A model generated the notes under the pieces. It had not been told where the DNA came from. It saw only the letters and a list, made by a program, of their open reading frames with translations, and ran no database searches. The translations under genes and the position numbers were made by a program. From NCBI GenBank assembly GCA_964387845.1, contig CAYLXA010000002.1, positions 64,001 through 128,000 on the forward strand: 64,000 nt of DNA, in the 5' to 3' direction. Position 1 is the first letter of the stretch, and each line of letters begins with the position of its first letter. Below, in pieces: positions 1 through 64,000 of this stretch. This DNA is from an uncultured bacterium (GTDB lineage Bacteria; Omnitrophota; Omnitrophia; Omnitrophales; Abzuiibacteriaceae).

Positions 1-734
1 GCTCAAACGGCGAATATACGTACTTTACGCCGGATATTGCGTATCACGAAACCAAATTCGTGCGCGGCTTTCATTCATTGATTAATTTATGGGGCCCCGA
101 TCATCACGGCTACATTCCGCGCGTCAAAGCCGCTTGCCAAGCGCTGGGCCATGACCCGGAGAAGTTGATCGTGTTGATTGTGCAGCTCGTGACGCTTTAC
201 AGGCGCGGCGAGCAAGTCCGGATGTCGAAGCGGGCGGGGGAATACGTAACGCTTCGGGAATTAATGGATGAAGTCGGTGCTGATGCGACCCGGTTTTTCT
301 TCTTGATGCGCCGCGTCGAAAGCCCGCTTGATTTTGACTTAGAGCTTGCGAAAGAAAAATCGCAGGATAATCCCGTTTATTATTTGCAATACGCACATGC
401 CCGGATTTGTAGTTTGATTGCACTTTCCAAACAAAAACCGGATCCGCAAGCGGACGCCAGCATCCTGACTACGAAAGAAGAGACCGCCGTGCTGCAGCTT
501 TTGGGAGAATGTCCGGAAGCGATCAAGCAAGCCGCGCGGCTAAGGGAGCCTTACCGGCTGGTCGAATATCTGCGGGAGCTAGCAGCTGCTTTCCATAGTT
601 TTTATGGCGCTTGCCGCGTGATCAGCGAAGACCAGAGAATGACGGAAGCGAGACTTCTTCTCACCGATTGCGTTCGAATCGCGATGCGCAACGGACTCAG
701 AATTCTAGGCATTTCCCAGCCCGAATCGATGTAA
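1..734 (+). CDS. argS: arginyl-tRNA synthetase, C-terminal part (5' end lies outside the window)
   Basis: The reading frame is open from position 3 with no start codon (…NGEYTYFTPDIAYHETKF…). It contains a DALR anticodon-binding region with 'YYLQYAHARICSL', typical of ArgS C-termini. Confidence 0.85.
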   Translation, partial: SNGEYTYFTPDIAYHETKFVRGFHSLINLWGPDHHGYIPRVKAACQALGHDPEKLIVLIVQLVTLYRRGEQVRMSKRAGEYVTLRELMDEVGADATRFFFLMRRVESPLDFDLELAKEKSQDNPVYYLQYAHARICSLIALSKQKPDPQADASILTTKEETAVLQLLGECPEAIKQAARLREPYRLVEYLRELAAAFHSFYGACRVISEDQRMTEARLLLTDCVRIAMRNGLRILGISQPESM

Positions 735-737
735 TCC

Positions 738-1661
738 ATGAGAAAGCCGAAGCTTTTATTTTTAATCGGCCCCACCGGATCCGGAAAATCAGAGCTTGCG
801 GTTGAGATCGCAAAATCTCTTAAAGGCGAAATCATTTCTTGTGATTCCATGCTGGTTTACAAAGGGATGAATATCGGAACGGCAAAGCCGACGAAGCTTG
901 AGCAAAAGGGCATTCGGCATCACTGTATGAACTTAATCACGCCGAGGCAAAAAATCTCAGTTTATCAATACCGAAAATCTGCTCTCAAAGCTATTGAGCA
1001 GATCATCGCTCGAAAGCGCTTGCCGATCATCGTTGGCGGTTCCGGGCTTTATGTGAAAGCGATTACGGATGGCATTGCATCGCAATCTGGAAAAACGGCG
1101 CAACACCGGCGAAAATTAGAAAAACTCGAAGCCAAATACGGTTGGGCTTATTTGTATAAACGGCTTCAAAAAATTGATCCAAAGCGGGCATCTGAGATAT
1201 TGCCAAATGACAAACGGCGCACGATCCGTGCACTCGAAATATATGAAACCTTTGGTAAAAAGCCAAGCGAATGGCGTGAGGAAACAGAAACTTTGGAGGA
1301 TTTGGGTTATTCATATCAAATATTCGGCCTTGCGCGGGACAGAGCGAAATTGTACGAACGGATCAATGCGCGCGTGCTTCGGATGATCGAAAACGGCTTG
1401 ATTGAGGAAGTCAAACGCCTGCGAAAAACCGGCTTTTCGATGACGTCAAAACAGGCGATCGGTTACTGTGAAATTTTGGCGTATTTGAATCAACAATTGA
1501 CGTTGGAGCAAGCGGTGGAGTTAATTCAAAAACGTTCGCGTCATCTGGCAAAAAAACAACTTACGTGGTTCCGCCGGAATGATAGAATCGAGTGGATCGA
1601 AGTTTTGGATAATAAAAACGCACTTCAAAAAGCGAAACAATCGATTTTGAGCAAATTATGA
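738..1661 (+). CDS. miaA: tRNA dimethylallyltransferase
   Basis: P-loop 'LIGPTGSGKSELA'. MiaA family architecture at ~307 aa. Immediately followed by hflX, as in many bacteria. Confidence 0.9.
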   Translation: MRKPKLLFLIGPTGSGKSELAVEIAKSLKGEIISCDSMLVYKGMNIGTAKPTKLEQKGIRHHCMNLITPRQKISVYQYRKSALKAIEQIIARKRLPIIVGGSGLYVKAITDGIASQSGKTAQHRRKLEKLEAKYGWAYLYKRLQKIDPKRASEILPNDKRRTIRALEIYETFGKKPSEWREETETLEDLGYSYQIFGLARDRAKLYERINARVLRMIENGLIEEVKRLRKTGFSMTSKQAIGYCEILAYLNQQLTLEQAVELIQKRSRHLAKKQLTWFRRNDRIEWIEVLDNKNALQKAKQSILSKL

Positions 1662-2779
1662 GCGAAAGAATTTTATTGGTGCAGGTGGATTGGCGGCGGG
1701 CCAATCGGTTTCATCAGGAAGATGAAAGGGAAATGACAGAACTCGTCCGTTCAGCCGGCGGTTCGCTCCTTTCCGTGATTCGGGCATCGATCGATAAGCC
1801 GGCACCGTCTCACTTCATTCGATCTGGAAAAGTCGAGGAACTGAAGCAAAAACGAATTGCGAGCAGCGCGACGCTTGCTATTTTCAATATTGATCTGACG
1901 CCGGTTCAGGCGCGCAATATTGAACAGGATTGCGGGCTGAGAGTTGTCGACCGGACCGGTTTGATTTTGGATATTTTTGCGCTTCGTGCACAATCCCGCG
2001 AAGGAAGATTGCAGGTCGAGCTTGCTCAGCTTAATTATTTATTGCCGCGCCTCGTCGGAAAAGGTGTTTTGATGTCGCGTTTGGGCGGCGGTATCGGCAC
2101 CCGCGGACCCGGTGAACAAAAACTGGAAATCGACCGCCGTAAAATCAGAGCTCGGATTTCTCGGATCAAAAATGATTTGAAGAAAGTCGCCAAACACAGA
2201 GAGCTTCTCCGAAAATCCCGAAAGCGCAAAGCATTCGCGCTCGTGTCTGTCGTGGGTTATACGAATGCAGGAAAAAGCACGCTTTTGAATGCGCTCACCG
2301 GATCACACGTTTTAGCTGAGAATAAATTATTCGCAACGCTCGATCCCACGACGCGGATTTATGAAACAAAAAACGGTGCAAAGTTTTTGCTGACGGATAC
2401 GGTCGGATTTATTCAAAATCTGCCGCATAACCTGGTGGAAGCATTTAAAGCCACACTGGAAGAAGTGACGGAGGCCGATATTTTGATTCATGTATTGGAT
2501 GTTTCGAATCCGTTTGTCGAGCATCAGTACGACACGGTAAACAAAGTTCTCGAAGATTTAAAAGCGCAGGAGAAGCCCGTGGTGCTGGCGCTTAATAAAA
2601 TTGACCAGCTGCTCGCGCCCGAAATCGACCGGTTTGTTTCAAAATTTCAGGGCTCGATCCCCGTTTCGGCAAAAAACAAAAGCAATCTTGATGAGCTCAT
2701 CAGCCGGCTTGAAGAAATGATGGCTGGACAAAACATTCTCCACAATACCGAAAAGTTTGATCAGGGGCTCGTGACGTGA
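1658..2779 (+). CDS. hflX: GTPase HflX
   Basis: N-terminal HflX domain followed by a GTPase G1 motif 'GYTNAGKSTLLNALTG' and a 'DTVGF' G3 motif. The 4-nt overlap with miaA (ATGA) suggests translational coupling. Confidence 0.85.
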   Translation: MSERILLVQVDWRRANRFHQEDEREMTELVRSAGGSLLSVIRASIDKPAPSHFIRSGKVEELKQKRIASSATLAIFNIDLTPVQARNIEQDCGLRVVDRTGLILDIFALRAQSREGRLQVELAQLNYLLPRLVGKGVLMSRLGGGIGTRGPGEQKLEIDRRKIRARISRIKNDLKKVAKHRELLRKSRKRKAFALVSVVGYTNAGKSTLLNALTGSHVLAENKLFATLDPTTRIYETKNGAKFLLTDTVGFIQNLPHNLVEAFKATLEEVTEADILIHVLDVSNPFVEHQYDTVNKVLEDLKAQEKPVVLALNKIDQLLAPEIDRFVSKFQGSIPVSAKNKSNLDELISRLEEMMAGQNILHNTEKFDQGLVT

Positions 2780-3324
2780 AGAAAACACTGCCCACCGTCG
2801 GTCAAAAATTGATTTATCAAGGGTGTGTTGTGCGCCTAGAGGAATTAAAACTTAAAGCGCCGGACGGAACGCACATTAAACGCGAACTGATCCGACATTA
2901 CGGCTCGGCCGTGATTGTGCCACTTTTAGATCGCGACCACTTTGTGCTGGTCTATCAATACCGCGTGGCCTCCAACAGCTACATGCTCGAGTTTCCCGCT
3001 GGGACCAAAGAGCGCAATGAATCGCCTCTCGCCTGTGCAAAGCGCGAAATTGTTGAGGAAATTAATTATTCAGCCGGGAAGTGGGTAAAGCTCGGCAAAT
3101 TTTATCCGGCACCGGGTGTTTCTACGGAACTCATGCATATGTATTTGGCCATGAATTTAAAGCCGCAAGTCGGCAAAATGGACGATGATGAATGGCTGGA
3201 GACACGCGTGCTCACGCGGCGTGAGCTGAGGCGCCAAATTGACCAAGGCAAAATCGTCGACGCCAAAACCGTCATCGGGTTCTTCTTGCTATTGGAATAT
3301 GAGAAGGGCCTTGGGCGGCGGTAG
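2776..3324 (+). CDS. NUDIX hydrolase (ADP-ribose pyrophosphatase-like)
   Basis: Nudix box 'GTKERNESPLACAKREIVEEINY' (GX5EX7REUXEEXGU). Confidence 0.8.
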   Translation: MKKTLPTVGQKLIYQGCVVRLEELKLKAPDGTHIKRELIRHYGSAVIVPLLDRDHFVLVYQYRVASNSYMLEFPAGTKERNESPLACAKREIVEEINYSAGKWVKLGKFYPAPGVSTELMHMYLAMNLKPQVGKMDDDEWLETRVLTRRELRRQIDQGKIVDAKTVIGFFLLLEYEKGLGRR

Positions 3325-3410
3325 TCTTTGCTTGCTTTTGAAGCCGAATCCCGCTAAAATTACTCACTTTTACCTGAAACTCCGGTTAAATCCCATAAAA
3401 TACCAAGGTT

Positions 3411-4532
3411 ATGAGCGAACCTTTACAGCTTAAATTAAGCGACAAAGAATTAATTCAGAGAAAGGCCGAAGTATTGGCAAAGCCCATTGCTTCGATTGAT
3501 TTAGAGAAAATCACCAGCCTGTCGGACTTGGTCGATTCCTTCAAAAATACATCCATTCAAGCCCGGAATGTCGGAGCCTGTGCGGATATTTTTGGCCGGA
3601 TGCTGCAGGACTCAGAACGCCCGACGATTTTGCTCGGATTGGCGGGGCCTTTGATTGCGGCAGGCCTCCGCAAAGTGATCCGGGACATGATCGAATACAA
3701 CATGGTGGACGTGGTTGTTTCAACTGGTGCTATTTTGTATCAAGATTATTATCAGGCGCGCGGCGGCAGGCATTTCCGAGGAACGCCGGATGCGGACGAT
3801 TCGGAGCTTCGTGATCTTTACATCGACCGGATTTACGATACCTACGTAGATGAAGAAAAATTTTGGAGCTTTGACATTGAAATCGGCCGCTTCGCTGATC
3901 AGCTGCATCCGGGGGAATATTCCACGCGCGAATTTTTGCATTTGCTCGGAAGCACGATTACGGACAATGACTCCATTCTGGGAACGGCGAGCAAGCACGG
4001 TATTCCGGTGTTTTGCCCCGCGATCAATGATTCCAGTATCGGAATCGGACTAACCGAACATTATCACCGCGCAAAGAAACAAAATAAAAAGGGAATTACG
4101 ATCAGTTCAATCCGCGATAATTATGAGCTGACCCAAATTGTTGTTAATTCCAAACGCACCGCAGCTTTTTATGTGGCGGGCGGTGTTCCAAAAAATTACA
4201 TTAATGACTCGGTCGTGATGAGCTACATCTTCGGAAAAGATACGGGCGGCCACAAATACGCAATTCAACTCACGACCGATTCGCCGCACTGGGGCGGATT
4301 AAGCGGCAGTACGTTATCTGAGGCAAAATCGTGGGGCAAAGTGAACACCGAAGCCAACACCAGCATGGCGTTTGTGGAGCCATCGGTATCGCTTCCGCTG
4401 GTGGTGGGCTCAGCGCTCCATAAAAAGTTGTATCAAGGCCGCAAACGGCTCCAATTTCAATGGGATCATGACGAATTAACGCAAATCTCGTCGGAATTGA
4501 ATACTCAAAAGAAGGCGGCAGCACTCAAATGA
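3411..4532 (+). CDS. deoxyhypusine synthase family protein
   Basis: Aligns by eye to eukaryotic/archaeal DHS. 'IPVFCPAINDSSIG' matches IPVFSPALTDGSLG, 'YVAGGVPKNYI' matches ILGGGVVKHHI, and 'SEAKSWGKV' matches DEAVSWGKI. Confidence 0.7.
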   Translation: MSEPLQLKLSDKELIQRKAEVLAKPIASIDLEKITSLSDLVDSFKNTSIQARNVGACADIFGRMLQDSERPTILLGLAGPLIAAGLRKVIRDMIEYNMVDVVVSTGAILYQDYYQARGGRHFRGTPDADDSELRDLYIDRIYDTYVDEEKFWSFDIEIGRFADQLHPGEYSTREFLHLLGSTITDNDSILGTASKHGIPVFCPAINDSSIGIGLTEHYHRAKKQNKKGITISSIRDNYELTQIVVNSKRTAAFYVAGGVPKNYINDSVVMSYIFGKDTGGHKYAIQLTTDSPHWGGLSGSTLSEAKSWGKVNTEANTSMAFVEPSVSLPLVVGSALHKKLYQGRKRLQFQWDHDELTQISSELNTQKKAAALK

Positions 4533-5488
4533 AAGCACTGGTAACGGGCGGCGCGGGTTTTATCGGATCCAACTTGGCAATCACTTTAGAATCGCAAGGG
4601 ATCGATGTGACGGTTCTGGATAATTTCAAGTCCGGCGATTTCCGGAATCTGAGTGATTTCAAAGGCGATGTCACTGCGCAGGATGCAGCAGAAACGGATT
4701 GGAATGTGCTTCCGAAGTTTGACGTCATTTTCCATCAACAGGCCATCACCGACACGACAGTGCTTGATCAAAAATGGATGCTCGCGCAAAATGTGGAAGC
4801 TTTTCGCGGTTTGGTTGACTATTGTACCGGTAAGAAAATTCCTCTGATTTATGCTTCATCTGCAGGGGTTTACGGTAACGAGCCGCCGCCGCAGTGTGAA
4901 AATGGGCCGTTAAAACCGCTCAATATCTATGGCTTTTCGAAATTGTTAATGGATCGTCTGACGTTCAAGACAATCAAAACTGCCAAAAGCCCAATCGTGG
5001 GCTTGCGTTATTTCAACGTGTTCGGGCCGCGCGAGCAGTACAAAGGAAAAGCGGCGAGCATGATCTATCAACTGTCGGAGCAGATCCGCGCTGGAAAAAA
5101 GCCCCGGATTTTTGAATTTGGCGAGCAGGAACGCGATCATATTTATGTCAAAGATGTTGTGAGCGCTAATTTGTGCGCCTGGAAATCCGGGAAAAGTGGT
5201 GTTGTGAATGTGGGAACCGGCAAGCCGACTTCCTTCAACCGGCTGCTCGAAATTATTAAAGAATTTTTTGGAACAAACGTTGAAACCGAATATTTCAAAA
5301 ATCCGTATGATTTTTATCAAAATCATACATGCGCGGATGCTTCAAGTGCGCAAAAGTTGATCGGCTTTAAAGCCGAATGGAGTATCGAAAAGGGAATTAA
5401 GGATTATTTGGGTATATTGTATTCAGAAAAGAAATCAAGCTCTCTCAATCAATCTGCTAAGAAAACTCGCCAAAAAGTCACGTCTTAA
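4529..5488 (+). CDS. hldD: ADP-L-glycero-D-manno-heptose 6-epimerase
   Basis: '[14 protein letters not shown]…VLDNFKSGDFRNL' matches the HldD/RfaD N-terminus. Extended SDR family. gmhB lies at the far end of the glycan island. Confidence 0.75.
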   Translation: MKALVTGGAGFIGSNLAITLESQGIDVTVLDNFKSGDFRNLSDFKGDVTAQDAAETDWNVLPKFDVIFHQQAITDTTVLDQKWMLAQNVEAFRGLVDYCTGKKIPLIYASSAGVYGNEPPPQCENGPLKPLNIYGFSKLLMDRLTFKTIKTAKSPIVGLRYFNVFGPREQYKGKAASMIYQLSEQIRAGKKPRIFEFGEQERDHIYVKDVVSANLCAWKSGKSGVVNVGTGKPTSFNRLLEIIKEFFGTNVETEYFKNPYDFYQNHTCADASSAQKLIGFKAEWSIEKGIKDYLGILYSEKKSSSLNQSAKKTRQKVTS

Positions 5489-5561
5489 GCCCATGTAGCT
5501 CAGCTGGTAGAGCGGCGCTTTCGTAAAGCGTAGGTCGTCAGTTCAATCCTGACCGTGGGCT
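5489..5561 (+). tRNA. tRNA-Thr (anticodon CGU)
   Basis: Folds by hand into a cloverleaf. The acceptor stem is GCCCATG/CGTGGGC. The D-arm is GCTC-AGCTGGTA-GAGC. The anticodon stem is GCGCT/AGCGT with loop TTCGTAA (anticodon CGT). The T-arm is GTCAG-TTCAATC-CTGAC, and the discriminator base is T. Confidence 0.85.
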
Positions 5562-5564
5562 GTT

Positions 5565-7013
5565 TTATTTTGATTTACGAAGATGAGAGGGAAGGATCCG
5601 CAGAATATCGCGGTATTTGGCGATGGTGCGCCGCGCGACTTGAACACCGTCCGCTTTCAACAAACTCACAATTTTTGCATCACTAAAAGGTTTCTTCGGG
5701 TCTTCTGAATCAACCAGGTTTTTGATTTTTTCCATCACGCTTTTTTGCGATTCCATCTCACCATTATCGGCTGCCAATGCATTCGAGAAAAAGCTCTTCA
5801 AAGGAATCGTGCCTTGCGGCGAGCGGACGTATTTCCCCTGAATCGCACGGCTGATGGTGGATTCGTGAATTCCGACTTTATCGGCAATGTCGCGCAGGCG
5901 GAGCGGCTTAAGCTGCGCAAACCCATTATCTAAAAAATCTTTCTGTGCCTTCACGATTTCTTCGGCAATCCGCCGCAAAGTAGATTTTCGCTCGCTTAAG
6001 GCGCGGATGTACATCAAAGCCGCCTGCATTTTTTCGCGTAAAAAGGCTTTCGTTTTCGGATCGACATCTTTTTGTTTGATCATTTTCCGGTACATCGGGT
6101 TGATGCGAAGTTCCGGAATTGTTTCGTTGTGGATTTCGATATCGTATTCGTTTTCGTTGTCATCCGACGGCATGATCGTAATGTCGGGAATTACGGAGAT
6201 AGCCTCATCTTGATAAAAAATCCGCCCCGGTTTCGGCTCAAGTGATGCGATTAATTTGCAGGCTTGTGAAATATGATCCGGCGAAGCGGCGAGAGCTTTT
6301 GCAATCTGATCGATCTGCCTTCGCTCAAGCAATTGAAAGTGTGACTCCACAATCTTAATCGGCAGCGCGCCGCTTTTGCGCCGTTTCAACTGCAGGATTA
6401 AAACCTCTTGAATGTTGCGTCCGCCCACGCCCGGCGGATCGAGCGTTTGAATCGCTTCTAAAATTTTCTCAACCGTATCTTTTTCCGTTTGTGCGGCGGC
6501 GGCAATTTCGTCAACGGAGCCCGCGAAATAGCCGTCTTCATTGATGCTGCCGATAATTTCCTGGGCAATTTTCTCTTTCTCCTCATCAAGACCCAAAAGG
6601 CCCAGCTGCCATTCAAGATAATCGGTTAGGGTGGGCGCTTTTGAGAGAATCGACTCCTGGTAGTCCTTCTTCTTTTGGAGATCGGAAGCAAGCCCTTCGG
6701 TAAGGTCGGTTTGCCTGAATAGATTTTCGCGCATGTCATCATCTAGCGCGCTCATTTGGTCTAACTTTTCGTCGAATTCCAGTTCGGATTCCGACGTTCC
6801 GGAATCATTTAAATCATCCGTTATTTCGCCGTCTTCAGATTCATCTTTGACTTCTTCCAGTACCGGATTTTGCGCGAGTTCCTGCTCGACCGACAATTGC
6901 AAATCGGTGATGGGAAGCTGCAGCAATTTTAAAAATTGACGAAGCTGCGGCGACAGGATGAGCTGCTGTGATTGTGACTGCGAAAGTTGAGGTTGCAGGT
7001 TCGGGGAAGACAT
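5565..7013 (-). CDS. rpoN: RNA polymerase sigma-54 factor
   Basis: Q/L-rich N-terminus and an acidic region. C-terminal HTH 'GIHESTISRA' and RpoN box 'ARRTIAKYR'. Confidence 0.95.
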   Translation of the reverse strand: MSSPNLQPQLSQSQSQQLILSPQLRQFLKLLQLPITDLQLSVEQELAQNPVLEEVKDESEDGEITDDLNDSGTSESELEFDEKLDQMSALDDDMRENLFRQTDLTEGLASDLQKKKDYQESILSKAPTLTDYLEWQLGLLGLDEEKEKIAQEIIGSINEDGYFAGSVDEIAAAAQTEKDTVEKILEAIQTLDPPGVGGRNIQEVLILQLKRRKSGALPIKIVESHFQLLERRQIDQIAKALAASPDHISQACKLIASLEPKPGRIFYQDEAISVIPDITIMPSDDNENEYDIEIHNETIPELRINPMYRKMIKQKDVDPKTKAFLREKMQAALMYIRALSERKSTLRRIAEEIVKAQKDFLDNGFAQLKPLRLRDIADKVGIHESTISRAIQGKYVRSPQGTIPLKSFFSNALAADNGEMESQKSVMEKIKNLVDSEDPKKPFSDAKIVSLLKADGVQVARRTIAKYRDILRILPSHLRKSK

Positions 7014-7130
7014 TTTTTATCTATTTTGAATGCCAACGAAAGCCTATCACCTTTTAGGGGTCGTGTCAAAGCGCATTCCGGCTGTAAAAACGTTTATAAA
7101 CCGCGTTTTCACAATTACTTATGGAATGAA

Positions 7131-7158
7131 TTGACACCCCTCTTTTGTCTGCTATAAT
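7131..7158 (+). promoter_or_regulatory. sigma-70-type promoter upstream of accD (TTGACA, 16-nt spacer, TATAAT)
   Basis: The -35 element TTGACA is at 7131-7136 and the -10 element TATAAT at 7153-7158, with a 16-nt spacer. An SD GAGG at 7172-7175 sits 5 nt before an in-frame GTG at 7181. Confidence 0.5.
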
Positions 7159-8092
7159 TTTCACTTTACATGAGGATATTGTGACAGCAGCCAATAACGC
7201 TCCGCCAACCGAAAATTCGCCCAAGAAGCCTGTTACGGGCCCAATCCGGAAAAAAAATGTTCCGGAAGGTTTATGGGTTAAATGCCCGAGCTGCAATCAC
7301 ACCCTTTACAGTAAGGCCCTGCAGGAAAACGAGTCCGTTTGTACCAAGTGCGATTACCATTTCATCATTGGAGCAAAAGAGCGCATTGCGCAGTTGATTG
7401 ACGAAGGTACTTTCCGCGAGCTAGATGCCAATCTCAGGGCGGCTGATCCGCTGGGCTTTACCGGAAGTAAATCATACTTAGATAAAGTTAAACAGGATCA
7501 AAAGAAAACAGGCCTGGCCGAAGCCGTGATTGTCGGGCATGGAAAATTGGAAGGATCGGACGTTGCGCTCGCAGCAACCGATTCCCGTTTTATCATGGGT
7601 TCGATGGGTTCTGTGGTGGGCGAGAAAATCACGCGGCTGATCGAATCTGCGATGCAGAAAAAGGTTCCGCTTATTATTGTGTCCGGCTCAGGCGGCGGCG
7701 CGCGGATGTATGAGGGTGCTTTGAGTCTCATGCAAATGGCAAAAACCTCGGCTGCACTTGCGCAATTTTCCAAAACCAAAATGCCTTATATTTCGGTTTT
7801 GACGAATCCGACCATGGGCGGCGTAATGGCAAGTTTTGCGTCGTTGGGCGACATTATCGTTGCCGAGCCCAAGGCGCTGATCGGTTTTGCCGGCCCGCGC
7901 GTAATCGAACAAACAATTCGCCAAAAATTGCCGCCGGATTTTCAAACTTCGGAATTTTTGCTCAAGCATGGCATGATCGACTTGGTTGTGGAACGGAAAG
8001 AATTAAAACAAACTTTACATCGCTTGGTTCAACTGTGTGCCGGAGGAGAAAATGGCTCGCGTCTCGCTAAAAGACGTCACGAAACTGTATAA
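7145..8092 (+). CDS. accD: acetyl-CoA carboxylase carboxyltransferase beta subunit
   Basis: Zn-ribbon 'CPSCNHTLY…CTKCDYHF' and a carboxyltransferase domain. The true start is probably GTG 7181, because the ORF-track ATG at 7145 overlaps the -10 box of the promoter above. Confidence 0.9.
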   Translation: MSAIIFTLHEDIVTAANNAPPTENSPKKPVTGPIRKKNVPEGLWVKCPSCNHTLYSKALQENESVCTKCDYHFIIGAKERIAQLIDEGTFRELDANLRAADPLGFTGSKSYLDKVKQDQKKTGLAEAVIVGHGKLEGSDVALAATDSRFIMGSMGSVVGEKITRLIESAMQKKVPLIIVSGSGGGARMYEGALSLMQMAKTSAALAQFSKTKMPYISVLTNPTMGGVMASFASLGDIIVAEPKALIGFAGPRVIEQTIRQKLPPDFQTSEFLLKHGMIDLVVERKELKQTLHRLVQLCAGGENGSRLAKRRHETV

Positions 8093-9155
8093 CAACTCGG
8101 TTGTGGCAGTCGATAAAGTATCGCTCGACATTGAGGACAAAGAGTTTGTTGTGTTAGTCGGTCCGTCGGGTTGCGGAAAGTCTACCACACTACGGATGGT
8201 CGCAGGACTCGAAGAAATTTCATCCGGCGAAATTTTTATCGATAACCAAGTCGTCAACGACATTCCCGCAAAAAACCGCGATATTGCCATGGTTTTTCAA
8301 AATTATGCGCTATACCCTCACATGACTGTTTACGAGAACATGGCATTTGGCCTTAAACTCAGACATTATCCAAAGAAGGAAATTGACAGGCGGGTTCATG
8401 AGGCAGCCGAAATTTTAGGGTTGGCTGATCGTATCAAGCGGAAACCAAAAGAACTCTCTGGAGGCGAGCGGCAGCGTGTAGCGCTGGGCCGTGCGATCGT
8501 GCGGAAACCAAAAGTGTTTCTGTTCGATGAGCCTCTGAGTAACCTTGATGCTAAATTGCGCGTTCAAATGCGTTCAGAAATCAAAAAACTACACAATCGT
8601 CTTCAGTCGACCATGATCTATGTGACCCATGACCAAGTTGAAGCGCTCACGCTCGGTGATCGTATTGTTGTCATGAAGGACGGGTTGGTCCAGCAAGTTG
8701 ATAAACCGATCAATTTATACGAAAACCCCAACAACCGGTTTATCGCAGGCTTTATTGGTTCGCCGCCCATGAATTTTCTGAAAGGAAATATCGTGCCGCA
8801 TAACGGCGGGTTGGCTTTTGCGGATAAGGCTATCCGGCTTAAAATCCTTAAGCAGCACGAAAAACATCTTTCAGAATACGTAAACCGGGAGGTTTATTTT
8901 GGGATCCGGCCCGAAGACATTTATGACAAATTGTTTGCCCAGGATGCTTCAGAAGAATTTACGATTACCGCAACGGTTGATATTGTTGAACCGATGGGTG
9001 CCGAAATTTTTATTTATTTCACAGTCGGACGAAACAGCTTTATCGCCCGCGTCGACAATCAGGACACCGCGTCTGCCCGGCAAGATCTCCAAGTTGTTTT
9101 TGATATGTCGAAAGCGCATTTTTTTGACATCGAATCCGAGAAAGCAATCGTATAA
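8052..9155 (+). CDS. ABC transporter ATP-binding protein, MalK/UgpC/MsmK type with C-terminal TOBE domain
   Basis: Walker A 'GPSGCGKST', signature 'LSGGERQRVA', Walker B 'FLFDEPLSNLD' and a C-terminal regulatory/TOBE-like region. SD GGAGGAG at 8042-8048 precedes the ATG at 8052; the ORF track begins at GTG 8037. Confidence 0.85.
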   Translation: MARVSLKDVTKLYNNSVVAVDKVSLDIEDKEFVVLVGPSGCGKSTTLRMVAGLEEISSGEIFIDNQVVNDIPAKNRDIAMVFQNYALYPHMTVYENMAFGLKLRHYPKKEIDRRVHEAAEILGLADRIKRKPKELSGGERQRVALGRAIVRKPKVFLFDEPLSNLDAKLRVQMRSEIKKLHNRLQSTMIYVTHDQVEALTLGDRIVVMKDGLVQQVDKPINLYENPNNRFIAGFIGSPPMNFLKGNIVPHNGGLAFADKAIRLKILKQHEKHLSEYVNREVYFGIRPEDIYDKLFAQDASEEFTITATVDIVEPMGAEIFIYFTVGRNSFIARVDNQDTASARQDLQVVFDMSKAHFFDIESEKAIV

Positions 9156-9207
9156 CGTTGTTCGGTAAAACGGATTTGCCAGCCGTACGTCGTTTTGAAC
9201 ATTTGAG

Positions 9208-10665
9208 GTGGCGGAAAATATGCCAAGCATAGCGGCACGACTTGATCGGGTCGAATTGCGAATCCTGGCTTTTTTATCCGCACAACTCCTGCTTGCCTTC
9301 TGCATTTACCAATCGATCCTCAAGCTCCGGGAAGCCTACTACCGACTCCTTGCATTACATCACATTTCCTTTTATTGCTCTGTCGCGCTGATTGCAATTC
9401 TTTTGGGGTGGTTTGGGTTGAAAAAAATCGGTGCATTTATTACCGGAATGATTGCATCCTGCGCCGCCATTTTGTGCGCCATCGTAATGAGTGAAAGCTG
9501 GCTTATTATTTTTCCTCTCAGTTATTTGTTTCTCTTTTTATTAATCCAAATTGTTGAGAAACGGTATTCGGATGAGTGCGTGGTCCGCGAGGTTGAAATC
9601 GATAAATATTTGGCAGGAAAAAATGATCTAGAGCTTGCCTTCATTGAAAAAGGGCGGGGTATCAGCGTTTGCTTTGAAAAGTATTCAACTTACTATAACT
9701 TGCGCCGCTTGGCAGATGAATTTTCAACCACCTTCCAGCTTTCGGAGCTTGGAACAATCGTGGTGAATCGCACAATCGAATTTATTCAGCGCGGCAGTTC
9801 GTGCTTGTTATTTTTAGCGTCGCATGAGCACGATCAAATTTCTTTAATTGCATCAAAATACAGCACGCCGAACCAAAAGAGGCCGCTTCGAAAGCTGGGA
9901 GATATTCTAGATTTTTGGGTACTGCGCAACCGCCAGCATCTGCTCGTGAATGATTTACAAAATGATTTTCGTTTTGACCTTAGAAAAGCCACAGCGCTTG
10001 AAAATTTGGCGAGTGCTATTTTGGCGCCGATCACGCACGAGGGAAAGGTGGTGGGTACGCTGCGAATTAATTCAGAGAAGCCGGACTCATTCACAACCGA
10101 CCACTTGCGGCTTCTGGATGCGATCGCCACTCTGGCATCGTCGGCTTTGTCGAATGCGCTTTTGTATCAAAAAACAGAAGAGCTTGCAATTCGCGACTCA
10201 CTGACCGGCCTGTATGTGCACCGCTATTTTCTGGATCGCTTGAAGGATGAGCATCAACGAGCATTGTTAAATCATGAAAATTTGTCTCTTCTGATGTGCG
10301 ACTTGGATCATTTTAAAAATATCAATGACCACTACGGGCATGCGATCGGTGATTTGGCTTTGCAGCGCTTGGCGCGAGTGCTTCGAACGCACTGCGAGCA
10401 TGCGATTGTTGCCCGGTACGGCGGTGAGGAGTTTGCCGTTTTACTTCCGCAGATTACAAAAGTCGAAGCCAAAAAATTAGCCGAGAAGATTCGTCAGCAG
10501 GTAGAAACGGAACGCATTGAGATCAGGCGCGATGTTTTGCCGGTCACAGTATCAATCGGTGTTGCCAACATCCCCGACGATACGCTCGATTCGGAGGAGC
10601 TCATCCGGCTTGCCGATACGCGCCTTTATCAGGCCAAGCATGAAGGACGAAACCGCGTATGTTGA
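9208..10665 (+). CDS. membrane-anchored diguanylate cyclase (TM region, GAF-like sensor, GGDEF)
   Basis: N-terminal hydrophobic segments. A-site 'RYGGEEFAVLLP'. No RxxD I-site upstream of the A-site. Confidence 0.85.
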   Translation: MAENMPSIAARLDRVELRILAFLSAQLLLAFCIYQSILKLREAYYRLLALHHISFYCSVALIAILLGWFGLKKIGAFITGMIASCAAILCAIVMSESWLIIFPLSYLFLFLLIQIVEKRYSDECVVREVEIDKYLAGKNDLELAFIEKGRGISVCFEKYSTYYNLRRLADEFSTTFQLSELGTIVVNRTIEFIQRGSSCLLFLASHEHDQISLIASKYSTPNQKRPLRKLGDILDFWVLRNRQHLLVNDLQNDFRFDLRKATALENLASAILAPITHEGKVVGTLRINSEKPDSFTTDHLRLLDAIATLASSALSNALLYQKTEELAIRDSLTGLYVHRYFLDRLKDEHQRALLNHENLSLLMCDLDHFKNINDHYGHAIGDLALQRLARVLRTHCEHAIVARYGGEEFAVLLPQITKVEAKKLAEKIRQQVETERIEIRRDVLPVTVSIGVANIPDDTLDSEELIRLADTRLYQAKHEGRNRVC

Positions 10666-12095
10666 AAACATTCAGCGCATTTTTAACAGCAATCGTTTTT
10701 TTGATAGCGGCATTCCTTCAGTCAAATAACCAAATTGATCACCTTGCTGCGTATACCACCGTTTCATTGGTGGCCACTTTGTACTTGCTGAGCCTGGAAA
10801 AGCGCTGGATGGCAAAAATAATCGGAGGATGGTTTTTGATCGGGCTTGTTATTAAATCAAAAGTGATCGGACCTGTTTATTCGGCCATGCTTTCATTTAG
10901 TTTTGCTTCAATTGTACTTCTTTGGCTGTATTTTCTGACGACTTGGAAAGAAAAATTAGCATTTGTTGATCTTCAACGGAAGCGAGTAGATGACGATACG
11001 CGCATTCTAAAGGATAAATATGATGCGCGCGACGAAAGCCTGTCGCATTTGGAGCGGCAAGTTACCGGCCTGCAAAACTTGTTTGAGGTTGCTCGCGACT
11101 TCAATGAATGCCTTACGTATGACGAATTGATCTTAACGTTAAGCCAGAAAGTGCGCTCAGAGATTCCTTATCGAAAATTGGCGTTGTCCGTGTTGGATTC
11201 TAAAGGGGCAAACAGCAGGGAGATTGTTAAAGTTTTTGCGGTTAGTGATGTCAAAGAGAATATCGGCGATTCACAGCCTCCAACCGACTTTGATAAATTT
11301 TGTTTTAGCCAGGTCCAGGATGGTAAGAAAGTGGTGCAAATCTCTGCTGCGCAGGCTAAGTCGTTTGACTATCTCCGGGAGGTTTCGGTTGATTTTCCGC
11401 TCTGGATTTTCTCGATTTACTCAAAGGAAAAAATGATCGCAACCCTCTCGGTTCAGGGGGCTATGGATGACGATTTCCCAAAGTATGAGTTGTTGGTTTC
11501 GCAATTGGCTCTCCAAGTCAAAAAAATCGAACTTTACGAAACAGTGAAGGAATTGTCGATTGTGGATGGGTTGACAAAGGTTTTTGTCAGGCGCCACTTT
11601 TTGGAGCGCTTTGAGGAAGAATTAAAGCGTGCCATCAAACGTCGTAACCCATTGACTGTTTTATTATTAGACATCGATAACTTCAAAAGTTATAATGACA
11701 CCTTCGGACATCTGGTGGGGGATGGTACGTTACGTGAAGTGGCGGCAGTTATTCGCGAGCACGTAAGAAAAGTGGATTTGGTGGCGCGTTACGGAGGGGA
11801 AGAATTTGTGATTGTCATGCCTGAAATTACCAATCCCTTCAATATCGAATCTGCGGAAAGAATCCGGTCTGCAGTTGCTCAGAGAAAATTCCGGATTTAT
11901 GATGAGGAAACGCGCGTAACCGTCAGCATTGGTTTAGCATCGTTTCCGTCAGATTTGGATGAACCGCGAGTTTCCGAGTTTCAAGAACCGCTAATGCTGG
12001 AATTGATTCAAAAGGCCGACAAAGCTCTTTATCGCGCAAAGGAAGACGGTCGTAATCGAGTGGTCAGTTATCATTCAATTCAAAATAAGGGGTAA
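10659..12095 (+). CDS. membrane-anchored diguanylate cyclase (TM region, coiled-coil/GAF-like, GGDEF with I-site)
   Basis: 'RYGGEEFVIVMP' with the I-site 'RKVD' immediately upstream. Overlaps the preceding GGDEF gene by 7 nt (ATGTTGA). Confidence 0.85.
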   Translation: MLKTFSAFLTAIVFLIAAFLQSNNQIDHLAAYTTVSLVATLYLLSLEKRWMAKIIGGWFLIGLVIKSKVIGPVYSAMLSFSFASIVLLWLYFLTTWKEKLAFVDLQRKRVDDDTRILKDKYDARDESLSHLERQVTGLQNLFEVARDFNECLTYDELILTLSQKVRSEIPYRKLALSVLDSKGANSREIVKVFAVSDVKENIGDSQPPTDFDKFCFSQVQDGKKVVQISAAQAKSFDYLREVSVDFPLWIFSIYSKEKMIATLSVQGAMDDDFPKYELLVSQLALQVKKIELYETVKELSIVDGLTKVFVRRHFLERFEEELKRAIKRRNPLTVLLLDIDNFKSYNDTFGHLVGDGTLREVAAVIREHVRKVDLVARYGGEEFVIVMPEITNPFNIESAERIRSAVAQRKFRIYDEETRVTVSIGLASFPSDLDEPRVSEFQEPLMLELIQKADKALYRAKEDGRNRVVSYHSIQNKG

Positions 12096-12098
12096 GAC

Positions 12099-12758
12099 AT
12101 GAAATTTTTTGTGGACTCTGCAAATGTTGCTGAAATACGCGAAGCGGCAAGCTGGGGTGTTTTGGATGGCGTTACAACCAATCCATCGCTTGTCAGCAAG
12201 GAAAAGAAAGATTTTCATAAGCTAGTCCATGAGATTTGTGAAATTGCAAACGGACCGGTAAGTGCTGAAGTGGTGTCGACCAAATGTGCAGATATGGTCA
12301 TTGAAGGCAAGGCGCTTGCTAAGATACATCCCCACGTTGTTGTTAAAATCCCTCTCATCGTTGAAGGCTTAAAAGCCGTTAAAATATTAAGCAGCGAAGG
12401 CATCAAAACCAACGTAACGCTTTGTTTCTCGGCGACCCAAGCGCTTTTGGCGGCCAAAGCCGGCGCAACGTATATTAGCCCGTTTGTCGGGAGGCTCGAT
12501 GACATCGCTCATGACGGGATGCAGCTCATACGGGATATTCGCGTGATCTACGACAATTACAGCTTTAAAACTCAAATTTTAACCGCCAGCACGCGCGGGC
12601 CTTTACACATCCTGGAAGCTGCGCGAGTTGGTTCTGACGTGGTCACGATGCCGTTTAAAGTACTTGAACAAATCGTGAAACATCCATTGACCGACATCGG
12701 TTTAGAAAAATTTCTGGCCGACTGGGCTTCGGTAGCATCCGTTAAACAAACTAAATAA
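12099..12758 (+). CDS. tal: short transaldolase / fructose-6-phosphate aldolase family
   Basis: 219 aa. '[14 protein letters not shown]…GVTTNPSL' is the typical TalC/FSA N-terminus. Confidence 0.8.
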
Positions 12759-12774
12759 ATCTCAATTCCGGCGC

Positions 12775-15114
12775 ATGGGTTTCTTACACAATCGTTTCAT
12801 GAAACAAGCTGCCTGTATATTATGGGTGTGTTTCCTTGTCTTTTTATTTCAGCCGCATCTCAAAGCCGAAGAAAGCAACGCGGCATCACAAGAACGTTCA
12901 ATAGTTGAGCCGGATGATTCCGGAGATATTCCCGTCGAAGTAGTCGCCGATGATGTCGACTATTTTAAAGACGAACAAAAAACGATTGGGCGCGGCAATG
13001 TGGTGGTGACTCGGGATGATGTCAAGCTGCTTGCGGATTATGTGGAAGTTTACACGGATACCAAAAAGGCATTTGCAGAAGGGCATGTAACGGTTATTCG
13101 CGCCGGTAAAACTCAAATTTCTGGCGATAAGGGCTTTTACGATTTCAAAAACCACCAGGGGTCTTTCCCGAATTCCCAAATGATCTCGTCGCCGTGGTAT
13201 ATCACCGGCGAGCAAGCCGAACAGGTCGCAAAAGATCAAATCAATTTATACCAGGCCATCGTCACAACTTGTCCCTATCAAGATTCGCATTGGGATATTA
13301 AAGCAAAGCAAGTAGTTGTGTATCCGGGCGACAAAATGATTGCCTGGAATATTAAGCTCCGCATTTTAAAAGTTCCTGTTTTCTGGTGGCCGTACATGAT
13401 TATCCCGCTTGATCAGGATACCGGCCCATTTGAATTGCATCTGGGTCAATCCAAGTCTCATGGCAACTACGCTTTGATTGGCAAAACTTATTCGATCATT
13501 CCTCAGTCAGAAGGCCGAGAGCTTAAGACAAAAGTTCATGTCGATTTGCGCAAAAAACGCGGAACAGCCGTTGGCAATCAACTGTGGTATCACTTTGATA
13601 AAATCGGAGACGGGCATGCAAAATTATATTGGATAAAAGATGCCCGAGCGCCGGATCCCGCCTATTATTCTCCCGGCGATGGGTTTCGTAAAAAGCAGCG
13701 TTATCGTGTTACCTGGAAGCACAGAACTGATTTTGGTCCGTTTACTAATTTAATAGCGCAGTGGAACAAGTTTAGCGACCGCGAAATCTTGCACGATTTC
13801 TTTGAGCGAGAGTTTGATGAAGAGCCAATTCCTCAATCGTTTGCCACATTTACACATAACAGTGACAGATATGGCTTCTTGATTGATATTCAACGACAGG
13901 CGAATTCATTTGATAATGTGCTTCAAAGGCTTCCCGAAATACGCTTTAACTGGCGGGATCAGGAAATTAAGCAAACAGGCGTCTACTATAATTCACAGAC
14001 TCAATACGTGAATTATCATTACATCACACACGCAAACCGGACTGACCCTTCAGACGAATCTGGCCGCAAACGCTTGGTAACTGACGTGGAGTCTGACATT
14101 TCCAGGGCTGACACCTTTCATGAGATTTCTTATCCGAAACGATATTTAAGATATTATGATTTTACGCCGCGAGCAAATATGAGGGTCACTCATTTTAGTG
14201 AGAATTTGGCTAATGAGAAACGTGATTTTAGAAGAGTTTTTGGGCTTGGCGGAGAAGCTAGTACGCGTTTTTATCGGTTCTTTGAAGTGCCGAAGGGCAA
14301 TTTTTTAGGTATCCAAGCGGACCGAATTCGGCATGTTCTTAAACCCACGGTTTCATATTTTGCCAACCGCCTTGTTTCAACGCGCCCATCTTTGCTGAAA
14401 CAATTTGACGGAATTGATGGCATTGCAGTTTCTGACACCATTCGTTTTGGGCTTGAGAATAGAATCCAAACCAAATCTAAAGGCAAACGAGTAGATATCG
14501 TAAGCTTAAATGCCTATGTGGATTACGTTTTTAATAACTCAGAGCGCGATACCCGGTTTCAAACGGGTGCGGCGGAAGTGATTCTCCGGCCTTATCCGTG
14601 GTTCCAACTACAAAGCAAGGCATTGTTCGACATGAAAGCCCATCGCAGAACCGAACAGGTAACGGACGCCGTTGTGAGAACCAAATATATTGATTTCTCG
14701 GTTTACCATCGCTATGTGATGACGACCTCAGAAGCGCTTGCCGCTGACAATAATTTTAGCAAGGAAACCAACGTGGTTGCCTTTAAAGGCGAAACAAGAA
14801 TGAATGAAAGATGGAAAATCGCCGGTTATTTCAGATTTGATGCACGGCGGCATTCTTGGAGAGAGTATGAGTGGGAAATTATCCGTGATTTGCATGACTG
14901 GACAGTATCTTTTGGACAAAATATTCGTCATTCCGAAATTAATTATTTGGATCATGAGCTTTTCTTCGAGCTTCAGCTAAAAGCACTTCCGGGTGTTAAG
15001 TTTTCAACCGGCCAGCGTGCAAATTTCTCGGATGCTCGAATTGGCGAAACAGTATCGGGCGCCAATCAGTCGCCGGCCCCCAATTCACTTTTGCCATCGC
15101 CTAGCACGGGTTAA
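12775..15114 (+). CDS. lptD: LPS-assembly outer-membrane protein LptD (OstA family)
   Basis: Signal peptide, probably starting at M 12799. The OstA/LptA-like N-domain reads 'DYFKDEQKTIGRGNVVVTRDDVKLLADYVEVYTD…'. A ~600-aa C-terminal beta-barrel-like region rich in alternating aromatics follows. Confidence 0.6.
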   Translation: MGFLHNRFMKQAACILWVCFLVFLFQPHLKAEESNAASQERSIVEPDDSGDIPVEVVADDVDYFKDEQKTIGRGNVVVTRDDVKLLADYVEVYTDTKKAFAEGHVTVIRAGKTQISGDKGFYDFKNHQGSFPNSQMISSPWYITGEQAEQVAKDQINLYQAIVTTCPYQDSHWDIKAKQVVVYPGDKMIAWNIKLRILKVPVFWWPYMIIPLDQDTGPFELHLGQSKSHGNYALIGKTYSIIPQSEGRELKTKVHVDLRKKRGTAVGNQLWYHFDKIGDGHAKLYWIKDARAPDPAYYSPGDGFRKKQRYRVTWKHRTDFGPFTNLIAQWNKFSDREILHDFFEREFDEEPIPQSFATFTHNSDRYGFLIDIQRQANSFDNVLQRLPEIRFNWRDQEIKQTGVYYNSQTQYVNYHYITHANRTDPSDESGRKRLVTDVESDISRADTFHEISYPKRYLRYYDFTPRANMRVTHFSENLANEKRDFRRVFGLGGEASTRFYRFFEVPKGNFLGIQADRIRHVLKPTVSYFANRLVSTRPSLLKQFDGIDGIAVSDTIRFGLENRIQTKSKGKRVDIVSLNAYVDYVFNNSERDTRFQTGAAEVILRPYPWFQLQSKALFDMKAHRRTEQVTDAVVRTKYIDFSVYHRYVMTTSEALAADNNFSKETNVVAFKGETRMNERWKIAGYFRFDARRHSWREYEWEIIRDLHDWTVSFGQNIRHSEINYLDHELFFELQLKALPGVKFSTGQRANFSDARIGETVSGANQSPAPNSLLPSPSTG

Positions 15115-15202
15115 TCAAATTGTTAACGATGGCAGAATCCAAAATTCATTTTTCTTCTAATTACTACAGCGTCATTAACAATCAAACTTCGATAAGCCAA
15201 AA

Positions 15203-16495
15203 ATGAAACTATCAATCATAGGATCGGGGCATGTGGGGTTGGTTACCGGAGCTTGTTTTGCCGAGCTTGGGCACCGTGTTATTTGTGTGGATTCTGATCC
15301 AAAAAAGATCAAATTGCTGAAACAGGGCGGTTGCCCGATTTTTGAACCCGAACTTCATGAGTTGGTCAAACGCAATGTTGCACAGGGGCGCCTGTCATTT
15401 ACGGGTGAAATTCATACGGCTGTCAAAGAAACAGAAATTCTATTCATCTGCGTCGGAACGCCGCCGCTTGAAGATGGCGGTACGGATTTATCATCTGTAG
15501 TTGCAGTCGCAAAAGCGATTGCGAAAAGCATGAAATCCTACAGGCTGATTGTGGAAAAAAGCACAGTGCCCGTTGAAACCGGCGAAGAGGTGAAGCGCAC
15601 CATTCGGCAGTATAAGGCAAAGGGCGTATCCTTTGATGTCGCATCAAACCCCGAATTTTTAAGGGAAGGAACCGCGGTACGGGATTTTTTGGAACCGGAC
15701 AGGATTGTGGTGGGGGTTGAAAGTAAGCGTGCCGAAAAAATGTTGCGCGAACTTTACCGTCAATTTCAGGCGCCGCTTATTGTTACGGATATTAAAAGCG
15801 CCGAAATCATTAAACACGCATCAAACTCATTCTTATCGATGAAAATTTCCTTTATCAATTTAATTGCCCGGCTTTGCGATAAGGTGGGCGCTAATGTCGC
15901 GGAAGTTGCTGAAGGAATGGGCTCAGATCCACGGATACGAAGAAATTTCCTGAATGCCGGAATTGGATTTGGCGGTTTTTGTTTCCCGAAGGATTTATCG
16001 GCCTTTATTCATATTGCAGAAAAAAACGGTGTTGATTTTGGGTTGCTCCGTGAAGTTTTGGAGATTAACCAAACTCAGAAAGATTATTTTGTATCGCTGG
16101 TCAAAAAAGCACTTAAAAATTTGGCCAAAAAGCGGCTGGCGGTCTTGGGGCTCTCCTTCAAACCTGACACGGATGATATGCGGTTTGCGCCTTCCTTAGA
16201 TATTATTCCAGAGCTTCAGAAATTAGGTGCTTCTATTTGCGCATACGATCCGGTCGCCATGCCCGAATCGAAAGAGATTTTCAAAGGAATTTCATTTGCC
16301 AAAACTGCCTACGAAGCGTGTGATAAGGCGGATGCGGTTTTGATCTTGACCGAATGGCGGGAATTTCAAGAGATTGATTTAAATCAAATTAAAAAGCGCT
16401 TGCGGAGCGCTGTGATGATTGACGGGCGGAATATTTATGATCCGGCGGTTATGAAGAAGAACGGCTTTAAGTATTTCGGGATCGGAAGACGCTGA
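15203..16495 (+). CDS. ugd: UDP-glucose 6-dehydrogenase
   Basis: 'IIGSGHVGLVTGACFAELGH' Rossmann fold. Catalytic 'GFGGFCFPKD'. Confidence 0.9.
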   Translation: MKLSIIGSGHVGLVTGACFAELGHRVICVDSDPKKIKLLKQGGCPIFEPELHELVKRNVAQGRLSFTGEIHTAVKETEILFICVGTPPLEDGGTDLSSVVAVAKAIAKSMKSYRLIVEKSTVPVETGEEVKRTIRQYKAKGVSFDVASNPEFLREGTAVRDFLEPDRIVVGVESKRAEKMLRELYRQFQAPLIVTDIKSAEIIKHASNSFLSMKISFINLIARLCDKVGANVAEVAEGMGSDPRIRRNFLNAGIGFGGFCFPKDLSAFIHIAEKNGVDFGLLREVLEINQTQKDYFVSLVKKALKNLAKKRLAVLGLSFKPDTDDMRFAPSLDIIPELQKLGASICAYDPVAMPESKEIFKGISFAKTAYEACDKADAVLILTEWREFQEIDLNQIKKRLRSAVMIDGRNIYDPAVMKKNGFKYFGIGRR

Positions 16496-16506
16496 TTCGT
16501 GATGAG

Positions 16507-17496
16507 TTGTTATTTATGAAAAGACTTTTGGTGACAGGCGGATGCGGATTCATCGGCTCGAATTTTATCCGTCACGTATTGGCAAATAGACCTGATTGCT
16601 TGATCACAAATCTTGATTTACTGACTTATGCTGGAAATCTTCAGAATTTAAGCGGAATTGATCAACACCCTAACTATAAATTTATTCAGGGTGATATTGC
16701 TGATGAAGCGCTTGCCGGCATGCTTATGAAAAGCGCGGATGCCGTTGTTCATTTTGCGGCCGAAAGCCACGTGGATCGTTCGATTGCTTCGTCACACGAT
16801 TTTATTCGAACCAACGTGATCGGGACCCAGGTCTTATTGGATGCCGCAAGGGAAGCGGGCCGAATTGAAAAGTTCATTCATTTTTCGACCGATGAGGTTT
16901 ACGGTTGCGCTGAACAAGGTGCTTTTCGAGAAGATGGCCTGGTCAATCCAACCAGCCCCTACGCGGCGTCCAAGGCAAGTTCAGACTTGCTTGCGATGTC
17001 GTACTACAAGACGCACAAGCTTCCGGTGATTGTCATGCGTGCATCGAACAATTACGGGCCTTATCAGTATCCGGAAAAAGTAATTCCGCTTTTTGTGACT
17101 AATTTAATCGAGAAAAAAAAGGTTCCGCTGTATTCTCGCGGGGAGAATGTCCGGGAATGGATGTATGTTGAGGATACTTGCCGGGCTGTTTCGTTTATTT
17201 TAGACAACGGACAGGCGGGTAATATTTATAATGTCGGGTCCGGCGTCGAGATCAGCAATATCACATTGGTGAACACGATTTTAAAAGCCTTTGGACTGGA
17301 TGAGGGCTGGATTTCATATGTAAAAGACAGGCCCGCACACGACATTCGCTATAGATTGAATTCAAGTAAAATCTCTATGCTTGGGTTCCAAATTTCAAGC
17401 AAATTTGATGAAAGATTGCAATATACAATAGATTGGTACCGCCAAAATGAGGCTTGGTGGAAACCGCTTAAAAACAATCAATATACGGTGAAGTGA
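16507..17496 (+). CDS. rfbB: dTDP-glucose 4,6-dehydratase
   Basis: 'LLVTGGCGFIGSNFIRHVL…DLLTYAGNLQNL' and a YxxxK motif. RmlB family. Confidence 0.85.
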   Translation: MLFMKRLLVTGGCGFIGSNFIRHVLANRPDCLITNLDLLTYAGNLQNLSGIDQHPNYKFIQGDIADEALAGMLMKSADAVVHFAAESHVDRSIASSHDFIRTNVIGTQVLLDAAREAGRIEKFIHFSTDEVYGCAEQGAFREDGLVNPTSPYAASKASSDLLAMSYYKTHKLPVIVMRASNNYGPYQYPEKVIPLFVTNLIEKKKVPLYSRGENVREWMYVEDTCRAVSFILDNGQAGNIYNVGSGVEISNITLVNTILKAFGLDEGWISYVKDRPAHDIRYRLNSSKISMLGFQISSKFDERLQYTIDWYRQNEAWWKPLKNNQYTVK

Positions 17497-17497
17497 C

Positions 17498-18394
17498 ATG
17501 TCTTTCAAAATATTGGTAACAGGCGCACGCGGGATGCTTGGAAGCGATTTGGTGGCCCTGCTCAGCAAGCACTACTCGGTTTATGGCCTCACGCGAAAAC
17601 AAGATGATCGGCCCACGTTTGCGGTTTGTGATATTACCGACCGCGCGGATACGATTAAAGCAATCGAGCGAATCAATCCGAAAGTCGTTATTCATGCAGC
17701 GGCGTGGGCGGATGTAGACGCTTGTGAAATTAACCGCGCAAAAGCAATGAAGGTTAATTTTGAGGGAACCAAAAATGTTGTGGATGGCTGCCGGCATGTA
17801 AAGGGGCTGCTTATTTACATCAGCACCGACTTCGTGTTCAGCGGCAATCAGAAAGACGCTTACAAAGAAACCAACATGACGCATCCGGTCAATGTTTACG
17901 GAGAATCGAAATTGCTTGGAGAATTTTACACACGATCTCAAAGTCTTGATTATTGGATCGTGCGAACATCGTGGCTGTTTGGTAAGAATGGCAATAATTT
18001 CATGTCGAAGATATTGGAAAAGGCAAAATCCGGCGAACGGCTCAATGTTGTTCATGACCAAAAAGGTTGCCCGACTTACACCAAAGATCTTGCTAAAGCG
18101 ATTTTACGTATGATTGACCGCCGCTTTGAATCCGAAAAACAACCCATGCTGAATGGGATTTACCACGTCTGTAATCGGGAACCCGCAACACGGTATGAAG
18201 TAGCTTTAGAAATTGTGGGCCGCAAAGGGCTCAAAGACGTCAAAGTTGATCCTGTGGGATCAGATGAAGTTAAAACCCTGGCTGCTCGGCCGAAGAATTC
18301 AACGCTCGATATGAGTAAATTTGAGAAATCGTTTGATTTTGCCATGCGGTCATGGAAAGACGCGTTGGTTGATTATATAAAGGAATTGAATTGA
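17498..18394 (+). CDS. rfbD: dTDP-4-dehydrorhamnose reductase
   Basis: 'ILVTGARGMLGSDL' and 'RTSWLFGKNGNNFMSKILEKAKSGERLNVVHDQKGCPTY', typical of RmlD. Confidence 0.8.
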   Translation: MSFKILVTGARGMLGSDLVALLSKHYSVYGLTRKQDDRPTFAVCDITDRADTIKAIERINPKVVIHAAAWADVDACEINRAKAMKVNFEGTKNVVDGCRHVKGLLIYISTDFVFSGNQKDAYKETNMTHPVNVYGESKLLGEFYTRSQSLDYWIVRTSWLFGKNGNNFMSKILEKAKSGERLNVVHDQKGCPTYTKDLAKAILRMIDRRFESEKQPMLNGIYHVCNREPATRYEVALEIVGRKGLKDVKVDPVGSDEVKTLAARPKNSTLDMSKFEKSFDFAMRSWKDALVDYIKELN

Positions 18395-18395
18395 G

Positions 18396-19727
18396 ATGTC
18401 ACCGAAGCGTAAATTGCCAAACCTAGTGAAGAACTTAACAAAACGTATTCAAACCCGGCAAATTAGTGTTGCCGTGATCGGTCTTGGGTATGTCGGGTTG
18501 CCGCTTGCGGTTCACTTTGCGGAACGCAAGGTCAAAGTATTTGGTATTGATTTAGATGCAAAAAAAATTGCCGCTCTGAATAAAGGCGGTTCATATATTC
18601 AAGATGTATCTGCGGCCAAAGTTCAGCGTGCGGTGCGTCAGAATCGCTTAAAAGCCACTAGCGATTATCAAGTTCTTAAAAAGGCGGACGCAGTTATTAT
18701 TTGTGTGCCGACCCCGCTCAATCGAGCCAAAGATCCCGATTTGTCGTTTATCATCAAAGCAACCGACGAAGTTGTTAAACACCTCCACAAGGGCCAAATC
18801 ATTATCCTGGAGAGCACCACTTATCCGGGCACAACCGATGAAGTGATCTTGCCAAAGCTGGAAGCGAGCGGTCTTAAAGCAGGAAAGGACTTTTTTCTTT
18901 GTTTTTCGCCGGAGCGAATTGATCCCGGCCGTAAAGATTTGCCGATATCCCTGATTCCAAAAGTGGTCGGCGGTATCAGTAAGAACTGCACAAAACTCGG
19001 AAGCTTGCTTTACGGCGTTGTGTTTGAGAAAGTGGTGCCGGTGTCATCCGCGCGGACAGCTGAAATGGCCAAGCTGCTTGAAAACACGTTCCGCATTGTT
19101 AATATCGGCATGATCAATGAACTGGCGACGATTGCGGGCGCGCTTGGTATCGATATTTGGGAAGTGATCGAAGCTGCCAAAACGAAACCCTTCGGTTTTA
19201 TGCCGTTTTATCCCGGCCCCGGCGTTGGCGGACACTGCATCGGGATCGATCCCATATATTTATCGTGGAAAGCGAAAACGCACGGGTTTAACATCAAATT
19301 TATCGATCTGGCACGTGACGTAAATGCGCACATGCCGCATTATGTGGTTGAAAAAACTCAAGAGCTTTTACTGCGTAATACAAAAAAATCAATCAATCAA
19401 ATGAGAATTTTAATCTCCGGAATTACTTACAAGCGCGATGTTGTGGATACCAGAGAATCGCCCGCGCTTGAGGTTATTGAGGAGCTTGCTCGTCTGGGCA
19501 TTAAGGTTTCTTACCATGATCCGTTTGTTCCAAAACTTAGATACGAAAGCATTTCTTTAAAATCAGTTTCGCTTACGCCAAAAATTTTGAAAAGACAGGA
19601 CTTGGTATTGATTCTAACCGATCATTCTAAAATTGATTACAAGCTCATCGCAAAAAATTCAAAATTGGTTTTTGATACGCGCAATGTATTCAAAAATATG
19701 AAAATGGAGCATATCGTTAAAATTTGA
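18396..19727 (+). CDS. UDP-N-acetyl-D-hexosamine 6-dehydrogenase (WecC/WbpA/Cap5O family)
   Basis: Nucleotide-sugar dehydrogenase N-terminus 'VAVIGLGYVGLPLAVHFAE', a central catalytic Cys region 'GGHCIGIDP' and a C-terminal UDP-binding domain. Confidence 0.8.
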   Translation: MSPKRKLPNLVKNLTKRIQTRQISVAVIGLGYVGLPLAVHFAERKVKVFGIDLDAKKIAALNKGGSYIQDVSAAKVQRAVRQNRLKATSDYQVLKKADAVIICVPTPLNRAKDPDLSFIIKATDEVVKHLHKGQIIILESTTYPGTTDEVILPKLEASGLKAGKDFFLCFSPERIDPGRKDLPISLIPKVVGGISKNCTKLGSLLYGVVFEKVVPVSSARTAEMAKLLENTFRIVNIGMINELATIAGALGIDIWEVIEAAKTKPFGFMPFYPGPGVGGHCIGIDPIYLSWKAKTHGFNIKFIDLARDVNAHMPHYVVEKTQELLLRNTKKSINQMRILISGITYKRDVVDTRESPALEVIEELARLGIKVSYHDPFVPKLRYESISLKSVSLTPKILKRQDLVLILTDHSKIDYKLIAKNSKLVFDTRNVFKNMKMEHIVKI

Positions 19728-19743
19728 AAATTGGGGGAAGTGT

Positions 19744-20703
19744 ATGAAACGTTGTTTGGTAACGGGCGGTGCAGGATTTATCGGATCAAATATCGTAGAA
19801 ACTCTTGTAAAAAAGGGTTTTCGGGTCCGCGTTCTGGATAATTTCTCGACTGGCTTCAAGCAAAATCTGAAATTTCTAGAATCAAAAATAGAAATTCACA
19901 CAGGCGATATCCGAAATTTGAGGCATGCGCAGCGCGCAGCCAAGGGAATGGATTACGTGATCCATACGGCAGCGAATCGTGCAGTTTTGAGATCGGTGGA
20001 TGACCCGCTAGAGACCAATGAAGCCAATGTCAACGGAACGCTTAATATCTTAATTGCAGCGCGTGACGCCAAGGTGAAAAGAGTCGTCTATTCTTCATCG
20101 TCATCGGTTTACGGTGAAACAAATCAATTTCCGCTCAATGAAACCGCCAAGCCGAACCCGCAATCGCCCTATGCTGCACAGAAACTGATGGGTGAATATT
20201 ATTGCCGGCTGTTTTATCAATTGTACGGGCTCGAGACCGTTTCGCTCCGCTATTTTAATGTATTCGGACCCAGGCAAAATCCGGAGTCAAAATATTCAGC
20301 CGTGATTCCGATTTTCATCGACCAGCTTTTAAAAGGCGAACGTCCGGTTTTGCATTGGGATGGAAAACAATCTCGTGATTTTTCTTATGTCGATAATGTC
20401 GTGTACGGCAATTTGTGCGCGATGCATGCAGGCAAACAAGCTGCCGGGCAAGTTTATAATATTGCCTGTCATGAAGAGTACAGCGTGCTGGATATTTTTA
20501 ATGAACTGAAAAGAATTCTTCGAAAACCTTCTGTTCAGCCCATTTTCAAACCGAAGCGGGCGGGGGATGTTAGGCGGACATTTGCCGATATTCGAAAAGC
20601 AAAGCGAGAGTTAGGCTTTCGAGTTCAGACGAGATTTCGCGCAGGCCTGCAAAAAACCGTCGATTGGTTTCTCGAGAGCAAAGTTCTAGAGCGCCGCTCA
20701 TGA
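19744..20703 (+). CDS. NAD-dependent UDP-GlcNAc/GlcNAcA 4-epimerase (WbpP/TviC-like, extended SDR)
   Basis: '[18 protein letters not shown]…[13 protein letters not shown]' resembles WbpP. It sits next to the WbpA-like dehydrogenase, as in the TviB/TviC pair. Confidence 0.7.
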
Positions 20704-21635
20704 AAACCGTGGTTGTCACCGGCGGGGCCGGCTTTATCGGCTCACACCTTTCTGAACATTTTCTTCAAAACGGTTTTAAGGTCATCTGCCTTGATAATTT
20801 ATTGACCGGATCAGCTCAAAATATCAAGACTTTTAAGAATCATCCTCATTATGAATTCGTCGAGCATAATATCTGCGATTACATCGATGTGCCCGGATCT
20901 GTCGACTATGTTCTCCATTTTGCATCACCGGCAAGTCCGATTGATTATTTAAAATTACCGATTCAAACTTTAAAAGTCGGATCGCTGGGCACGCACAACG
21001 CGCTCGGCTTTGCGAAAGCAAAAAAAGCGGTTTTTTTACTGGCGTCAACCTCTGAAGTATACGGAGACCCCTTGGTCCATCCGCAGCCGGAAGATTATTG
21101 GGGGAATGTGAATCCCATCGGTCCGCGCGGAGTTTACGATGAAGCAAAGCGTTTTGCGGAAGCCATTACGCTGGCATATCATCGGTCACACGAAATGGAT
21201 GTCAAGATCGTCCGTATTTTTAATACCTATGGGCCCCGGATGCGCAAAGAAGACGGGCGGGCGATTCCGGCATTCATCAGCCAGGCGTTAAATGGTGAAG
21301 CGGTGACCGTGTTCGGCGACGGGTCCCAAACCCGCAGTTTTTGTTACATCAGCGATCTTGTTGACGGAATTGTGAAGCTTTTGCTGTCGCCTCAGCACGG
21401 CCCTATCAATATCGGAAACCCGAATGAGATGTCGCTTTTGGATTTAGCAAAGGAAATCATCCGCCTTACCAAAAGCAAAAGCGAGATCAAATTCATGAAA
21501 CTTCCGCAGGATGATCCCAAGGTGCGCCAGCCGGATATTACAAAGGCAAAGACATTGTTGAAGTGGGGGCCAAAAGTACAGCTCGAGGACGGCCTTCGAA
21601 AAACAATTGAGTATTTTAAATTGGTAGGCAAATGA
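20700..21635 (+). CDS. UDP-glucuronate decarboxylase (UDP-xylose synthase)
   Basis: '[13 protein letters not shown]…CLDNLLTG' and '[29 protein letters not shown]' match the UXS signature region. ATG 20700 overlaps the upstream stop (ATGA); the ORF track starts at 20664. Confidence 0.7.
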
Positions 21636-22570
21636 CGCGAATTTTGGTAACAGGCGCATCCGGTTTCGTGGGCGGCCACATGGTTGATTTCTTAAGCCAA
21701 AAGCGGGTCGAAGTTTTCGGCACATATTTCCAGCACAAACCCGATTCTCAACCGGGAGTGTCTTATTTGGCGTGCGATTTCATGAATCGCGAGGCCGTTG
21801 TTAAGCTTTTTCAGAAAACAAAACCCACGCACGTGATTCATTTGGTGGGCCAGAGTTCGCCGTCGCTGTCTTGGAAGATTCCGTACGAAACAGTTCAGGG
21901 AAATGTTTTTTCGGCAATCCATTTGGTGGATGCGTGCCGTAGGCTTAGCTTGCAGCCTAAAATTCTTTATATTTCTTCCGCGCATGTGTATGGACAGACT
22001 TTTTATGAAAAGAGAAATGTGTCAGAAACTGATTTGCCTAAACCGATGGACCCTTACGGCGCTTCCAAGATTCAGGGTGAATATTTTGTCATGCAGTATC
22101 ATTACCAATTTAAAATTCCTTACGTCATTATGCGCGCCTCGGCGCATATCGGCGTAAATCAGCCCCCGTTCTTTTCGATTTCGAATTTTGCAAAGCAGAT
22201 TGCTGAGATCGAGAAAAGGAAAAAGCCGCCTGTTATACTGGTCGGAAATTTGAATGTTGAGCGCGGTTTTGTTGCCGTCGAAGACATTGTGAAAGCATAT
22301 TGGCTGGCACTTACAAAGGCAAAAGCGGGCGAGATCTACAATATAGGCGCCAAAGGCGTCAAAAGCATGGGTAGTTGGCTTGATGATCTGCTGAATTTAA
22401 CCGACGTCAAAATCAAAATCCAGCAGGATCCCAACCGGAAAAGACTGAAAGAACCGGCCCGCATTTCCATCAATAGTAAGAAATTTCGACAAATGACCGG
22501 ATGGAAGGAAGCGAAGCCGATTTTGGAATCATTTGAAAACATCCTCAATTGGTGGCGCGCTCGTGTCTAG
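21632..22570 (+). CDS. GDP-4-dehydro-6-deoxy-D-mannose reductase-like (Rmd family) SDR
   Basis: N-terminus '[14 protein letters not shown]'. The C-terminus '…[49 protein letters not shown]' parallels Pseudomonas Rmd. No gmd is present in the window. Confidence 0.55.
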
Positions 22571-23609
22571 CGTTGATTTCATCGTTGTTTCGAAAAACCA
22601 ACTCCATTTTACCCGCCAGTGCATTGAAAGCCTCTTCAAAAATGTTTCAGTGCCGTCCCATTTGATTTGGGTGGATAACGCAAGTGATGATGGTACACGG
22701 GAATATCTTGAGAAAATCAAGACGAACAAGCCGTCTCATTTTGAAGTAACGGTAATTTTGAGCGCTGAGAATCTGGGTTATGGCTTGGGGTTGAACAAAG
22801 GCCTGACGGTTTCGAAATCGCCGTATGTGTTTTTCTGCAATAACGACATCAAATTTTATCCGGATTCCGTTGAGGAAGTAGTCCGCATTGCCAAAACCAA
22901 TCCAAAATTTGGTTTAGTGAACCCAAACTCGAACGAGTTTGATCAAATTAAATCTTATGACCCGGCGATACTAAAAGCGTTGCGCGGAAGCGTGATTGAA
23001 CGAACGCATACCTCCGGATTTTGTGTTTTAGTCAGGCGGGAAGTCATTGATAAAATCGGCGGCATTGACCCTGATTTCAACCCCGCCTATTTTGAAGACA
23101 TGGACTATGCTGAACGTGCCAAAAAAGCCGGATTTTTATGCGTGGTAGCCCGCGGCGCTTTTGTTGAACATTTTGGGACTAGGACTTTTCTTCCGAAGGA
23201 AAAACAGGATTTGTGGGACAAGCATAAGGAAAGGTTTGCCAAGCGGTGGGGTGGGACCAAATGGTTTGCTGTTTACGGTGATGATGATTTGGCAAATTCG
23301 GAAACCTTAGAGCGGTTCAAAAATGCCGCGCTCAGCCTTGCGCGAAAAGAGACCGCGATTGTTCATTTGTTTGTTCCGCCTGGAACTAAACAAGGCTTAA
23401 CCGGCCTTCATGAGAGTTTTCGCATTGCAGAATCACCAAAAGTCTTGCGGGGATTTTTGATTTTGATGAAAGCGTGGCGATCAGGCTCAAAACCGATTAG
23501 CAGGATTTATGTTCCAAATACCGGAACAAAAAAAATATTTGAATCTTTAAAAGCGTTTCACCGCGCCGAAGTTTGTAATTTGGAAAACTTGCTGCAAACA
23601 GCAGTATAG
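22533..23609 (+). CDS. glycosyltransferase family 2
   Basis: 'FIVVSKNQL…WVDNASDDGT' GT-A fold with the DxD region. An alternative GTG start at 22563 overlaps the upstream stop. Confidence 0.75.
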   Translation: MKTSSIGGALVSSVDFIVVSKNQLHFTRQCIESLFKNVSVPSHLIWVDNASDDGTREYLEKIKTNKPSHFEVTVILSAENLGYGLGLNKGLTVSKSPYVFFCNNDIKFYPDSVEEVVRIAKTNPKFGLVNPNSNEFDQIKSYDPAILKALRGSVIERTHTSGFCVLVRREVIDKIGGIDPDFNPAYFEDMDYAERAKKAGFLCVVARGAFVEHFGTRTFLPKEKQDLWDKHKERFAKRWGGTKWFAVYGDDDLANSETLERFKNAALSLARKETAIVHLFVPPGTKQGLTGLHESFRIAESPKVLRGFLILMKAWRSGSKPISRIYVPNTGTKKIFESLKAFHRAEVCNLENLLQTAV

Positions 23610-24772
23610 AGTTGATTGACAAGCCGCATGTGCGGCTCTTCCGTAAACAATTCATCCGAACGTCGCTTTCCCTCGAGACCCATTGCTTCGGCGGTGTCGG
23701 GATGGGTGAGTAGATAATCCATTTTCTCGGATAACGAATCGACGTCTTGCGTTTTGGTCAAAAAGCCGGTTTTGTTATCCAAGAGCCATTCCGGAATTCC
23801 ACCAATCGAAAAACCGATCACAGGCCGTGCCCGCGCCATGGCCTCAAGCCCTACGGTTGGAAATGAGTCGGGATAAACGGACGGCACAACCAACATAGCG
23901 CACCGGTCCAGATATTCGTTCATTTTTTCATGCGGTTGATTACCGAGAAAACGGACACGCTCTTCGATTTTTAACTCACGAGCAAGTTTCTCTAAATTTT
24001 TGCGCTCCTCGCCGTCGCCCACAATCTCAAGCGCCGTTTTTTGTTTCATTTTTTGGAAAGCACGCAAAAGATAAGAAACGCCTTTGTAAGCACGCAAGCG
24101 GCCTAGAAATAGAATAGGAGGCGCATTTTTGGGGTATGGGGCAGGCGGTTGATTGGATTTAAATGCAAAGAGCGGGATGACCGAGATTTTATCGCTTGGA
24201 ACGCCTTCGTGGGTCAAAATTTCTTGCGACCTGTGGCTAGGCACAACGGCGCGCGAAATTGAACGGAGCGCTTCCAGCGATTGCTTTTTAATTGAAATAA
24301 TTTCAAGCGAACGTTTGGGGTGCCGGCTCATGCAATTTTGATAGTAAGCAATCGGTAGGCAGCCGAAGCCGAGGCGGAACCGGCATTCTTTGCCGGATGT
24401 GTAAAGGTATTTATCGGTGCCGCCGCAGTAGGCATCGGCATTGAGCGTTGTTTTGATGGTCGGATAATTTTCGCCGCAATAGCGAATGACATACGGATTA
24501 TTAAGATCATGAATATGGATCAGGTCAGGCTTAATTGCTTGAAGCGCTTCTGAAATTGCAGCGATCGATTCTTTAGCGGTTTTGTGCTCATAAGATGATA
24601 TTTGAGGAATTGTCGTAATGGGGCATTCTGTAAACTCTTTCGGTGCATGGGCTGTGAGTAAGTGAATCTGATAGCCGTGCCTGAGCGATATTTTAATCAG
24701 GTTTTGGATGTAGATTTCACATCCACCGACCGGATCGATGCTTCTGGTGATGTGTAAAACAAGAGGAGGCAT
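23558..24772 (-). CDS. glycosyltransferase family 4 (GT-B)
   Basis: C-terminal EX7E-type motif 'PSVYPDSFPTVGLEAMARARPVIGFSIGGIPEWL'. This is the only minus-strand gene in the island. Confidence 0.8.
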   Translation of the reverse strand: MPPLVLHITRSIDPVGGCEIYIQNLIKISLRHGYQIHLLTAHAPKEFTECPITTIPQISSYEHKTAKESIAAISEALQAIKPDLIHIHDLNNPYVIRYCGENYPTIKTTLNADAYCGGTDKYLYTSGKECRFRLGFGCLPIAYYQNCMSRHPKRSLEIISIKKQSLEALRSISRAVVPSHRSQEILTHEGVPSDKISVIPLFAFKSNQPPAPYPKNAPPILFLGRLRAYKGVSYLLRAFQKMKQKTALEIVGDGEERKNLEKLARELKIEERVRFLGNQPHEKMNEYLDRCAMLVVPSVYPDSFPTVGLEAMARARPVIGFSIGGIPEWLLDNKTGFLTKTQDVDSLSEKMDYLLTHPDTAEAMGLEGKRRSDELFTEEPHMRLVNQLYTAVCSKFSKLQTSAR

Positions 24773-24822
24773 AGCGCATTATAGCTGCCATGCCTTAAAG
24801 TGCAATTCATAAGGCGTTGATT

Positions 24823-24850
24823 GACAATTTGAGGAATTGCTTTAAAATGG
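24823..24850 (+). promoter_or_regulatory. candidate sigma-70 promoter in the divergent intergenic region (TTGACA, 16-nt spacer, TAAAAT)
   Basis: AT-rich 125-nt gap between divergent glycosyltransferase genes. TTGACA at 24823 is followed after 16 nt by TAAAAT. Oriented towards the gene at 24898. Confidence 0.3.
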
Positions 24851-24897
24851 ATGTTTCCAATTTGTAAATATCATAACCTATTGTAATACAATAACTT

Positions 24898-26028
24898 ATG
24901 AAAATAGCAACCCCGCATTGCGGTTTTTCGCCCGAGACAAATTCCGGCGGCGAAACCTACGAACGTGAAATTCTGAAAAATTTGGCCAAATTGGGCGCGG
25001 AATTTGAAGTTATTCTGGCCAAAGGAAAACGATACCCGGAAGGCTTCCCGCAGTTTCACGTTCATCATTTGCCGGTTGAAAAGGGGCTGCGCTGGTATGT
25101 TTCGAATTGGATTTGGCCTCATTATTTAAAAAGGATCGAAAAATCCTGCGGATTTGACCTGCTCCGCATTCATTCCTTGCGCTTCACGGGCCCGGGCGTG
25201 CTGTGGTTTAACCGAATGTCACAGAAGAAGTATCCCGTTGTATGTCACCATCATCACATCGATCCGGATCCGTTGAATCCGTTCATTGAAAAAAAGGTGA
25301 TTGAAAAGTCAGACCTTTTGATCACGGGCAGTGAATTTTCAAAACGCCAACTGGTAGAAACTTTCAAAACCAATCCTACAAAAATCAAAGTAGTTCCGTA
25401 CGGTATCGATGAAACATTTGCACCGCAAGAGAAAGATGAAGCATACAAAAAAGAACTCGGGCTCAAAAATGAAAAAATCCTGCTGTTTCTTGCCGGACTT
25501 AAGAAAAGAAAAAAAGTTTTTTTTCTAATCGATACATTTCAAGAATTGTTAAGGCATTACCGGGACCCTGTTAAGTTGATAATCGCAGGCTCCGGGCCTC
25601 TCAAAAAGAAACTGCAGGAATATGCACTGTCAAAAAACCTAGGCGGTAAAATTTTATTTACAGGATTTGTACCCGAAGACCGAAAGCTTACGCTTTACAA
25701 TCTTTGCGATACTTTTGTATTTCCATCCGACATGGAAGGTTTTGGCTTCAGCCCTGCAGAAGCCATGGCTTGCGGCAAACCGGTTGTATGTTCTGATGCA
25801 GGATCACTGCCTGAAATTGTAGAAGACGGACAAAGCGGTTTTTGCGTACCCAACAAAGTGCCGGCATTTGTCGAAAAAATACTCACCTTGCTCAATGACG
25901 GTGAAATGAGACGGCGTTTTGGAAGTGCCGGTGAAATGCGGGCCCGAACCATTTTTCAGTGGCCTATTGTTGCGCAACGAACTTTAGAAGCTTATCAAGC
26001 ATTGCTAGACAACCGCCGCGAGTCTTGA
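24898..26028 (+). CDS. glycosyltransferase family 4
   Basis: 'PSDMEGFGFSPAEAMACGKPVVCSDAGSLPEIVEDGQSG'. Confidence 0.8.
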   Translation: MKIATPHCGFSPETNSGGETYEREILKNLAKLGAEFEVILAKGKRYPEGFPQFHVHHLPVEKGLRWYVSNWIWPHYLKRIEKSCGFDLLRIHSLRFTGPGVLWFNRMSQKKYPVVCHHHHIDPDPLNPFIEKKVIEKSDLLITGSEFSKRQLVETFKTNPTKIKVVPYGIDETFAPQEKDEAYKKELGLKNEKILLFLAGLKKRKKVFFLIDTFQELLRHYRDPVKLIIAGSGPLKKKLQEYALSKNLGGKILFTGFVPEDRKLTLYNLCDTFVFPSDMEGFGFSPAEAMACGKPVVCSDAGSLPEIVEDGQSGFCVPNKVPAFVEKILTLLNDGEMRRRFGSAGEMRARTIFQWPIVAQRTLEAYQALLDNRRES

Positions 26029-26031
26029 TCA

Positions 26032-26805
26032 ATGATGAATGCGTGGTTTCAGTTTGTTTGCTGGTTTAATCAGAAGGCGAAAAGTTTGGCTATCCGATTG
26101 GTGAAATGGACCGGAAAAAGCACGCAATACATTCACCCAAAACATCTGATCAAGGACGATCATCATCATTGGTTTGTCAAATTTTTGCGTGCAGGTGACC
26201 AGGTTTTGGATTTGGGCTGCGGCGGAGGCGCTCATAGTTTTGTGGCGGCAGAGCATGTAAAAGCGGTAAAGGGAATCGATCATTCCAGCCGGAACCTTGA
26301 AATCGCGAAGCGATTGGCGTCCGAAAAAAAACTAACAAATGTGCAATTCGCAGAAGGAGATTTGGAAAAGCCGCTGGATGAGAAAGATCAAACCTACGAT
26401 GTCGTGATCGCGCTGGACATTTTAGAGCACCTGCACAACCGGGAACAATTTTTAAATGAAGCAGCTCGTGTTTTGAAACCTGCCGGCCGGCTGGTTGTTG
26501 CAATCCCAAACCGTGACACGCAGTGGAAGAAAGCTTTAAAGCGCCACGGACTTTTCTATTATTCAGACTTGGACCATAAATACGAATATGAACAGAGCGA
26601 GCTTGATGCGGTATTCAAAAGGGGCCATTTTTCGATCCGGTCGATCGAACCGGCCGTCTACGATACGCCGTGGGTTGGGTTAATCGATTTAATCGGCGGT
26701 GTGTCGATTGGCTGGTACAGAAAGTTGGCCGACTGGAAGCGCAGTATGGCACTTAAATATCCTTCGGAATCAACCGGATTTCGAATCGAGGCGGTTAAAA
26801 ATTAA
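26032..26805 (+). CDS. class I SAM-dependent methyltransferase
   Basis: Motif I 'VLDLGCGGGAHSF' and a post-I acidic residue. Methyltransf_11/25-like. Confidence 0.75.
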   Translation: MMNAWFQFVCWFNQKAKSLAIRLVKWTGKSTQYIHPKHLIKDDHHHWFVKFLRAGDQVLDLGCGGGAHSFVAAEHVKAVKGIDHSSRNLEIAKRLASEKKLTNVQFAEGDLEKPLDEKDQTYDVVIALDILEHLHNREQFLNEAARVLKPAGRLVVAIPNRDTQWKKALKRHGLFYYSDLDHKYEYEQSELDAVFKRGHFSIRSIEPAVYDTPWVGLIDLIGGVSIGWYRKLADWKRSMALKYPSESTGFRIEAVKN

Positions 26806-28112
26806 TGAAAATTGGGCTCATCAACGAATTTTTCCCTCCATTTGCACCGGGCGGCGCCGAATGGAGCATGTCGGCGCTTGCCAATGCCATGGCGGCCAAG
26901 GGGCATCAGGTGGTTGTCATGACACCGAATTACGGCGCCCAGCCATTTGAGCAATCTGGGCGGGTACGGATCTACCGGTACCCGTTCGCCAAAAAAATGA
27001 AGCAGGGCAGCCGGCTGCCGGGTTTTTTGTGGCATGCAAACCCATTTTTTTATTTGCACAGCGCTTATCAAATTTGGAAAATTGCTCAAAAAGAAAAGCT
27101 GGATTTGTTACATGTCCAGAATAAATATTCGCTGATCGGCACAAGTTGGGCGGCTCGATTTTTGAACATCCCGGTCGTGGCAACGATTCGCGATACAAGT
27201 TATATCTGCCGGATCAGCGTTTGCTTGCAGCATCATGACACAGTTCCTAATGACTGCAGTCTTAAAAAACTTTTAGCGGAATGTTCGGAAGAATATTATG
27301 AGCATTATTACGAACAAAAAAACATTTGGGTTCACGCAAAGGATAAGCTGGCTCAAACGTATCATTGGTTTGACGTTCATTGGCGCCGTTGGCATTTGAA
27401 TCGGGCCGATGCGGTGATCGGTGTTAGCAACGGAATTTTAGAAACACACGGGCGCTCCGGAATTTTTAGAAATCAAAAGAGCATTCGAAGGGCGGTTTAC
27501 AATTTGCAGGATGAGATCAAGCCTCTCGCGAACGGTTTGGGCGATCAGCTGCGCCAGAAATATGGCTTGGGCCGCAATAGAATCGTGCTTTATGTCGGCA
27601 AATTTTCAAGAGGAAAAGGAACGAGGGATTTTGTAGAATCTTTTGAGATAGTGAGCAAGCAGTGTCCGAACACGGTTTATGTCATGGCGGGGTCCGGGAT
27701 GAAAATAGCCGGCTCTGATCAAATTAAAGTTCTGAACCAGCTTCCGCATGCCGAGGTGCTGGATCTTATGGCGATTGCCGACTTAATTGTGGTGCCGAGT
27801 GTATGGCCTGAACCTTTGAGCCGCGTTCTGTTGGAAGCGCTTTATTTATCAAAACCGATTGTCGGGACGCGTGTCGGCGGTACGCCTGAGGTTGTAGCGG
27901 ACGGTGAAAACGGCTTTTTGGTTCCGAGAAGCCAGCCCGAAAAGCTTGCGGAAGCGATTTCGAGAATTCTTTCGGATGATTCACTTGCAAAAAGAATGGG
28001 CAAGCGCTCGCGTGAAATTGCGCTGACAAAATTCGAAAAATCCGCCTTAGTGAGGCAATATGAAATTGTGTATCAAGACTGCATGAATCAAACCCAGGGT
28101 GGACGATTATGA
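26805..28112 (+). CDS. glycosyltransferase family 4
   Basis: 'PSVWPEPLSRVLLEALYLSKPIVGTRVGGTPEVVADGENGFLV'. Confidence 0.8.
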   Translation: MKIGLINEFFPPFAPGGAEWSMSALANAMAAKGHQVVVMTPNYGAQPFEQSGRVRIYRYPFAKKMKQGSRLPGFLWHANPFFYLHSAYQIWKIAQKEKLDLLHVQNKYSLIGTSWAARFLNIPVVATIRDTSYICRISVCLQHHDTVPNDCSLKKLLAECSEEYYEHYYEQKNIWVHAKDKLAQTYHWFDVHWRRWHLNRADAVIGVSNGILETHGRSGIFRNQKSIRRAVYNLQDEIKPLANGLGDQLRQKYGLGRNRIVLYVGKFSRGKGTRDFVESFEIVSKQCPNTVYVMAGSGMKIAGSDQIKVLNQLPHAEVLDLMAIADLIVVPSVWPEPLSRVLLEALYLSKPIVGTRVGGTPEVVADGENGFLVPRSQPEKLAEAISRILSDDSLAKRMGKRSREIALTKFEKSALVRQYEIVYQDCMNQTQGGRL

Positions 28113-28849
28113 TTGAAGGGCTGAAAGTTGTGGTGGTGCTTCCTGCTTATAATGCAGAAAAGACGCTTGAAATGACAGTGAACGAAATTCCAAATTCAAT
28201 CGTTGATGAAATCATTCTGGTTGACGATTTTAGTACAGACCGAACCACCGAAGTCGCAAAAAAGATAGGGTTAAAGCACGTTATTCGGCATGAAAAAAAT
28301 CTGGGTTACGGTGGAAACCAGAAAACCTGCTATCGCAAAGCGCTGGAGTTGGGTGCCGATATTGTGTTGATGCTTCATCCGGATTATCAATACACACCAA
28401 AATTGATTTTGCCGATGGTGTCTCTGATCGCTTCGGGACAGTTTGATGTTGTGCTTGGTTCGCGTATTTTGGGAATCGGCGCCTTGAAGGGCGGGATGCC
28501 GTTTTATAAATATGTGGCAAACCGTTTTCTGACAGCATTTGAAAATATTCTGCTTTCGCACAAATTATCGGAATATCACACGGGCTACCGCGCATTTTCC
28601 AGAAAAGTACTGGAAACAGTAAAATTTGAAAAGAATTCGAATGATTTTGTGTTTGATAACCAAATGTTAGCCCAAGTGATTTATCACGGATTCCAAATCG
28701 GTGAAATCACATGCCCGACCAAGTATTTTCCCGAAGCTTCTTCAATCAACTTTTCTAGAAGTGTTGCGTATGGCTTAGGCGTGTTAAAAACCGCGCTTGC
28801 ATTTCGCCTGCACAAAGCCGGCATTCTCCGCAGCGCACTCTTTTCCTGA
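28109..28849 (+). CDS. GT2 polyprenyl-phosphate glycosyltransferase (ArnC/DPM1/GtrB-like)
   Basis: 'VVVVLPAYNAEKTLEMTVNEIP…IILVDDFSTDRTTEVA'. Short at 246 aa and soluble GT-A, typical of the DPM1-type. Confidence 0.75.
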   Translation: MIEGLKVVVVLPAYNAEKTLEMTVNEIPNSIVDEIILVDDFSTDRTTEVAKKIGLKHVIRHEKNLGYGGNQKTCYRKALELGADIVLMLHPDYQYTPKLILPMVSLIASGQFDVVLGSRILGIGALKGGMPFYKYVANRFLTAFENILLSHKLSEYHTGYRAFSRKVLETVKFEKNSNDFVFDNQMLAQVIYHGFQIGEITCPTKYFPEASSINFSRSVAYGLGVLKTALAFRLHKAGILRSALFS

Positions 28850-28852
28850 TAT

Positions 28853-30499
28853 ATGAAGTCAAAAACAGACAATCAAGACAAATGGTTTGGATTGGCGATT
28901 CTTATTGCTTTAGCGGTCGCTTTTTTATATCAATCCACTTATTCTTCGGCACCGACCAGCGACGCTCCTTCATGGATACGCGCTGCTAAGAACATGGACT
29001 GGCGGTTGATTTTTGTTCCAACACACTTATTGCCTCTGGGGCTTATTATGCTGGTGCAAAATTTATTTGGAATTGCATCGGTTTTGCCTGTAATCAATTT
29101 CGCAAATACCGTTCTCTCATTTTTAATTATTTTAAATGTCTATCGCTTGACTAAATTTGCCAATCTAAATCCCTTTACAAGGCTGACGGCCGCCGGCTTA
29201 TTCGGCGTATCATACGGGCTGTGGTATTTTGCAAACGGGGAATTGCACCATTTTGGAATTCTCTTCGTCATTTTAATTTTTATTAAACTCATTCAGTATC
29301 GCGAACAGCCCTCTATCCGCGGCGTAATCTTTATCGCCGTTTTGCATGTGCTGGCTGTTTTATTGCATCAAGAGCATGCCTTCATGTTGTTTCCGATCGC
29401 CTGGATGATGCTGTATGGACGTTTCAACAAAAACTCAATAAAAAATTTTACCGCCTATTTTTTGAGCGCATTGCTTTTTGGAGGATTCTCGGTTTTTTTG
29501 ATAGGCGTATTTGTCAACCGCACCATGCATCCCGCCGAACTTTTTCGATGGTTTTTTTATATCTATGACACCGGGCTGTCGAAGGAAGGCTACATGTTAT
29601 TGCGCTGGCACGACTGGTTTCTTCTGCGTGTTGTAAAAGGGATGCTGATGGCAATCAGTTACGGATCGCAAATCGTGATTGATATCCTGAGATATCCGGA
29701 CATTCGCATGATTCCGAGCGTGGTTTTCTATACGCTTTTTTCGCTAGTCGCATTTGCTGGAATAGGGTTTGGCGTATTTCGGTTTTGCGCTCATTTCGTT
29801 TCGCTTAAATCATCCGAGTCTAAAGCCGTGTTAAGTGGTTTGATCGTTTGGTTTGCTTGTTACAAATTATTTTTTAACCTGACGTATATGCCAGAATCTC
29901 CCGAATACCACATCAGCGCCAATATTCCCTTGCTTATTTTTGTGTCAATCGGCTTAGCGTCAGTTTCATCGCGATTTGCTCGAATCGGGGCGTCGGTTAC
30001 TTTGATCGGTTTAATATTTTCAGTCAACCTATGGGCTTCGATTTTGCCGTGGAGATCGCATGGTATCGAGATGGCAAAGTTTGATCGGTACGTGACCGCC
30101 CATTTCAAAGACACTGATTTCTTTGTTTCCATGGAATCTTCTTTGGATCCGGTCATTAGCCGTTACTGGAAACCTTATTCGTTGAAAGCAATGTTTATGC
30201 TGAATCCTCCCGAAAAAGTTTTTGAGGTCGTGACCGGTGAAATTGACGGCCAGCTTTCACAGGGCAAACGCGTTTTTTTATACAACCCTATTCCGAGCAC
30301 TTATGCGCTTAAGTCGATCAATTTTTATAATCCGGGCAATCGTCTCACTGAAGATTTTTTTGAAGATTTTTTTGAACGTATTAAATTGCGATATGCACTG
30401 ATCCCCATTTTTGAATACAGCGAAACGGCAAACTCTCGAGATTATTTGCTTAACACAGTCAGTAAAAAAGATAACTTTTGGGAAGTAAAGCGAAAATGA
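28853..30499 (+). CDS. polytopic inner-membrane protein, probable GT-C-type glycosyltransferase partner of the upstream ArnC-like GT2 (O-antigen polymerase not excluded)
   Basis: 548 aa with about 12 or more hydrophobic segments. Starts 4 nt after the ArnC-like gene, an ArnC/ArnT-style pairing. A 12-bp tandem duplication near the 3' end encodes 'EDFFEDFF'. Confidence 0.4.
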   Translation: MKSKTDNQDKWFGLAILIALAVAFLYQSTYSSAPTSDAPSWIRAAKNMDWRLIFVPTHLLPLGLIMLVQNLFGIASVLPVINFANTVLSFLIILNVYRLTKFANLNPFTRLTAAGLFGVSYGLWYFANGELHHFGILFVILIFIKLIQYREQPSIRGVIFIAVLHVLAVLLHQEHAFMLFPIAWMMLYGRFNKNSIKNFTAYFLSALLFGGFSVFLIGVFVNRTMHPAELFRWFFYIYDTGLSKEGYMLLRWHDWFLLRVVKGMLMAISYGSQIVIDILRYPDIRMIPSVVFYTLFSLVAFAGIGFGVFRFCAHFVSLKSSESKAVLSGLIVWFACYKLFFNLTYMPESPEYHISANIPLLIFVSIGLASVSSRFARIGASVTLIGLIFSVNLWASILPWRSHGIEMAKFDRYVTAHFKDTDFFVSMESSLDPVISRYWKPYSLKAMFMLNPPEKVFEVVTGEIDGQLSQGKRVFLYNPIPSTYALKSINFYNPGNRLTEDFFEDFFERIKLRYALIPIFEYSETANSRDYLLNTVSKKDNFWEVKRK

Positions 30500-31626
30500 T
30501 CCTCGGCATTCTTCCGTCTTTAGGAGGCAGCATTGAATCGCAAAAAAAAGATCAACGGGAAGGGCTTTTTCTCGGGTACTACATACCAAAATACCTTGAG
30601 CAATTCAAAAAAGTTCATTATTTTTCGTACGCAGATACAGAAACCAAAGCCCTGCCGAATGTTGCCATCGTAGCGAATCAGCTGAGGTGGCATCGCTATT
30701 TGTACGCCTTTTTGATGCCGCTTCTTCATCGAGATGCGATATGCGCGTGCGGCATTCTGCGTGTTATGCATCTGAACGGAACAGTTCCTGCAATTATTGC
30801 GAAATGGTTTTATCGAATTCCTTTTGTCACAACTTATGGGTACGATTATGTAAAATTTGCCAAATTAGAAGGACACTGGCTAAAGGCAAAACTCCTCAAA
30901 CTATTTATTCCATTTGCGCTGAAGTGCGCAAATGGTGTTATCGTAACAACCCCCGCACTTCAACTCGAAGTTGAAAGCTATATAGGACGCTCTGACAAGA
31001 TCCAACTGATCCCAAATGCTGTTGATATCAACAGGTTTTCTCCTGCGCATACCGGCAACCCCTCCAATCGAGAGCCATTTCGCTTTCTATTCATCGGACG
31101 TTTTGAAAGACAGAAAAACATCGATTTTCTTTTCGATGTGATTGATGAATTAAAGGAGCAAAAACCAATCATTCTCAACATGATCGGAACCGGGTCGCTG
31201 TTGGAGCAATTTAAGCAAAAGGCAAAACAGAGAAAATTACCCATTCAATTTTCCGGCAGTGTGGCATATGAGTCAATTCCGCAGCGCCACCGCGATTCTG
31301 ATTGCTATATTTCAACCTCGCTTGCGGAAGGGCACCCCAAAGCCTTGATCGAAGCTATGAGTTCCGGCCTTTTCTGTGTGGTTTCCGATTGCCCGGGTCA
31401 CAAGGATTTGATTCAGGAAGGCCGGAATGGCTTATTGCTTGGAATGGATCACGTGTCGCATTGGGTTCGAGCGCTGGTTGATCTAATAGAGGATCCTCGG
31501 AGGCGCCAGGCCTTGTCTGAACAAGCGCGCCAGTCTGTTGTTGAGAAATTTTCGATTCACAATACCCTGACTCAAGAAACACTGTTTTTAACTCGAACGC
31601 AGGCCCTGCATGGAAAAACAAGTTAA
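30496..31626 (+). CDS. glycosyltransferase family 4
   Basis: 'TSLAEGHPKALIEAMSSGLFCVVSD'. ATG 30496 overlaps the upstream stop (ATGA); the ORF track starts at 30478. Confidence 0.75.
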   Translation: MILGILPSLGGSIESQKKDQREGLFLGYYIPKYLEQFKKVHYFSYADTETKALPNVAIVANQLRWHRYLYAFLMPLLHRDAICACGILRVMHLNGTVPAIIAKWFYRIPFVTTYGYDYVKFAKLEGHWLKAKLLKLFIPFALKCANGVIVTTPALQLEVESYIGRSDKIQLIPNAVDINRFSPAHTGNPSNREPFRFLFIGRFERQKNIDFLFDVIDELKEQKPIILNMIGTGSLLEQFKQKAKQRKLPIQFSGSVAYESIPQRHRDSDCYISTSLAEGHPKALIEAMSSGLFCVVSDCPGHKDLIQEGRNGLLLGMDHVSHWVRALVDLIEDPRRRQALSEQARQSVVEKFSIHNTLTQETLFLTRTQALHGKTS

Positions 31627-32989
31627 TCATTTCTCAAATCGAGATGCGCTCATTATTAAAATTGCAACCATATTTGCGTTTGCCTGCATCATTGCGGGCT
31701 TTGTGCTGAACGAATGGGTTCTGGTAAGGCTGCTTAGTTCGGATGGAGCGCTGGAAGTTGGGACTAAATATCTGATTCGTGCATTTGATTTTTTTGCCAT
31801 CTGCCTTGGGATTTGGCTTTTGCGCAACAGGCACAATATGCAGCTCCATTTAAATTTGATTACATTTTTAGTCACTTTGTCTGTCATGATGCTGTTGGTT
31901 GAGGTTGGATTGCGAACAGAAAAGATCGTGAGAGCTCATAAGCAAGCAAACGAACTTCAAGCACATCCGGGGCCTTTTCAAGAAAATCCGAGCGGAGCTG
32001 GCTCTTACCGGATCCGTCCCAATTTATCCATGGTCCTTGGAGGAGGGGAAACTGTCCAAACCAATTCTTTTGGAATGAGATGGCGCGAGGTTTCTCCGGA
32101 TAATCCTCAAAAAAAGCAAAGAATCGCATTTGTGGGCGATTCTTTTACTTTTGGAATGGCGGCCTCAAGTGTTGAAAAAACTTTTGTAGGCGTATTTGAT
32201 TCGCTTATCGACCAATCGCGCTATGAAGTTTTGAATTTCGGTGTTCCCGGCTATGGTTTTCCGGATATGGAACTTGTGCTGCATGAAAAAGTGCTCCAAT
32301 TCAAACCCCGCTACGTCATTTTGATGTCGTACAACGGGAATGACTTCTCGGACACATTTTTCGGGCTGAATCGCTTCAAGATTAAAAACGGCTACCTGGG
32401 CCAGGGCCTTATTCAGGAGTGTGTGGATAAATTGCCAAAGCAGTACCGCACGCCGCCGCCGCAACAGTCTTTTCTGGAACGCATTGAGCTCCATAATCGC
32501 ATCGCGGGATTGATGGCGAAGGTTCACGAGCGATTTTTTTGGAATGCGCCGCCTCGCATTGATTTTTGGATTGATGATAATTTTATGGGGAGCAATGTTT
32601 TTTGGAGCCGGACCGATTACCCGCCGGTGGCGGTTGAGTCTAAAGACTTATCGTTGAAAACATTGGAGCGCATCAAAGCTTTTTGTGACAAGAATCAAAT
32701 CGAATTAATCATCATGACTATTCCTTTTAAGGAGCAGATTTATGCAATGTCCGAAAAGGGAGAGGGTTATGACATTCAATACCCGCAAAAATATATCGCA
32801 GATTTCGCAGACGGCCGAGAAATTCCTTTTTTTGACCTGCTCCCGCTCTTAAGGGCTGAACCGTTGGTTAAATCTAAAAATATATTTTCACCGGAAAGCC
32901 ACTTTAGCGATGAAGGCTACGAGTTGGTCGGCAAAATTATATTTGATCTTTTTCAAAGTGAAGTTTTGCGCAAACATGCAGACAACTGA
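31610..32989 (+). CDS. membrane-anchored SGNH/GDSL hydrolase family protein
   Basis: N-terminal TM helices, then block I 'VGDSFTFG', block III 'YNGNDF' and a C-terminal 'SPESHFSDEGY' block V-like region. Confidence 0.65.
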   Translation: MEKQVNHFSNRDALIIKIATIFAFACIIAGFVLNEWVLVRLLSSDGALEVGTKYLIRAFDFFAICLGIWLLRNRHNMQLHLNLITFLVTLSVMMLLVEVGLRTEKIVRAHKQANELQAHPGPFQENPSGAGSYRIRPNLSMVLGGGETVQTNSFGMRWREVSPDNPQKKQRIAFVGDSFTFGMAASSVEKTFVGVFDSLIDQSRYEVLNFGVPGYGFPDMELVLHEKVLQFKPRYVILMSYNGNDFSDTFFGLNRFKIKNGYLGQGLIQECVDKLPKQYRTPPPQQSFLERIELHNRIAGLMAKVHERFFWNAPPRIDFWIDDNFMGSNVFWSRTDYPPVAVESKDLSLKTLERIKAFCDKNQIELIIMTIPFKEQIYAMSEKGEGYDIQYPQKYIADFADGREIPFFDLLPLLRAEPLVKSKNIFSPESHFSDEGYELVGKIIFDLFQSEVLRKHADN

Positions 32990-34272
32990 TTTTAAAAGCA
33001 AGCTTCTTCTGTGGATTTTGTTACTACCGGCTTTGCTGCACGGCGTTCTAGCTGCCTATGCTGCTATCGTGAATGGTTACATGCCTTTCGGCCGATTTGA
33101 CTGCGTCATATACCTTCTTATTTTTGTGTATCTAACGGCCATTCTAATGTTGAGAAAAGACTTTGCGAAATTAACCAACCTCGCGTTGTTGATTTATTCC
33201 ATTTTAATTTCTATTTTAATTTTTGAGGCTGTGATCCGATTCGTTAAAAAAAGTGATTATTTACCGTGGGAGCCCATGCGCCGGGTGAGCGATGCGGCAC
33301 AGGGCGTTATGCCTGGCATCGAAGGTAAAATAGAGTTTTCGGTTAATCGGTATGGTGTCCGAGGCAGGGAGACAAGCTTGGATGAAGAAATTCGAATTTT
33401 GGTCATCGGCGGGAGTACGGCTGAATGTCTCTACGTGACCGATCATGCGAGTTGGCCATGGCAATTGGAAGAAAAATTAGCCCGCCGGACTGGCAAAAGT
33501 GTCTTTGTTGGAAACTCCGGAAAAGCAGGAGCTTTTACGGTTGATCATTTGCATCTCTTAAAAAATTATCATCATATCAATCAGTTCAAAACTATTTTAG
33601 TATTAAGTGGCGTCAATGATCTGGGCGCTTTTTTGAGAGGAACTTACGAGGAAAGAAAGCGCCAGGCAGCTGCCTCGGATTTTGTGCCGATTTATTATCA
33701 ACATCTTCGGCTATACAAAATTCTTAAGCGTGCACTTCCGTTAGATTTGAACAACCCCAATATCGCCTATCAGGATCCGGAAGGGTTGTGGTACGAAGAG
33801 GAAAGAAGAATTCGTAAAGCAGCAACCAAGCGAACATCGATTCCTAATGGATTTGAAGACGCCTTGACTGAGTATGGAATTAACTTAAGGGAAATGGTAA
33901 CGATCGCCAAAGCCAGGGGTCAGCAAATTATTTTTCTGACACAGCCTAGCATGTGGCAAGCAAGCATGGACCCCCTATTTAGAAAGTTTATTATGGGAGC
34001 ATACTTCAGACTCTAAAGCATACGATGCTAAAACCTTGGCGCAAATGATGGATGCTTACAATCAAGTCGTGCTGGAGATTTGTAAAACGGAAAACGTGCC
34101 ATGTATCGATATCGCTTCAAAGCTTCCAAAAGACACTCGAGTTTTTTATGATGATATTCATTTCAATATTTCAGGCTGTGCGATGGTTGCCGATTTGGTT
34201 GTCGCAGGCCTTATGAATCACTACGAAAAGCATCCGGAAATCTTTGAATCGCGCATGCCGATTAATCGATAA
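32976..34272 (+). pseudogene. second membrane-anchored SGNH hydrolase, a paralogue of the upstream gene, interrupted by a frameshift near 34000-34010 (or a sequencing error)
   Basis: ORF 32910-34016 carries block I 'ILVIGGSTAE' and block III 'SGVNDLG'. Block V 'YDDIHFNISGC' (DxxH) lies in the next ORF, 34036-34272, in the +1 frame. In that +1 frame the sequence is open back to 33940 and reads '…SDSKAYDAKTLAQMMDAYNQ…'. Confidence 0.45.
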
Positions 34273-34291
34273 GGGGATTTAAGAGCAGATA

Positions 34292-35884
34292 ATGAGCAAC
34301 GAATCGAGCATTGATTTATTTGAATTTTATTTGCAGCGGTTTTTTATGATCGCGTATGCTCTTTTTATTTGCGTTCATTTTTATGTCATTGCTGCAAATC
34401 AATTCATAGGATCATCGGATTCCGCGATTTACGCATCAACCTTACGGAATTGGGTAGAGGGAAGGGGTTTTACGGTCGATTTTATCTCCCATTTTTTTAG
34501 AGCGTATCCTCAAATTAATCACGCGCAAGATCAATACCCCGTGTTTCCCGTTATTTTGTCCGCTCCGTTTTATATCTTGTTTGGAAAATCTGTTTTTGGA
34601 GCAAAGATTTTAAATCTGTTGTTCTACCACGGTATTTTATGGATTGGTTATTGGTTTTGGCTTAAGTGGTTTAACAAAAAAGTTGCGATTCTCTCGGCTT
34701 TGATCTACATGACCTGCGTCCCGGCTTGGCAATTATCGATTTACTGCATGGCTGATTTGGGGTCCTGCTTCTTCATTTTTTTATTCATTGCAACGCTCGT
34801 GAAATTGCGTGTTATGGAAGGTTTGCAGCGCTCTGATTTATTGACGCTTATTCTGTGCGGGCTGTTCGGTGGAATGGTTGTTTTATATAAAACAGTGAAC
34901 CATATCGTCTTGTTTGCACTCCTATCATTCGTTCTTTTCCAGCCTCACGGGAAACTGTCGGAACGATTTCGCGCAGTGTTTGCAATCGGCTTGATCGCAT
35001 TGTTGATCAACCTCCCGGATTACATTCGGAACTGGCAGCTTTTTGGCTCTCCAATTTTTTCTTACGCAAGCTCTATTGCAGTTGCTGAGAAAATGGATCC
35101 CGGGCCCAACGGCGCCTATCATATTTACTTTGATAAACCTTTATCGTTTCTGACCTTGATAACCGAATTCGGTTGGGCGCACCTCATAAAACTAACCTTG
35201 TATAATTTTGAACAGTTTTTTCTTGGTTTATTTATCAAAGGCAATTTATTGCATCCGCTGGTAATGATTGCAGGTATTTGGGGAATTGCGGCAGGGTGTT
35301 TGCGGGCGCGGCTCCGATGGCTGCTTGGGTGGTGGTTTTTTGTATTTGCGGTATTGATGTGTTTTGTGCAGAGTTATCAAGTTCGTTATTACGTTGCTTT
35401 TGCACCTTTTCTAGCCGGTGGCAGTGCTTATTTGATAGTTGAGCGAGTTCTGCCGGTATTTAAAAATATACGAGGCAAGTTGCTAGTGGTTGGAATTATC
35501 GGTATAATTTCTTCATTTTCATTAGTCTTGGGGATGCTTCCCGAGGTCTTTGGCGAAAAAAAGGCCGGGTTTCTGCGTTTGGCGAGCTGGATTGCGGCCA
35601 ACACTCCTCCGGAGGCAGTCTTGATTACAAGAAGCCCTTGGGAGGTTGGCTTTCACACAAAGCGCGGAACAGTGATTACCCCAAAAGGGAGTAAGAGAGA
35701 ATTTGATCAAATAATAGAAAGATATGGCGCTTCTTATTTTGTCATTGATGGGTACCGGGAGACTTATCATCAGATTCAAGATTTAAGACCGCTTTATTCC
35801 GGAGTTGAAATGCCTGGTTTTCAGAAAGTATTTGAGCAAAAGTGGCGTTCAAAGGAGGCCTATGTTTATAAAATCATCCATTAA
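34292..35884 (+). CDS. polytopic membrane protein, GT-C-like (PMT_2/ArnT-like family) candidate
   Basis: 530 aa. Many TM segments, a periplasmic-loop-sized region after TM1 and a ~90-aa soluble C-terminal domain. No catalytic motif is confidently identified. Confidence 0.4.
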   Translation: MSNESSIDLFEFYLQRFFMIAYALFICVHFYVIAANQFIGSSDSAIYASTLRNWVEGRGFTVDFISHFFRAYPQINHAQDQYPVFPVILSAPFYILFGKSVFGAKILNLLFYHGILWIGYWFWLKWFNKKVAILSALIYMTCVPAWQLSIYCMADLGSCFFIFLFIATLVKLRVMEGLQRSDLLTLILCGLFGGMVVLYKTVNHIVLFALLSFVLFQPHGKLSERFRAVFAIGLIALLINLPDYIRNWQLFGSPIFSYASSIAVAEKMDPGPNGAYHIYFDKPLSFLTLITEFGWAHLIKLTLYNFEQFFLGLFIKGNLLHPLVMIAGIWGIAAGCLRARLRWLLGWWFFVFAVLMCFVQSYQVRYYVAFAPFLAGGSAYLIVERVLPVFKNIRGKLLVVGIIGIISSFSLVLGMLPEVFGEKKAGFLRLASWIAANTPPEAVLITRSPWEVGFHTKRGTVITPKGSKREFDQIIERYGASYFVIDGYRETYHQIQDLRPLYSGVEMPGFQKVFEQKWRSKEAYVYKIIH

Positions 35885-35905
35885 ATTAATCGGCAGGAGC
35901 TCGAA

Positions 35906-36589
35906 ATGAACTGGATGCATAGAATTATCCGCGGCATTGGTTTGCGTTTGCAGAATATTTTTATACTTCGAGATGCCAAGAGCGAAATTAATAAAAAGCA
36001 GTATTTAAAAGGCGGGGAGTATGACGCCTACATTCAGAATCAATTGACTCACACGATTGGTCTCCGAACCAAGGACGCGGCGTTCCGATATAATAAATTT
36101 ATTACAACATTTTTAGAAAAAGTACCCGGCGTTGATCGTTCGAGCAAAGTCCTGTGCGTCGGTTGCCGTAACGTGCATGAACTTGACGCTTTTAGAGACG
36201 CAGGGTTTAAAAATATAGTCGGGGTTGATTTATTTTCGACCAATCCTCAAATTTTAGTCATGGATATGCATGATTTGAAATTTGATAATGATTCTTTTGA
36301 TATTTTATACAGCGCGGCAACCTTTGAAAAAGCGTATGACCCTCAAAGAGTTGCGAATGAGTTTTTAAGAGTCGTCAAATCTTCCGGTTATATTATTTTG
36401 GAAGTGGGCGCGCACTACAAAACAGGCGAAGTAGATCGCCATGATTTCGAAAATCTCCCAAATCTTTACCAGTTTTTTAAATCGTCAATGGGCTCAATAT
36501 TTTACGAAGCAGACACGGAGGATAGTTTGGTGACTATTTTCCAAGTTCAAAAATCAACCGCAAAAAGTTTTAGCGACACCCACCCATAA
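35906..36589 (+). CDS. class I SAM-dependent methyltransferase
   Basis: 'VLCVGCRNVHELDAF…GVDL' motif I/II, and 'FDILYSAATFE…VVKSSGYIILEV'. Confidence 0.7.
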   Translation: MNWMHRIIRGIGLRLQNIFILRDAKSEINKKQYLKGGEYDAYIQNQLTHTIGLRTKDAAFRYNKFITTFLEKVPGVDRSSKVLCVGCRNVHELDAFRDAGFKNIVGVDLFSTNPQILVMDMHDLKFDNDSFDILYSAATFEKAYDPQRVANEFLRVVKSSGYIILEVGAHYKTGEVDRHDFENLPNLYQFFKSSMGSIFYEADTEDSLVTIFQVQKSTAKSFSDTHP

Positions 36590-36607
36590 GCACGTCAAAT
36601 AGTTGAC

Positions 36608-38560
36608 ATGAATACACTTTTAATTCTTGATGATTTGGCGGAGCTTCTATCATCTAAAAATAAAACCATACAAAAGCTGCTTTCGGCGTACTTGCAGCAT
36701 TTGGCGCGTTCAGCCGATGGCGCGGCTGAGGAGTTGTTGCGTGACGGTGATACGGTTTTTGCGGCAGGTCCGCAGGAGGTTTTAAGCCGTGTCACAGGAC
36801 CTTGCGAAAAGCTGGATTACGGAATCTGGTTCGATACAATCCCGTTTGCGCGCGGCGGGGAGATTGCAGGAAAGATAGTGGAGCAGATTCGGGTTTCCGA
36901 AGAGCTTAAGTCGATCTGCCCGTTTCTGTATCGGAACACGATTTCAATTCCAAAAATCGCCGCGATGCGGCTGATCATTACATTCTGCTACCACGCGGTC
37001 AATAATTATCTTTTACTTGAAAGCATCATTCGAAAAAAGCAAATTCAGAAAATCGTGGTTTTGGGGTCTGGTGCTGAAATTGAAATTTTAGGAAAAGAAT
37101 TGTCAAAGAAGCATCGCTTACAGTTTCAAGTCATGCGCCCTCATGATGTAATTTTAAAATTAAAAGTTAGGTTTGCTGATTATCTTTTTTATCGAGACAG
37201 AAAACTTCATGCCCTTCAATCGTTTCAAAACTGCGACAGCTTGCCTAAGCAAGAAATCAAGAAGAGGAACCATAAAAAATTGATCGCCATGCTTCCGGCG
37301 CATTCCCTTCATTTTAAAATCATGGACTCGCTCATGGGCGCGCTTCGCCAATCGCGCAATTATGAGCCATGCGTGCTGCTTCAAGATGCTTTTGAGCCGT
37401 ATCAAGGGGCATTGAAAAATTCGGGAATAGCATTCCGATTTCTTCATGATTTTTCGAGCAGGGAACTTATGGGAAAATTTCAAAATTATTTTAAAAATCT
37501 CAAATCTGCTTGGAAGAAATTAAGAAATTCGGATACATTTAAATCTGCGTTTGACTGCGATGGGCTCAATTGGTTCGATATTCTGAGAGTCGAAATGGAG
37601 TGGTTTTTTAAATTCAGCTATGCTGAAACGCTGGTCTTGCAGGAGCGCTTACGAAAAGCGATGGCAGATGTGCCGATAGATTCCGTTTTTACTTTTAGCG
37701 ATTCACGGTTTTTTGAAGCGGGAGGTGCGGCAATTGCACGGGAGATGAAAAAGCCCTCGTTTTTATATTCTCCTAATTTTTTATACGATACAGACGGTAT
37801 TAACGACTACGATACGGCGGAATTTGTTTTGACCGTGGGCAATCAAATGAAAGATTATATTGCGGCGCGCGGCAAGGTGAATCCGAGTCAAATTTTCACC
37901 GTTGGCGATATCCGTTTTGACGGAAGCGAAAAATGGCGAAGCAGCGATCAGGCCGAGAAAACTCGTGTACAGCTTCAAATTCCATCGGACAAAAAGGTAT
38001 TTATTCTAACCTCGTTTTACACTTGCTTTGGCTATAATGCATACGACAAGAAACGCTTCTTTGAAATGATTCGAGATGCCGCCAAAGCCAATCCGGACGT
38101 TGCGATTGTGATCAAGGCACATCCGAACGAGAGCGAAGAAGTTCTGCGGCAATTTGTTAAAAGTTTGGGCATGAGTGATTTTCCGTTAACAAAAACAATG
38201 CCGCTTTATTCGCTGTTTGGAATATCCAGCGGGCTTATTTCGTTGACGTCTCTTGCGGCAGTCGAAGCCATGGCATTGGATTTACCGGTTATCATTGCGA
38301 CGCTGCCGGATCGAAATTACGATTACTATATCCCATTTCGCCAATCCGATTCGGCAGCGTATGCTGCAAGCGCCGAAGAGCTCTCCTTGATTTTTAGAAA
38401 ATTAATTGATGAATCGAACTACAAAAAAAATTTGTTGGAACGGCATCGACAATTTGTTTCGCGTTATGTGGACCGAGGCGGGCAGAGCGCCGGCCAACGG
38501 GTTATTCAGGTTCTAGATAAAATTGTGAATTCCGAACGTGAGAATTTGGGGCAGCTCTAA
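36608..38560 (+). CDS. two-domain protein: N-terminal domain of unknown function plus a C-terminal GT-B-like 'HP-motif' transferase domain (KpsS/TagF/sialyltransferase-like). Candidate nonulosonic acid transferase.
   Basis: The C-terminal ~250 aa contain '…KKVFILTSFYTCFG…' and 'VAIVIKAHPNESEE', followed by 'LISLTSLAAVEAMALDLPVI'. A K-x-HP motif of this kind is shared by PF05159/TagF/GT38/GT52 enzymes. The gene ends 5 nt before the CMP-NulO synthetase gene. Confidence 0.45.
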   Translation: MNTLLILDDLAELLSSKNKTIQKLLSAYLQHLARSADGAAEELLRDGDTVFAAGPQEVLSRVTGPCEKLDYGIWFDTIPFARGGEIAGKIVEQIRVSEELKSICPFLYRNTISIPKIAAMRLIITFCYHAVNNYLLLESIIRKKQIQKIVVLGSGAEIEILGKELSKKHRLQFQVMRPHDVILKLKVRFADYLFYRDRKLHALQSFQNCDSLPKQEIKKRNHKKLIAMLPAHSLHFKIMDSLMGALRQSRNYEPCVLLQDAFEPYQGALKNSGIAFRFLHDFSSRELMGKFQNYFKNLKSAWKKLRNSDTFKSAFDCDGLNWFDILRVEMEWFFKFSYAETLVLQERLRKAMADVPIDSVFTFSDSRFFEAGGAAIAREMKKPSFLYSPNFLYDTDGINDYDTAEFVLTVGNQMKDYIAARGKVNPSQIFTVGDIRFDGSEKWRSSDQAEKTRVQLQIPSDKKVFILTSFYTCFGYNAYDKKRFFEMIRDAAKANPDVAIVIKAHPNESEEVLRQFVKSLGMSDFPLTKTMPLYSLFGISSGLISLTSLAAVEAMALDLPVIIATLPDRNYDYYIPFRQSDSAAYAASAEELSLIFRKLIDESNYKKNLLERHRQFVSRYVDRGGQSAGQRVIQVLDKIVNSERENLGQL

Positions 38561-38564
38561 TCAC

Positions 38565-39281
38565 ATGGCAAAAAAAATATTACTAACCATTGCTGCCCGC
38601 GGCGGTTCAAAAGGTGTTAAGAATAAAAACATTCGAATGCTTCACGGAAAGCCGTTGATTGCCCACACAATTCATGCTGCGTTGAAATGGGGAAAGGCAG
38701 ATCGTGTAGTGGTCAGCACTGACTCGGCTGCAATTGCACGAGCAGCGCGGAAATATGGCGCTGAAGTCCCGTTCTTGCGGCCCGCTGCGTTTGCTCGGGA
38801 TTCTTCCCCAAAATGGCATGCATTAAAGCATGTATTGGAACAATCTGAGAAATTCTTCAACGAACGCTATGATTTGGTGATTGACCTGGATGTAACGGCG
38901 CCAATTCGCAGCGGGCAGGATATTGATGTGTGTCTTCAAAAGTTTTTACGCTTCAAACCCAAAACGCTTTTCAGCGTAACGCTCGCCCATAAGAATCCGT
39001 ATTTTAATATGGTGGAAGAAACAAAAAATGGTCGCGTGCGGGTCTCAAAGAAGTTGAGGACAAGCATTGTCCGGCGTCAGGATGCGCCCAAGGTTTACGC
39101 AATCAATGGTTCGATTTATGTTTATTCGCGTAATTACCTGCTCAAGTCTAAAAATCCTATTGCGACGAGCGATGATTCAATTATTCACGTGATGGATGAA
39201 CTAAGCGGTATCGACATAGACCGTGAAATCGATTTCAAATTCGTTGAATTCTTAATTCGCGAAGGCATGGTAAAGTTTTGA
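38565..39281 (+). CDS. acylneuraminate cytidylyltransferase family (CMP-nonulosonic acid synthetase, LegF/NeuA/PseF-like)
   Basis: 'ILLTIAARGGSKGVKNKNIRMLHGKPLIAHTI' is the hallmark N-terminus of CMP-NeuAc/CMP-Leg synthetases. 239 aa. Confidence 0.85.
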   Translation: MAKKILLTIAARGGSKGVKNKNIRMLHGKPLIAHTIHAALKWGKADRVVVSTDSAAIARAARKYGAEVPFLRPAAFARDSSPKWHALKHVLEQSEKFFNERYDLVIDLDVTAPIRSGQDIDVCLQKFLRFKPKTLFSVTLAHKNPYFNMVEETKNGRVRVSKKLRTSIVRRQDAPKVYAINGSIYVYSRNYLLKSKNPIATSDDSIIHVMDELSGIDIDREIDFKFVEFLIREGMVKF

Positions 39282-40150
39282 AAACCACTCGCATTATTCC
39301 TCGCCTCGATATTAAAGGCCCTAACCTGGTGAAGGGAATTCACCTTGAGGGCTTACGTGTTCTTGGTAAGCCTGAAAAATTTGCTCGCTATTACTACGAA
39401 ACAGGTGCTGACGAACTTCTCTACATGGATGTTGTTGCTAGTCTGTATGGGCGAAATAGTTTGCTCGATATTATTTCCAAAACTTCAAAAGAGATTTTTA
39501 TTCCGTTAACGGTTGGCGGCGGCCTCAGATCTTTGGTTGATATGCAGGCTGTTCTTCATGCGGGTGCTGATAAGGTCGCGATCAATACTGCCGCAACGCA
39601 AAACCCGGAGATTATTCGCGAAGCCTCTAAACGCTTCGGATCTTCAACCATTGTCGTCTCGATTGAGGCCATTAAGCAACCCGACGGCACTTATCATGCT
39701 TTCATCGACAACGGACGTCAGGAAACCGGCTTGGATGTGTTCGATTGGGTTCAAAAAGTTGTCGAGTTGGGTGCTGGTGAAATTTTGCTGACCTCTGTCA
39801 ATCAAGAGGGAACGGGAAAGGGTTACGATCTTGACCTCATCAAAAAAGTTTCCGAAATGATTCCGATTCCCGTGATTGCTTGCGGCGGAGCGAAAAATAA
39901 ATCCGATGTGGCGAAAGTAATTATGGAAGGATGTGCGGATGCTGTGAGCGCTGCATCGATCTTTCATTATCATTATATTCGTGAAAACAGGTCAACCTCA
40001 GATTTTGAAACCGAAGGCAACGTTGAATTCTTAAAAAGCGGCAAGGGATTCAGCCAGTTTGACACAGTGACAGTTCGCGATGTTAAAAAGCATTTAACAG
40101 ATTTAGGGATCGAATGTCGTTATGAAAAAGGTTTGGTGGAACATGGCTAA
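39278..40150 (+). CDS. imidazole glycerol phosphate synthase cyclase subunit HisF paralogue (WbuZ-like, glycan amidotransfer)
   Basis: 'IIPRLDIKG…VKG' and a (beta/alpha)8 HisF signature 'ILLTSVNQEGTGKGYD'. Located in a glycan locus, not in a his operon. Confidence 0.8.
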   Translation: MKTTRIIPRLDIKGPNLVKGIHLEGLRVLGKPEKFARYYYETGADELLYMDVVASLYGRNSLLDIISKTSKEIFIPLTVGGGLRSLVDMQAVLHAGADKVAINTAATQNPEIIREASKRFGSSTIVVSIEAIKQPDGTYHAFIDNGRQETGLDVFDWVQKVVELGAGEILLTSVNQEGTGKGYDLDLIKKVSEMIPIPVIACGGAKNKSDVAKVIMEGCADAVSAASIFHYHYIRENRSTSDFETEGNVEFLKSGKGFSQFDTVTVRDVKKHLTDLGIECRYEKGLVEHG

Positions 40151-40817
40151 ATCCAAACCGCGAGTCGCTATTGTCAATTACGGCATGGGAAATCTGTTCA
40201 GCGTGCAGCAAACCTGTGCTCATGTTGGCCTTGAAGCCGTGGTTACAAACCAAAAAAGGGATCTCCAAACGGCTGACGGAATCATTTTGCCTGGCGTTGG
40301 GGCATTTGGAGATGCTATGGACAACCTAAACCGTTTAGATATTACAGAAACCCTCCAGAAGGCCATTTTATCTGAAAAAAAGCCTTTTCTAGGGGTCTGC
40401 CTGGGCCTGCAATTACTTATGGAGGAAAGTGAGGAATTTGGGTATCATAGAGGCCTTGGTGTAGTCAAGGGGAAGGTAATTCGCTTTGGCGATCAGATAA
40501 AGGGCAGGGATGGCAGGGCAGCGAAAGTCCCTCAAGTCGGTTGGAATCAGATATATCCTACGCCAAGCGGAAGTGAATGGAGCCAGTCGCTTTTGTCCGG
40601 AGTTTCAGAGGGCGATTTCATGTATTTTGTGCATTCATACCACATTGAGCCAGAAGATAGAGGCGTTCGTTTGTCAATGACGCGCTATGGTAATTTTGAA
40701 TTTTGCTCCAGTGTACAGAAGGGAAATATCTTTGGCTGTCAGTTTCATCCGGAACGAAGCGGTGCCAAGGGCGTTACGGTTTACCAAAATTTTTTGAAAT
40801 TATTTTCTAAATCTTAG
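40143..40817 (+). CDS. glutamine amidotransferase HisH paralogue (WbuY-like)
   Basis: Class I GATase triad context 'GVCLGLQLL' (Cys) and 'FHPE' (His/Glu). ATG 40143 overlaps the hisF-like stop (ATGGCTAA). Confidence 0.8.
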   Translation: MAKSKPRVAIVNYGMGNLFSVQQTCAHVGLEAVVTNQKRDLQTADGIILPGVGAFGDAMDNLNRLDITETLQKAILSEKKPFLGVCLGLQLLMEESEEFGYHRGLGVVKGKVIRFGDQIKGRDGRAAKVPQVGWNQIYPTPSGSEWSQSLLSGVSEGDFMYFVHSYHIEPEDRGVRLSMTRYGNFEFCSSVQKGNIFGCQFHPERSGAKGVTVYQNFLKLFSKS

Positions 40818-40825
40818 GAGCAATA

Positions 40826-41659
40826 ATGAGTGTACTTTCAGCAAGTGTTTCATTAATGCGGCGATTTACTTTATCGCTTCCCAAACCCATTTCAAACCAT
40901 GCCGCAAAAGCATACGAAAAGATTGGATCAACATTCATTGGGCTTTCAGATCAAATGAATTTTGTTCAAAGCGCATCGGGAATACGAAATGATACAGAAT
41001 CTTTTCGACGTGATCTGTTGTGCAAGTTTAACCGTATTCAAAATAATATGATCTGCGCACATCAACCAAATGAGCTTCTCATATTGTCAGACACGATTTT
41101 AAAACTCTCAATTCCCGGCGATATTGTAGAGCTGGGTTGTTATAAAGGAGGTTCATCTGCCAAATTAAGCTGGATAGCGGCGACTACGGGTCGAAAATTG
41201 TATGTTTGCGATTCATTCGAGGGGTTGCCACAGCCTAACGAGCACGATCAATTCCACAAATCGCTCATTGGGCGAGATAAGCATTACAATCAGGGAGATT
41301 ATTGTGGTCAGCTAGACGAAGTAAAGGATAATATTAACCGTTATGGCAGCATGGCGTCTTGCGAATTTATAAAAGGTTTTTTCTCAAATTCGTTAAAAGA
41401 TCTAAAAGTAAAACCAGCACTCATTTTTATGGATGTGGACCTTATTGATTCAGCGCGTGATTGCCTCATTCATTTATGGAATAAGCTGGAAAAGGGCGGA
41501 AAATATTTTACTCACGAAGCCACGATGTTAAATTTTATAACTGAACTTACGAATCATGATTGGTGGCAAAGAAATTTTGGGCATCCAGCTCCTATTCTAA
41601 TGGGAGTCGGATTTGGCATGTCAGATCAAGCAAAAAATCTTGCTTTTTTCCAAAAATAA
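40826..41659 (+). CDS. TylF/MycF-family SAM-dependent O-methyltransferase
   Basis: 'VELGCYKGGSSAKLS', 'VCDSFEGLPQP' and 'FMDVDLIDSARDCLIHLWNKLEKGGKY' match macrocin-O-methyltransferase family blocks. Confidence 0.6.
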   Translation: MSVLSASVSLMRRFTLSLPKPISNHAAKAYEKIGSTFIGLSDQMNFVQSASGIRNDTESFRRDLLCKFNRIQNNMICAHQPNELLILSDTILKLSIPGDIVELGCYKGGSSAKLSWIAATTGRKLYVCDSFEGLPQPNEHDQFHKSLIGRDKHYNQGDYCGQLDEVKDNINRYGSMASCEFIKGFFSNSLKDLKVKPALIFMDVDLIDSARDCLIHLWNKLEKGGKYFTHEATMLNFITELTNHDWWQRNFGHPAPILMGVGFGMSDQAKNLAFFQK

Positions 41660-41661
41660 TT

Positions 41662-42495
41662 ATGACCAAAACAATGCCATCGATAATGATAAATTTAAAT
41701 AAAAAAGCATTGCTCGATATCGCTGAGCAAAAACACCATGAATATGTGACTGCAAGTCCGTTCCCGCATATAGTGATTGATGATTTTCTTCCTCCAGATA
41801 TTTTAGATGTTGTTTTAGAAGAATTTCCAAACCCAGGCGATCCTGTTTGGCTTCAGCATGTTCACGCGAATAGTAAAAAAATGGCATGTAACGATGTTGA
41901 TAAAATGGGACAAATCACTCAACAACTTTTTTATCAATTTAATTCTGCGCTTATCATTGAGTTTCTAGAGAAGCTAACCGGCATTTCGGGACTAATTCCA
42001 GACACAAATTTTACAGGTGGAGGACTTCATTGTATTGGAGAAGGGGGATTTCTAAAAATCCATGCGGATTTTAATTTTCATGAAAAATTAAAATTAGACC
42101 GACGTCTCAATCTACTTGTTTACCTCAACAAAAATTGGAAAGAAGATTACGGCGGCCATTTGGAATTATGGGACAAGAAAATGACTCATAGCGTTAAAAA
42201 AATTCTCCCCATTTTTAATCGTTGTGTTGTATTTGATACCACCGATTTTTCGTTTCATGGCCATCCCGATCCTTTGCAATGCCCTAATAACGTCTATCGA
42301 AAGTCATTAGCTCTCTATTATTATTCCAATGGACGTCCCCTGGAAGAGAAGTCAGATTCGCACTCTACTCTCTATCAGGCGCGGCCACATGAAATTCGGA
42401 TGAAGCACGTTGTTAAAAAGCTATTACCTCCGATTATTTTTGATTTTCTTGTGGATGCAAAAACAAATTTAAAGAAAAAATCTAAAAAAGCATGA
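41662..42495 (+). CDS. 2-oxoglutarate/Fe(II)-dependent oxygenase, prolyl-4-hydroxylase-like
   Basis: HxD…H facial triad 'LKIHADFN … SFHGHP', with the P4H-like 'RLNLLVYLNKNWKEDYGGHLELW' between the two. The probable start is the ATG at 41662; the ORF track starts upstream at 41560. Confidence 0.6.
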   Translation: MTKTMPSIMINLNKKALLDIAEQKHHEYVTASPFPHIVIDDFLPPDILDVVLEEFPNPGDPVWLQHVHANSKKMACNDVDKMGQITQQLFYQFNSALIIEFLEKLTGISGLIPDTNFTGGGLHCIGEGGFLKIHADFNFHEKLKLDRRLNLLVYLNKNWKEDYGGHLELWDKKMTHSVKKILPIFNRCVVFDTTDFSFHGHPDPLQCPNNVYRKSLALYYYSNGRPLEEKSDSHSTLYQARPHEIRMKHVVKKLLPPIIFDFLVDAKTNLKKKSKKA

Positions 42496-42499
42496 AGCT

Positions 42500-43723
42500 A
42501 TGACGCAATCTGAAACTCAAAATAAATTTAAAACCAAGTACGGTTTGCCGTCAGAAGTAATTTTCTGCAAGCGTTGCGTCATGTCAAACCAGCGGCCCGC
42601 TTCAAGTAAAGAATTCAAGCATACCAAATCTCAAAAACACACAACGCTTAATATTCCAAACGATGGTATCTGCGATGCGTGCCGTTACGCGGATAAAAAA
42701 GAAGAAATCAATTGGAAAAGCCGAGAAGCCGAACTTTTGAAACTGCTCGACCGCCACCGCAAAACGGACGGAACTTACGATTGCATTGTTCCTGGAAGCG
42801 GCGGAAAAGACAGTGTTTATGCAGCGCACTTGCTCAAATACAAATACGGTATGCATCCTTTGACGGTCACTTGGCCGCCAATTCTTTACACCGATATTGG
42901 TTACGCGAATTTTAGAAATTGGCTCTACAAAGGCGGTTTCGATAACATTTCGTTTAATTACAACGCCAAAGTTCATGCACTATTAACAAGACTCGCCATC
43001 GAAAACCTTCTTCATCCTTTTCAACCTTTTATTCTTGGACAAAAAAACCTCGCGCCCAAGCTCGCTTTAAAATATGAAGTGCCTTTGATTTTCTACGGTG
43101 AAAGTGAAGCAGAATATGGAAATCCGCTTGCAGAGACCGCAACCTCGCTCCGCGATAAATCTTATTTCACGATGGAAAATCTTTCCGATATTCATTTGGG
43201 CGGCGTAAGCGTGAAAGAACTTCAGGAAAAATACAAACTCACAATCAACGACATTATGACTTATTTGCCGCCGACGGCATCCGAGGTCGCCAAAATGAAT
43301 ATGGAAGTTCATTACCTTGGTTATTATTTAAAATGGACACCGCAGGAAGCCTATTATTACTCGGTTGAAAATGTGGGTTTTCAGGCAAATCCATTCCGCA
43401 CCGAAGGCACTTACAGCAAATACAACAGTTTGGATGATAAAATAGACGGCTTCCACTATTACACCACTTTCATTAAATTTGGCTTAGGTCGCGCAAGTTA
43501 CGATGCATCACAAGAAATTCGCAACAAACATTTGACGCGGGAAGAAGGTATAGCGCTTGTCCGCAAGTTTGACGGGGAGTTTCCTCAAAAATATTTTCAG
43601 GAAATCATGGACTATATCGGCATGAAGCCCGATCATTTTCTGGATCTTTGCGACCAATTCCGGTCTCCGCATTTATGGAAAAAAGAAAATGGGAAGTGGA
43701 TCTTGCGCTATCCGGTCAATTAA
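42500..43723 (+). CDS. N-acetyl sugar amidotransferase (WbuX/PseA family, PP-loop ATP pyrophosphatase)
   Basis: PP-loop 'IVPGSGGKDSVYAAHLL'. About 400 aa, as in WbuX/PseA. Adjacent HisH/HisF paralogues complete the known acetimidoyl-forming trio. Confidence 0.8.
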   Translation: MTQSETQNKFKTKYGLPSEVIFCKRCVMSNQRPASSKEFKHTKSQKHTTLNIPNDGICDACRYADKKEEINWKSREAELLKLLDRHRKTDGTYDCIVPGSGGKDSVYAAHLLKYKYGMHPLTVTWPPILYTDIGYANFRNWLYKGGFDNISFNYNAKVHALLTRLAIENLLHPFQPFILGQKNLAPKLALKYEVPLIFYGESEAEYGNPLAETATSLRDKSYFTMENLSDIHLGGVSVKELQEKYKLTINDIMTYLPPTASEVAKMNMEVHYLGYYLKWTPQEAYYYSVENVGFQANPFRTEGTYSKYNSLDDKIDGFHYYTTFIKFGLGRASYDASQEIRNKHLTREEGIALVRKFDGEFPQKYFQEIMDYIGMKPDHFLDLCDQFRSPHLWKKENGKWILRYPVN

Positions 43724-43747
43724 GCCGGTATTTACCGAGCGATTTTT

Positions 43748-45547
43748 ATGACACAGCCGCAAGCAATCAAATACAGCTCTCTGCTTTATTTTATATTGCA
43801 GTATAAAAAAAATTTTTTTGTTTTATTAACTGCAACTCTCGCCGTATCATTTTTTGAAATTTGTCAATTGGCCGCAATGCTGCCAATTTTGAACCGTTTA
43901 ATTCCTGCCACGTCACCCAACGTGCCTGTGCCCGGGTTAAAATTTTTTGAAGGTGCCATTGCAATGGCTCCCTTCAAAGAAACACTAATCTCGGCCGTGG
44001 CTGTGTTTGCTGTTGTTGTGATTGTGCGTTTTTTTATTGTATTCACCGCCGAGCTTTTAAATCATCGAACAACCCAGGAAATCATCTATCAAACAAAAAG
44101 AAAAATTCTCAAAAAAACCTTGGCATCCAAGTACCAATTTTTCCTCGACAGTAAGCACGGAGACCTTTTTTTTATTTGCATTACGGCGCCCGAGAATGCC
44201 GGCGCTTATTTGTCTATTTTCGTTTCAGCTGTGATTTACTTTTTTACCACCATTGCAATTCTAGGGTTTTTGCTATCGATCAATTTTGTTGTCACTTGTT
44301 CCATTATTTTACTCGGGCTTTTGTATTATTTAGGTACGCGGAAGATTTCCGTGCGCGTTTCGTATGTAGGTGGCCAAAAAAGGATCGGTTTGATCAAAGA
44401 ACAACATGGTCTGATTCAAGAATCTCTGCAAGGCATTAAATACATCATTACTTATGGAAAACAGGAGCCTTTGCAGCGAGTGTTTGACCGATCAAGCCGT
44501 GCATTTTGCGATCAAGTCCATCGAGACACTTTCTGGCAGACTCTATTGCAAAAAGTACCAGAGCCAGCACTTTTACTTCTCGCTTCTTCAGGCATCATTC
44601 TGTTGGTAACGTCTATCGGTCAACAAGCCGTCGGAAGTTATCTCAACATCATCGGCGTTTACTTTTTTGCAATCCAAAGAATTATTCCCGCCTTAAATAA
44701 ATTCAGCACCTCTGCTTTTCAAGTGCTGGCCGGCATGCCCAACTTAGAGGCGTGTCAGAATTTTTTGGAAGCTCCTATTGAAAAACAGGCTGACGGCAGC
44801 ATCGCCGTTGATCAGCTTAAGGATGCGATCAGATTTGAGAATGTCAGTTTGACATATCCAAACGGTAAGCATGTCTTGAAAAGTGTGAGTATGATTTTTA
44901 GGAAGGGGAAAACAACCGCAATTGTCGGGGAATCCGGATCCGGTAAGACTTCGGTGGTTAATTTAATTTTGGGCCTGCACCATGCGAGTAACGGCTCTAT
45001 CCTCATTGACGAACATTCGCTGAGCGATGTCAGAATGAGTACTTTGCTGAGCAAAATCGGCTATGTTGGGCAGGAGACATTTCTACTCCACGCCAGCGTT
45101 AAAGATAACATTGCTTTTTACGATCAGTACTCGGATGAAAAAATCATGGAAGCTGCCAAAATGGCGGACGCGGCTGAATTTATCGAAGAACTGCCAGATC
45201 GATATGACACCATTGTGGGGTCCGGAGGTATGAAGCTTTCGGGCGGCCAGCGTCAACGGCTTGCGATTGCGCGCGCATTGTTGCGGCGGCCGGAGATTTT
45301 AGTGTTAGATGAGGCAACCAGTAACTTGGATAGCATTTCAGAAGGCGTTGTGCAGCAAACCATCAATCACATTGCTCAGTATTATACGGTTATTGTCGTT
45401 GCGCACAAATTATCAACGGTGAAAAGTGCCGATCAGATCTACGTACTGCACGATGGTCAAATAGCAGAATCCGGTACGCATGAAGCATTGATGGAAAGAC
45501 GCGGAAAATATTACCAGCTGCATTTTATTTCCAGCGGTTCTGATTAA
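43748..45547 (+). CDS. ABC exporter, fused TMD-NBD (MsbA/PglK/WzkA-like lipid-linked glycan flippase candidate)
   Basis: Six N-terminal TM helices. Walker A 'GESGSGKTS', signature 'LSGGQRQRLAIARAL', Walker B 'LVLDEATSNLD' and H-loop 'VVAHKLST'. Confidence 0.85.
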   Translation: MTQPQAIKYSSLLYFILQYKKNFFVLLTATLAVSFFEICQLAAMLPILNRLIPATSPNVPVPGLKFFEGAIAMAPFKETLISAVAVFAVVVIVRFFIVFTAELLNHRTTQEIIYQTKRKILKKTLASKYQFFLDSKHGDLFFICITAPENAGAYLSIFVSAVIYFFTTIAILGFLLSINFVVTCSIILLGLLYYLGTRKISVRVSYVGGQKRIGLIKEQHGLIQESLQGIKYIITYGKQEPLQRVFDRSSRAFCDQVHRDTFWQTLLQKVPEPALLLLASSGIILLVTSIGQQAVGSYLNIIGVYFFAIQRIIPALNKFSTSAFQVLAGMPNLEACQNFLEAPIEKQADGSIAVDQLKDAIRFENVSLTYPNGKHVLKSVSMIFRKGKTTAIVGESGSGKTSVVNLILGLHHASNGSILIDEHSLSDVRMSTLLSKIGYVGQETFLLHASVKDNIAFYDQYSDEKIMEAAKMADAAEFIEELPDRYDTIVGSGGMKLSGGQRQRLAIARALLRRPEILVLDEATSNLDSISEGVVQQTINHIAQYYTVIVVAHKLSTVKSADQIYVLHDGQIAESGTHEALMERRGKYYQLHFISSGSD

Positions 45548-45550
45548 GCT

Positions 45551-46693
45551 ATGAAGTCCGTTTTATTTATCAAGCCGCCGATGCGGTACGGTAAGTTTTA
45601 TTTTCGGATCGCGCAATACATCGAGTATTTCAAGAAAAATGATTGGGAAATTAACGTTTTATATCCGGCTCCGGACGGCGCGACACTGGTTCAAAAGCTT
45701 TCAGCGGCGGACATTTTTTATAAAGCATGTCATTTGCTGGCGCAATTTCCAAAGTTTTTGGTAGATCTGGCAAAGTGCGACCTGGTTATTGTATTTCCTT
45801 CGCCCACGATGGTACTTTATGCGGTTTGGGTTGGCTTGTTTCAGAAAAAAATGCTAATTGAACACACGGTTTCTTACATCTCTCACCGGGATGTGTGGCC
45901 TTGGTATCCTGTTTGGCTGGACAGGTTGCTATATCGGCAGTCAGCCGCGGTCATGACTCATACCGAAAGTATGCGCGAAAGCTTGGTGAAGCAGTTTAAG
46001 CTTCCTGGCCGTCAAGTTGTTGCGTCGTACTGTAATGTGGATCTGGAGAAATTTTCTCCCCGATACGATAATGAGGTTTTGTCGTTAAAGAAAAAGTTAG
46101 GCATTCTTTCGAAGAAAGTAGTGTTTTATCATGGGCTGATGCATGAGTGGCATGGCGTGGACTTGATTTTAGAGGCGGCAAATCGAGTATCCCAAAAACA
46201 TTCGGATGTTGTATTCGTGTTCATGACAGGCGTATCGGATATTTTTAACGGATTACCGGATTATATTTTGCATCTAAACGAACGCGATTACTATACGTGG
46301 GAAACGTTGCCGGTTTTTATTCAATTGGCGGATATTTGGGTTAGTGGATTTCGAAATGTTCAGCGCGGCGATCAAACGTTTGGATCTACTTTAATTCAGG
46401 CGCTGGCCATGGGTCGAACCGTTATTACATCCGACAGCCCGGAAAAAAGAAAATTCTTAAGAAATCAAGAAAATGCATTGCTGGTAAAGTCCGAATCCGC
46501 TTCGGCGATCGAGGAAGGTATTTTGTATTGCTTGAGTCATGAATCAGAGAGTAAAAGACTGGGCGCCGAAGCCAGAAAGATAGCGGAGCGTTCTTTCTCG
46601 ATTCAAGCACTCGAGGAAAAGCTTGATCAACTGAGCGCGCATAATTCCGACCGTGCAATTAAAGAATCGCAGCAGAAAGTTTTTGCGCCATGA
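45551..46693 (+). CDS. GT-B glycosyltransferase (GT4-like), divergent
   Basis: C-terminal 'STLIQALAMGRTVITSDSPEKRKFLRNQENALLV' resembles the GT4 nucleotide-binding half. The N-terminal half has weak similarity only. Confidence 0.5.
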   Translation: MKSVLFIKPPMRYGKFYFRIAQYIEYFKKNDWEINVLYPAPDGATLVQKLSAADIFYKACHLLAQFPKFLVDLAKCDLVIVFPSPTMVLYAVWVGLFQKKMLIEHTVSYISHRDVWPWYPVWLDRLLYRQSAAVMTHTESMRESLVKQFKLPGRQVVASYCNVDLEKFSPRYDNEVLSLKKKLGILSKKVVFYHGLMHEWHGVDLILEAANRVSQKHSDVVFVFMTGVSDIFNGLPDYILHLNERDYYTWETLPVFIQLADIWVSGFRNVQRGDQTFGSTLIQALAMGRTVITSDSPEKRKFLRNQENALLVKSESASAIEEGILYCLSHESESKRLGAEARKIAERSFSIQALEEKLDQLSAHNSDRAIKESQQKVFAP

Positions 46694-47355
46694 AACCGGC
46701 AATGGATTCATTGTCATATACTTTCCGAAGGCGGTTGTTGGATAATTCTTTAAATCGCCACTGTGCTCATTTGGAAGAGCCGGTCGTTGAGATTGGGAAC
46801 GGCACCCGCGACCGGCGCGGGCGGTATCAACCGCGGCAATCTAAATGGTTTGTTGTTGATATCGAAAATAGCAAACGCCCTAATTTGCTCGCTGATGGAG
46901 AGCAGCTGCCGTTTCACGACCAATCAGTAGCAACCGTAGTTGCGCTTGAAGTTTTAGAACATGTAAAAAGGCCCGAGCATTTCTTAAAAGAAATTCACAG
47001 GGCGTTAAAACCAAACGGAGAATTTCTTTTAAGCATGCCTTTTTTGTACCGATATCACGCGGCTCCTCATGATTTTCAGCGGTATACGGAACCTAAATTG
47101 AGAACGATTCTGGCGGAATCCGGTTTTTCGATTGAGCAACTTGAATATCACGGATTTTATTTTACGGTGATGAGCGAGCAGATTAAATCGCTGCTGGCTA
47201 GAATTGCACCCAAGTGGTTGCGGCAGTTGTTGGGCATTATGGTGTTGCCGTTTTTATGGTTTCTTGTTTTTCTTGATCGCACATCATGGGTTGCAAAATC
47301 TGATTTTTTGACGAGTTATACAACAGGTTTTTTTGTCGTAGCACGCAAAGCCTAG
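46690..47355 (+). CDS. SAM-dependent methyltransferase (Methyltransf_11/23-like)
   Basis: 'ALEVLEHVKRPEHFLKEIHRALKPNGEFLLSMP' post-motif II/III region. Motif I is degenerate ('VEIGNG'). Has a hydrophobic C-terminal tail. Confidence 0.55.
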   Translation: MKPAMDSLSYTFRRRLLDNSLNRHCAHLEEPVVEIGNGTRDRRGRYQPRQSKWFVVDIENSKRPNLLADGEQLPFHDQSVATVVALEVLEHVKRPEHFLKEIHRALKPNGEFLLSMPFLYRYHAAPHDFQRYTEPKLRTILAESGFSIEQLEYHGFYFTVMSEQIKSLLARIAPKWLRQLLGIMVLPFLWFLVFLDRTSWVAKSDFLTSYTTGFFVVARKA

Positions 47356-47368
47356 AACGGAGAAACAA

Positions 47369-48379
47369 ATGAATCTTAAAGGCAAAAGAGTTCTGGTTAC
47401 CGGAGCCGATGGTTTTATCGGTTCTCATTTGACCGAAGCGCTGGTGAGGCGTGGATGTAACGTACGCGCGTTCGTATTTTACAATTCGTTCAATTCATGG
47501 GGCTGGCTGGATGAGTCGCCAAAGGATATCAGAAAGTCTTTGGACGTGGTTGCTGGAGATGTCCGCGATCCGCACGGTGTCCGAGAAGCCGTAAAGGGAT
47601 GTGACGTTGTCATGCACCTGGCAGCGCTTATTTCAATTCCGTTTTCGTATCATTCGCCGGATGCTTTTGTTGATACAAACATAAAGGGGACTCTCAACGT
47701 GTTGCAGGCATCTCGAGATTCAAAAGTAAGCAAAATTATTCATACCTCCACGAGCGAAGTTTACGGAACCGCGCAGTTTGTGCCCATTACGGAAGAGCAC
47801 CCATTGCAGGGCCAATCACCCTATTCGGCCTCAAAAATTGGGGCTGATCAGATGGCTACGGCTTTTCACTCAGCGTTCCAAACACCGGTTTGTATTTTTC
47901 GGCCGTTCAATACATATGGTCCAAGGCAGTCAGCGCGCGCGGTTATTCCTTCTATTATTATTCAAATCGCAACGGGAAAGAGTGAGATCAAGCTTGGATC
48001 TGTCCATCCAACTCGAGATTTTACCTATGTATCCGACACGGTCGAAGGTTTTATCAAAGCCGCGGAATCAGAAAAGTCGGTTGGCGAGGTGATTAACGGG
48101 GGTAGTAATTTTGAGATCTCAATTTCGGATACCGTAAAATTGATTAGCAAAATCTTAAACCGAAAAATTGCGGTCATAAGCGATAATCAAAGAATTCGCC
48201 CGAAAGCAAGCGAGGTGGAGCGATTGTGGGCTGACAATAAGAAGGCAAAAAAACTACTTAACTGGAAGCCTGCGCATAGCGGTTTAGAAGGTTTTGAAAA
48301 GGGGCTAAGAAAAACCGTGGACTGGATCTCGCAAGCGGATATTTTAAAGCGATACAAAGAAGAGATTTATAACATTTAA
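47369..48379 (+). CDS. NAD-dependent nucleotide-sugar 4,6-dehydratase/epimerase (LegB-like candidate)
   Basis: 'VLVTGADGFIGSHLTEAL' Rossmann fold, plus TSE and YxxxK ('YSASKIGADQ'). It is the first gene of the Leg-type sub-cluster. Confidence 0.7.
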   Translation: MNLKGKRVLVTGADGFIGSHLTEALVRRGCNVRAFVFYNSFNSWGWLDESPKDIRKSLDVVAGDVRDPHGVREAVKGCDVVMHLAALISIPFSYHSPDAFVDTNIKGTLNVLQASRDSKVSKIIHTSTSEVYGTAQFVPITEEHPLQGQSPYSASKIGADQMATAFHSAFQTPVCIFRPFNTYGPRQSARAVIPSIIIQIATGKSEIKLGSVHPTRDFTYVSDTVEGFIKAAESEKSVGEVINGGSNFEISISDTVKLISKILNRKIAVISDNQRIRPKASEVERLWADNKKAKKLLNWKPAHSGLEGFEKGLRKTVDWISQADILKRYKEEIYNI

Positions 48380-48381
48380 CA

Positions 48382-49557
48382 ATGAAGCGAATAAAATCCA
48401 ACATAGACGCCACAAGTGTTCTGAAGGCTGTTAGGAAGTGCTTGCCCGGGGACAGTCGCCCCATCCAACTTCACGAGCCCTGGTTTGCCGGCAACGAGCA
48501 GAAGTATGTCAGTGCGTGCATTAAGAGCGGGATTGTTTCATCGATCGGGCCTTATGTTGAACAGTTTGAGAAACAATTGATCCGATTGACAGGCTCAAAA
48601 TTTGCAATTGCCACGATCAACGGAACAGCTGGGCTTCATACGGCACTCCGAATGGCCGGAGTAGAGGCAAATGATGAGGTTTTAGTGCCGTCATTGTCAT
48701 TCGTTGCAACATCAAATGCGATCGCGTATTGCGGCGCTATTCCTCATTTTATTGACAGTGAGATGCGGGCGCTTGGCGTTGATCCGCACAAGCTTCAGGA
48801 TTATTTGGTAAAAATATCCAAACGGCGAAATAGCGGCTTCATCAATAAAACAACAGGCCGGAGAATAAGAGCGGCGGTTGTGGTGCATACATTCGGCCAC
48901 CCGGCGGATCTTGACGCTATCCAGGCAGTTTGCAAAAAATTTAAACTTCCACTAATTGAAGATGCTGCAGAATCGATCGGATCCTATTACAAAGGGAAGC
49001 ACACCGGTACAATCGGAGACTTTGGTGTTTTAAGCTTTAACGGCAACAAAACAATCACGTCAGGCGGCGGAGGCGCGATTTTAGTACAGAATCAAAAACT
49101 GGCAAAACATCTCCGGCACATTACAACCACCGCTAAAATACCTCATGCTTGGCGTTATTATCATGATGAAATCGGATATAATTATCGGCTTCCCAATCTA
49201 AACGCTGCGCTTGGCTGTGCGCAATTGGAGTCGCTGCCGATGTTTATCAAGCGCAAACGGGCCTTAGCCAAACGTTACGAGAAGGCTTTCTCCCATATTA
49301 ATGGAGTTAGTTTTATTAAGGAACCTCCTTTTGCAAAAAGCAACTACTGGCTAAATGCTGTCAGGCTGGAAGGTGTTGGATTGCGGGAAAGAGATCGGTT
49401 TTTAACGCTTATGCACACGCACAACATTAAAACAAGGCCGGTGTGGACACTGACGCATCGTCTTCCTATGTATCGAAATTGCCCGCGAATGGATATGTCC
49501 GTATCAGAGAAAATTGAAAAAGAAACTATTAACCTGCCCAGCAGCCCAGCGTTATGA
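48382..49557 (+). CDS. DegT/DnrJ/EryC1/StrS-family PLP-dependent sugar aminotransferase (LegC/PglE-like)
   Basis: 'LHEPWFAGNEQKYVSACIKSG' N-terminus. PLP-lysine region 'SFNGNKTITSGGGGAIL'. Confidence 0.85.
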   Translation: MKRIKSNIDATSVLKAVRKCLPGDSRPIQLHEPWFAGNEQKYVSACIKSGIVSSIGPYVEQFEKQLIRLTGSKFAIATINGTAGLHTALRMAGVEANDEVLVPSLSFVATSNAIAYCGAIPHFIDSEMRALGVDPHKLQDYLVKISKRRNSGFINKTTGRRIRAAVVVHTFGHPADLDAIQAVCKKFKLPLIEDAAESIGSYYKGKHTGTIGDFGVLSFNGNKTITSGGGGAILVQNQKLAKHLRHITTTAKIPHAWRYYHDEIGYNYRLPNLNAALGCAQLESLPMFIKRKRALAKRYEKAFSHINGVSFIKEPPFAKSNYWLNAVRLEGVGLRERDRFLTLMHTHNIKTRPVWTLTHRLPMYRNCPRMDMSVSEKIEKETINLPSSPAL

Positions 49558-51737
49558 AGCGAAGAATTTGTGTAGTTACTAGTTCGCGCGCCGATTTTGG
49601 TCATCTGCAGTGGGTCATGACCTATCTGAAAAAAGATCCGAGAGTTCGCTTGCAAGTTGTGGTGACCGGCTCACACTTATCTCGCGCGCATGGAACCACC
49701 TTGCGCGAAATTCAGGACGCGGGAATTTCTGAATCTGCTCGGATTCCAATCATTGCAAAAGGGGATTCTGTTGTTGCGATAACGCAAGCGGCTGGAATGG
49801 CATTGAGCAGATTTGCAAAGGTCTTTGACAGGCTCAAACCCGAATTGCTGCTGGTTGTGGGAGATCGTTATGAAATTCATTCGGCCGTAACGGCGGCGCT
49901 TCTCGCTAAAATTCCGGTTGCACATATTGCCGGTGGCGACATTACGGAAGGGGCATTCGATGACGCGTTGCGGCACAGTATCACCAAAATGGCTCATTTG
50001 CACTTTGTGACAAATGCCGTGTCGGCGAAACGAATTCGGCACATGGGAGAAAACCCTTCGCATATTTTTAACGTTGGAAATCCTGCGCTTGACCATGTAA
50101 CGAAATCAAAATTATTCACTAAAAACGAAATTGAGGAGAAGCTTGCTTTCAAAATGCGCTCACGCAATATCTTGATTACGTTTCATCCGGTTACGCTGGA
50201 CACCGAACCATCTGACCGGCAATTTAAACAGTTGCTGAGCTCGCTGAATCGGTTGGGAGACGAATATGGCCTTATTTTTACTAGGCCCAACGCGGATCCG
50301 GCAGGACAAAAGATATCTAAATTGATCGATCATTTTGTCAAAACGCATTCAAACGCTATTGTAAAAGCCTCGCTAGGTCATTTGTTATACTTAAGCATCA
50401 TGAATGAAGTTGATTTGGTTGTCGGAAATTCATCAAGCGGGATTTATGAGGCGCCAACATTTAAAATTCCCACAGTTAACATCGGAAACCGGCAAAAAGG
50501 CCGCTTGCGAGCGGCTTCTGTGATTGATTGCGCGCCGAGCAGGGCGGCAATTAGCCGAGCAATTCGGTCAGCTCTAGCAAAGGATTGCTCGCAGGTTGAA
50601 AATCCTTACGGACGGGGAAATAGTTCCGAGCAAATTTATAAGATTATTCGCTCTGTCCAGAACCCAAAAACACTAATTCAAAAGAAATTTTATGATGCCG
50701 GCGTGCCCACTAAAACTGGGCCGGTTTATGTGATCGCCGAAGCGGGGGTGAATCATGGCGGCTCGCTGAAACTTGCAAAAAAACTGATCGACGCAGCTTC
50801 GCAAGCCGGCGCTAATGCGGTCAAGTTTCAAACTTTTGATTCGGATATGCTGGTAACGCGACAAGCTAAAAAAGCAAAATACCAGCAAGACACAACCGGC
50901 AAAAATGGGTCTCAATATGAAATGCTCAAAAAATTAGAACTCAGCCAGAAAGATCATTTTGCGCTGAAAGCTCACTGCAAAAAAAGAAAAATTGATTTTT
51001 TATCGACCCCTTTTGATTTAAAAAGCCTTGATTTCTTAATCAACAATCTGCAGGTCCGGAAAATTAAAATATCTTCAGGCGATATTACCAACGGGCCGCT
51101 ACTGTTGAAAGCTGCGGAATCAAAACTTCCGATTATTTTATCAACCGGAATGTCAACGCTTGACGAAATTGAAGCTGCCGTAAGATTGATCGAGAAAGGA
51201 TATCGATCCAGCGCCTCTCTTTTAAAATCAAACTTAAAACTGCTTCATTGTACAAGCGAATATCCGGCCTCATTTTCTGATATGAATTTGTTATCGATCG
51301 ATTTTTTAAGAAATTATTTTCAATTGGATGCCGGGCTGTCAGATCATTCGAGCGGGATAGCAGCTGCAATTGCAGCCGTAGGGCGCGGCGCATCCATTAT
51401 TGAAAAACACATTACTTTGAATAAAAGCATGGCAGGCCCCGATCACCGCGCATCGCTTGATCCGAATGAGTTTCGAGAACTGGTTCGATCAATTCGCCAA
51501 GTCGAAGAAGCTATGGGATCCTACGTAAAAAGGCCGGCAGCGTCAGAATTAAAAAACCGAAGCGCAGCCAGAAAGAGCATCGTCGCTTCCAAGCCGATTA
51601 AACGCGGAGAAAGGCTGACCCGTCACAATCTGGCGCTGAAGCGTCCCGGTGTCGGGATCAGCCCCATGAATCTTTCGGAAGTCATAGGACGACTATCAAC
51701 CAAAAATTATAAAAAAGACGATATCATTGTTATCTAA
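49554..51737 (+). CDS. fused hydrolysing UDP/GDP-HexNAc 2-epimerase (NeuC/LegG-like, N-terminal half) and nonulosonic acid synthase (NeuB/LegI-like, C-terminal half)
   Basis: Residues 1-~375 read 'VVTSSRADFGHL…VVGDRYEIHSA…HIAGGD…RHSITKMAHLHF', which align with E. coli NeuC. Residues ~385-727 read 'VYVIAEAGVNHGGSLKLAKKLIDAASQAGANAVKFQTF', the NeuB TIM barrel, and end in a C-terminal SAF domain. Confidence 0.85.
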   Translation: MKRRICVVTSSRADFGHLQWVMTYLKKDPRVRLQVVVTGSHLSRAHGTTLREIQDAGISESARIPIIAKGDSVVAITQAAGMALSRFAKVFDRLKPELLLVVGDRYEIHSAVTAALLAKIPVAHIAGGDITEGAFDDALRHSITKMAHLHFVTNAVSAKRIRHMGENPSHIFNVGNPALDHVTKSKLFTKNEIEEKLAFKMRSRNILITFHPVTLDTEPSDRQFKQLLSSLNRLGDEYGLIFTRPNADPAGQKISKLIDHFVKTHSNAIVKASLGHLLYLSIMNEVDLVVGNSSSGIYEAPTFKIPTVNIGNRQKGRLRAASVIDCAPSRAAISRAIRSALAKDCSQVENPYGRGNSSEQIYKIIRSVQNPKTLIQKKFYDAGVPTKTGPVYVIAEAGVNHGGSLKLAKKLIDAASQAGANAVKFQTFDSDMLVTRQAKKAKYQQDTTGKNGSQYEMLKKLELSQKDHFALKAHCKKRKIDFLSTPFDLKSLDFLINNLQVRKIKISSGDITNGPLLLKAAESKLPIILSTGMSTLDEIEAAVRLIEKGYRSSASLLKSNLKLLHCTSEYPASFSDMNLLSIDFLRNYFQLDAGLSDHSSGIAAAIAAVGRGASIIEKHITLNKSMAGPDHRASLDPNEFRELVRSIRQVEEAMGSYVKRPAASELKNRSAARKSIVASKPIKRGERLTRHNLALKRPGVGISPMNLSEVIGRLSTKNYKKDDIIVI

Positions 51738-51746
51738 AGACGCGTC

Positions 51747-52340
51747 ATGAGAGAAGAGATTGATAAACCCATTATTGTGATTGGGGCTGGAGGGCATGCC
51801 AAAGTCCTGATCGACGCACTGCGGTTAATGGGATGCCAGGTGTTGGGCGCAACCGAAAAAAAACCGGAAATAATTGATCAGGCAAAACTTCCGGTGAAGC
51901 TTTTGGGAAACGACGATGAAATATTAAAGCATTCACCCGACAGCATACTGCTCGTTAACGGTGTAGGCCAAGTTGGGGTAGGGCCAAGTCGCTCTCAGAT
52001 ATTTGATAGATATAAATCAAAAGGCTATCGGTTTGCAATCATCCAACATCCCCGAGCCGTTGTCGCGGCTGATGTTGAATTGCATGAGGGCGCACAAATT
52101 ATGGCTGGTGCAATCATTCAAACTGCTTCCAAAATTGGCTGTAACACCATTGTGAATACAGGCGCATCGATTGACCATGATTGCCAAATTGAAAGCCATG
52201 TCCATATTGCGCCTGGAGCCATTTTGTGCGGGATGGTTGAAGTGGGAGAGGGATCTCATATTGGCGTTGGTGCTATTCTCATTAACAATACAAAAGTGCC
52301 GCGAAACAGTTTTATTAAGTCCGGTACTCTGGTGAAGTAA
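51747..52340 (+). CDS. hexapeptide-repeat sugar N-acetyltransferase (NeuD/PglD/LegH family)
   Basis: 'IIVIGAGGHAKVLIDAL' Rossmann-like N-domain followed by a left-handed beta-helix. Confidence 0.8.
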   Translation: MREEIDKPIIVIGAGGHAKVLIDALRLMGCQVLGATEKKPEIIDQAKLPVKLLGNDDEILKHSPDSILLVNGVGQVGVGPSRSQIFDRYKSKGYRFAIIQHPRAVVAADVELHEGAQIMAGAIIQTASKIGCNTIVNTGASIDHDCQIESHVHIAPGAILCGMVEVGEGSHIGVGAILINNTKVPRNSFIKSGTLVK

Positions 52341-52350
52341 GGAGTTTGTT

Positions 52351-53397
52351 ATGGAAATTTGGAAAAAAACGCTCGTATCAAAGTTAACGCCGATCAAAGA
52401 AGTGATTAAAGTAATCGATGCGGGATCTTTGCAAATTGCTTTGGTCGTTGATGAAAATTATAAGCTTTTAGGAACCGTTACCGACGGTGATGTTCGCCGC
52501 GGCATTTTAAAAAACATATCCATGAATGATCCCGTGCACAAAATTATGCAGTCGAAACCAGTCATTGCAAAACTGGGCGAGGAGCGAGAAAAAGTTTTGG
52601 TACGCATGAAAGAAAAGCAGATCAATCAAATTCCATATCTTGATCAAGCGGGGCGTGTCAAAGGACTTGAAGTTATCCATGATTTGCTTAACGGATCCGC
52701 AAAAGATAATCCTGTATTATTGATGGTGGGCGGCCTGGGAAGCCGGCTGCAACCAATCACAAACGATCTTCCGAAGCCGCTCATTAAAGTCGGTGGCAAG
52801 CCGATTTTGGAACGCATTTTAGAGGATTTGATTGAATACGGCTTCCGGAAGTTTTACTTTTCCGTATTTTATAAATCCGAAATGATTCAAGAATATTTCG
52901 GTGATGGCAGCCGCTGGGATGTGGAAATTCGGTATATTCGCGAGCAAAAGAGAATGGGCACTGCCGGCGCCTTGAGCCTTCTTCCTGAAAAGCCTTCGGC
53001 ACCAATTTTAATTATGAACGGAGATTTGGTTACAAAAGTTAATTTTCAGCATCTTTTTGATTTTCATCAGCAGCAATCCGGCGATTTGACCGTGTGCGTC
53101 CGTGAGTATGATTTTCAAGTGCCTTACGGCGTTATTAAAATGAACGGTCATCTTATTTCAGGCATCGACGAAAAACCGGTGCATAAGTTTTTTGTAAACG
53201 CCGGAATTTATTTGATGGAGCCTGCGCTTTTGCGAAACATATCCAAAAACCGTTTTTTAGACATGACCCAGCTGATTGAAAAATTGAAGTCCAAAAAGAA
53301 AATTCTCGCATTTCCGATCCGTGAATATTGGCTCGATATCGGCCGGCACGACGACTTAAAGCGTGCAACCGAAGAAATCGAGTCGTTGTTTAAATAA
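52351..53397 (+). CDS. CBS-pair plus sugar-phosphate nucleotidyltransferase (PtmE-like, GDP-HexNAc forming candidate)
   Basis: Two N-terminal CBS motifs. Then 'LMVGGLGSRLQPITNDLPKPLIKVGGKPILERIL', the G-x-G-T/S-R-L NTase signature. Confidence 0.8.
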   Translation: MEIWKKTLVSKLTPIKEVIKVIDAGSLQIALVVDENYKLLGTVTDGDVRRGILKNISMNDPVHKIMQSKPVIAKLGEEREKVLVRMKEKQINQIPYLDQAGRVKGLEVIHDLLNGSAKDNPVLLMVGGLGSRLQPITNDLPKPLIKVGGKPILERILEDLIEYGFRKFYFSVFYKSEMIQEYFGDGSRWDVEIRYIREQKRMGTAGALSLLPEKPSAPILIMNGDLVTKVNFQHLFDFHQQQSGDLTVCVREYDFQVPYGVIKMNGHLISGIDEKPVHKFFVNAGIYLMEPALLRNISKNRFLDMTQLIEKLKSKKKILAFPIREYWLDIGRHDDLKRATEEIESLFK

Positions 53398-53420
53398 GCC
53401 GTCGTGGCTCCTCAAGATTT

Positions 53421-54224
53421 ATGAACTCATCAACCGTACCCCAAATCAGCATTTTACTTTGTGTTCACAACGGTGAACGAACAGTTGAGCAAGCGATCAA
53501 CAGTCTTCTTGCTCAGACGTTTAAGGATTTTGAGCTCATCGTGATCAATGATGGGTCAACCGATTCTACTCTCGCTCAGTTAGAGAAATTTCAAGACCCA
53601 AGAATCTTCATTCAAAGCATCCCCCGGCGCGGACTCACGAAAGCGCTCAATGTGGGGCTTGCTCAATGCCGCGGTGAATTCATTGCGCGCGTCGATGCTG
53701 ATGATGTTGCGCTGCCTAATCGGCTTGAGCGCCAGGCTGTATTCTTAAATAAGCATCGAAGCGTGGGCGTGATTGGGACCGGGTATGAAATTTTAACTGA
53801 AAACGGTTCGCGAAAACGGGCGACCGTCCCTCTCCTGGAAACCGATTATGAAATCAAGCAAGCTCTTCCGAAATTTAACCCGTTTCACCACGGGTCAGTC
53901 ATGATTCGCCGGCAAATTTTGATCGAAGAGGGCGGCTATGATGAAAATTTTAAACTGGCTCAGGATTATGAACTGTGGCTCAGGCTATCAGGACGTTGCC
54001 AAATGGCTAATATCGGGGAAGTTCTGATGGTGCGCAGAGAGGGCCGAGAAACACTCAAAAAAGAACGCGAACAAAATTGGTACGGAATCAAGGCCAGATT
54101 GAAAGCAATTCAGCGAGGGAATTTAAGTTTTTGGAACGTGATCTACATTCTTCGCCCATTTTTAGTTGTGCTAACACCGGACTGGATAAAATCCGTTATT
54201 CGAAAATTGATCCGAAATGCCTAA
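53421..54224 (+). CDS. glycosyltransferase family 2
   Basis: 'ISILLCVHNGERTVEQAINSLLAQTFKDFELIVINDGSTDST' and a 'DADD' DxD motif. Confidence 0.8.
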   Translation: MNSSTVPQISILLCVHNGERTVEQAINSLLAQTFKDFELIVINDGSTDSTLAQLEKFQDPRIFIQSIPRRGLTKALNVGLAQCRGEFIARVDADDVALPNRLERQAVFLNKHRSVGVIGTGYEILTENGSRKRATVPLLETDYEIKQALPKFNPFHHGSVMIRRQILIEEGGYDENFKLAQDYELWLRLSGRCQMANIGEVLMVRREGRETLKKEREQNWYGIKARLKAIQRGNLSFWNVIYILRPFLVVLTPDWIKSVIRKLIRNA

Positions 54225-56412
54225 AATTAAAATCCTATTCATTGATTCTCGCGGAGACTTTGGCGGGGGATCGAACCATCTGCTGTCCATTTTGGAATCT
54301 CTGGATCCGAATAAATTCGACGCATTTGTTGCAGCGCCGTCCGGTCAAGGCAATTCGGAGAAATACCGGAAACTTTGCCGTGCATTCTGTGATATTCCAT
54401 TCCGGAAATTTTCACTCGATGCTTTTCGTGATTTAGTTGAGTTTGCCGAAACCCACCAAGTTCATTTTGTCCATTCCCACGGCCGCGGGGCTGGCATCTA
54501 TAGCCGCTTTATTTTTTGGAAAACCAAAATTCCGGCCATTCATACTTTTCACGGAATTTCTTATGGATTCTTCGGAGCATTCATCGACCGCTTTTTAAAA
54601 AAATGGACAGCCAGGTTTATCCATGTTTCTGATTCTGAGCGGGAAGCCGCGGCTAATCTTGGGGTTTCCGATCCGCGCAGGGCAGTGACCATCTACAACG
54701 GGATCGACTACAGGTGTTTTCAATCGGGTAAAAGCAGAAAAGATGCAAAAGCATCGCTTGGGTTAAGTTTAGATCATTTTGTCATTGGATGCGTGGCTAG
54801 ATTTGATGCTTGCAAGCGCCACCAAGATTTAATCGAAGCCTTGGCTTTATTGACTACTCGCTATCCCAATCTGCGTTTAGTGCTGGCTGGTGACGGCGAA
54901 ACGCGTATAAAGATCGAGCAATTGGCAAATGAATGTGGTGTCTTGGGTAAAGTTTTATTTTTGGGAGAACAAAAAAATCCTCAAATCGTTTATGCGGCAT
55001 CTGATGTATTCGTGCTCGCATCCGAATTTGAGGGCCTTCCTTTAGCGCCTCTGGAGGCGATGGCAGCGGGTTGTGCGGTTGTGTTATCGAATGTGCGCGG
55101 CAACCGGGATGTGGTTCAGGATGAAAAAGACGGCCTGCTATTCGAAGCAAAAAATCCGGAAGCGCTTGCTGCTGCCATTGCGCGGTTAATCGGCAGCCAG
55201 GAGCTGCAGTCAAGACTTATCGAATCGGCCCACAGGACCGTGATTGAGCGATTTTCCATCGATCGCATGCGTGCACAAATTTATGCTTTTTATGAAACCC
55301 TTGTTCCGGTTCCGAAATTCCGGAAAGCCGCGTTGACGCACGACTGGCTTTTTCATATGCGCGGAGGGGAAAAAGTTTTGGAGTCCATCGGAGAACTTTT
55401 TCCGCTTGCGCCCATCTACACGCTTTTTCTCGATCAGAAAAAACTGTCTGAATCCATTAACCGGCACCAGATAATTGCCTCGTGGCTGAACCAGATCCCT
55501 CTCATTGCCGGGTTTTACCGGTATCTACTCCCCCTATTTCCGTTGGTGATGAAGCAATTTGATATCAAAGATCATCTTTTAATCGTTAGCAGCAATCACT
55601 GCGCTGCTAAATCTATCTCGAAGGGGAGGCGCGCGCTACACATTTGCTATTGTCACGCACCAATGCGCTACGCATGGGGTTTTGAATCAGAATATTTTGG
55701 CCGGTTTCCGTTTTTTCTCCGCAGTCTGATCAGGACAGTTCTGAGCTGGCTTCGTTATCGCGATCTCGGATCTAATCCCGGCGTCGATCACTTTATTGCA
55801 AACTCTCAGAATATTAGAAAACGCATCAACCAATACTATGCAAGAGAAGCTGATGTGATTTACCCGCCGATTCAGAAGCGGTTGAAACAGTGTGAGCCTG
55901 CCCAATCGAGCGAGTACTTGATTGTCTCGGCGCTCGTTCCTTACAAACGGATCGATATAGCCGTGCAGGCATTCAACGAATTACAGCTTCCGCTAACAAT
56001 CATCGGGTCCGGCCCCTTATTGCCATCTCTGCAAAAGCAAGCGAAATCGAATATCCGGTTTTTGGGTTGGCAGCCTGATCATGAAGTCGCAAAATATTAT
56101 GCCAGCTGCAAAGCGCTCATTTTTCCGACCGAAGAAGACTTTGGCATGGTTCCGGTTGAGGCAATGATGTACGGAAAGCCGGTGATTGCGTTTGCGTGCG
56201 GCGGCGCGCTTGAAACCGTGATTCCCGGAAAAACAGGACTGCTTTTTGATGCACAAACACCGGAAGCGCTAACCAACGCCGTAAAACAGTTTTCCATTAA
56301 TCAGTTTGACTCTAAAGCCATTACAGCCTATGCTCAGAAATTTAGCGCCGAGCACTTTAATGATGCCGTTATAAAACTTTTGTCGGAATTTACCAATGGT
56401 CAAGCAAACTAA
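54217..56412 (+). CDS. tandem di-domain glycosyltransferase (two GT4 modules fused)
   Basis: Module 1 has 'ASEFEGLPLAPLEAMAAGCAVVLSNVRGNRDVVQDEKDGLLF'. Module 2 starts at 'ALTHDWLFHMRGGEKV' and ends with 'PTEEDFGMVPVEAMMYGKPVIAFACGGALETVIPGKTGLLF'. Confidence 0.75.
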   Translation: MPKIKILFIDSRGDFGGGSNHLLSILESLDPNKFDAFVAAPSGQGNSEKYRKLCRAFCDIPFRKFSLDAFRDLVEFAETHQVHFVHSHGRGAGIYSRFIFWKTKIPAIHTFHGISYGFFGAFIDRFLKKWTARFIHVSDSEREAAANLGVSDPRRAVTIYNGIDYRCFQSGKSRKDAKASLGLSLDHFVIGCVARFDACKRHQDLIEALALLTTRYPNLRLVLAGDGETRIKIEQLANECGVLGKVLFLGEQKNPQIVYAASDVFVLASEFEGLPLAPLEAMAAGCAVVLSNVRGNRDVVQDEKDGLLFEAKNPEALAAAIARLIGSQELQSRLIESAHRTVIERFSIDRMRAQIYAFYETLVPVPKFRKAALTHDWLFHMRGGEKVLESIGELFPLAPIYTLFLDQKKLSESINRHQIIASWLNQIPLIAGFYRYLLPLFPLVMKQFDIKDHLLIVSSNHCAAKSISKGRRALHICYCHAPMRYAWGFESEYFGRFPFFLRSLIRTVLSWLRYRDLGSNPGVDHFIANSQNIRKRINQYYAREADVIYPPIQKRLKQCEPAQSSEYLIVSALVPYKRIDIAVQAFNELQLPLTIIGSGPLLPSLQKQAKSNIRFLGWQPDHEVAKYYASCKALIFPTEEDFGMVPVEAMMYGKPVIAFACGGALETVIPGKTGLLFDAQTPEALTNAVKQFSINQFDSKAITAYAQKFSAEHFNDAVIKLLSEFTNGQAN

Positions 56413-57616
56413 AGCAGTTCTTATTTTGGATCAAATAGTACATATTGCGGTAGCGCTTGCTATCATGTCTTATATTTTTTCACGTGGGCTCTTGCTTGTC
56501 GGTATTTATACAGCGCTGATTGCTTGGCTGCTTGGCCGAATCTTAAAGCGAAAGACCATGCTTCCGCACACAGAGTGGAATATTTATCTGGGAATTATTT
56601 TGACTGCACTCATAGCTTCGGTGATCGTAAACGGAAATTGGTACGAAGGAGCGCGGGGCCTGCACAAGTGGCTAAGAGCTCTATTGCTATTTCTATTTGC
56701 CGCTGATTACCTGAGAGATAAGGAAAGCAAAAAAAACGTTTTACTGGCCCTTGGCACCGCGTTTTTGGTTGCTGTACTAGACGGGATTGCGCAGTATTTT
56801 ACTGGCAGAGACTGGATCCGCGGATTTGAGCTTGGGTATGCCGATTTTGTACCGCGCGTGACTTCATCGTTTGGTTATTTTGGCATGTTCGCTTCGTTCC
56901 TGGTCATGGCAGGGCCTATTGTATTTTGGTTTTTTTGGAAAAATTCTTCAAAACTAATCCGTTACGGACTTCTAGGAATTTCAATGTCTTTGGGTCTTCT
57001 AAATCTTTATCTGACTCGGGCGCGCGGTGCGTGGATTTCGCTGGCAGCAATGTTCGTTGCTTATTTGGTAATTACAAAGCGATGGGTCATGATTACGGTG
57101 CTGGCAGTAGCAACCGCTGCATTTTTGTTTTTACTGCCTCGCGACATTGTGCTGCACAGTCCAAAGGAAGTGGGAATCGACAAAACAATTCACCACCGCA
57201 TAATCTTATCCAACGAAGCCCTGACGATTTGGAGAGCGAACCCGCTTTTTGGATGCGGGCTTAATACGTATGTGCAGAATGTGGAAAAATATAATTTACC
57301 AAATTCACATGAGGTTAGAAATTATTACGCTCACAATGGCTACCTTCAATATGGCGCAGAGACCGGTATTGTTGGTTTTTTAGCGCTCGTATTCTTTTTA
57401 TTTCGGTATGGGATGGTGGCTATCTATAAATGCATTACTGAGCGCGCCGCTAGATTTTCTTTGAATCACGCATTATTAGTTTCAAACGGCAGTTTCCTCT
57501 TTTACATGTTTTTTGATACAATTTTTCACAATTTACAGCCATTTTTACTTTTTTGGTTTTTGCTTGGTTGGCATGCGTCTGTATTGCGGTATTCCCATGA
57601 AAACATTACGTCATAG
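56396..57616 (+). CDS. Wzy_C-family membrane protein (O-antigen ligase WaaL / O-oligosaccharyltransferase PglL / polymerase family)
   Basis: About 10 TM segments with a large periplasmic loop carrying 'YAHNGYLQYGAETGIVG', which is the conserved H-N-x-x-L / 'gaetG' region of WaaL/PglL. Confidence 0.7.
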   Translation: MVKQTKAVLILDQIVHIAVALAIMSYIFSRGLLLVGIYTALIAWLLGRILKRKTMLPHTEWNIYLGIILTALIASVIVNGNWYEGARGLHKWLRALLLFLFAADYLRDKESKKNVLLALGTAFLVAVLDGIAQYFTGRDWIRGFELGYADFVPRVTSSFGYFGMFASFLVMAGPIVFWFFWKNSSKLIRYGLLGISMSLGLLNLYLTRARGAWISLAAMFVAYLVITKRWVMITVLAVATAAFLFLLPRDIVLHSPKEVGIDKTIHHRIILSNEALTIWRANPLFGCGLNTYVQNVEKYNLPNSHEVRNYYAHNGYLQYGAETGIVGFLALVFFLFRYGMVAIYKCITERAARFSLNHALLVSNGSFLFYMFFDTIFHNLQPFLLFWFLLGWHASVLRYSHENITS

Positions 57617-59024
57617 ACGGAAGCGGAAAGGCGACTTTTTATCTTCTGTTATATTCCTAGCGTCCGATATTGCATCAATCTCAGCCGCGTTTGTTGTAGC
57701 TTATTTGGCGCGGTTCGACTGGCTCCAAAATTTCTTTCAAAAAGAGCCGCCCGACTTTAACCGGTACTTGTATGTGCTACCGGTAGTGATTGCCATCTTT
57801 ATCGCCACATTCCGGCAAAAGCAAATTTACGTTTTTGATACGCTTCGGAGGCGCCTCGATGAGATCGGTATTCTTTTTGCTTCGGTCGTTATTGCCGGCA
57901 TCCTGCTGATGGCACTCACGTTCTTGTACCGTGATTTTTCATATTCAAGAACATTTTTTGCCCTTCATTTAATCTTGTCATTTGTATTAATTTGTTTTTT
58001 TAGACATTTAGCCTATTGGCTGGATGGTGCAGTTAGATTAGCGACCGGAACCCGGATTCGGATTCTGGTAATGGGCGCTAACCGCAGCGCGCGTCAAATT
58101 ATTCGCCGAATTAACAAGAGCTACCGGAATCGATATGAGGTTGTCGGTGTATTGACAGGAGGGAAATCTCACGGTGAAAAGCATTTTGAACAGGCGCCGA
58201 TTGTCGGAAGTCTTGAGGATGTCTTTAAAAAAATGCCGCAGCTAAACGCCGATGAAGTGATTTTGACGGTTTCCGATTTTCCGGATGAAAAACTAACCGA
58301 GCTTTTCCTGAAATGCGAGAATGAAATGGTTTCATTTCTTAAAATTCCAGATTTATTCGGCATTTTCACAAGCGGAGTGGATATTCATTATATTGACAAC
58401 GTCCCTTTGATCGGGATTAAAAAATCGCCGCTCGATAAATTTGTGAACCGGCTTTTTAAGAGGTCTTTTGACCTTGCCACATCCCTGGTCGGCGTTGTTT
58501 TGCTCTCACCGGTTTATGTGGTGATTGCCATATTGGTAAAATGCACGGACGGCGGGCCGATTTTGTATCGCCAGGACCGGACCGGGATGGACGGGCGGAG
58601 TTTTTTTATGTATAAATTCAGAACCATGCGCGTAGATGCCGAATCGAAGTCAGGGCCCGTATGGGCAGTGGCTGACGATCAGCGGGTGACATCGGTCGGG
58701 AAATTTTTACGCCGCTTTAATCTCGATGAATTGCCGCAGTTTTTTAACGTTTTGCGCGGAGAAATGAGTATCGTGGGGCCCCGTCCGGAGCGCCCTCACT
58801 TTGTAGGGAAATTCCGCGACCAAGTGCCTCGATACATGGCGCGTCACAAAATCAAATCCGGAATCACAGGATGGGCACAAGTAAACGGCTTTCGCGGTAA
58901 CACGTCTATCGCGGAGCGCACCAAATACGACCTCTATTATTATGAAAATTGGTCGTTATTCTTAGACATTAAAATCATTCTCCTAACTTTGTTTTCACCG
59001 AAAGGTTTTCAAAACGCGTATTGA
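57597..59024 (+). CDS. undecaprenyl-phosphate sugar phosphotransferase (WbaP/PglC-large type initiating transferase)
   Basis: N-terminal TM bundle, a central CoA-binding-like domain and C-terminal '[11 protein letters not shown]…[25 protein letters not shown]' bacterial sugar transferase domain. ATG 57597; the ORF track starts at 57513. Confidence 0.85.
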
Positions 59025-59025
59025 T

Positions 59026-59793
59026 ATGTCCAAAACCCCGATCACCATTGCTGTCATGGCAAAAAACGAAGAAAAAAGATTGCCGGCATGCCTCGAGTCT
59101 GTGCGCTGGGCAGATGAAATTCTGATTCTGGATGACGAAAGTACGGACCGTACCGTTCAAATTGCAGAATCTTTCGGTGCTCGCGTGATCAAGCGAAAAT
59201 TGGATGTTGAGGGCCGTCACCGCAATTTTCTATATGCACACGCCAAAAACGAATGGGTCTTGAGTTTGGATGCCGATGAGCACGTAACGCCCGAGCTCGC
59301 TAAAGAAATTGACGAAGTAATCAAGAAAAACGACCCGGGATTCGCCGGTTATTCCATGCCGATGCAGATTTTTATCGGAACCCGATGGATCCGAGGAGCG
59401 GGTTATTACCCATCCGCGCGCTTAAAAATGTTTCGCCGCGATAAATTCAAATACGAGGAAACCGGTGTTCATCCGCGCGTTTTTCTCGATGGGAAGTGTG
59501 GACGCTTAAAAGGAGAGCTGCTTCATTATTCTTTCCGGGATTTCTCGCATTTTATTGCCAAATTCAACCGGGAAACCGATTTGGAAGCCGTGAAATGGCT
59601 TGAAGATAAGCGTAAAATGAGTTTTGGGCTTGCGTTTTACAAGTCGACCGACCGTTTTTTCCGCGCATTCATTACAAAAAAGGGTTACCGCGATGGTTTT
59701 CTCGGATTTATTCTGTCTTGTTTTTCATCCTGGTATCAACTTGTGACTTATGCCAAATACTGGTTCGCAAAGCAAAACCAAGCGCCCCAATAA
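59026..59793 (+). CDS. glycosyltransferase family 2 (WaaE/KdtX-like LPS glycosyltransferase)
   Basis: 'ITIAVMAKNEEKRLPACLESVRWADEILILDDESTDRT'. Confidence 0.8.
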   Translation: MSKTPITIAVMAKNEEKRLPACLESVRWADEILILDDESTDRTVQIAESFGARVIKRKLDVEGRHRNFLYAHAKNEWVLSLDADEHVTPELAKEIDEVIKKNDPGFAGYSMPMQIFIGTRWIRGAGYYPSARLKMFRRDKFKYEETGVHPRVFLDGKCGRLKGELLHYSFRDFSHFIAKFNRETDLEAVKWLEDKRKMSFGLAFYKSTDRFFRAFITKKGYRDGFLGFILSCFSSWYQLVTYAKYWFAKQNQAPQ

Positions 59794-60343
59794 TTTTCAA
59801 AATGTTGTCTTCGTTGACCGCGACGGCGTCATTAATTATGACAATCTTGCCGGTTACATTACGCAATGGAAATATTTTAAGTTCATTCCGGGGTCGCTCA
59901 AGGCTCTCGCTCAGTTAACGAAAGCAGGGTTCAAGATCGTGATCATCTCCAACCAAGCCGGAATCGGTGACGGTGTTTACCCTAAAAAAGCACTGATCGA
60001 TATCACGTGGAGAATGAAACGCAAGATGAAGCAATCGGGAGTTGAAGTCGTTGGAATTTATTACTGTTTACATGGCAAAAAAGCCGGCTGCAAATGCCGC
60101 AAACCCGAAACCGGGCTTTTCAAAAAAGCCGCGCGGGATTTTCGTTTTAACAAAAAGAAAACTTATTTTATCGGTGATAAAATTTCTGATTTATTGGCAG
60201 GAAAGCGTTTTGGTCTGCGGACCGGTTTTGTGTTAACCGGTCACGGAAAACATGAAGCTCCGAAAATTCCCGTGCGCCTCAAACCGGATGTTCGCGGCGC
60301 TAATTTACTCCAGTTAACCCGCCGTTTATTGAAATCTTTATGA
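59750..60343 (+). CDS. gmhB: D-glycero-D-manno-heptose 1,7-bisphosphate phosphatase
   Basis: HAD motif I 'VVFVDRDGVIN', Zn-binding 'CLHGKKAGCKCRKPETG' and motif III 'IGDKISD'. Confidence 0.75.
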   Translation: MPNTGSQSKTKRPNNFQNVVFVDRDGVINYDNLAGYITQWKYFKFIPGSLKALAQLTKAGFKIVIISNQAGIGDGVYPKKALIDITWRMKRKMKQSGVEVVGIYYCLHGKKAGCKCRKPETGLFKKAARDFRFNKKKTYFIGDKISDLLAGKRFGLRTGFVLTGHGKHEAPKIPVRLKPDVRGANLLQLTRRLLKSL

Positions 60344-61455
60344 AGATTTTTGTTTTGTATTCCTGCGCCGGTGAAGGACATAAAAAAATTGCGGAAGCGG
60401 CGATCCAAGAATTAGAAAGGCAGAATCTCGGCGCCATTCATGGATTCGATGCTTTTGAAAAAACATTGCCTGTATTTCGGGACGCCTATCCGGCTGTTTA
60501 TTTCTATCTGGTTAAATATGCCACGCAGTTTTGGAGTTTTCTTTATCATGCATCAGACTATCCGCTGGTAGCGCGCCTTTTAGTGCCGTTCCGGCGGCTG
60601 TGGAACCGGTTTCATTCGATCGGATTACGGAAATACTTACGGGAAGAAAAACCGGATATTATGATTGTGACGCATTTTTATGCTGCAGAAGTCATTGCTT
60701 CCGCAAAATTATGCGGTGAAATCTCCGGCAAATTAATTACTATTATTACCGACGCAATGCCGCATGCGTTTTGGATCAATGACGGCACGGATTATTATTG
60801 GGTCATGTGTGAGGAAAATAAAAAAGTTCTCATGCAGCGGGGCGTTTCGGAAAATTGTATCCGAGTCGGCGGCATTCCGGTCCGCCACGAATTTGCGGAG
60901 CCTGCGGATCGCCGCGCATTAAGGCAAAAACACGGACTTCAGCCGGATCGGTTTACGATATTGTTTACGAGCGGTAGTTTTGGATTAGGCCCGACCGAAG
61001 AGCTCTTAAAAGCTCTGGAAGATTTTAAAGACCGCATTCAAGCGGCGGTTGTTTGCGGTAGAAATCAGGCGCTCTATGATCATCTGACAAAGCAAACCTG
61101 GCAATATCCTGTCATTGTAACGGGTTTTACCGATGTGATGCACGAATGGATGAGCGTGGCGGATATCATGATCGCAAAGTCGGGCGGTTCGACGATGTGC
61201 GAGGGGCTTGCCAAAACTCTGCCGATGCTGATTAGTGCGCCAATTCCGGGACAAGAGACCCGAAATCGCGATTGGCTTTTTGCGCACCAGGCTGCTGTCG
61301 GAATTGAATCGGCAGATGATGTGAAGAATTTAGTGCGGACACTTTTGTCGGATCCTAAAAAATTAACCGAATTGCACAACAATATACAAAAAATTGCAAA
61401 ACCAGCCGCTGCAGCGGATTTGACAGCGTTTGTCTCCCAAATTTCCAAATCATGA
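60340..61455 (+). CDS. GT28 diacylglycerol glycosyltransferase-like protein (MGDG synthase/UgtP family)
   Basis: N-terminal MGDG_synth-like 'KIFVLYSCAGEGHKKIAEAAIQELE'. C-terminal Glyco_tran_28_C 'IAKSGGSTMCEGLAKTLPMLI'. Confidence 0.6.
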   Translation: MKIFVLYSCAGEGHKKIAEAAIQELERQNLGAIHGFDAFEKTLPVFRDAYPAVYFYLVKYATQFWSFLYHASDYPLVARLLVPFRRLWNRFHSIGLRKYLREEKPDIMIVTHFYAAEVIASAKLCGEISGKLITIITDAMPHAFWINDGTDYYWVMCEENKKVLMQRGVSENCIRVGGIPVRHEFAEPADRRALRQKHGLQPDRFTILFTSGSFGLGPTEELLKALEDFKDRIQAAVVCGRNQALYDHLTKQTWQYPVIVTGFTDVMHEWMSVADIMIAKSGGSTMCEGLAKTLPMLISAPIPGQETRNRDWLFAHQAAVGIESADDVKNLVRTLLSDPKKLTELHNNIQKIAKPAAAADLTAFVSQISKS

Positions 61456-62165
61456 CAGATCCAAGATTGAGCAAGCTGATTAAATCCATCGAATCTAAGT
61501 TTGAAGCCATGCGCACCGATGGCGTTCAAATATTAACACTGCCGAAAGTAGGCACTGGGCCAGTTGCTGAGAAATCGGAGTCAGTCCAAACCGCCTCGGC
61601 CACATCACCAAAAAATATTTTGATTCAATTCAAGAATGAAGTCAGTCAATGCACAAAGTGCGGTGAGCTGGCATCGAGCCGCCAAAACGTTGTTTTTGGT
61701 GCGGGGAATGCAAAAGCAAAATTAGTTTTTGTCGGCGAAGCCCCCGGACGGGATGAAGATGAGCAAGGCTTGCCATTTGTGGGGCTTGCGGGCCAGCTTT
61801 TAACCAAAATGATCGAAGCGATCGGGATGAGCCGCAACGAAGTCTTTATTTGCAATGTATTGAAATGCCGGCCTCCGCAAAACCGGAACCCGATGCCGGA
61901 AGAAATCATTAATTGCTCGCCTTATCTGTGGCGCCAACTTGAATTAATTCAGCCGAAAATGATTTGCGCGCTGGGTAAATTTGCCGCACAAACCTTACTT
62001 AATTCCACTGCGTCAATTTCACAGCTGCGCGGCACGATTCACGACTGCCGCGGGTTTAGATTGATTTGCACGTTTCATCCCGCTTACTTACTGCGCAATC
62101 CGGCTGACAAAAGGAAGGCGTGGGAAGATTTGAAGCGGGTCAAAGCCGAATTGGTTGAAGCTTAA
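61452..62165 (+). CDS. uracil-DNA glycosylase, family 4
   Basis: 'CTKCGEL…VVFGAGNAKAKLVFVGEAPGRDEDEQGLPFVGLAGQLL' is the diagnostic UDG4 motif A region. 'HPAYLLRNP' is motif B. Confidence 0.9.
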   Translation: MTDPRLSKLIKSIESKFEAMRTDGVQILTLPKVGTGPVAEKSESVQTASATSPKNILIQFKNEVSQCTKCGELASSRQNVVFGAGNAKAKLVFVGEAPGRDEDEQGLPFVGLAGQLLTKMIEAIGMSRNEVFICNVLKCRPPQNRNPMPEEIINCSPYLWRQLELIQPKMICALGKFAAQTLLNSTASISQLRGTIHDCRGFRLICTFHPAYLLRNPADKRKAWEDLKRVKAELVEA

Positions 62166-62179
62166 AGAAAGATTCCGCG

Positions 62180-64000
62180 GTGAACACACTTTTCGAAGAA
62201 GCAAAAAAAACCGACCTACAACTGATCCAAGTTGCCATTCCACTGGCTGTCGATGACCCGTTTACCTATGCGGTGCCTCATGAATTCTCCGGAAAAATAA
62301 AACCCGGCGTCCGCGTCCGAATTCCGTTTAAAAACCGCGACATCGTCGGCTATGTGGTTGGAATTTCAGAATCCGAACCTACAGCCAAGATTAAAAATGT
62401 CCTTGAGGTTTTAGATGAATCTCCTGTGATTTCCGAACATTTTCTTGAGTTGTCAAAGTGGATCAAAAATTATTATTTTTCCAGTTGGGGAGAAGCCATT
62501 CAAACCTGCATTCCGAAACAATACCGGCAAGCCAAGACATTAAAAGAAAAGAAGAGCAAAGCAGAAATCGCAAAAGATTCTGCGGTGGCCTTTAAAGATT
62601 TTTCACTCACCAGCGAGCAGAAGAATGCATTGGAGAAGATTTTGTCGCTTGTGCGTTCAGAAAAGTTTTCCGAGATTGTTCTTCTGGGCGTGACCGGGAG
62701 CGGAAAAAGTGAAATTTACATTCGCGCAATGAAGGAGGCAATTGCGAGCGGAAAATCGGCGATTTGTCTGGTTCCCGAAATTGCGCTCACCGAACAAATC
62801 GAGCGGTTTTTTGAAGGCCATTTTGGCGATCAATTGGAAATTATTCACAGCAAATTGTCAGACGGTGAACGTTGGCAAGCCTGGGAACGCATCCGCCGCG
62901 GTGAGAAAAAAGTCGTATTGGGTGTTCGCTCTGCGATTTTTGCGCCCATTCATCACTTAGGCCTGATTATTATTGATGAGGAGCAGGAGCCTTCGTACAA
63001 ACAAGATCAAACACCACGTTACCATGCGCGTGAAGTGGCAAGGTGGCGCGCTGAGCATCTCGGAGCAACGCTCGTCATGGGCAGCGCAACGCCTTCGATG
63101 GAAGTACTGCATGAAGCGCAAACCGGCCGCATTCACATGATGGAACTTTCCGGGCGAATCGGAAACCGGCCCATGCCCGAAATCCAAATTATTGACCTCA
63201 AACAAGCGCAGCAAATTTCACGCGAGAAGGTTATTGTTTCATCAACGCTTGCACAAGCCGTTCAATCAGCGCTTGAGAAAAAAGAAGGCGTTATGCTGAT
63301 GCTGAATCGGCGTGGCTTTTCAACACAGGCGCAGTGCCTGCAGTGCGGAAAAGCGATTATGTGCCGGCATTGCGATGTCGCGCTCACATTTCATCAAGCT
63401 GATCAGAGGCTCTTGTGCCATTACTGTAATTACGCGATCGGCGAGTCGGATAAGTGCGTATATTGCCAACACCCGCTTTTCCGGTATATGGGTGCCGGCA
63501 CGGAAAAAGTAGAGAGCGAAGTCGCACGCCTCTTTCCGCAGGCAAGAGTCGCGCGGCTCGATTCGGATACCGCCCGCAAAAAGGGAAGCCATCAGGCGAT
63601 TTTGGCCAAATTTAGAGCGCGCGAAATCGATATCTTGGTCGGCACGCAGATGATTGCCAAAGGCTTCGATTTTCCGCACGTCAGTCTCGTGGGCGTCATT
63701 TTGGCGGACACGGCACTTTTACTGCCGGATTACCGCTCCAGCGAAAAAACATTTCAACTGGTCACGCAGGTGGCGGGCCGTTCAGGCCGGGGCGAGCAAG
63801 CCGGTAAGGTAATGGTCCAAACGTTCTCACCTTTTCATTACAGCATCCAATGCGCTAAAAATCACGACACCAAAGGTTTTTACACTGAAGAACTTAAGCA
63901 TCGGCAGGAGTTTTCTTATCCGCCGTTTGTTAAATTAATCAACATCATTATCCGGTCAAAGACTGAAAAGAAAGTTATAGAACAGGCAGAAATTTTGAAA
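62180..64000 (+). CDS. priA: primosomal protein N' (PriA helicase), 5' part; continues beyond the window
   Basis: GTG start at 62180. The frame is open to the window end. N-terminal 3'-BD 'IQVAIPLAVDDPFTYAVP', Walker A 'LLGVTGSGKSEIY', 'IIIDEEQEPSYKQ' and Cys4 zinc-finger pairs 'CLQCGKAIMCRHC…CHYCN'. Confidence 0.9.
   Translation, partial: MNTLFEEAKKTDLQLIQVAIPLAVDDPFTYAVPHEFSGKIKPGVRVRIPFKNRDIVGYVVGISESEPTAKIKNVLEVLDESPVISEHFLELSKWIKNYYFSSWGEAIQTCIPKQYRQAKTLKEKKSKAEIAKDSAVAFKDFSLTSEQKNALEKILSLVRSEKFSEIVLLGVTGSGKSEIYIRAMKEAIASGKSAICLVPEIALTEQIERFFEGHFGDQLEIIHSKLSDGERWQAWERIRRGEKKVVLGVRSAIFAPIHHLGLIIIDEEQEPSYKQDQTPRYHAREVARWRAEHLGATLVMGSATPSMEVLHEAQTGRIHMMELSGRIGNRPMPEIQIIDLKQAQQISREKVIVSSTLAQAVQSALEKKEGVMLMLNRRGFSTQAQCLQCGKAIMCRHCDVALTFHQADQRLLCHYCNYAIGESDKCVYCQHPLFRYMGAGTEKVESEVARLFPQARVARLDSDTARKKGSHQAILAKFRAREIDILVGTQMIAKGFDFPHVSLVGVILADTALLLPDYRSSEKTFQLVTQVAGRSGRGEQAGKVMVQTFSPFHYSIQCAKNHDTKGFYTEELKHRQEFSYPPFVKLINIIIRSKTEKKVIEQAEILK

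Follow-up and report, generated by a model that had tools for sequence, protein, structure and literature searches.

The gene cluster at positions 15203-59793 of the analysed stretch of DNA (64 kb, here called the window) raises the question of how an uncultured diderm bacterium would move a lipid-linked glycan across the inner membrane and pass it to an acceptor when the window lacks the familiar export genes. Searches of every ORF of at least 200 aa in the window against Pfam and NCBIfam gave no match to the Wzx, Wzz, Wza, Wzc or Wzm/Wzt families, which bears out the absence of Wzx, Wza, Wzc and Wzz that had been read from the letters of the DNA. We lean, by a small margin, towards an en bloc pathway in which this operon-like chromosomal locus would direct the synthesis of a lipid-linked heteroglycan, its flipping by an ABC exporter and its ligation by a WaaL-like enzyme. 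The most likely product is a complex cell-envelope heteroglycan, an LPS-linked O-chain or outer-core-type oligosaccharide, forming a surface chain that is most likely capped with a legionaminic-acid-type sugar. The assignments on which this reading is built are collected in Table 1.

Table 1. Genes of the cluster and its two immediate neighbours, with positions in the window and the main evidence (L-numbers denote relatives).
Feature	Position	Strand	Evidence
LptD-like outer-membrane LPS-assembly protein	12775..15114	+	Pfam LptD_N E 2.2e-6; NCBIfam NF002997 78.7 bits, far under cutoff
UDP-glucose 6-dehydrogenase (Ugd)	15203..16495	+	All three UDPG_MGDP_dh domains; TIGR03026 472.7 bits, above cutoff
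dTDP-glucose 4,6-dehydratase (RfbB)	16507..17496	+	TIGR01181 410 bits vs cutoff 365.1
dTDP-4-dehydrorhamnose reductase (RmlD)	17498..18394	+	TIGR01214 273 bits vs cutoff 224
UDP-HexNAc (GlcNAc/ManNAc) dehydrogenase, WbpA/TviB/WecC-like	18396..19727	+	TIGR03026 452 bits; best specific models WecC, TviB, both under cutoff
UDP-HexNAc(A) 4-epimerase-like short-chain dehydrogenase (TviC/WbpP-like)	19744..20703	+	Best NCBIfam model TviC 238 bits, under cutoff
UDP-glucuronate decarboxylase (UXS)	20700..21635	+	Matches human UXS1 structures by sequence (348 bits, E 5e-103)
Rmd-like GDP-4-keto-6-deoxyhexose reductase	21632..22570	+	PDB 2pk3 (GDP-6-deoxy-D-lyxo-4-hexulose reductase) E 1.5e-55
GT2a glycosyltransferase	22563..23609	+	Pfam Glycos_transf_2 E 2.4e-19; 54% identity in L012
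GT4 glycosyltransferase	23558..24772	-	Pfam Glycos_transf_1 E 1.8e-39; sole minus-strand gene of cluster
GT4b glycosyltransferase	24898..26028	+	Pfam E 2.9e-45; 66% identity in L012
SAM-dependent methyltransferase 1	26032..26805	+	Pfam Methyltransf_31, _11, _25; 58-59% identity in L009, L012
GT4c glycosyltransferase	26805..28112	+	Pfam; 50-55% identity in relatives
GT2b, probable polyprenyl-phosphate sugar synthase	28109..28849	+	Pfam GT2 E 2.4e-24; best NCBIfam models AglJ, PpgS, dolichyl-P-hexose transferase, all under cutoff
GT-C-like membrane glycosyltransferase, 548 aa	28853..30499	+	About 14 TM segments and C-terminal soluble domain; assigned via family members and profile
GT4d glycosyltransferase	30496..31626	+	Pfam; 47-54% identity in L002, L009, L012; conserved partner of GT-C-like gene
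SGNH/GDSL hydrolase or acyl-transfer protein 1, membrane-anchored	31610..32989	+	Pfam Lipase_GDSL_2 39.7 bits vs cutoff 32.9
SGNH/GDSL protein 2, frameshifted at C5 run (33971-33975)	32976..34274	+	Lipase-profile score before and after one-C deletion
GT-C (PMT_2/ArnT-like) membrane glycosyltransferase	34292..35884	+	About 11 TM segments; Pfam PMT_2 E 1.3e-5, 25.9 bits vs cutoff 26.1
Methyltransferase 2	35906..36589	+	Pfam Methyltransf_11
650-aa protein with GT-B-like C-terminal domain, putative nonulosonic acid transferase	36608..38560	+	NCBIfam TIGR04396 E 6e-14, BFO_1060 family E 1.2e-9, both under cutoff
CMP-nonulosonic acid synthetase (LegF/PseF-like)	38565..39281	+	Pfam CTP_transf_3 E 3.3e-19; PseF model 131 bits, under cutoff
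WbuZ/HisF-like cyclase subunit (acetamidino formation)	39278..40150	+	TIGR03572 274.4 bits, slightly below cutoff 299.7
HisH/WbuY-like glutaminase subunit	40143..40817	+	TIGR01855 209 bits vs cutoff 105.4
TylF-type O-methyltransferase (methyltransferase 3)	40826..41659	+	Pfam TylF E 1.6e-22; GC 0.39
2OG-Fe(II) oxygenase	41662..42495	+	Pfam 2OG-FeII_Oxy_3 E 3.1e-19; GC 0.37, cluster minimum
WbuX N-acetyl sugar amidotransferase	42500..43723	+	TIGR03573 347.4 bits vs cutoff 203.2
Fused TMD-NBD type IV ABC exporter, putative flippase for lipid-linked glycan	43748..45547	+	Pfam ABC_tran E 3.4e-32 and weak ABC_membrane match
GT4e glycosyltransferase	45551..46693	+	Pfam Glycos_transf_1 E 6.7e-14
Methyltransferase 4	46690..47355	+	Pfam Methyltransf_11; 37-41% identity in relatives
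LegB, NDP-GlcNAc 4,6-dehydratase	47369..48379	+	TIGR04180 521.9 bits vs cutoff 475
LegC aminotransferase	48382..49557	+	TIGR04181 524 bits vs cutoff 420
NeuC/LegG (hydrolysing 2-epimerase)-NeuB/LegI (synthase) fusion	49554..51737	+	TIGR03568 434 bits, TIGR03569 460.6 bits, both above cutoff; Pfam Epimerase_2, NeuB, SAF
NeuD/PglD-family N-acetyltransferase (LegH role)	51747..52340	+	TIGR03570 181.3 bits vs cutoff 160.8
CBS and nucleotidyltransferase protein (PtmE-like sugar-1-phosphate nucleotidylyltransferase)	52351..53397	+	Pfam CBS, NTP_transferase; no equivalog NCBIfam model met
GT2c	53421..54224	+	Pfam GT2 E 8.5e-34; opens conserved 3' module; 52-60% identity, syntenic in L005, L006, L007
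GT4-GT4 double glycosyltransferase	54217..56412	+	Two Glycos_transf_1 stretches; 51-64% identity, fused in 3/3 relatives L005, L006, L007
Wzy_C-domain protein with WaaL fold, putative glycan ligase	56396..57616	+	Pfam Wzy_C 74.3 bits vs cutoff 31.7
Polyprenyl-phosphate hexose-1-phosphate transferase (PHPT, WcaJ-type), initiator	57597..59024	+	TIGR03023 443 bits vs cutoff 410.75; Pfam Bac_transf E 1.2e-70; 65-80% identity in relatives
GT2d	59026..59793	+	Pfam GT2 E 2.9e-19; 80-92% identity in relatives, most conserved gene of locus
GmhB heptose bisphosphate phosphatase	59750..60343	+	NF006506 166.8 bits vs cutoff 178; downstream neighbour

The genes at the 5' end are predicted by homology to supply UDP-GlcA, UDP-Xyl, UDP-HexNAcA, a dTDP-6-deoxyhexose and a GDP-6-deoxyhexose. 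All the precursor routes listed in the sequence-only reading were recovered, the dTDP route again with neither an RmlA (rfbA) nor an RmlC (rfbC) domain in the window and the Rmd-like reductase with no Gmd in the window. The proposed CMP-nonulosonic acid route is represented by a full LegB/C/H/G/I/F and PtmE set, predicted by homology to yield CMP-legionaminic acid. Judged by sequence, the legionaminic acid set also includes the WbuX/Y/Z acetamidino module, which had been overlooked and which would convert an N-acetyl into an acetamidino group; additional changes to the sugar may come from the TylF methyltransferase and the 2OG oxygenase. The BFO_1060 family, to which the putative nonulosonic acid transferase shows similarity, is named after a homologue of the Pse/Leg transferase of T. 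forsythia (PMC5420450), and in the relative L009 the homologue of this protein forms a fusion with a CMP-sugar synthetase domain.

Initiation would consist of the transfer of a hexose-1-phosphate to undecaprenyl phosphate by the PHPT; an initiator had been expected here and is present, scoring best as WcaJ-type and not as the WbaP that had been named. The GT2 and GT4 classes were likewise found again, at four GT2 and six GT4 proteins (seven GT4 domains) where about 12 had been counted, and so were the four methyltransferases, by Pfam. Some 10 cytoplasmic GT2/GT4 domains and the putative nonulosonic acid transferase would elongate the chain, and the methyltransferases would modify it. Both SGNH proteins are also there, the second one frameshifted. 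As written its ORF ends at 34016 and matches half of the lipase profile at 26.2 bits, whereas removal of one C gives a 431-aa protein that aligns with positions 1-175 of the 178 in the profile at 50.8 bits, the DDIH motif included. The 275-nt "gap" at 34017-34291 was rejected as intergenic DNA, being the out-of-frame 3' end of this gene. The SGNH proteins would deal with O-acyl groups in the periplasm.

A Wzx, Wzz or Wza protein hidden behind the two "GT-C-like" labels would have turned the locus into a conventional one. Neither Pfam nor NCBIfam matches the protein at 28853-30499 directly; in its very small family, with 70 representatives among 1.84 billion, 5 of 33 members match PMT_2 and 5 match TMEM260-like, these being distant members, and the family profile matches TMEM260 (PDB 9rql, E 0.0047). 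Given these GT-C family matches (PMT_2, TMEM260) and no resemblance to Wzx, Wzz or Wza, that identity was rejected for both proteins, and the GT-C label stands. The two enzymes would attach branch sugars in the periplasm, at least one of them using a polyprenyl-phosphate sugar; for the 28853-30499 enzyme the adjacent GT2b is the probable source of this donor, as gene order and sequence suggest. GT2b is 75-85% identical in relatives and belongs to a widespread family (at least 598 metagenome matches); of 49 unrelated metagenome loci with a GT2b homologue, 12 have a gene for a protein of at least seven TM segments directly after it.

The context suggests that the fused ABC exporter is the flippase for the lipid-linked glycan, moving the completed chain over the inner membrane in place of Wzx. 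It had been described as MsbA/PglK-like. One fused exporter is indeed present, with no specific likeness to either: the NCBIfam scores (HepA 345, MsbA 331, PglK 244 bits) are all far under cutoff, and the membrane domain searched alone gives weak matches to Sav1866 and MsbA (E ~1e-4) and none to PglK. PglK, Wzk and MsbA are by sequence not its orthologues, and its membrane domain is very divergent. A single relative carries an orthologue (49% identity) within its homologous cluster; orthologues above 37% identity occur in only two sequences besides the exporter itself. The exporter may fall within the variable portion of the cluster, since orthologues are rare and two of the three relatives with the Wzy_C gene have none on their contigs.

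The Wzy_C protein predicted for the cluster was confirmed, and its AF2 model (pLDDT 91) has WaaL (7tpg; Foldseek E 6.9e-7, TM 0.64) as top and sole strong structural match. Residues R210, R268 and H313, an Arg/Arg/His triad, are invariant across 29 homologues. The model thus points to a WaaL-like glycan ligase. A repeat-unit polymerase would be the other reading of a Wzy_C domain, but a ligase or oligosaccharyltransferase fits better, because the orthologue is retained in place in three relatives with differing upstream sugar genes. Such a ligase would pass the glycan to an acceptor, most likely lipid A-core.

Beyond the enzyme families we infer every step from context. The pathway as proposed could work without a polymerase, a chain-length regulator and an outer-membrane exporter, and is of a type already known from Helicobacter and Campylobacter. 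The WecA-Wzk-WaaL route of H. pylori does without Wzx, Wzy and Wzz, its Wzk being a PglK homologue (PMC2841628). Flipping by an ABC exporter is what the proposed route shares with Wzk and with PglK of C. jejuni, but the exporter found here is an orthologue of neither. An ABC-flippase-dependent lipid-linked oligosaccharide pathway, not a classical Wzx/Wzy/Wzz or Wza/Wzc system, had been the earlier suggestion as well, and the families absent from the window, the GT-C-like pair and the WaaL fold all agree with it. Other parts of the genome could, however, encode a Wzx or a second ligase: the absence of Wzx covers the window and the ~44 kb visible of the exporter-bearing homologous cluster of one relative, and is not genome-wide. 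An LPS context is indicated by the LptD-like gene directly upstream, gmhB overlapping the 3' end and hldD within the window; set against this, the LptD-like protein is strongly divergent in sequence and the 64 kb window contains no GT9 heptosyltransferase or Kdo gene.

The cluster measures 44.6 kb and has a coding share of about 99.7%, with 38 of its 39 genes on the plus strand. A near-unbroken plus-strand run of about 40 genes had been reported, and this holds except for one real GT4 gene, whose counterpart in L012 is likewise inverted (52% identity). With start codons refined, 16 of the 37 same-strand junctions overlap and 21 have gaps of at most 24 nt; the overlaps are of 4 nt (seven, six of them ATGA and one TTGA), 8 nt (three) or other lengths (six), in agreement with the ATGA and 8-nt start/stop overlaps first noticed. 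As for the flanks, gmhB adjoins the 3' end, overlapping GT2d by 44 nt, as it does identically in relatives, but hldD (4529) lies ~10 kb upstream. Between hldD and the cluster are tRNA-Thr, rpoN, accD, an ABC ATPase gene, two GGDEF genes, a transaldolase/FSA gene and the LptD-like gene, which is the true upstream neighbour and stands outside the set of glycan genes.

In relatives at 46-92% protein identity the 3' and 5' modules are held in common and the middle alone varies; the 3' module GT2-GT4GT4-Wzy_C-PHPT-GT2-gmhB is conserved in L005, L006 and L007, which have different upstream sugar genes. To call it an "island", mobile or private, goes too far, since gene order is largely shared with relatives and the locus contains no mobility genes. 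Co-directionality is no special mark of the cluster either but common to the whole window, in which the plus strand carries 53 of the 55 listed genes. The GC skew, suggested as a check of the edges, is positive almost everywhere in the window, with a single short negative dip at 41-45 kb. A PriA-like ORF cut short by the 3' edge of the window is also on the plus strand.

From its gene content, the glycan cluster appears to encode a system of a known kind, namely an ABC-flippase-dependent pathway in which a lipid-linked glycan with legionaminic acid chemistry would be transferred en bloc. The sequence-only reading had proposed an ABC-flippase-dependent pathway lacking Wzx, Wza and Wzz; its observation is accurate and its interpretation sound. 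Among the ORFs of at least 200 aa in the window no match was found to Wzx (MOP families PF01943, PF13440 and PF14667; E up to 1e-3, and up to E 1 for the unassigned membrane proteins), nor to Wzm, and Wzz, GNVR, Poly_export and the tyrosine kinase family (Wza/Wzc) gave no match within the window. The two large membrane proteins that had been called GT-C-like are indeed GT-C-like, and neither is a Wzx, Wzz or Wza.

The map of the region was built from an ORF listing and family scans. The proposed run of about 40 co-directional, overlapping genes corresponds to 39 genes, 38 of which lie on the plus strand. With starts refined, 16 of the 37 same-strand junctions overlap (seven by 4 nt, three by 8 nt), whereas at the remaining 21 the gap is at most 24 nt; the coding density of the cluster is about 99.7%. 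Only rpoN and one GT4 gene lie on the minus strand anywhere in the window, and the GC skew is positive over most of it, so that co-directionality belongs to the whole region and not to the glycan cluster. Counts of sigma-70-like promoters and of terminators between 15 and 35 kb were not above those in shuffled sequence. The best sigma-70-like match in this interval (11 of 12 positions) is located in the 125-nt spacer behind the inverted GT4 gene, just upstream of a plus-strand GT4 gene.

Features of the window in 5' to 3' order, with the identity between the proteins of the relatives and those of the window
Feature	Position	Strand	Identity	Remark
argS (3' end), miaA, hflX, Nudix gene		+		upstream housekeeping genes, in this order
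Deoxyhypusine-synthase homologue	3411-4532	+		Pfam DS, E 1.2e-87; directly 5' of hldD, 4-nt overlap
hldD		+		housekeeping
tRNA-Thr (CGT)	5488-5562			wedged, with virtually no spacer, between the hldD stop and the 3' end of convergent rpoN
rpoN		-		
accD, MalK-like ATPase gene		+		in this order
Two GGDEF genes	9208-12095	+		tandem
Transaldolase/FSA gene		+		
LptD-like gene	12775-15114	+		5' of the glycan genes
Glycan genes	15203-59793			
Inverted GT4 gene	23558-24772	-		
Best sigma-70-like match, 15-35 kb	24821-24848			
GT2b	28109-28849	+		246 aa
548-aa GT-C-like protein	28853-30499	+		
Second SGNH gene	32976-34274	+		frameshifted
C5 run of the second SGNH gene	33971-33975			frameshift; ORF stop at 34016
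Gap before the second GT-C-like gene	34017-34291			275 nt
Second GT-C-like protein	34292-35884	+		
TylF/2OG-Fe(II) oxygenase/WbuX sub-block	40826-43723	+		
ABC exporter	43748-45547	+		fused TMD-NBD
NeuC-NeuB fusion	49554-51737	+		
GT2c		+	52-60%	
GT4-GT4 fusion	54217-56412	+	51-64%	
Wzy_C protein	56396-57616	+	46-50%	
PHPT	57597-59024	+	65-80%	
GT2d (last GT2)	59026-59793	+	80-92%	
gmhB	59750-60343	+		3' of the glycan genes
GT28/MGDG-synthase-like gene	60340-61455	+		behind gmhB
Uracil-DNA glycosylase (UDG) gene		+	62-76%	
priA		+		

The precursor routes named in the sequence-only reading all stand. Ugd was confirmed by family models, and the UDP-xylose synthase is clear from its match to human UXS1 (E 5e-103). 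A UDP-HexNAc dehydrogenase adjoins a TviC/WbpP-like epimerase, and RfbB and RmlD both score above curated cutoffs, with no RmlA or RmlC in the window. The Rmd-like reductase matches structure 2pk3 (E 1.5e-55) and is not accompanied by a Gmd in the window. The remaining route, to a CMP-nonulosonic acid, is a legionaminic acid pathway. LegB (TIGR04180, 521.9 bits against a cutoff of 475), LegC (TIGR04181, 524 against 420) and a NeuD/PglD acetyltransferase in the role of LegH (TIGR03570, 181.3 against 160.8) are present, and NeuC and NeuB, equivalent to LegG and LegI, are joined in one protein (TIGR03568, 434 against 235.9; TIGR03569, 460.6 against 399.65). A CMP-sugar synthetase in the putative role of LegF contains the CTP_transf_3 domain and reaches 131 bits with the PseF model (cutoff 205.7), and a PtmE-like protein, which would supply the GDP-linked precursor, shows the CBS plus NTP_transferase architecture, with no equivalog model existing or being reached.

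Two groups of genes in this block had been overlooked. WbuX (347.4 bits, cutoff 203.2), a HisH-like protein (209, cutoff 105.4) and a WbuZ/HisF-like protein (274.4, slightly below the cutoff of 299.7) are encoded between the synthetase and the exporter; this set predicts an acetamidino derivative. The sub-block that encodes a TylF methyltransferase and a 2OG-Fe(II) oxygenase is the lowest in GC content (0.37-0.39), and its GC skew is locally negative. Taken together with wbuX, the sub-block has a GC content of 0.37-0.42, the lowest in the window, again with locally negative skew, which suggests a newer acquisition within the locus.

A 650-aa protein without PDB match, for which Pfam and NCBIfam gave weak, sub-cutoff matches, is putatively the nonulosonic acid transferase, since its homologue in L009, a locus of a relative on a metagenome contig, is fused to a CMP-sugar synthetase domain and since the protein itself weakly matches (37.7 bits, cutoff 200) the BFO_1060/Tanf_01245 family of Pse/Leg transferases of T. 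forsythia (PMC5420450). Several gene fusions occur in these loci. The window has NeuC-NeuB and GT4-GT4, and in relatives the putative nonulosonic acid transferase is joined to a CMP-sugar synthetase (894 aa and 903 aa; L009 18741-21425 and L007 1-977).

The system contains a full-length polyprenyl-phosphate initiating transferase of the PHPT family. It had been taken for WbaP; the WbaP score is lower, however, and the WcaJ equivalog model TIGR03023 is matched above its cutoff (443 bits against 410.75). The initiator is thus not of the WecA type. Only one glycan-linked ABC protein is present, a type IV half-transporter with TMD and NBD fused, and there is no separate Wzm/Wzt. Full-length matches of this exporter are carried by its ATPase domain, and its NCBIfam scores (HepA 345, MsbA 331 and PglK 244 bits) are all far under the cutoffs, which are 602 for the MsbA equivalog and 1000 for the PglK model NF050066. 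The membrane domain by itself retrieved only Sav1866, TM288 and MsbA (E about 1e-4), and no PglK among PDB matches at E up to 0.01. The label MsbA/PglK-like therefore holds for the architecture and fails for the sequence family: by sequence comparison, the exporter seems to be of the PglK/Wzk kind in build, yet to fall outside that family.

The candidate for the en bloc terminal transferase (WaaL or oligosaccharyltransferase) is the Wzy_C protein, which scores 74.3 bits with the Wzy_C model (cutoff 31.7) and gave nothing in a PDB sequence search. Its AlphaFold model (pLDDT 91, pTM 0.92) has the WaaL fold: in Foldseek the WaaL ligase 7tpg was the only strong PDB match (E 6.9e-7, TM 0.64), followed by FtsW at TM 0.46. 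R210, R268 and H313 are invariant in 29 homologues, and in spacing they resemble R215, R288 and H337, the essential residues of E. coli WaaL, to which they may correspond. The fold match, together with conservation of the protein despite differing sugar genes, favours a ligase over a polymerase, and the LPS context (the LptD-like gene and gmhB) is suggestive of lipid A-core as the acceptor.

In the 548-aa GT-C-like protein, about 14 hydrophobic segments are followed by a soluble domain that makes up the C-terminal 130 aa or so. Direct searches of Pfam, NCBIfam and PDB sequences returned nothing, and its placement is by way of distant homologues only. A full HMMER pass over 1.84 billion representatives found just 70 relatives; among the 33 that are full-length, PMT_2 was matched in five and a TMEM260-like domain in five, both being GT-C families, and the family profile matched the TMEM260 O-mannosyltransferase structure over the N-terminal 200 residues (E 0.0047). 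An AlphaFold model based on three eligible alignment sequences had a pLDDT of 52 and was left out of the fold search. The second GT-C-like protein scores 25.9 bits with PMT_2 (cutoff 26.1). Directly 5' of the 548-aa gene lies GT2b, whose best models are the polyprenyl-phosphate sugar synthases AglJ, PpgS and Dol-P-hexose transferase, and in 12 of 49 unrelated metagenome loci a GT2b homologue is directly followed by a large protein with at least seven TM segments. GT2b and the 548-aa protein would thus fit a pair of donor synthase and GT-C enzyme acting on the periplasmic side. Scanning metagenomes for GT2b gave at least 598 matches, the best 80 of which were kept and are 63-75% identical; the family is very widespread and highly conserved, and looks like a general pairing of polyprenyl-phosphate-sugar synthase with GT-C protein. 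The scan yielded a single true syntenic relative, L012. One further orphan polytopic protein (466 aa, about 10 TM segments, no Pfam match) is encoded within the cluster of L009 (7842-9242) and is possibly a GT-C protein or a polymerase.

Homologues of the Wzy_C protein occur on long contigs of other metagenomes. In all three contigs examined the order of the 3' module is the same: GT2, GT4-GT4 fusion, Wzy_C, PHPT, GT2, gmhB, GT28, UDG, priA, def and fmt. GT2d is better conserved in L005-L007 than the adjoining UDG and housekeeping genes, and its overlap with gmhB is 44 nt in the window and 41-50 nt in the relatives. At the other end, the 5' block of methyltransferase, GT4, GT2b, GT-C-like protein and GT4 was found again in L009, L002 and L012, the last of which also holds UXS, Rmd, GT2, inverted GT4 and GT4 in unchanged order. 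The middle of the locus varies among relatives in nonulosonic acid type, amidation genes, methyltransferases and extra glycosyltransferases. The cluster had been described as an island; a private or mobile island can be rejected, the 3' and 5' modules being kept in relatives and the window containing no integrase, no transposase and no tRNA next to the cluster (whole-window Rfam and tRNA scans found tRNA-Thr only). Judged from these comparisons, it is an envelope glycan locus shared across the lineage, conserved at both ends and variable in between.

The contig of one Wzy_C relative also carries an exporter orthologue (49% identical), placed within the homologous cluster, and no Wzx was found in about 44 kb of that cluster (L009 and L006). 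Other exporter matches are at most 37% identical and none is on the contigs of the other two relatives, so that the exporter may belong to the variable set. A search of genome contigs for the LptD-like protein gave a single, 42% identical fragment; an exact-sequence cluster look-up found eight of 10 window proteins in the collection, and the two named distant homologues are labelled Candidatus Omnitrophica.

With the enzyme families identified by homology, we infer the following order of steps. The glycan would be assembled on undecaprenyl phosphate, with PHPT acting first, extended by about 10 cytoplasmic GT2/GT4 domains and the nonulosonic acid transferase, and decorated by methyltransferases. 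The ABC exporter would then flip it across the inner membrane; in the periplasm the two GT-C-like enzymes would add sugars and the SGNH proteins would deal with O-acyl groups, after which the WaaL-fold protein would transfer the glycan en bloc to its acceptor. We favour lipid A-core in this last role, given the presence of the LptD-like gene, gmhB and hldD in the region and a transferase that is kept even where the sugar chemistry differs.

The same assembly and flipping could also feed general protein O-glycosylation, the Wzy_C protein then being a PglL/PilO-type O-oligosaccharyltransferase acting on S-layer, pilin or outer-membrane proteins, instead of or besides lipid A-core. The Wzy_C domain is common to WaaL and to O-oligosaccharyltransferases, and the Arg/Arg/His residues cannot separate them. 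Moreover, the number of glycosyltransferases in the absence of a polymerase points to a long glycan without repeats that ends in a modified nonulosonic acid, like the O-glycan of T. forsythia (PMC5420450), whose transferase family the 650-aa protein weakly resembles; and H. pylori WaaL, which is reported to serve adhesins as well as LPS (PMC9553153), keeps this reading alive. It is nevertheless on the unlikely side, though worth bearing in mind, as no PglL_A or Wzy_C_2 accessory Pfam domain was detected in the Wzy_C protein, WaaL is the only solved structure that its model matched strongly, the neighbours are LPS-related and the nearby genes include no candidate acceptor protein.

A conventional Wzx/Wzy pathway, with the Wzy_C protein as repeat-unit polymerase, Wzx, Wzz and the ligase encoded outside the window, and the ABC protein exporting something else or being MsbA, we regard as quite unlikely. 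Polymerases follow the structure of the repeat unit, whereas the Wzy_C orthologue is kept beside PHPT despite different sugar genes; about 12 glycosyl-transfer steps far exceed a typical repeat unit, Wzz and Wzc are absent nearby, and in both genomes with the exporter, nonulosonic acid genes flank it. Its proponents could point out that Wzy_C covers some polymerases too, that the absence of Wzx covers this window, that the MsbA score of the exporter about equals that of any glycan flippase model, and that no exporter orthologue was found with two of the three relatives. Finally, assembly might be LOS-style: the glycan would be built straight onto lipid A-core on the cytoplasmic side and the MsbA-like exporter would flip the product, leaving PHPT and the Wzy_C protein to a separate, smaller glycan. 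Campylobacter and Neisseria are known to sialylate LOS in the cytoplasm, the exporter has an MsbA-type architecture and the 3' PHPT/Wzy_C module is kept whatever the variable middle contains. This is very improbable all the same, given that the locus holds no core glycosyltransferase (GT9 or Kdo transferase), that the exporter stays well under the MsbA equivalog cutoff, and that tight overlapping genes join the nonulosonic acid block to the 3' module.

For ligation of an exporter-flipped glycan to lipid A-core, the direct precedent is the O-antigen pathway of H. pylori (WecA - Wzk - WaaL; Hug et al. 2010, PMC2841628), where, as proposed here, the complete glycan is made in the cytoplasm on a polyprenyl carrier before a fused TMD-NBD ABC protein flips it and WaaL ligates it, with no Wzx, Wzy or Wzz (here, neither Wzx nor Wzz in the window). 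It differs in having the PNPT WecA as initiator instead of a WcaJ-type PHPT and scattered instead of clustered genes; the exporter of the present locus is no Wzk/PglK orthologue, having a divergent membrane domain, and the locus has periplasmic GT-C enzymes and legionaminic acid chemistry in addition. The N-glycosylation locus of C. jejuni (PglC - PglK - PglB) is similarly compact and combines an initiator of the PHPT family with GT4 extenders and an ABC flippase that handles the lipid-linked oligosaccharide; Campylobacter is also the reference for the GDP-GlcNAc route to legionaminic acid (LegB, LegC and others). In place of the STT3/PglB oligosaccharyltransferase, however, the final transferase here has the Wzy_C/WaaL fold, and the predicted glycan has about twice the length and far greater variety.

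Three other systems share parts of the chemistry or of the machinery. O-glycosylation in T. forsythia (PMC5420450) has a complex, non-repeating glycan, a modified, acetamidino-type nonulosonic acid cap and methyltransferases in the locus. In the O-antigen locus of L. pneumophila serogroup 1, which specifies a 5-acetamidino-legionaminic acid polymer, legionaminic genes stand beside HisF/HisH-type and amidotransferase genes in an LPS context; that product is a homopolymer, described as exported by a Wzm/Wzt ABC-2 transporter, whereas many glycosyltransferases and a type IV exporter are found here. The Bacteroidota, in turn, are described as differing from the present locus in their use of a Wzx flippase and a different O-oligosaccharyltransferase. 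The heterocyst envelope genes of Anabaena (HepA, HepC) pair a fused ABC exporter with a PHPT in a polysaccharide locus; HepA is the best NCBIfam family of our exporter and the HepC model is also matched by the PHPT, but both scores are under the cutoffs (725 and 140), and taxon, glycan and cellular context are different.

The locus does not open a new class of system. If the proposed mechanism is right, a route in the style of Wzk/PglK, where an ABC exporter replaces Wzx and ligation is en bloc, would extend well outside the Campylobacterota in a PHPT-initiated form, and at least one relative shows the same architecture. Glycoengineers could find a use for so compact a gene set, fully clustered, for a glycan capped with legionaminic acid, and a very small orphan GT-C-like family paired with a polyprenyl-phosphate-sugar synthase is brought to notice. 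A bolder proposal, to which we give little credence, would make the exporter the founder of an unrecognised, highly divergent clade of type IV ABC flippases that works with a PHPT and a WaaL-fold transferase in a deep-branching uncultured lineage, possibly related to Omnitrophota, as the labels of the two distant homologues hint. The lineage-conserved locus would then specify a non-repeating glycan of about 12-14 sugars with a methylated and/or hydroxylated acetamidino-legionaminic cap, two orphan GT-C families would act in the periplasm, and one dual-use transferase would serve both LPS and surface proteins.

The two SGNH proteins show no significant similarity to each other and are not paralogues. 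The second SGNH gene is frameshifted at a run of five C residues, its catalytic DxxH block being encoded in the +1 frame up to the end of the gene. Removal of one C gives a protein of 431 aa that matches GDSL over its full length, at 50.8 bits as against 26.2 bits for the ORF as it stands; an assembly error, a pseudogene or phase variation could lie behind the frameshift. A regulatory element in the gap that follows can be dismissed, the gap being the shifted 3' end of this gene. A short way 5' of the LptD-like gene and the glycan locus, two genes in tandem encode GGDEF diguanylate cyclases with membrane anchors, one of which also has a GAF domain; they could tie the glycan locus to c-di-GMP regulation. 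On the other side, the GT28/MGDG-synthase-like gene is syntenic in all relatives and scores 204 bits, under the cutoff, with the diglucosyl-diacylglycerol synthase model, which hints at a glycolipid made beside the glycan locus.

Follow-up and report, generated by a model that had tools for sequence, protein, structure and literature searches.

Little is known about the enzymes that attach legionaminic acid (Leg) and pseudaminic acid (Pse) outside flagella (PMC5420450, PMC7439481), and the enzymes named in the literature consulted as attaching such nonulosonates (NulOs) are the Tannerella candidates, KpsS1 and the flagellin enzymes Maf and FlmG. In Tannerella forsythia, Tanf_01245 and TFUB4_00887 are the putative transferases of the Pse and Leg derivatives, respectively, and knock-outs lose the terminal NulO; both carry an HP motif, and the O-glycan of the TFUB4_00887 knock-out lacks the Leg derivative (PMC5420450). 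The protein BFO_1060 is identical to TFUB4_00887 of strain UB4. A further precedent is KpsS1 of Acinetobacter baumannii, a Pse transferase related to KpsS (PMC12887879), which is assigned to GT118 as a retaining enzyme. The TagF-like enzymes, in turn, need two invariant catalytic histidines, one per GT-B half (H444 and H584 in TagF, H300 and H433 in TarL; PMC10901376).

We have analysed a 64-kb stretch (64,000 nucleotides, hereafter the window) of the genome of an uncultured bacterium of the Omnitrophales. It contains a gene for a 650-aa protein that probably is a cytoplasmic CMP-Leg-dependent glycosyltransferase of an uncharacterised three-Rossmann family, adding a Leg derivative to a cell-surface glycan. 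The gene and its immediate surroundings are as follows.

36608..38560, + strand: whole gene, 650 aa, an open reading frame (ORF) with ATG start and TAA stop
38565..39281, + strand: CMP-NulO synthetase (LegF/NeuA/PseF-like), CTP_transf_3 match at E 2.9e-19
38423..38430, + strand: A8 homopolymer in the codons for Y-K-K-N, located in the sequence

Translation recovered the ORF together with the motifs quoted for it in the sequence-only reading, namely KKVFILTSFY (residues 462-471, 37991-38020), IVIKAHPNESEE (residues 500-511, with KAHPNE at 38114-38131) and SLAAVEAMALDLPVI (residues 548-562). The NeuA/LegF-like cytidylyltransferase that this reading placed downstream was borne out by the CTP_transf_3 match; its best NCBIfam match is PseF (131 bits, under the cutoff of that model), and its product makes the presumed donor of the 650-aa protein. 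As the cytidylyltransferase most likely starts at ATG 38565, the start also used in the public gene call, the spacer between the two genes is 4 nt (TCAC, 38561-38564) and not 5 nt as first counted; the alternative start GTG 38538 would overlap the 650-aa ORF. The A8 run, initially placed at 38421-38428 and mentioned as a potential slippage site, lies two positions further on and is unremarkable, because the window holds 14 runs of exactly eight and none longer. Phase variation through this run was rejected.

The AlphaFold (AF2) model of the protein (pLDDT 94.5, pTM 0.92) has a GT-B fold at residues ~220-650, with the two facing Rossmann-like halves and the C-terminal donor binding that define the GT-B superfamily. 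Three domains are distinguished.

36608..37252, + strand: Domain 1, residues 1-215, diverged internal copy of the Rossmann half that forms the GT-B N-terminal side
37265..37942, + strand: Domain 2, residues 220-445, GT-B N-terminal (acceptor-side) Rossmann half
37943..38557, + strand: Domain 3, residues 446-650, GT-B C-terminal nucleotide-binding Rossmann half

The portion ahead of Domain 3 had been taken for a novel N-terminal domain. Residues ~220-445 are instead an ordinary GT-B acceptor half, and profile comparison shows that residues 1-215 are a degenerate, diverged duplicate of it (hhalign of the first ~215 residues against the GT-B N-terminal half, E 1e-25; reversed control 0.03). Domain 1 lacks the acidic residue of Domain 2, with S154 in the window protein and D, N, G, K or S in the corresponding family column. 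The assignment of the C-terminal half as the nucleotide-binding half of a GT-B protein with a conserved K-x-HP agrees with both model and alignment. Among solved structures, UDP-GlcNAc 2-epimerases, MurG and TagF/TarL have the nearest folds, and not the GT38/GT52 sialyltransferases or KpsC/KpsS with which the K-x-HP signature had been associated. A PDB sequence search with the 650-aa protein gave no significant match.

Conservation was counted over 117 aligned family representatives, which share 15-41% identity with the window protein, and four elements stand out.

38114..38131, + strand: K503-A-H505-P506-N-E508, the 'HP' motif (translation and alignment)
38249..38266, + strand: S548-L-A-A-V-E553, start of the C-terminal helix (alignment)
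37700..37702, + strand: D365 in the FSDSRFFE motif after strand N-beta4 (alignment)
37904..37921, + strand: G433-D-I-R-F-D438, inter-domain motif, family consensus TGxPRxD (alignment)

The HP motif, first noticed in the single sequence, is conserved in the family beyond chance: H505 is invariant (117/117), P506 is kept in 116 (99%), K503 in 113 (97%), and E or D occupies position 508 in 112; H505-P506 is the sole HP of the 650-aa protein. Serine is found at position 548 and E or D at position 553 in all 117 sequences (E553 in 92%). K503, H505 and S548 are predicted to hold the donor phosphate, and E553 the ribose. In the acceptor half, position 365 is the best-conserved polar residue (85 of the 117 sequences have D there and 22 have E, together 91%) and aligns with the Asp of the GDR motif of NeuC in an hhalign comparison with the NeuC of the window; D365 is a candidate catalytic base that would activate the acceptor hydroxyl. 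Pairing of D365 with H232 or H235 in a GT1-like His-Asp dyad was considered and dropped because both histidines are poorly conserved, His being present at position 235 in 42/117 and at position 232 in 15/117. Within the inter-domain motif, G433 is invariant and position 438 is D or E in 105/117; the epimerase and TagF families bear the same kind of motif. The D/E-D/E-G motif of sialyltransferases, for which a check had been suggested, is missing from the protein and from its family: [DE][DE]G occurs nowhere in the 650 residues, exceeds 20% in no alignment column and is present in Domain 2 of just 3/117 relatives.

Word-indexed searches, whether with the single protein or with a 75-sequence profile, gave just two relatives, and it was the exhaustive HMM search that revealed the family, with 2525 cluster representatives at E<=1e-3. 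A profile search of genome contigs returned none with a 3-sequence profile and 10 loci, all in MAGs, with a 13-sequence alignment. The nearest curated families among the 75 relatives are TIGR04396 (72/75 at E<=0.001, best E 9e-33) and NF046086 BFO_1060 (71/75, best E 2e-36), followed by wecB (3e-16) and then Pfam Glyphos_transf (1e-15). The window protein itself matches TIGR04396, a surface carbohydrate biosynthesis protein, with 52 bits (curated cutoff 125; residues 482-645 against model positions 208-368 of 427) and NF046086 with 37.7 bits (E 1.2e-9, curated cutoff 200; residues 476-638 against model positions 199-362 of 365). Both matches fall far under the cutoffs, cover the nucleotide-binding half only and reveal little of which sugar donor is used. 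No Pfam match to the GT38, GT52 and GT80 families was found for the window protein, and PF07388 was matched by just 1/75 relatives; the Pfam families of Maf, GT29 and GT42 gave no match to the 650-aa protein either. Two unannotated proteins examined as possible paralogues, one of 548 aa in the window and one of 639 aa in locus L010, are unrelated to it.

Linkage of the gene to CMP-NulO synthetase genes extends across phyla, and in one relative the two are fused. The tie that the sequence-only reading had drawn from adjacency is thus kept in distant relatives: a CMP-NulO synthetase lies <=10 kb from full-length relatives in 11 further independent loci (L005, L001, L008, L026, L010/L014, L011, L013, L015, L023, L024 and L025). 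These loci come from MAGs of groups that include Omnitrophica, Anaerolineae and Rokuibacteriota, and as a rule NeuB or further Leg genes occur in them as well. The fused relative, P0004, seen on a single contig, is one continuous 894-aa protein consisting of a 650-aa-type protein and a CTP_transf_3 domain. Two Nitrosarchaeum loci with partial matches follow the same CMP-NulO synthetase pattern.

The window encodes a complete legionaminic acid pathway together with acetamidino-forming genes.

39278-40150, + strand: HisF-like gene (His_biosynth, E 2.5e-63)
40122-40817, + strand: HisH-like gene (GATase, E 1e-19)
42500..43723, + strand: WbuX/PtmG-type N-acetyl sugar amidotransferase (TIGR03573, 347 bits, cutoff 203)
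47369..53397, + strand: legionaminic acid pathway gene set (NCBIfam matches over cutoffs)

The last of these comprises LegB, LegC, a fused NeuC-NeuB (LegG-LegI), a NeuD/LegH-type acetyltransferase and a PtmE-like protein with CBS and nucleotidyltransferase domains; the matches to TIGR04180 (522 bits), TIGR04181 (524), TIGR03568 (434), TIGR03569 (461) and TIGR03570 (181) are all over the cutoffs. The HisF-like/HisH-like pair (39278..40817) and WbuX are predicted to form the acetamidino group, and PtmG is known to convert CMP-Leg5Ac7Ac to CMP-Leg5Am7Ac (PMC3766260). Pfam or NCBIfam scans covered 45 ORFs of >=150 aa, including all in the co-directional run 15203-59793 and 60340-61455; the eight ORFs outside the scans are six before 12.8 kb, in a housekeeping stretch, and, further on, a short one at 59750-60343 and another at 61452-62165. 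Among the 45 scanned ORFs none belongs to the GT29/42/52/80 or Maf families, in line with the earlier statement that the island has no other recognisable sialyltransferase or Maf gene, and apart from the 650-aa protein the locus yielded no plausible candidate for a NulO transferase. Many GT4 and GT2 genes are present in the window, as are genes for LptD and RpoN; the host is regarded as diderm because of LptD.

Among described systems, Tanf_01245 and TFUB4_00887 of Tannerella resemble the window protein in being HP-motif proteins of GT-B type encoded beside CMP-NulO biosynthesis genes. They are, however, two-domain proteins of 442-445 aa with D/E-D/E-G and DXD, whereas the window protein has 650 aa and three Rossmann domains, lacks D/E-D/E-G and matches NF046086 with its C-terminal half only. 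GT38 polysialyltransferase, GT52 Lst and GT80 PmST1 have the HP motif in common with it but not the D/E-D/E-G motif, and rank structurally under epimerases, MurG and TagF. KpsS1 and the GT107 proteins KpsS/KpsC use CMP-activated ulosonic or nonulosonic donors, as predicted for the window protein, and one may ask whether the latter transfers another CMP-ulosonic acid, be it Kdo, Kdn or a different NulO, in their manner. The Pfam family Capsule_synth (PF05159) is matched by 45/75 relatives and, marginally over its cutoff of 20, by the window protein (22.1 bits); several relatives adjoin short NeuB genes or HAD-fused cytidylyltransferases, whose products could give rise to other ulosonic acids. 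We nevertheless give such a donor only a slim chance.

The other explanations depart further from a NulO transferase. An ordinary NDP-sugar might be the substrate, for example if the enzyme adds a residue that later receives the NulO while a GT4, GT2 or membrane protein transfers Leg. The fold matches generic GT-B proteins, among them MurG, MGD1, PimA, WaaB and BshA, Glycos_transf_1 is matched by 32/75 relatives, and one of the many GT4/GT2 proteins of the window could in principle use a CMP-sugar, although we know of no GT4 or GT2 enzyme that uses a CMP-nonulosonate. Locus position and an HP motif can mislead as evidence of function, as the precedent of SpsB illustrates: this HP-motif protein is encoded in a Leg locus, yet Leg transfer does not require it. 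Against this, the linkage is specifically to the cytidylyltransferase, including the fusion, and not to any NDP-sugar gene, and a CMP or CDP donor is what one would expect from the K-x-HP motif and from the closest curated family, so that we regard an NDP-sugar enzyme as unlikely. More improbable still is a UDP-GlcNAc 2-epimerase/NeuC-type enzyme that modifies a nucleotide sugar, or a non-catalytic relative of it, in NulO precursor synthesis. UDP-GlcNAc 2-epimerases are indeed the closest solved structures, but the match to Epimerase_2 (PF02350) is 21.4 bits against a gathering cutoff of 30.6, and the stretches facing the 'GGD' and 'D..RH' of NeuC, which are catalytic there, are unconserved in the family save for the Asp aligned with D365. 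Moreover, the window already encodes a NeuC proper (434 bits), and epimerases, the hydrolysing NeuC/LegG included, have nothing that corresponds to the extra 215-residue duplicated domain. A TagF/TarL-like CDP-alcohol phosphotransferase, adding glycerol- or ribitol-phosphate to the glycan, is very unlikely. Glyphos_transf (PF04464) finds weak matches in 50/75 relatives but none at E<=0.1 in the window protein; the invariant N-half His of TagF/TarL/TagB is missing from the family, which has D/E365 as its conserved acceptor-half residue and keeps the C-half His (H505) invariant. The extra domain is a Rossmann duplicate and not Ig-like as in TagF-type proteins, no TagD/TarI/TarJ-type genes for CDP-alcohol synthesis occur among the 45 scanned ORFs, where the sole cytidylyltransferase is of the CTP_transf_3 NeuA/PseF type, and the host is diderm. 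A confident TagF/TarL assignment with teichoic partners, named at the outset as grounds for giving up the transferase proposal, was looked for and did not emerge.

The legionaminic acid transferase originally proposed thus finds backing in the fold, the K-x-HP motif, the synthetase link and the nearest curated families, from which we infer the function itself. We likewise infer that the donor is CMP-Leg. A soluble or peripheral cytoplasmic glycosyltransferase would take the CMP-activated Leg derivative, a product of the neighbouring genes and probably CMP-Leg5Am7Ac, possibly methylated further, and would move the nonulosonate onto a lipid-linked oligosaccharide built by the phosphoglycosyltransferase and the GT2/GT4 enzymes of the locus. 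This transfer would precede export by the PglK/MsbA-type ABC transporter as well as transfer by the Wzy_C-type ligase. The extra N-terminal domains of TagF-like polymerases offer an analogy for Domain 1, which may be non-catalytic and may position or oligomerise the enzyme, or bind acceptor or membrane.

On a broader and more tentative reading, proteins of roughly 620-660 aa would form a glycosyltransferase family that has so far escaped notice, has a wide phylogenetic spread, is dedicated to Leg/Pse-type NulOs and is built on a new GT-B architecture, in which a degenerate copy of the acceptor half stands in tandem ahead of a complete GT-B, with Domain 1 perhaps a module and the enzyme perhaps a poly-NulO polymerase. 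The acceptor-half copy might serve as an oligomerisation, membrane-positioning or chain-length module. Members were seen in MAGs of Omnitrophica, Anaerolineae and Rokuibacteriota, and Nitrosarchaeum may add partial matches. Duplication of the acceptor half is a clear structural oddity, which raises the matter of what a third Rossmann domain does in a GT-B enzyme. If the reading is true, the family would represent the 'missing' non-flagellar Leg transferases and would add biocatalysts for the synthesis of Leg glycosides; its thousands of representatives wired to CMP-NulO synthetases would give a handle on the display of sialic-acid mimics by environmental bacteria and possibly archaea.

The 650-aa ORF at 36608..38560 (+), with a TAA stop at 38558-38560, was modelled with AlphaFold2 from a 75-sequence alignment (mean pLDDT 94.5, pTM 0.92). 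The strings quoted in the sequence-only reading were all recovered by translation: KKVFILTSFY at residues 462-471, IVIKAHPNESEE at 500-511 and SLAAVEAMALDLPVI at 548-562. According to the secondary-structure map of the model, residues ~220-650 form a GT-B fold. This assignment is based on the ranking of structural matches: UDP-GlcNAc 2-epimerase 1v4v (17.8), NeuC 5zlr (17.4), MGD1 (15.6), MurG and TarL (14.8 each), TagF (14.5), the CMP-Kdo-binding domain of WaaA (14.3), Bcs3 (13.1) and polysialyltransferase 5wc6 (12.7); Foldseek placed them in the same order. No transferase family stands out among these matches, and none of them provides a confident assignment to TagF/TarL. The protein has no transmembrane helix; its sole hydrophobic window (544-564) is a core strand plus helix in the model.

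The order of strands and helices in residues 220-445 (domain 2, the acceptor-side GT-B half) recurs in residues 1-215 (domain 1). The family alignment was split into three domain parts, domain 3 being the nucleotide-binding half (residues 446-650), and these were subjected to profile-profile comparison. Domain 1 matched domain 2 globally with a probability of 99.7% (E 1.4e-25, 194 columns) and locally with E 2e-24, and still did so without the close subfamily of the window protein (E 1.4e-27), vs E 0.03 for the reversed domain 2 used as a control. Comparisons with domain 3 gave E 0.63 (domain 1) and 0.31 (domain 2). What had been taken for a novel N-terminal domain is thus a duplicated copy of the acceptor-side half within the same protein. 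Restricted to the four closest sequences, the comparison gives a weak signal (E 0.0014), hence the duplicate is most diverged in the subfamily of the window protein. The site equivalent to D365 is not conserved in domain 1 (S154 in the window protein; D/N/G/K/S across the family), which suggests that this domain is a non-catalytic module. [quoted passage not shown]

A word-indexed search through 5.8 billion proteins detected only two relatives (41% and 38% identical). When 1.84 billion cluster representatives were searched exhaustively with an HMM, 2525 matched at E<=1e-3, of which 799 reached E<=1e-10 and 61 reached E<=1e-30; lengths of 570-700 aa were found in 116 of the best 150. Across an alignment of 117 relatives (15-41% identity to the window protein) three residues never vary (G433, H505 and S548), and conservation reaches 90% or more at G411, K503, P506, E553, P560 and R631. 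Within the acceptor half of the GT-B, position 365 is the best-conserved polar site (D in 85/117, E in 22/117). The HP motif reads (I/V)(I/V)-K-x-H-P-(N/T)-E in every representative inspected; the D/E-D/E-G motif typical of sialyltransferases is absent from the window protein.

Curated models cover the protein poorly. In Pfam, the C-terminal third gave only marginal matches, to Capsule_synth with 22.1 bits against a cutoff of 20 and to Epimerase_2 with 21.4 bits against one of 30.6. The NCBIfam models TIGR04396 ‘surface carbohydrate biosynthesis protein’ (52 bits, cutoff 125) and NF046086 ‘BFO_1060 family glycosyltransferase’ (37.7 bits, cutoff 200) matched the C-terminal half only, far under both cutoffs, and membership in either was rejected; TIGR04326 was sub-threshold in the same region (25.3 bits). 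These two were also the nearest models over 75 relatives (TIGR04396 in 72/75, best E 9e-33; NF046086 in 71/75, best E 2e-36), followed at a wide distance by wecB (best E 3e-16), Glyphos_transf of Pfam (1.3e-15), Capsule_synth (8e-9) and TarB (1.4e-8). Apart from the marginal Capsule_synth match, this three-Rossmann family has no above-threshold Pfam or NCBIfam cover; none of the ten cluster entries looked up carried a name, and the family was not found in the literature searched.

The gene lies within ~15.2-62.2 kb of the window, where nearly all genes point in one direction, with more GT2 and GT4 genes on either side of the following locus.

Genes of the locus (window coordinates; strand where noted)
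28853-30499, +: polytopic membrane protein, 548 aa, ~10 hydrophobic segments
30478: GT4
31610-32989 and 32910-34016, +: two adjacent SGNH/GDSL-like proteins with N-terminal hydrophobic segments
34292-35884, +: PMT_2-like GT-C membrane protein, 530 aa (sub-threshold Pfam; at least 8 hydrophobic segments)
35906: methyltransferase
36608, +: window protein, 650 aa
38565: cytidylyltransferase (CTP_transf_3)
39278-40817, +: HisF-like (39278) and HisH-like (40122)
40826: TylF-type O-methyltransferase
41560: 2OG-Fe oxygenase
42500-43723, +: WbuX amidotransferase
43748-45547: PglK/MsbA-type ABC half-transporter
47369 and 48382: LegB and LegC
49554-51737, +: fused NeuC-NeuB, single 727-aa ORF
51747: NeuD-type acetyltransferase
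52351: CBS and nucleotidyltransferase protein
56396: Wzy_C ligase
57513: WcaJ-type phosphoglycosyltransferase

The downstream gene indeed encodes a cytidylyltransferase of the NeuA/PseF/KdsB superfamily (CTP_transf_3, E 2.9e-19; best NCBIfam match PseF, 131 bits, under the cutoff of that equivalog). Its likely start is the ATG at 38565, also used in the public gene call, so the spacer is 4 nt and not 5 as first stated. The A8 run noted earlier at ~38421-38428 as a potential slippage site is at 38423-38430 and is unremarkable, being one of 14 homopolymers of exactly eight bases in the window, none being longer; another of them, also A8, occupies 38570-38577 in codons 2-5 of the cytidylyltransferase (MAKKI...).

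Both halves of NeuC-NeuB (hydrolysing 2-epimerase, LegG-like; LegI-like synthase) score above NCBIfam cutoffs and, as judged from its gene content, the locus is one for making a CMP-legionaminic acid. The HisF-like/HisH-like pair and WbuX are predicted to put an acetamidino group on the nonulosonic acid (NulO). PtmG, a homologue of WbuX, turns CMP-Leg5Ac7Ac into its 5-acetamidino form (PMC3766260), so the donor is probably CMP-Leg5Am7Ac. The TylF-type O-methyltransferase, the 2OG-Fe oxygenase and several other nearby methyltransferases suggest more decoration of the sugar or glycan. In agreement with the sequence-only reading, no GT29/42/52/80 or Maf genes were found among 45 window ORFs scanned, nor any of TagD/TarI/TarJ type.

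The 548-aa membrane protein has no Pfam or NCBIfam match and may be a polymerase or GT-C-like enzyme of the same pathway; homologues precede GT4 upstream of the 650-aa homologue in locus L005 (33% identity) and, twice, in L008 (43% and 33%). The two SGNH/GDSL-like proteins may act on the glycan as O-acyl transferases or esterases. Their genes, the PMT_2-like gene (two genes upstream of the 650-aa gene) and the methyltransferase gene at 35906 make up a block that stands between GT4 and the 650-aa gene. This block is missing in L005, and in L008 just two methyltransferase genes take its place. A PMT_2 protein (L011 2461-4023) also adjoins the distant homologue P0013. The contig is metagenome-derived; genes for LptD and RpoN at other places in the window point to a diderm bacterium. 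A deoxyhypusine synthase-like gene (3411-4532, +) lies in a housekeeping stretch beside miaA, hflX and rpoN; its NCBIfam matches are sub-threshold, and it also resembles homospermidine and 1,9-bis(guanidino)-5-aza-nonane synthases.

A CMP-NulO synthetase is encoded close to every full-length relative with at least 5 kb of flank available.

Position of the CMP-NulO synthetase gene relative to homologues
P0001 (L005): adjoins; then HisH, HisF, WbuX
P0002 (L001): one gene off; then NeuB
P0003 (L008): one gene off; then HisF, HisH, WbuX (81% identical to WbuX of the window)
P0009 (L010; also Anaerolineae MAG L014): one gene off; then NeuB
P0013 (L011): order PMT_2, NeuB, synthetase
Omnitrophica MAG (L013): with NeuB, <=6 kb
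Rokuibacteriota MAG (L015): upstream, with NeuD; downstream NeuB, NeuC, PtmE-like, LegB, LegC
P0014 (L023), P0020 (L024) and P0027 (L025): <=10 kb

Two Nitrosarchaeum loci with partial matches have the same neighbour genes. The synthetase was not seen in L016, L017, L019 and L022, four loci whose matches are confined to the C-terminal half and probably belong to other GT-B families. Relative P0004 (L026 8001-10685; 34% identity, match spanning its first ~645 residues) is a continuous 894-aa ORF running without a stop into CTP_transf_3 (residues 649-817, E 4e-30). It fuses the two genes that are direct neighbours in the window and was found on a single 69-kb contig, which also carries two NeuB genes and a further, unfused cytidylyltransferase. 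L024 has two paralogues in one NulO locus, 2796-4784 (662 aa) and 10001-11983 (660 aa), the former starting right after the cytidylyltransferase and followed by an Epimerase_2 (NeuC-like) gene. A Wzx-type flippase (Polysacc_synt) gene ends near the start of the homologue in L010 (6472-8004) and L023 (8493-10004), with a 4-nt overlap, and in L025 (8538-9998), with a 2-nt gap.

HP-motif GT-B enzymes transferring NulO are already known as a kind. Knock-out of TFUB4_00887, of which BFO_1060 is the strain 92A2 copy, removed the legionaminic acid (Leg) derivative from the O-glycan of T. forsythia; these proteins are TagB-like, 442-445 aa long, and contain HP and D/E-D/E-G motifs (PMC5420450). The window protein shares with them the HP motif, whereas D/E-D/E-G occurs in the T. 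forsythia proteins only. A TagF-like enzyme was rejected: of the two invariant His looked for, that in the N-terminal half is missing. A 2-epimerase, the top structural match, was rejected because the Epimerase_2 score is below the Pfam cutoff, sites opposite the other motifs of NeuC are unconserved in the family, and a real NeuC is already encoded in the window. SpsB of B. subtilis, an HP-motif, TagB-like protein encoded in a Leg locus, is dispensable for Leg transfer (PMC7439481), and calls for caution in assigning this role to the window protein.

From the observed fold, motifs, duplication, genomic linkage and P0004 fusion, we infer that the window protein functions as a NulO transferase. 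Its C-terminal half would bind the CMP-Leg derivative; by analogy with other GT-B enzymes using cytidine nucleotides, phosphate binding would fall to K503, H505 and S548, and ribose binding to E553. At the cytoplasmic face, D365 would activate a hydroxyl of the acceptor, an oligosaccharide linked to undecaprenyl diphosphate, with domain 1 proposed as a non-catalytic module for positioning or oligomerisation. The finished unit would be exported by the ABC transporter of the window, or by the Wzx flippase in L010, L023 and L025, and the completed unit then ligated by the Wzy_C protein. With the PglK/MsbA-type half-transporter of the window in place of the Wzx flippase of those three loci, the same transferase family occurs in pathways that differ in their export route.

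Follow-up and report, generated by a model that had tools for sequence, protein, structure and literature searches.

Known systems with related genes

The acetamidino trios of Escherichia coli O145 (WbuX/WbuY/WbuZ) and Pseudomonas aeruginosa (WbpG/HisH2/HisF2) are encoded contiguously. The locus analysed here codes for the same three protein families (TIGR03573, HisH and TIGR03572). However, the sugars concerned in those two organisms are of the FucNAc or ManNAc3NAcA type, whereas here a legionaminic acid pathway is present and the trio is interrupted. A DNA-level comparison with E. coli genomes by blastn gave no match.

The O-antigen locus of Legionella pneumophila serogroup 1 (polylegionaminic acid, Leg5Am7Ac) resembles ours in that Leg genes and an ABC exporter are combined in one locus, and in its WbuX-family PP-loop amidotransferase (NASAT, PDB 8WEX), which has the SGGKDS and Zn-tetracysteine motifs. 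Tailoring of the nonulosonic acid (NulO) by a methyltransferase is documented for this locus (PMC3766260). In Legionella, however, the tailoring known so far consists of N-methylation (ORF8) and O-acetylation (Lag-1), in which neither a TylF-type methyltransferase nor a 2OG oxygenase takes part, and an oxygenase is not known from that locus.

The nearest chemical precedent for the hydroxylation of a NulO is KdoO, a 2OG oxygenase which hydroxylates the 3-deoxy carbon of Kdo after glycosyl transfer and so turns Kdo into Ko (PMC8533242). An earlier note on this DNA expected a hydroxylated sugar of this kind to be very unusual for a bacterial glycan; with KdoO, the hydroxylation of a sugar by a 2OG oxygenase has a precedent. 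The analogy to our oxygenase is a functional one only, as KdoO belongs to another protein family and has no partner methyltransferase. Also among the closest known systems are the orthosomycin sugar-tailoring 2OG oxygenases HygX, AviO1 and EvdO1/O2 and the methyltransferase-oxygenase fusion EvdMO1.

Organisation of the locus

The window, i.e. the whole stretch of 64,000 nucleotides that was analysed, derives from an uncultured bacterium of the Omnitrophota. Positions 39278-43723 hold five plus-strand genes which encode, in this order, a HisF/WbuZ-like protein (39278..40150), a HisH-like protein (40122..40817), a TylF-family methyltransferase (MT, 40826..41659), a P4H-like 2OG-Fe(II) oxygenase (OXY, 41662..42495) and WbuX (42500..43723). 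All five ORFs were found where the earlier note had placed them, and its family assignments for the trio, MT and OXY agree with the HMM matches (PF00977, TIGR01855, PF05711, PF13640, TIGR03573). The reported intergenic gaps of 8, 2 and 4 nt from HisH to MT, MT to OXY and OXY to WbuX are likewise correct, given the ATG at 41662 as start of OXY. The longest ORF of OXY starts with a TTG at 41560 and overlaps MT; a public gene call sets the start eight codons later than the ATG, and the middle gap then amounts to 26 nt.

Directly upstream of the trio, with an overlap of 4 nt, a CMP-nonulosonate cytidylyltransferase (LegF/NeuA-like) is encoded on the plus strand (38538..39281; PF02348 70 bits; TIGR03584 PseF 131 bits, below the cut-off). 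WbuX is directly followed, on the same strand, by a fused TMD-NBD ABC exporter (43748..45547; PF00005 112 bits and a weak PF00664 match). An ABC homologue also follows MT in L088, the locus of the closest MT homologue.

Acetamidino trio and legionaminic acid pathway

WbuX matches TIGR03573 with 347.4 bits (cut-off 203.2) over profile positions 2-342 of 344 and is a member of the N-acetyl sugar amidotransferase (NASAT) family. The PP-loop SGGXDS and the tetracysteine zinc motif CXXC...[GN]XCXXC, which define this family (PMC10607449), are represented by SGGKDS at residue 100 and by CKRC at 23 and GICDAC at 56. The comparison with the L. pneumophila NASAT (PDB 8WEX, PMC10607449) gave an E-value of 9e-162. 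The HisH paralogue, a class-I glutamine amidotransferase and predicted ammonia supplier (TIGR01855 209 bits; PF00117 71 bits), contains the GVCLGLQ nucleophile motif and HPE. The HisF paralogue, of WbuZ/HisF2 type and a predicted cyclase-like partner in the ammonia-delivering pair (PF00977 214 bits), reaches 274.4 bits with TIGR03572 WbuZ, just under the equivalog cut-off of 299.7 and hence outside strict membership, and 267.5 bits with the housekeeping HisF model TIGR00735 (cut-off 294.55). Its WbuZ role is supported by the position beside HisH and WbuX and by the same arrangement in relatives, rather than by equivalog membership.

The legionaminic acid block at 47369..53397 (plus strand) comprises LegB, LegC, a LegG-LegI fusion, the acetyltransferase LegH and a PtmE-like nucleotidyltransferase with a CBS-containing N-terminus. 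TIGR04180, TIGR04181 and TIGR03570 scored 522, 524 and 181 bits, respectively, and the fusion combines TIGR03568 (434 bits) and TIGR03569 (461 bits) in one protein, all of them above the cut-offs. Together with the CMP-synthetase (the CTP_transf_3 protein), the GDP-sugar pathway of legionaminic acid is complete, with members of the respective families for LegB, LegC, LegH, LegG, LegI and the nucleotidyltransferase.

The description of the trio as acetamidino-forming machinery is thus borne out, and the cluster carries the full legionaminic acid pathway in addition. HisF-like protein, HisH-like protein and WbuX would convert an N-acetyl into an acetamidino group, with HisH releasing ammonia from glutamine and the PP-loop of WbuX activating the acetamido carbonyl with ATP. 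The GDP-sugar route would lead to CMP-legionaminic acid and most likely end as CMP-Leg5Am7Ac, as in L. pneumophila. Since the complete pathway lies in the same operon-like cluster and WbuX closely matches the Legionella amidotransferase, CMP-Leg5Am7Ac is the likely product, judged from family membership and context. Genes for other potential target sugars are present in the cluster as well, namely rmlB/rmlD-like genes, UDP-sugar dehydrogenases and several SDR enzymes.

Foreign composition and insertion of two genes

MT and OXY differ in composition from their surroundings. Their GC contents are 0.390 and 0.366 and their GC3 values 0.335 and 0.302, which are the two lowest among the 55 ORFs of the window (mean GC3 0.474). 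Expressed as z-scores of GC3, the deviations are -3.7 and -4.6 with the whole window as reference and -4.9 and -6.1 if only the glycan cluster is used. The two genes also show the two largest codon-usage distances. The AT-rich stretch from 40.8 to 42.5 kb, which had been noticed by eye, is therefore real according to GC, GC3 and codon usage.

HisF, HisH and WbuX are contiguous in all five nearest WbuX loci (L168-L170, L173 and L174; 72-77% identity), where the HisF homologue lies directly upstream of HisH-WbuX and the three, within NulO clusters, are fused, overlap or are separated by no more than 11 nt. HisH and HisF paralogues thus accompany WbuX upstream here and in 5/5 of these loci, and the presence of MT and OXY between HisH and WbuX is therefore a derived insertion. 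The proposal of an inserted cassette is supported on both counts, by the foreign composition and by the neighbourhoods with a contiguous trio. At the insertion, the C-terminus of HisH and the N-terminus of WbuX are intact, and a search for flanking repeats, transposases or mobile-element scars found none. Around the pair within the trio, terminator and promoter signals did not exceed the chance level, and by appearance MT and OXY are co-transcribed with the trio.

Methyltransferase and oxygenase families

MT, which opens the inserted module, is a SAM methyltransferase of the TylF/MycF/NovP family (PF05711 with 80.5 bits, gathering cut-off 23). Among solved structures, the O-methyltransferases 5i10 and 4cdz, MycF and NovP come nearest to it. 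The sequence contains ELGCYKGG at 102, DSFEGLP at 129 and DVD at 203, and the conserved acidic motifs align to VDSFQGMP and LDGDLYES of 5i10. None of 35 homologues deviates at D129, D203 or D205, which we take to be putative metal ligands, as in MycF and NovP. From its family and nearest structures, MT is a candidate sugar O-methyltransferase. Identity to the best homologue is as low as 52%, and no Campylobacter or Legionella names occur among the best 120 homologues.

OXY, the second gene of the module, matches 2OG-FeII_Oxy_3 (PF13640) with 70.4 bits (gathering cut-off 27) and has the HxD...H triad and the basic 2OG residue. In an alignment of 38 sequences H134-x-D136, H199/H201 and R213-x-S215 are invariant. 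The intact iron triad described before therefore stands; the loss of a His/Asp/His ligand, which had been named as a reason to reject tailoring, did not occur. A DSBH fold was modelled with a pLDDT of 87.9. The families KdoO, YhhC and FlmC were considered and rejected: neither Kdo_hydroxy nor any other KdoO family was among the Pfam/NCBIfam matches at E 0.01 or better, and NF041706 reached 34.1 bits (cut-off 150) and NF052475 21.5 bits (cut-off 240).

The best structural matches of OXY are the protein prolyl hydroxylases Tpa1, OGFOD1 and PHD, with identities of 21% at most, and PolD and PasI, which are small-molecule or sugar-nucleoside enzymes, score nearly as well; all of them share the Pfam clan and the HxD...H...R arrangement. 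In contrast to Tpa1 and OGFOD1, OXY has no second DSBH domain. Its homologues were found in polysaccharide clusters in five of the six genome-level contexts examined, and such clusters with OXY but without MT occur in Streptomyces, Pleurocapsa, Sinorhizobium meliloti, Allocoleopsis and Cupriavidus. In S. meliloti, OXY adjoins an unrelated class I methyltransferase. A consistent occurrence in unrelated, non-glycan settings had been put forward as a refutation of glycan tailoring, and these contexts do not bear it out. Whereas prolyl hydroxylases belong to translation or hypoxia sensing, the genomic context of OXY consists of polysaccharide clusters and methyltransferases, which argues for a glycan substrate over protein prolyl hydroxylation.

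A recurrent two-gene module

Among 160 loci with MT homologues (1.91 Mb), 15 carry an OXY homologue. In each of these it lies no more than 620 nt from MT, and other parts of the flanks contained none. The arrangements MT>OXY, OXY>MT, convergent and divergent were all observed. OXY becomes more frequent with increasing MT identity: in informative loci, it was present in 5/8 cases at an MT identity of at least 46%, in 4/29 at 42-46% and in 6/71 below 42%. The identity of MT is also correlated with that of its OXY partner (Spearman 0.72, p 0.002). Two further MT+OXY pairs (P0135 and P0136) overlap by 4 nt. Fusions were detected between OXY and an FkbM methyltransferase (P0484), between OXY and a domain with TylF-like motifs (P0366 and P0367; hhalign E 5.6e-5) and between GT2 and OXY (P0388 and P0374). 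MT+OXY is a recurrent two-gene module: numerous other bacteria encode the two next to each other or as a fusion.

The neighbourhoods of homologous pairs are heterogeneous. The closest pairs are frequently located outside glycan clusters; they lie beside genes for RecG, ABC, MacB, GT9, ApbE or biotin carboxylase, or in clusters without NulO genes. WbuX or HisF was found near MT homologues in none of the 160 loci, and Leg genes only in L129, where OXY is absent. The module is tied to an acetamidino sugar by its position in the present locus alone. Because of the missing WbuX and HisF in 160 MT loci and of the closest pairs without NulO context, the position inside the trio may be incidental.

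Proposed function of the inserted module

We consider it probable that the segment consists of two units of different history, with a foreign tailoring module in an amidino-legionaminic acid operon and both enzymes acting on the same moiety. MT and OXY would have been acquired horizontally and have landed between hisH and wbuX without damage to either, and would now be read through within the same operon. The shared moiety would most likely be one of the sugars in the glycan that the cluster produces. OXY might hydroxylate a C-H position, followed by methylation of the new or a neighbouring hydroxyl by the metal-dependent O-methyltransferase, i.e. a net methoxylation; in the opposite order, a methyl ether would be formed first and then oxidised. 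A hydroxylated and O-methylated NulO, as favoured in the earlier note, corresponds to one of these two orders, both of which fit the data, and is not supported as a specific claim. Its broader claim of glycan tailoring by the pair has support by association; NulO as specific target is opposed by the count of 0/160 MT loci with WbuX or HisF.

The best-surviving alternative is that the module acts on the NulO itself, to give a hydroxylated and O-methylated Leg5Am7Ac, with the hydroxyl at the 3-deoxy carbon, as with KdoO, or at the 9-methyl group and a subsequent O-methylation of the vicinal diol. This is possible, although on the whole unlikely. It is consistent with the apparent co-transcription of the pair inside the acetamidino trio and near the CMP-NulO synthetase, with a co-directional TylF-family MT of 40% identity in the Leg cluster L129 and with the hydroxylation of a 3-deoxy-2-ulosonic acid by KdoO (PMC8533242). 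However, apart from the 0/160 loci and the lack of OXY in L129, the near-orthologues of OXY (54-60% identity) in Streptomyces, Pleurocapsa and Allocoleopsis lie in clusters without NulO genes, and the present cluster would make several other candidate sugars.

N-methylation of the 5-acetimidoyl group by a cluster-encoded methyltransferase is a documented modification of Leg5Am7Ac (PMC3766260, PMC13306086, PMC13317340), and MT lies immediately beside the amidino-forming genes. MT could accordingly yield Leg5AmNMe7Ac in the manner of L. pneumophila ORF8 or Campylobacter PtmH, with OXY unrelated or removing the N-methyl group. We regard this as improbable, as the family, the nearest solved relatives and the retained D129, D203 and D205 point to sugar O-methyltransferases and the homologues lack an amidotransferase in 160/160 loci. 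Moreover, three other class I methyltransferases in the window (26032-26805, 35906-36589 and 46690-47355) could fill a PtmH-like role.

We give similarly little credence to OXY as a protein hydroxylase (prolyl or other) with a ribosomal, translation or glycoprotein substrate and a secondary glycan neighbourhood. Some MT+OXY pairs do occur in non-glycan neighbourhoods, but the low identity to the matched prolyl hydroxylases, the scores of PolD and PasI, the fusions of OXY with GT2 and with a methyltransferase, and the polysaccharide contexts speak against it. That both genes are mere passengers of a selfish or neutral insertion tolerated in the operon is very improbable: it would suit the foreign composition, the varied neighbourhoods and a DDE transposase adjoining the MT homologue in L007, but neither reading frame is disrupted, every catalytic residue is conserved, the 8/2/4-nt packing keeps the operon, the flanking genes are undamaged, and transposase, repeat or scar features were not found.

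We therefore retain the reading of a foreign module whose two enzymes would act on one moiety. Gene content, intact catalytic motifs, the foreign composition, the derived insertion and the recurrence and fusions of OXY with methyltransferases are observed, whereas the substrate, the reaction order and a possible role of legionaminic acid as target are inferred. The recurrence of MT+OXY as a module is new. A speculative and rather doubtful extension is that MT+OXY represents a hitherto uncharacterised glycan-tailoring system of two components with a wide distribution, which in the present organism would rewrite legionaminic acid itself, for instance by hydroxylation of Leg5Am7Ac at C3, in the manner of KdoO, or at C9 and subsequent O-methylation, or by formation of a methylene acetal. 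If true, this would define a class of nonulosonic acids not yet described.

Amidination genes and the legionaminic acid pathway

Housekeeping genes (the 3′ end of argS, miaA, hflX, rpoN, GGDEF genes and a transaldolase gene) fill the initial 15 kb of the window, and a glycan cluster that lies almost entirely on one strand follows from about 15.2 to 62.2 kb. At the boundary of the two regions we detected a 779-aa ORF (12775-15114) that matches no Pfam family at an E-value of 1e-8 or better. Within the glycan cluster, the ORF listing gives five genes at 39278-43723 that share one direction, on the forward strand. Three of them form the amidination trio: a HisF-like gene (39278-40150; PF00977, 214 bits; TIGR03572 WbuZ, 274 bits), a HisH gene (40122-40817; TIGR01855, 209 bits) and a WbuX gene (42500-43723; TIGR03573, 347 bits at a cut-off of 203). 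The motifs GVCLGLQ and HPE are present in HisH, and SGGKDS and the tetracysteine CKRC...GICDAC in WbuX, which matches the solved N-acetyl sugar amidotransferase 8WEX of L. pneumophila with an E-value of 9e-162. PP-loop and Zn-tetracysteine motif are the defining features of the family of this enzyme (PMC10607449). E. coli genomes were also searched by blastn with the DNA of WbuX to reach wbuXYZ of O145, and no match was obtained.

A CMP-nonulosonic acid (CMP-NulO) cytidylyltransferase gene is located immediately upstream of the trio, and a fused ABC exporter, a GT1 glycosyltransferase and a methyltransferase are encoded immediately downstream. These are followed by a complete legionaminic acid (Leg) block comprising LegB (TIGR04180, 522 bits), LegC (524 bits), a LegG-LegI fusion of 727 aa (49554-51737), which joins a NeuC-type hydrolysing 2-epimerase (TIGR03568, 434 bits) to a NeuB-type synthase (TIGR03569, 461 bits), a NeuD/LegH acetyltransferase and a CBS-nucleotidyltransferase. 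The genes after this block encode glycosyltransferases, a Wzy/ligase-like membrane protein and a WcaJ-type initiating transferase. In five related loci, LegG and LegI are encoded separately. From the complete Leg block and the match of WbuX to 8WEX we infer that the product of the trio is most plausibly CMP-Leg5Am7Ac.

Acetamidino-legionaminic acid clusters are already well known. Judged by profile and motif comparisons, both trio and Leg pathway belong to known kinds, with the window as a member, except that its HisF paralogue scores narrowly below the WbuZ equivalog cut-off (274 versus 299.7 bits, TIGR03572). The only new feature of the locus itself is the insertion between HisH and WbuX.

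Further genes of the cluster deserve mention. A 650-aa protein encoded just upstream of the CMP-synthetase gene (36608-38560) showed weak matches in its C-terminal third to TIGR04396 ('surface carbohydrate biosynthesis protein'), to the BFO_1060 family glycosyltransferase, a NulO-transferase family of Tannerella, and to PF05159 (Capsule_synth). We regard this protein as a candidate for the transferase of legionaminic acid. A 731-aa protein (54217-56412) contains two tandem GT4-type modules; several NCBIfam GT4 models match it in two stretches. Three more class I SAM methyltransferases are encoded in the cluster (26032-26805, 35906-36589 and 46690-47355), each of which might serve as a PtmH-like N-methyltransferase or transfer methyl groups to hydroxyls of other residues.

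The inserted methyltransferase and oxygenase genes

The insertion consists of a gene for a TylF-family methyltransferase (MT; 40826-41659, forward strand; PF05711, 80.5 bits) and one for a prolyl-4-hydroxylase-like 2OG-Fe(II) oxygenase (OXY; 41560/41662-42495, forward strand; PF13640, 2OG-FeII_Oxy_3, 70.4 bits). With the start of OXY placed at the ATG at 41662, the gaps of 8, 2 and 4 nt described in the earlier note are correct. In MT the motifs ELGCYKGG, DSFEGLP and DVD were found, and D129, D203 and D205 are invariant among 35 homologues. The intact iron-binding HxD...H triad that had been read from the OXY sequence also holds on alignment, as H134-x-D136, H199/H201 and R213-x-S215 are invariant in 38 homologues. 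No NCBIfam profile matched MT, and OXY gave only sub-threshold matches to YhhC and FlmC in this collection. Assignment of OXY as an 'FlmC family 2OG oxygenase' was dropped because the score is far under the cut-off and Caulobacter FlmC is regarded as a cytidylyltransferase-like protein (PMC7591256).

Both genes are compositionally foreign. Their GC and GC3 values are the two lowest among 55 ORFs, and the two largest codon-usage distances also belong to them, so that the AT-rich dip noticed by eye in the earlier note is now supported by figures. GC3 amounts to 0.335 for MT and 0.302 for OXY (mean 0.474, SD 0.038), corresponding to z-scores of -3.7 and -4.6 with the window as reference and of -4.9 and -6.1 with only the glycan cluster. 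Conservation of WbuX itself is high (many homologues share 72-77% identity), and we compared the neighbourhoods of the five nearest ones with usable contigs (L168, L169, L170, L173 and L174). In all five, HisF, HisH and WbuX are contiguous (as a fusion, with overlap or with gaps of 11 nt or less) and embedded among genes for NeuB, NeuC, a CBS-NTP-transferase and a CMP-transferase. The C-terminus of HisH and the N-terminus of WbuX in the window are full length compared with these relatives. Between about 40.6 and 42.7 kb, a search for direct or inverted repeats as insertion scars returned only chance-level matches of 10-17 nt, no mobile-element remnants flank the two genes, and promoter and terminator scans of 38-46 kb gave counts not above those of shuffled sequence. 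The contiguous trio in the relatives, the intact flanks, the foreign composition and the lack of repeats or internal signals together support the view that a two-gene cassette of 1.68 kb was acquired cleanly.

Recurrence of the pair and gene fusions

Beyond what the earlier note had found, MT and OXY form a recurrent module. The MT subfamily is small (213 matches, the best 52% identical). The OXY family is very large, with more than 7,473 matches in a 90%-identity collection, the top ones at 54-63% identity and derived from cyanobacteria, Streptomyces and CPR bacteria; representative clusters number 4,620 at an E-value of 0.001 or better and 1,196 at 1e-30 or better. A sample of 160 loci with MT homologues (80 from genomes of GTDB species representatives and 80 from metagenomes, 1.91 Mb in total) was searched for OXY by tblastn, and 15 of them contained a homologue. 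In every one of the 15, OXY lies within 620 nt of MT, and the rest of the flanks contained none. The pairs show all four arrangements (MT before OXY, OXY before MT, convergent and divergent), and two further close MT homologues, P0135 and P0136, are followed immediately by OXY with a 4-nt overlap. The pairing becomes more frequent as MT identity rises: OXY adjoins MT in five of eight informative loci at 46% MT identity or more, in 4/29 at 42-46% and in 6/71 below 42%. Where one partner resembles its window counterpart more closely, the other tends to do so as well (Spearman 0.72, p = 0.002).

Fusions were detected in the representative library. OXY is joined to an FkbM-type methyltransferase in P0484 and to a GT2 glycosyltransferase in P0388, and P0374 has a GT2-like N-terminus. 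In P0366 and P0367, OXY is linked to a conserved C-terminal domain, about 300 aa long and carrying TylF-like motifs (EFGxxGG, GLP and DLDxYSS), for which hhalign found a modest similarity to the MT profile (probability 66%, E 5.6e-5) and PDB sequences and Pfam gave no match. In S. meliloti, OXY is followed by a class I methyltransferase unrelated to MT. A TylF-like nature of this enzyme was ruled out (E = 2), and it therefore counts as evidence that OXY pairs with different methyltransferase families. Whether as a neighbour, in any orientation, or as a fusion, OXY thus repeatedly occurs together with methyltransferases from at least three unrelated families, which argues on the level of gene organization that oxygenase and methyltransferase activities would meet on one chemical group.

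Genomic contexts and the likely target

The closest MT and OXY pairs have mixed neighbours, including RecG, ABC, MacB/HlyD, ApbE with biotin carboxylase, YfhO glycosyltransferases and a GT9 heptosyltransferase; other pairs lie in polysaccharide clusters, for example in Bradyrhizobium (L077). OXY alone (41-60% identity) was found in Wzx/Wzy-type polysaccharide clusters of cyanobacteria, actinomycetes and proteobacteria. Plasmid records (H2 and H4) were read by tblastn with the window proteins. In Streptomyces (L002), OXY directly follows a Wzy_C gene. In Pleurocapsa and Allocoleopsis it directly precedes a gene for a conserved polytopic membrane protein of 462-471 aa, among a flippase and glycosyltransferases; the two cyanobacterial copies of this protein (L005, 8878-10293; L172, 9388-10776) share 45% identity and belong to no Pfam family. 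On the S. meliloti megaplasmid, OXY occurs with an O-antigen-ligase family protein, glf and glycosyltransferases, and in Cupriavidus directly before rmlB/rmlD-like genes. The Streptomyces and cyanobacterial neighbourhoods hint at a link of OXY to polymerase- or ligase-like membrane proteins.

Three smaller observations concern MT. Its closest homologue (52% identity; L088, 983-1336) is followed by an ABC exporter homologue with 32% identity to that encoded at 43748-45547 in the window, an order that echoes the window without the intervening genes, on a short contig that limits the view. In L007 (1974-4149), an MT homologue of 48% identity stands after a GT2/GT9 fusion gene and before a DDE transposase, and in L089 a GT9 heptosyltransferase gene adjoins an MT and OXY pair. 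The latter two loci hint at LPS-core contexts and mobility.

For OXY alone, five of the six genome contexts are polysaccharide clusters, and the association with glycans proposed in the earlier note is therefore present. The same note had taken the NulO itself as the most parsimonious candidate for the sugar that is O-methylated and hydroxylated or oxidatively tailored. This reading has perhaps one chance in four, as the module contexts show no NulO association: WbuX or HisF was near an MT homologue in none of the 160 loci. One metagenome contig (L129, 4955-10323) has a TylF-family MT of 40% identity inside a Leg cluster, co-directional about 2 kb downstream of LegB and between ORFs of 698 and 517 aa; OXY is absent there.

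Another reading takes MT as a PtmH/ORF8-like N-methyltransferase of the acetimidoyl group. Such N-methylation is the tailoring step documented for Legionella and Campylobacter (PMC3766260, PMC13306086), but the nearest solved relatives of MT are the O-methyltransferases 5i10 and 4cdz (MycF, NovP). This resemblance favours O- over N-methylation, and the N-methyltransferase reading appears improbable. The AlphaFold model of OXY is confident (pLDDT 87.9, pTM 0.83), and all fold matches have at most 21% identity. The modelled fold does not settle the substrate class; OXY as a protein hydroxylase is a similarly improbable reading. A basic C-terminal tail (residues 242-277; 42385-42495) with the consensus KKLxPPI is conserved in the OXY family and was modelled as two helices with lower confidence (pLDDT 56-77). 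This tail may serve to attach the protein to a membrane or to bind a partner. That MT and OXY are a neutral passenger is very improbable.

Proposed mechanism and relevance

Most likely, HisH, HisF and WbuX would convert the 5-N-acetyl group of CMP-Leg5Ac7Ac to an acetamidino group, and the acquired MT and OXY would decorate the glycan a second time, independently of this step. Two orders of reaction agree with the data. In the first, which we rank somewhat higher, C-H hydroxylation by OXY would be followed by O-methylation of the new or an adjacent hydroxyl by MT; sugar hydroxylation has a precedent in KdoO, which converts Kdo to Ko (PMC8533242). In the second, O-methylation would precede a 2OG-dependent oxidation of the methyl ether, which could leave a methylene acetal or bridge or a formyl group, or remove the methyl group. 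Methylation followed by oxidative cyclisation has been proposed for the methylenedioxy bridge of everninomicin (PMC13374393).

In the literature searched, we found neither an interrupted trio nor a module of TylF methyltransferase and P4H-like oxygenase in a NulO locus, nor a characterised OXY member or an experimentally assigned function of this family in polysaccharide loci. MT and OXY are thus an uncharacterised, widespread system. The window, in which the nucleotide-sugar pathway is defined, the module intact and the boundaries for a deletion clean, offers a compact test case, and the wider value of the locus lies in the OXY family. If OXY hydroxylates sugars or oxidises sugar methyl ethers, this would be a new reaction type in the diversification of bacterial surface glycans, and its activity would account for unassigned decorations of +16, +30 or +12 Da.
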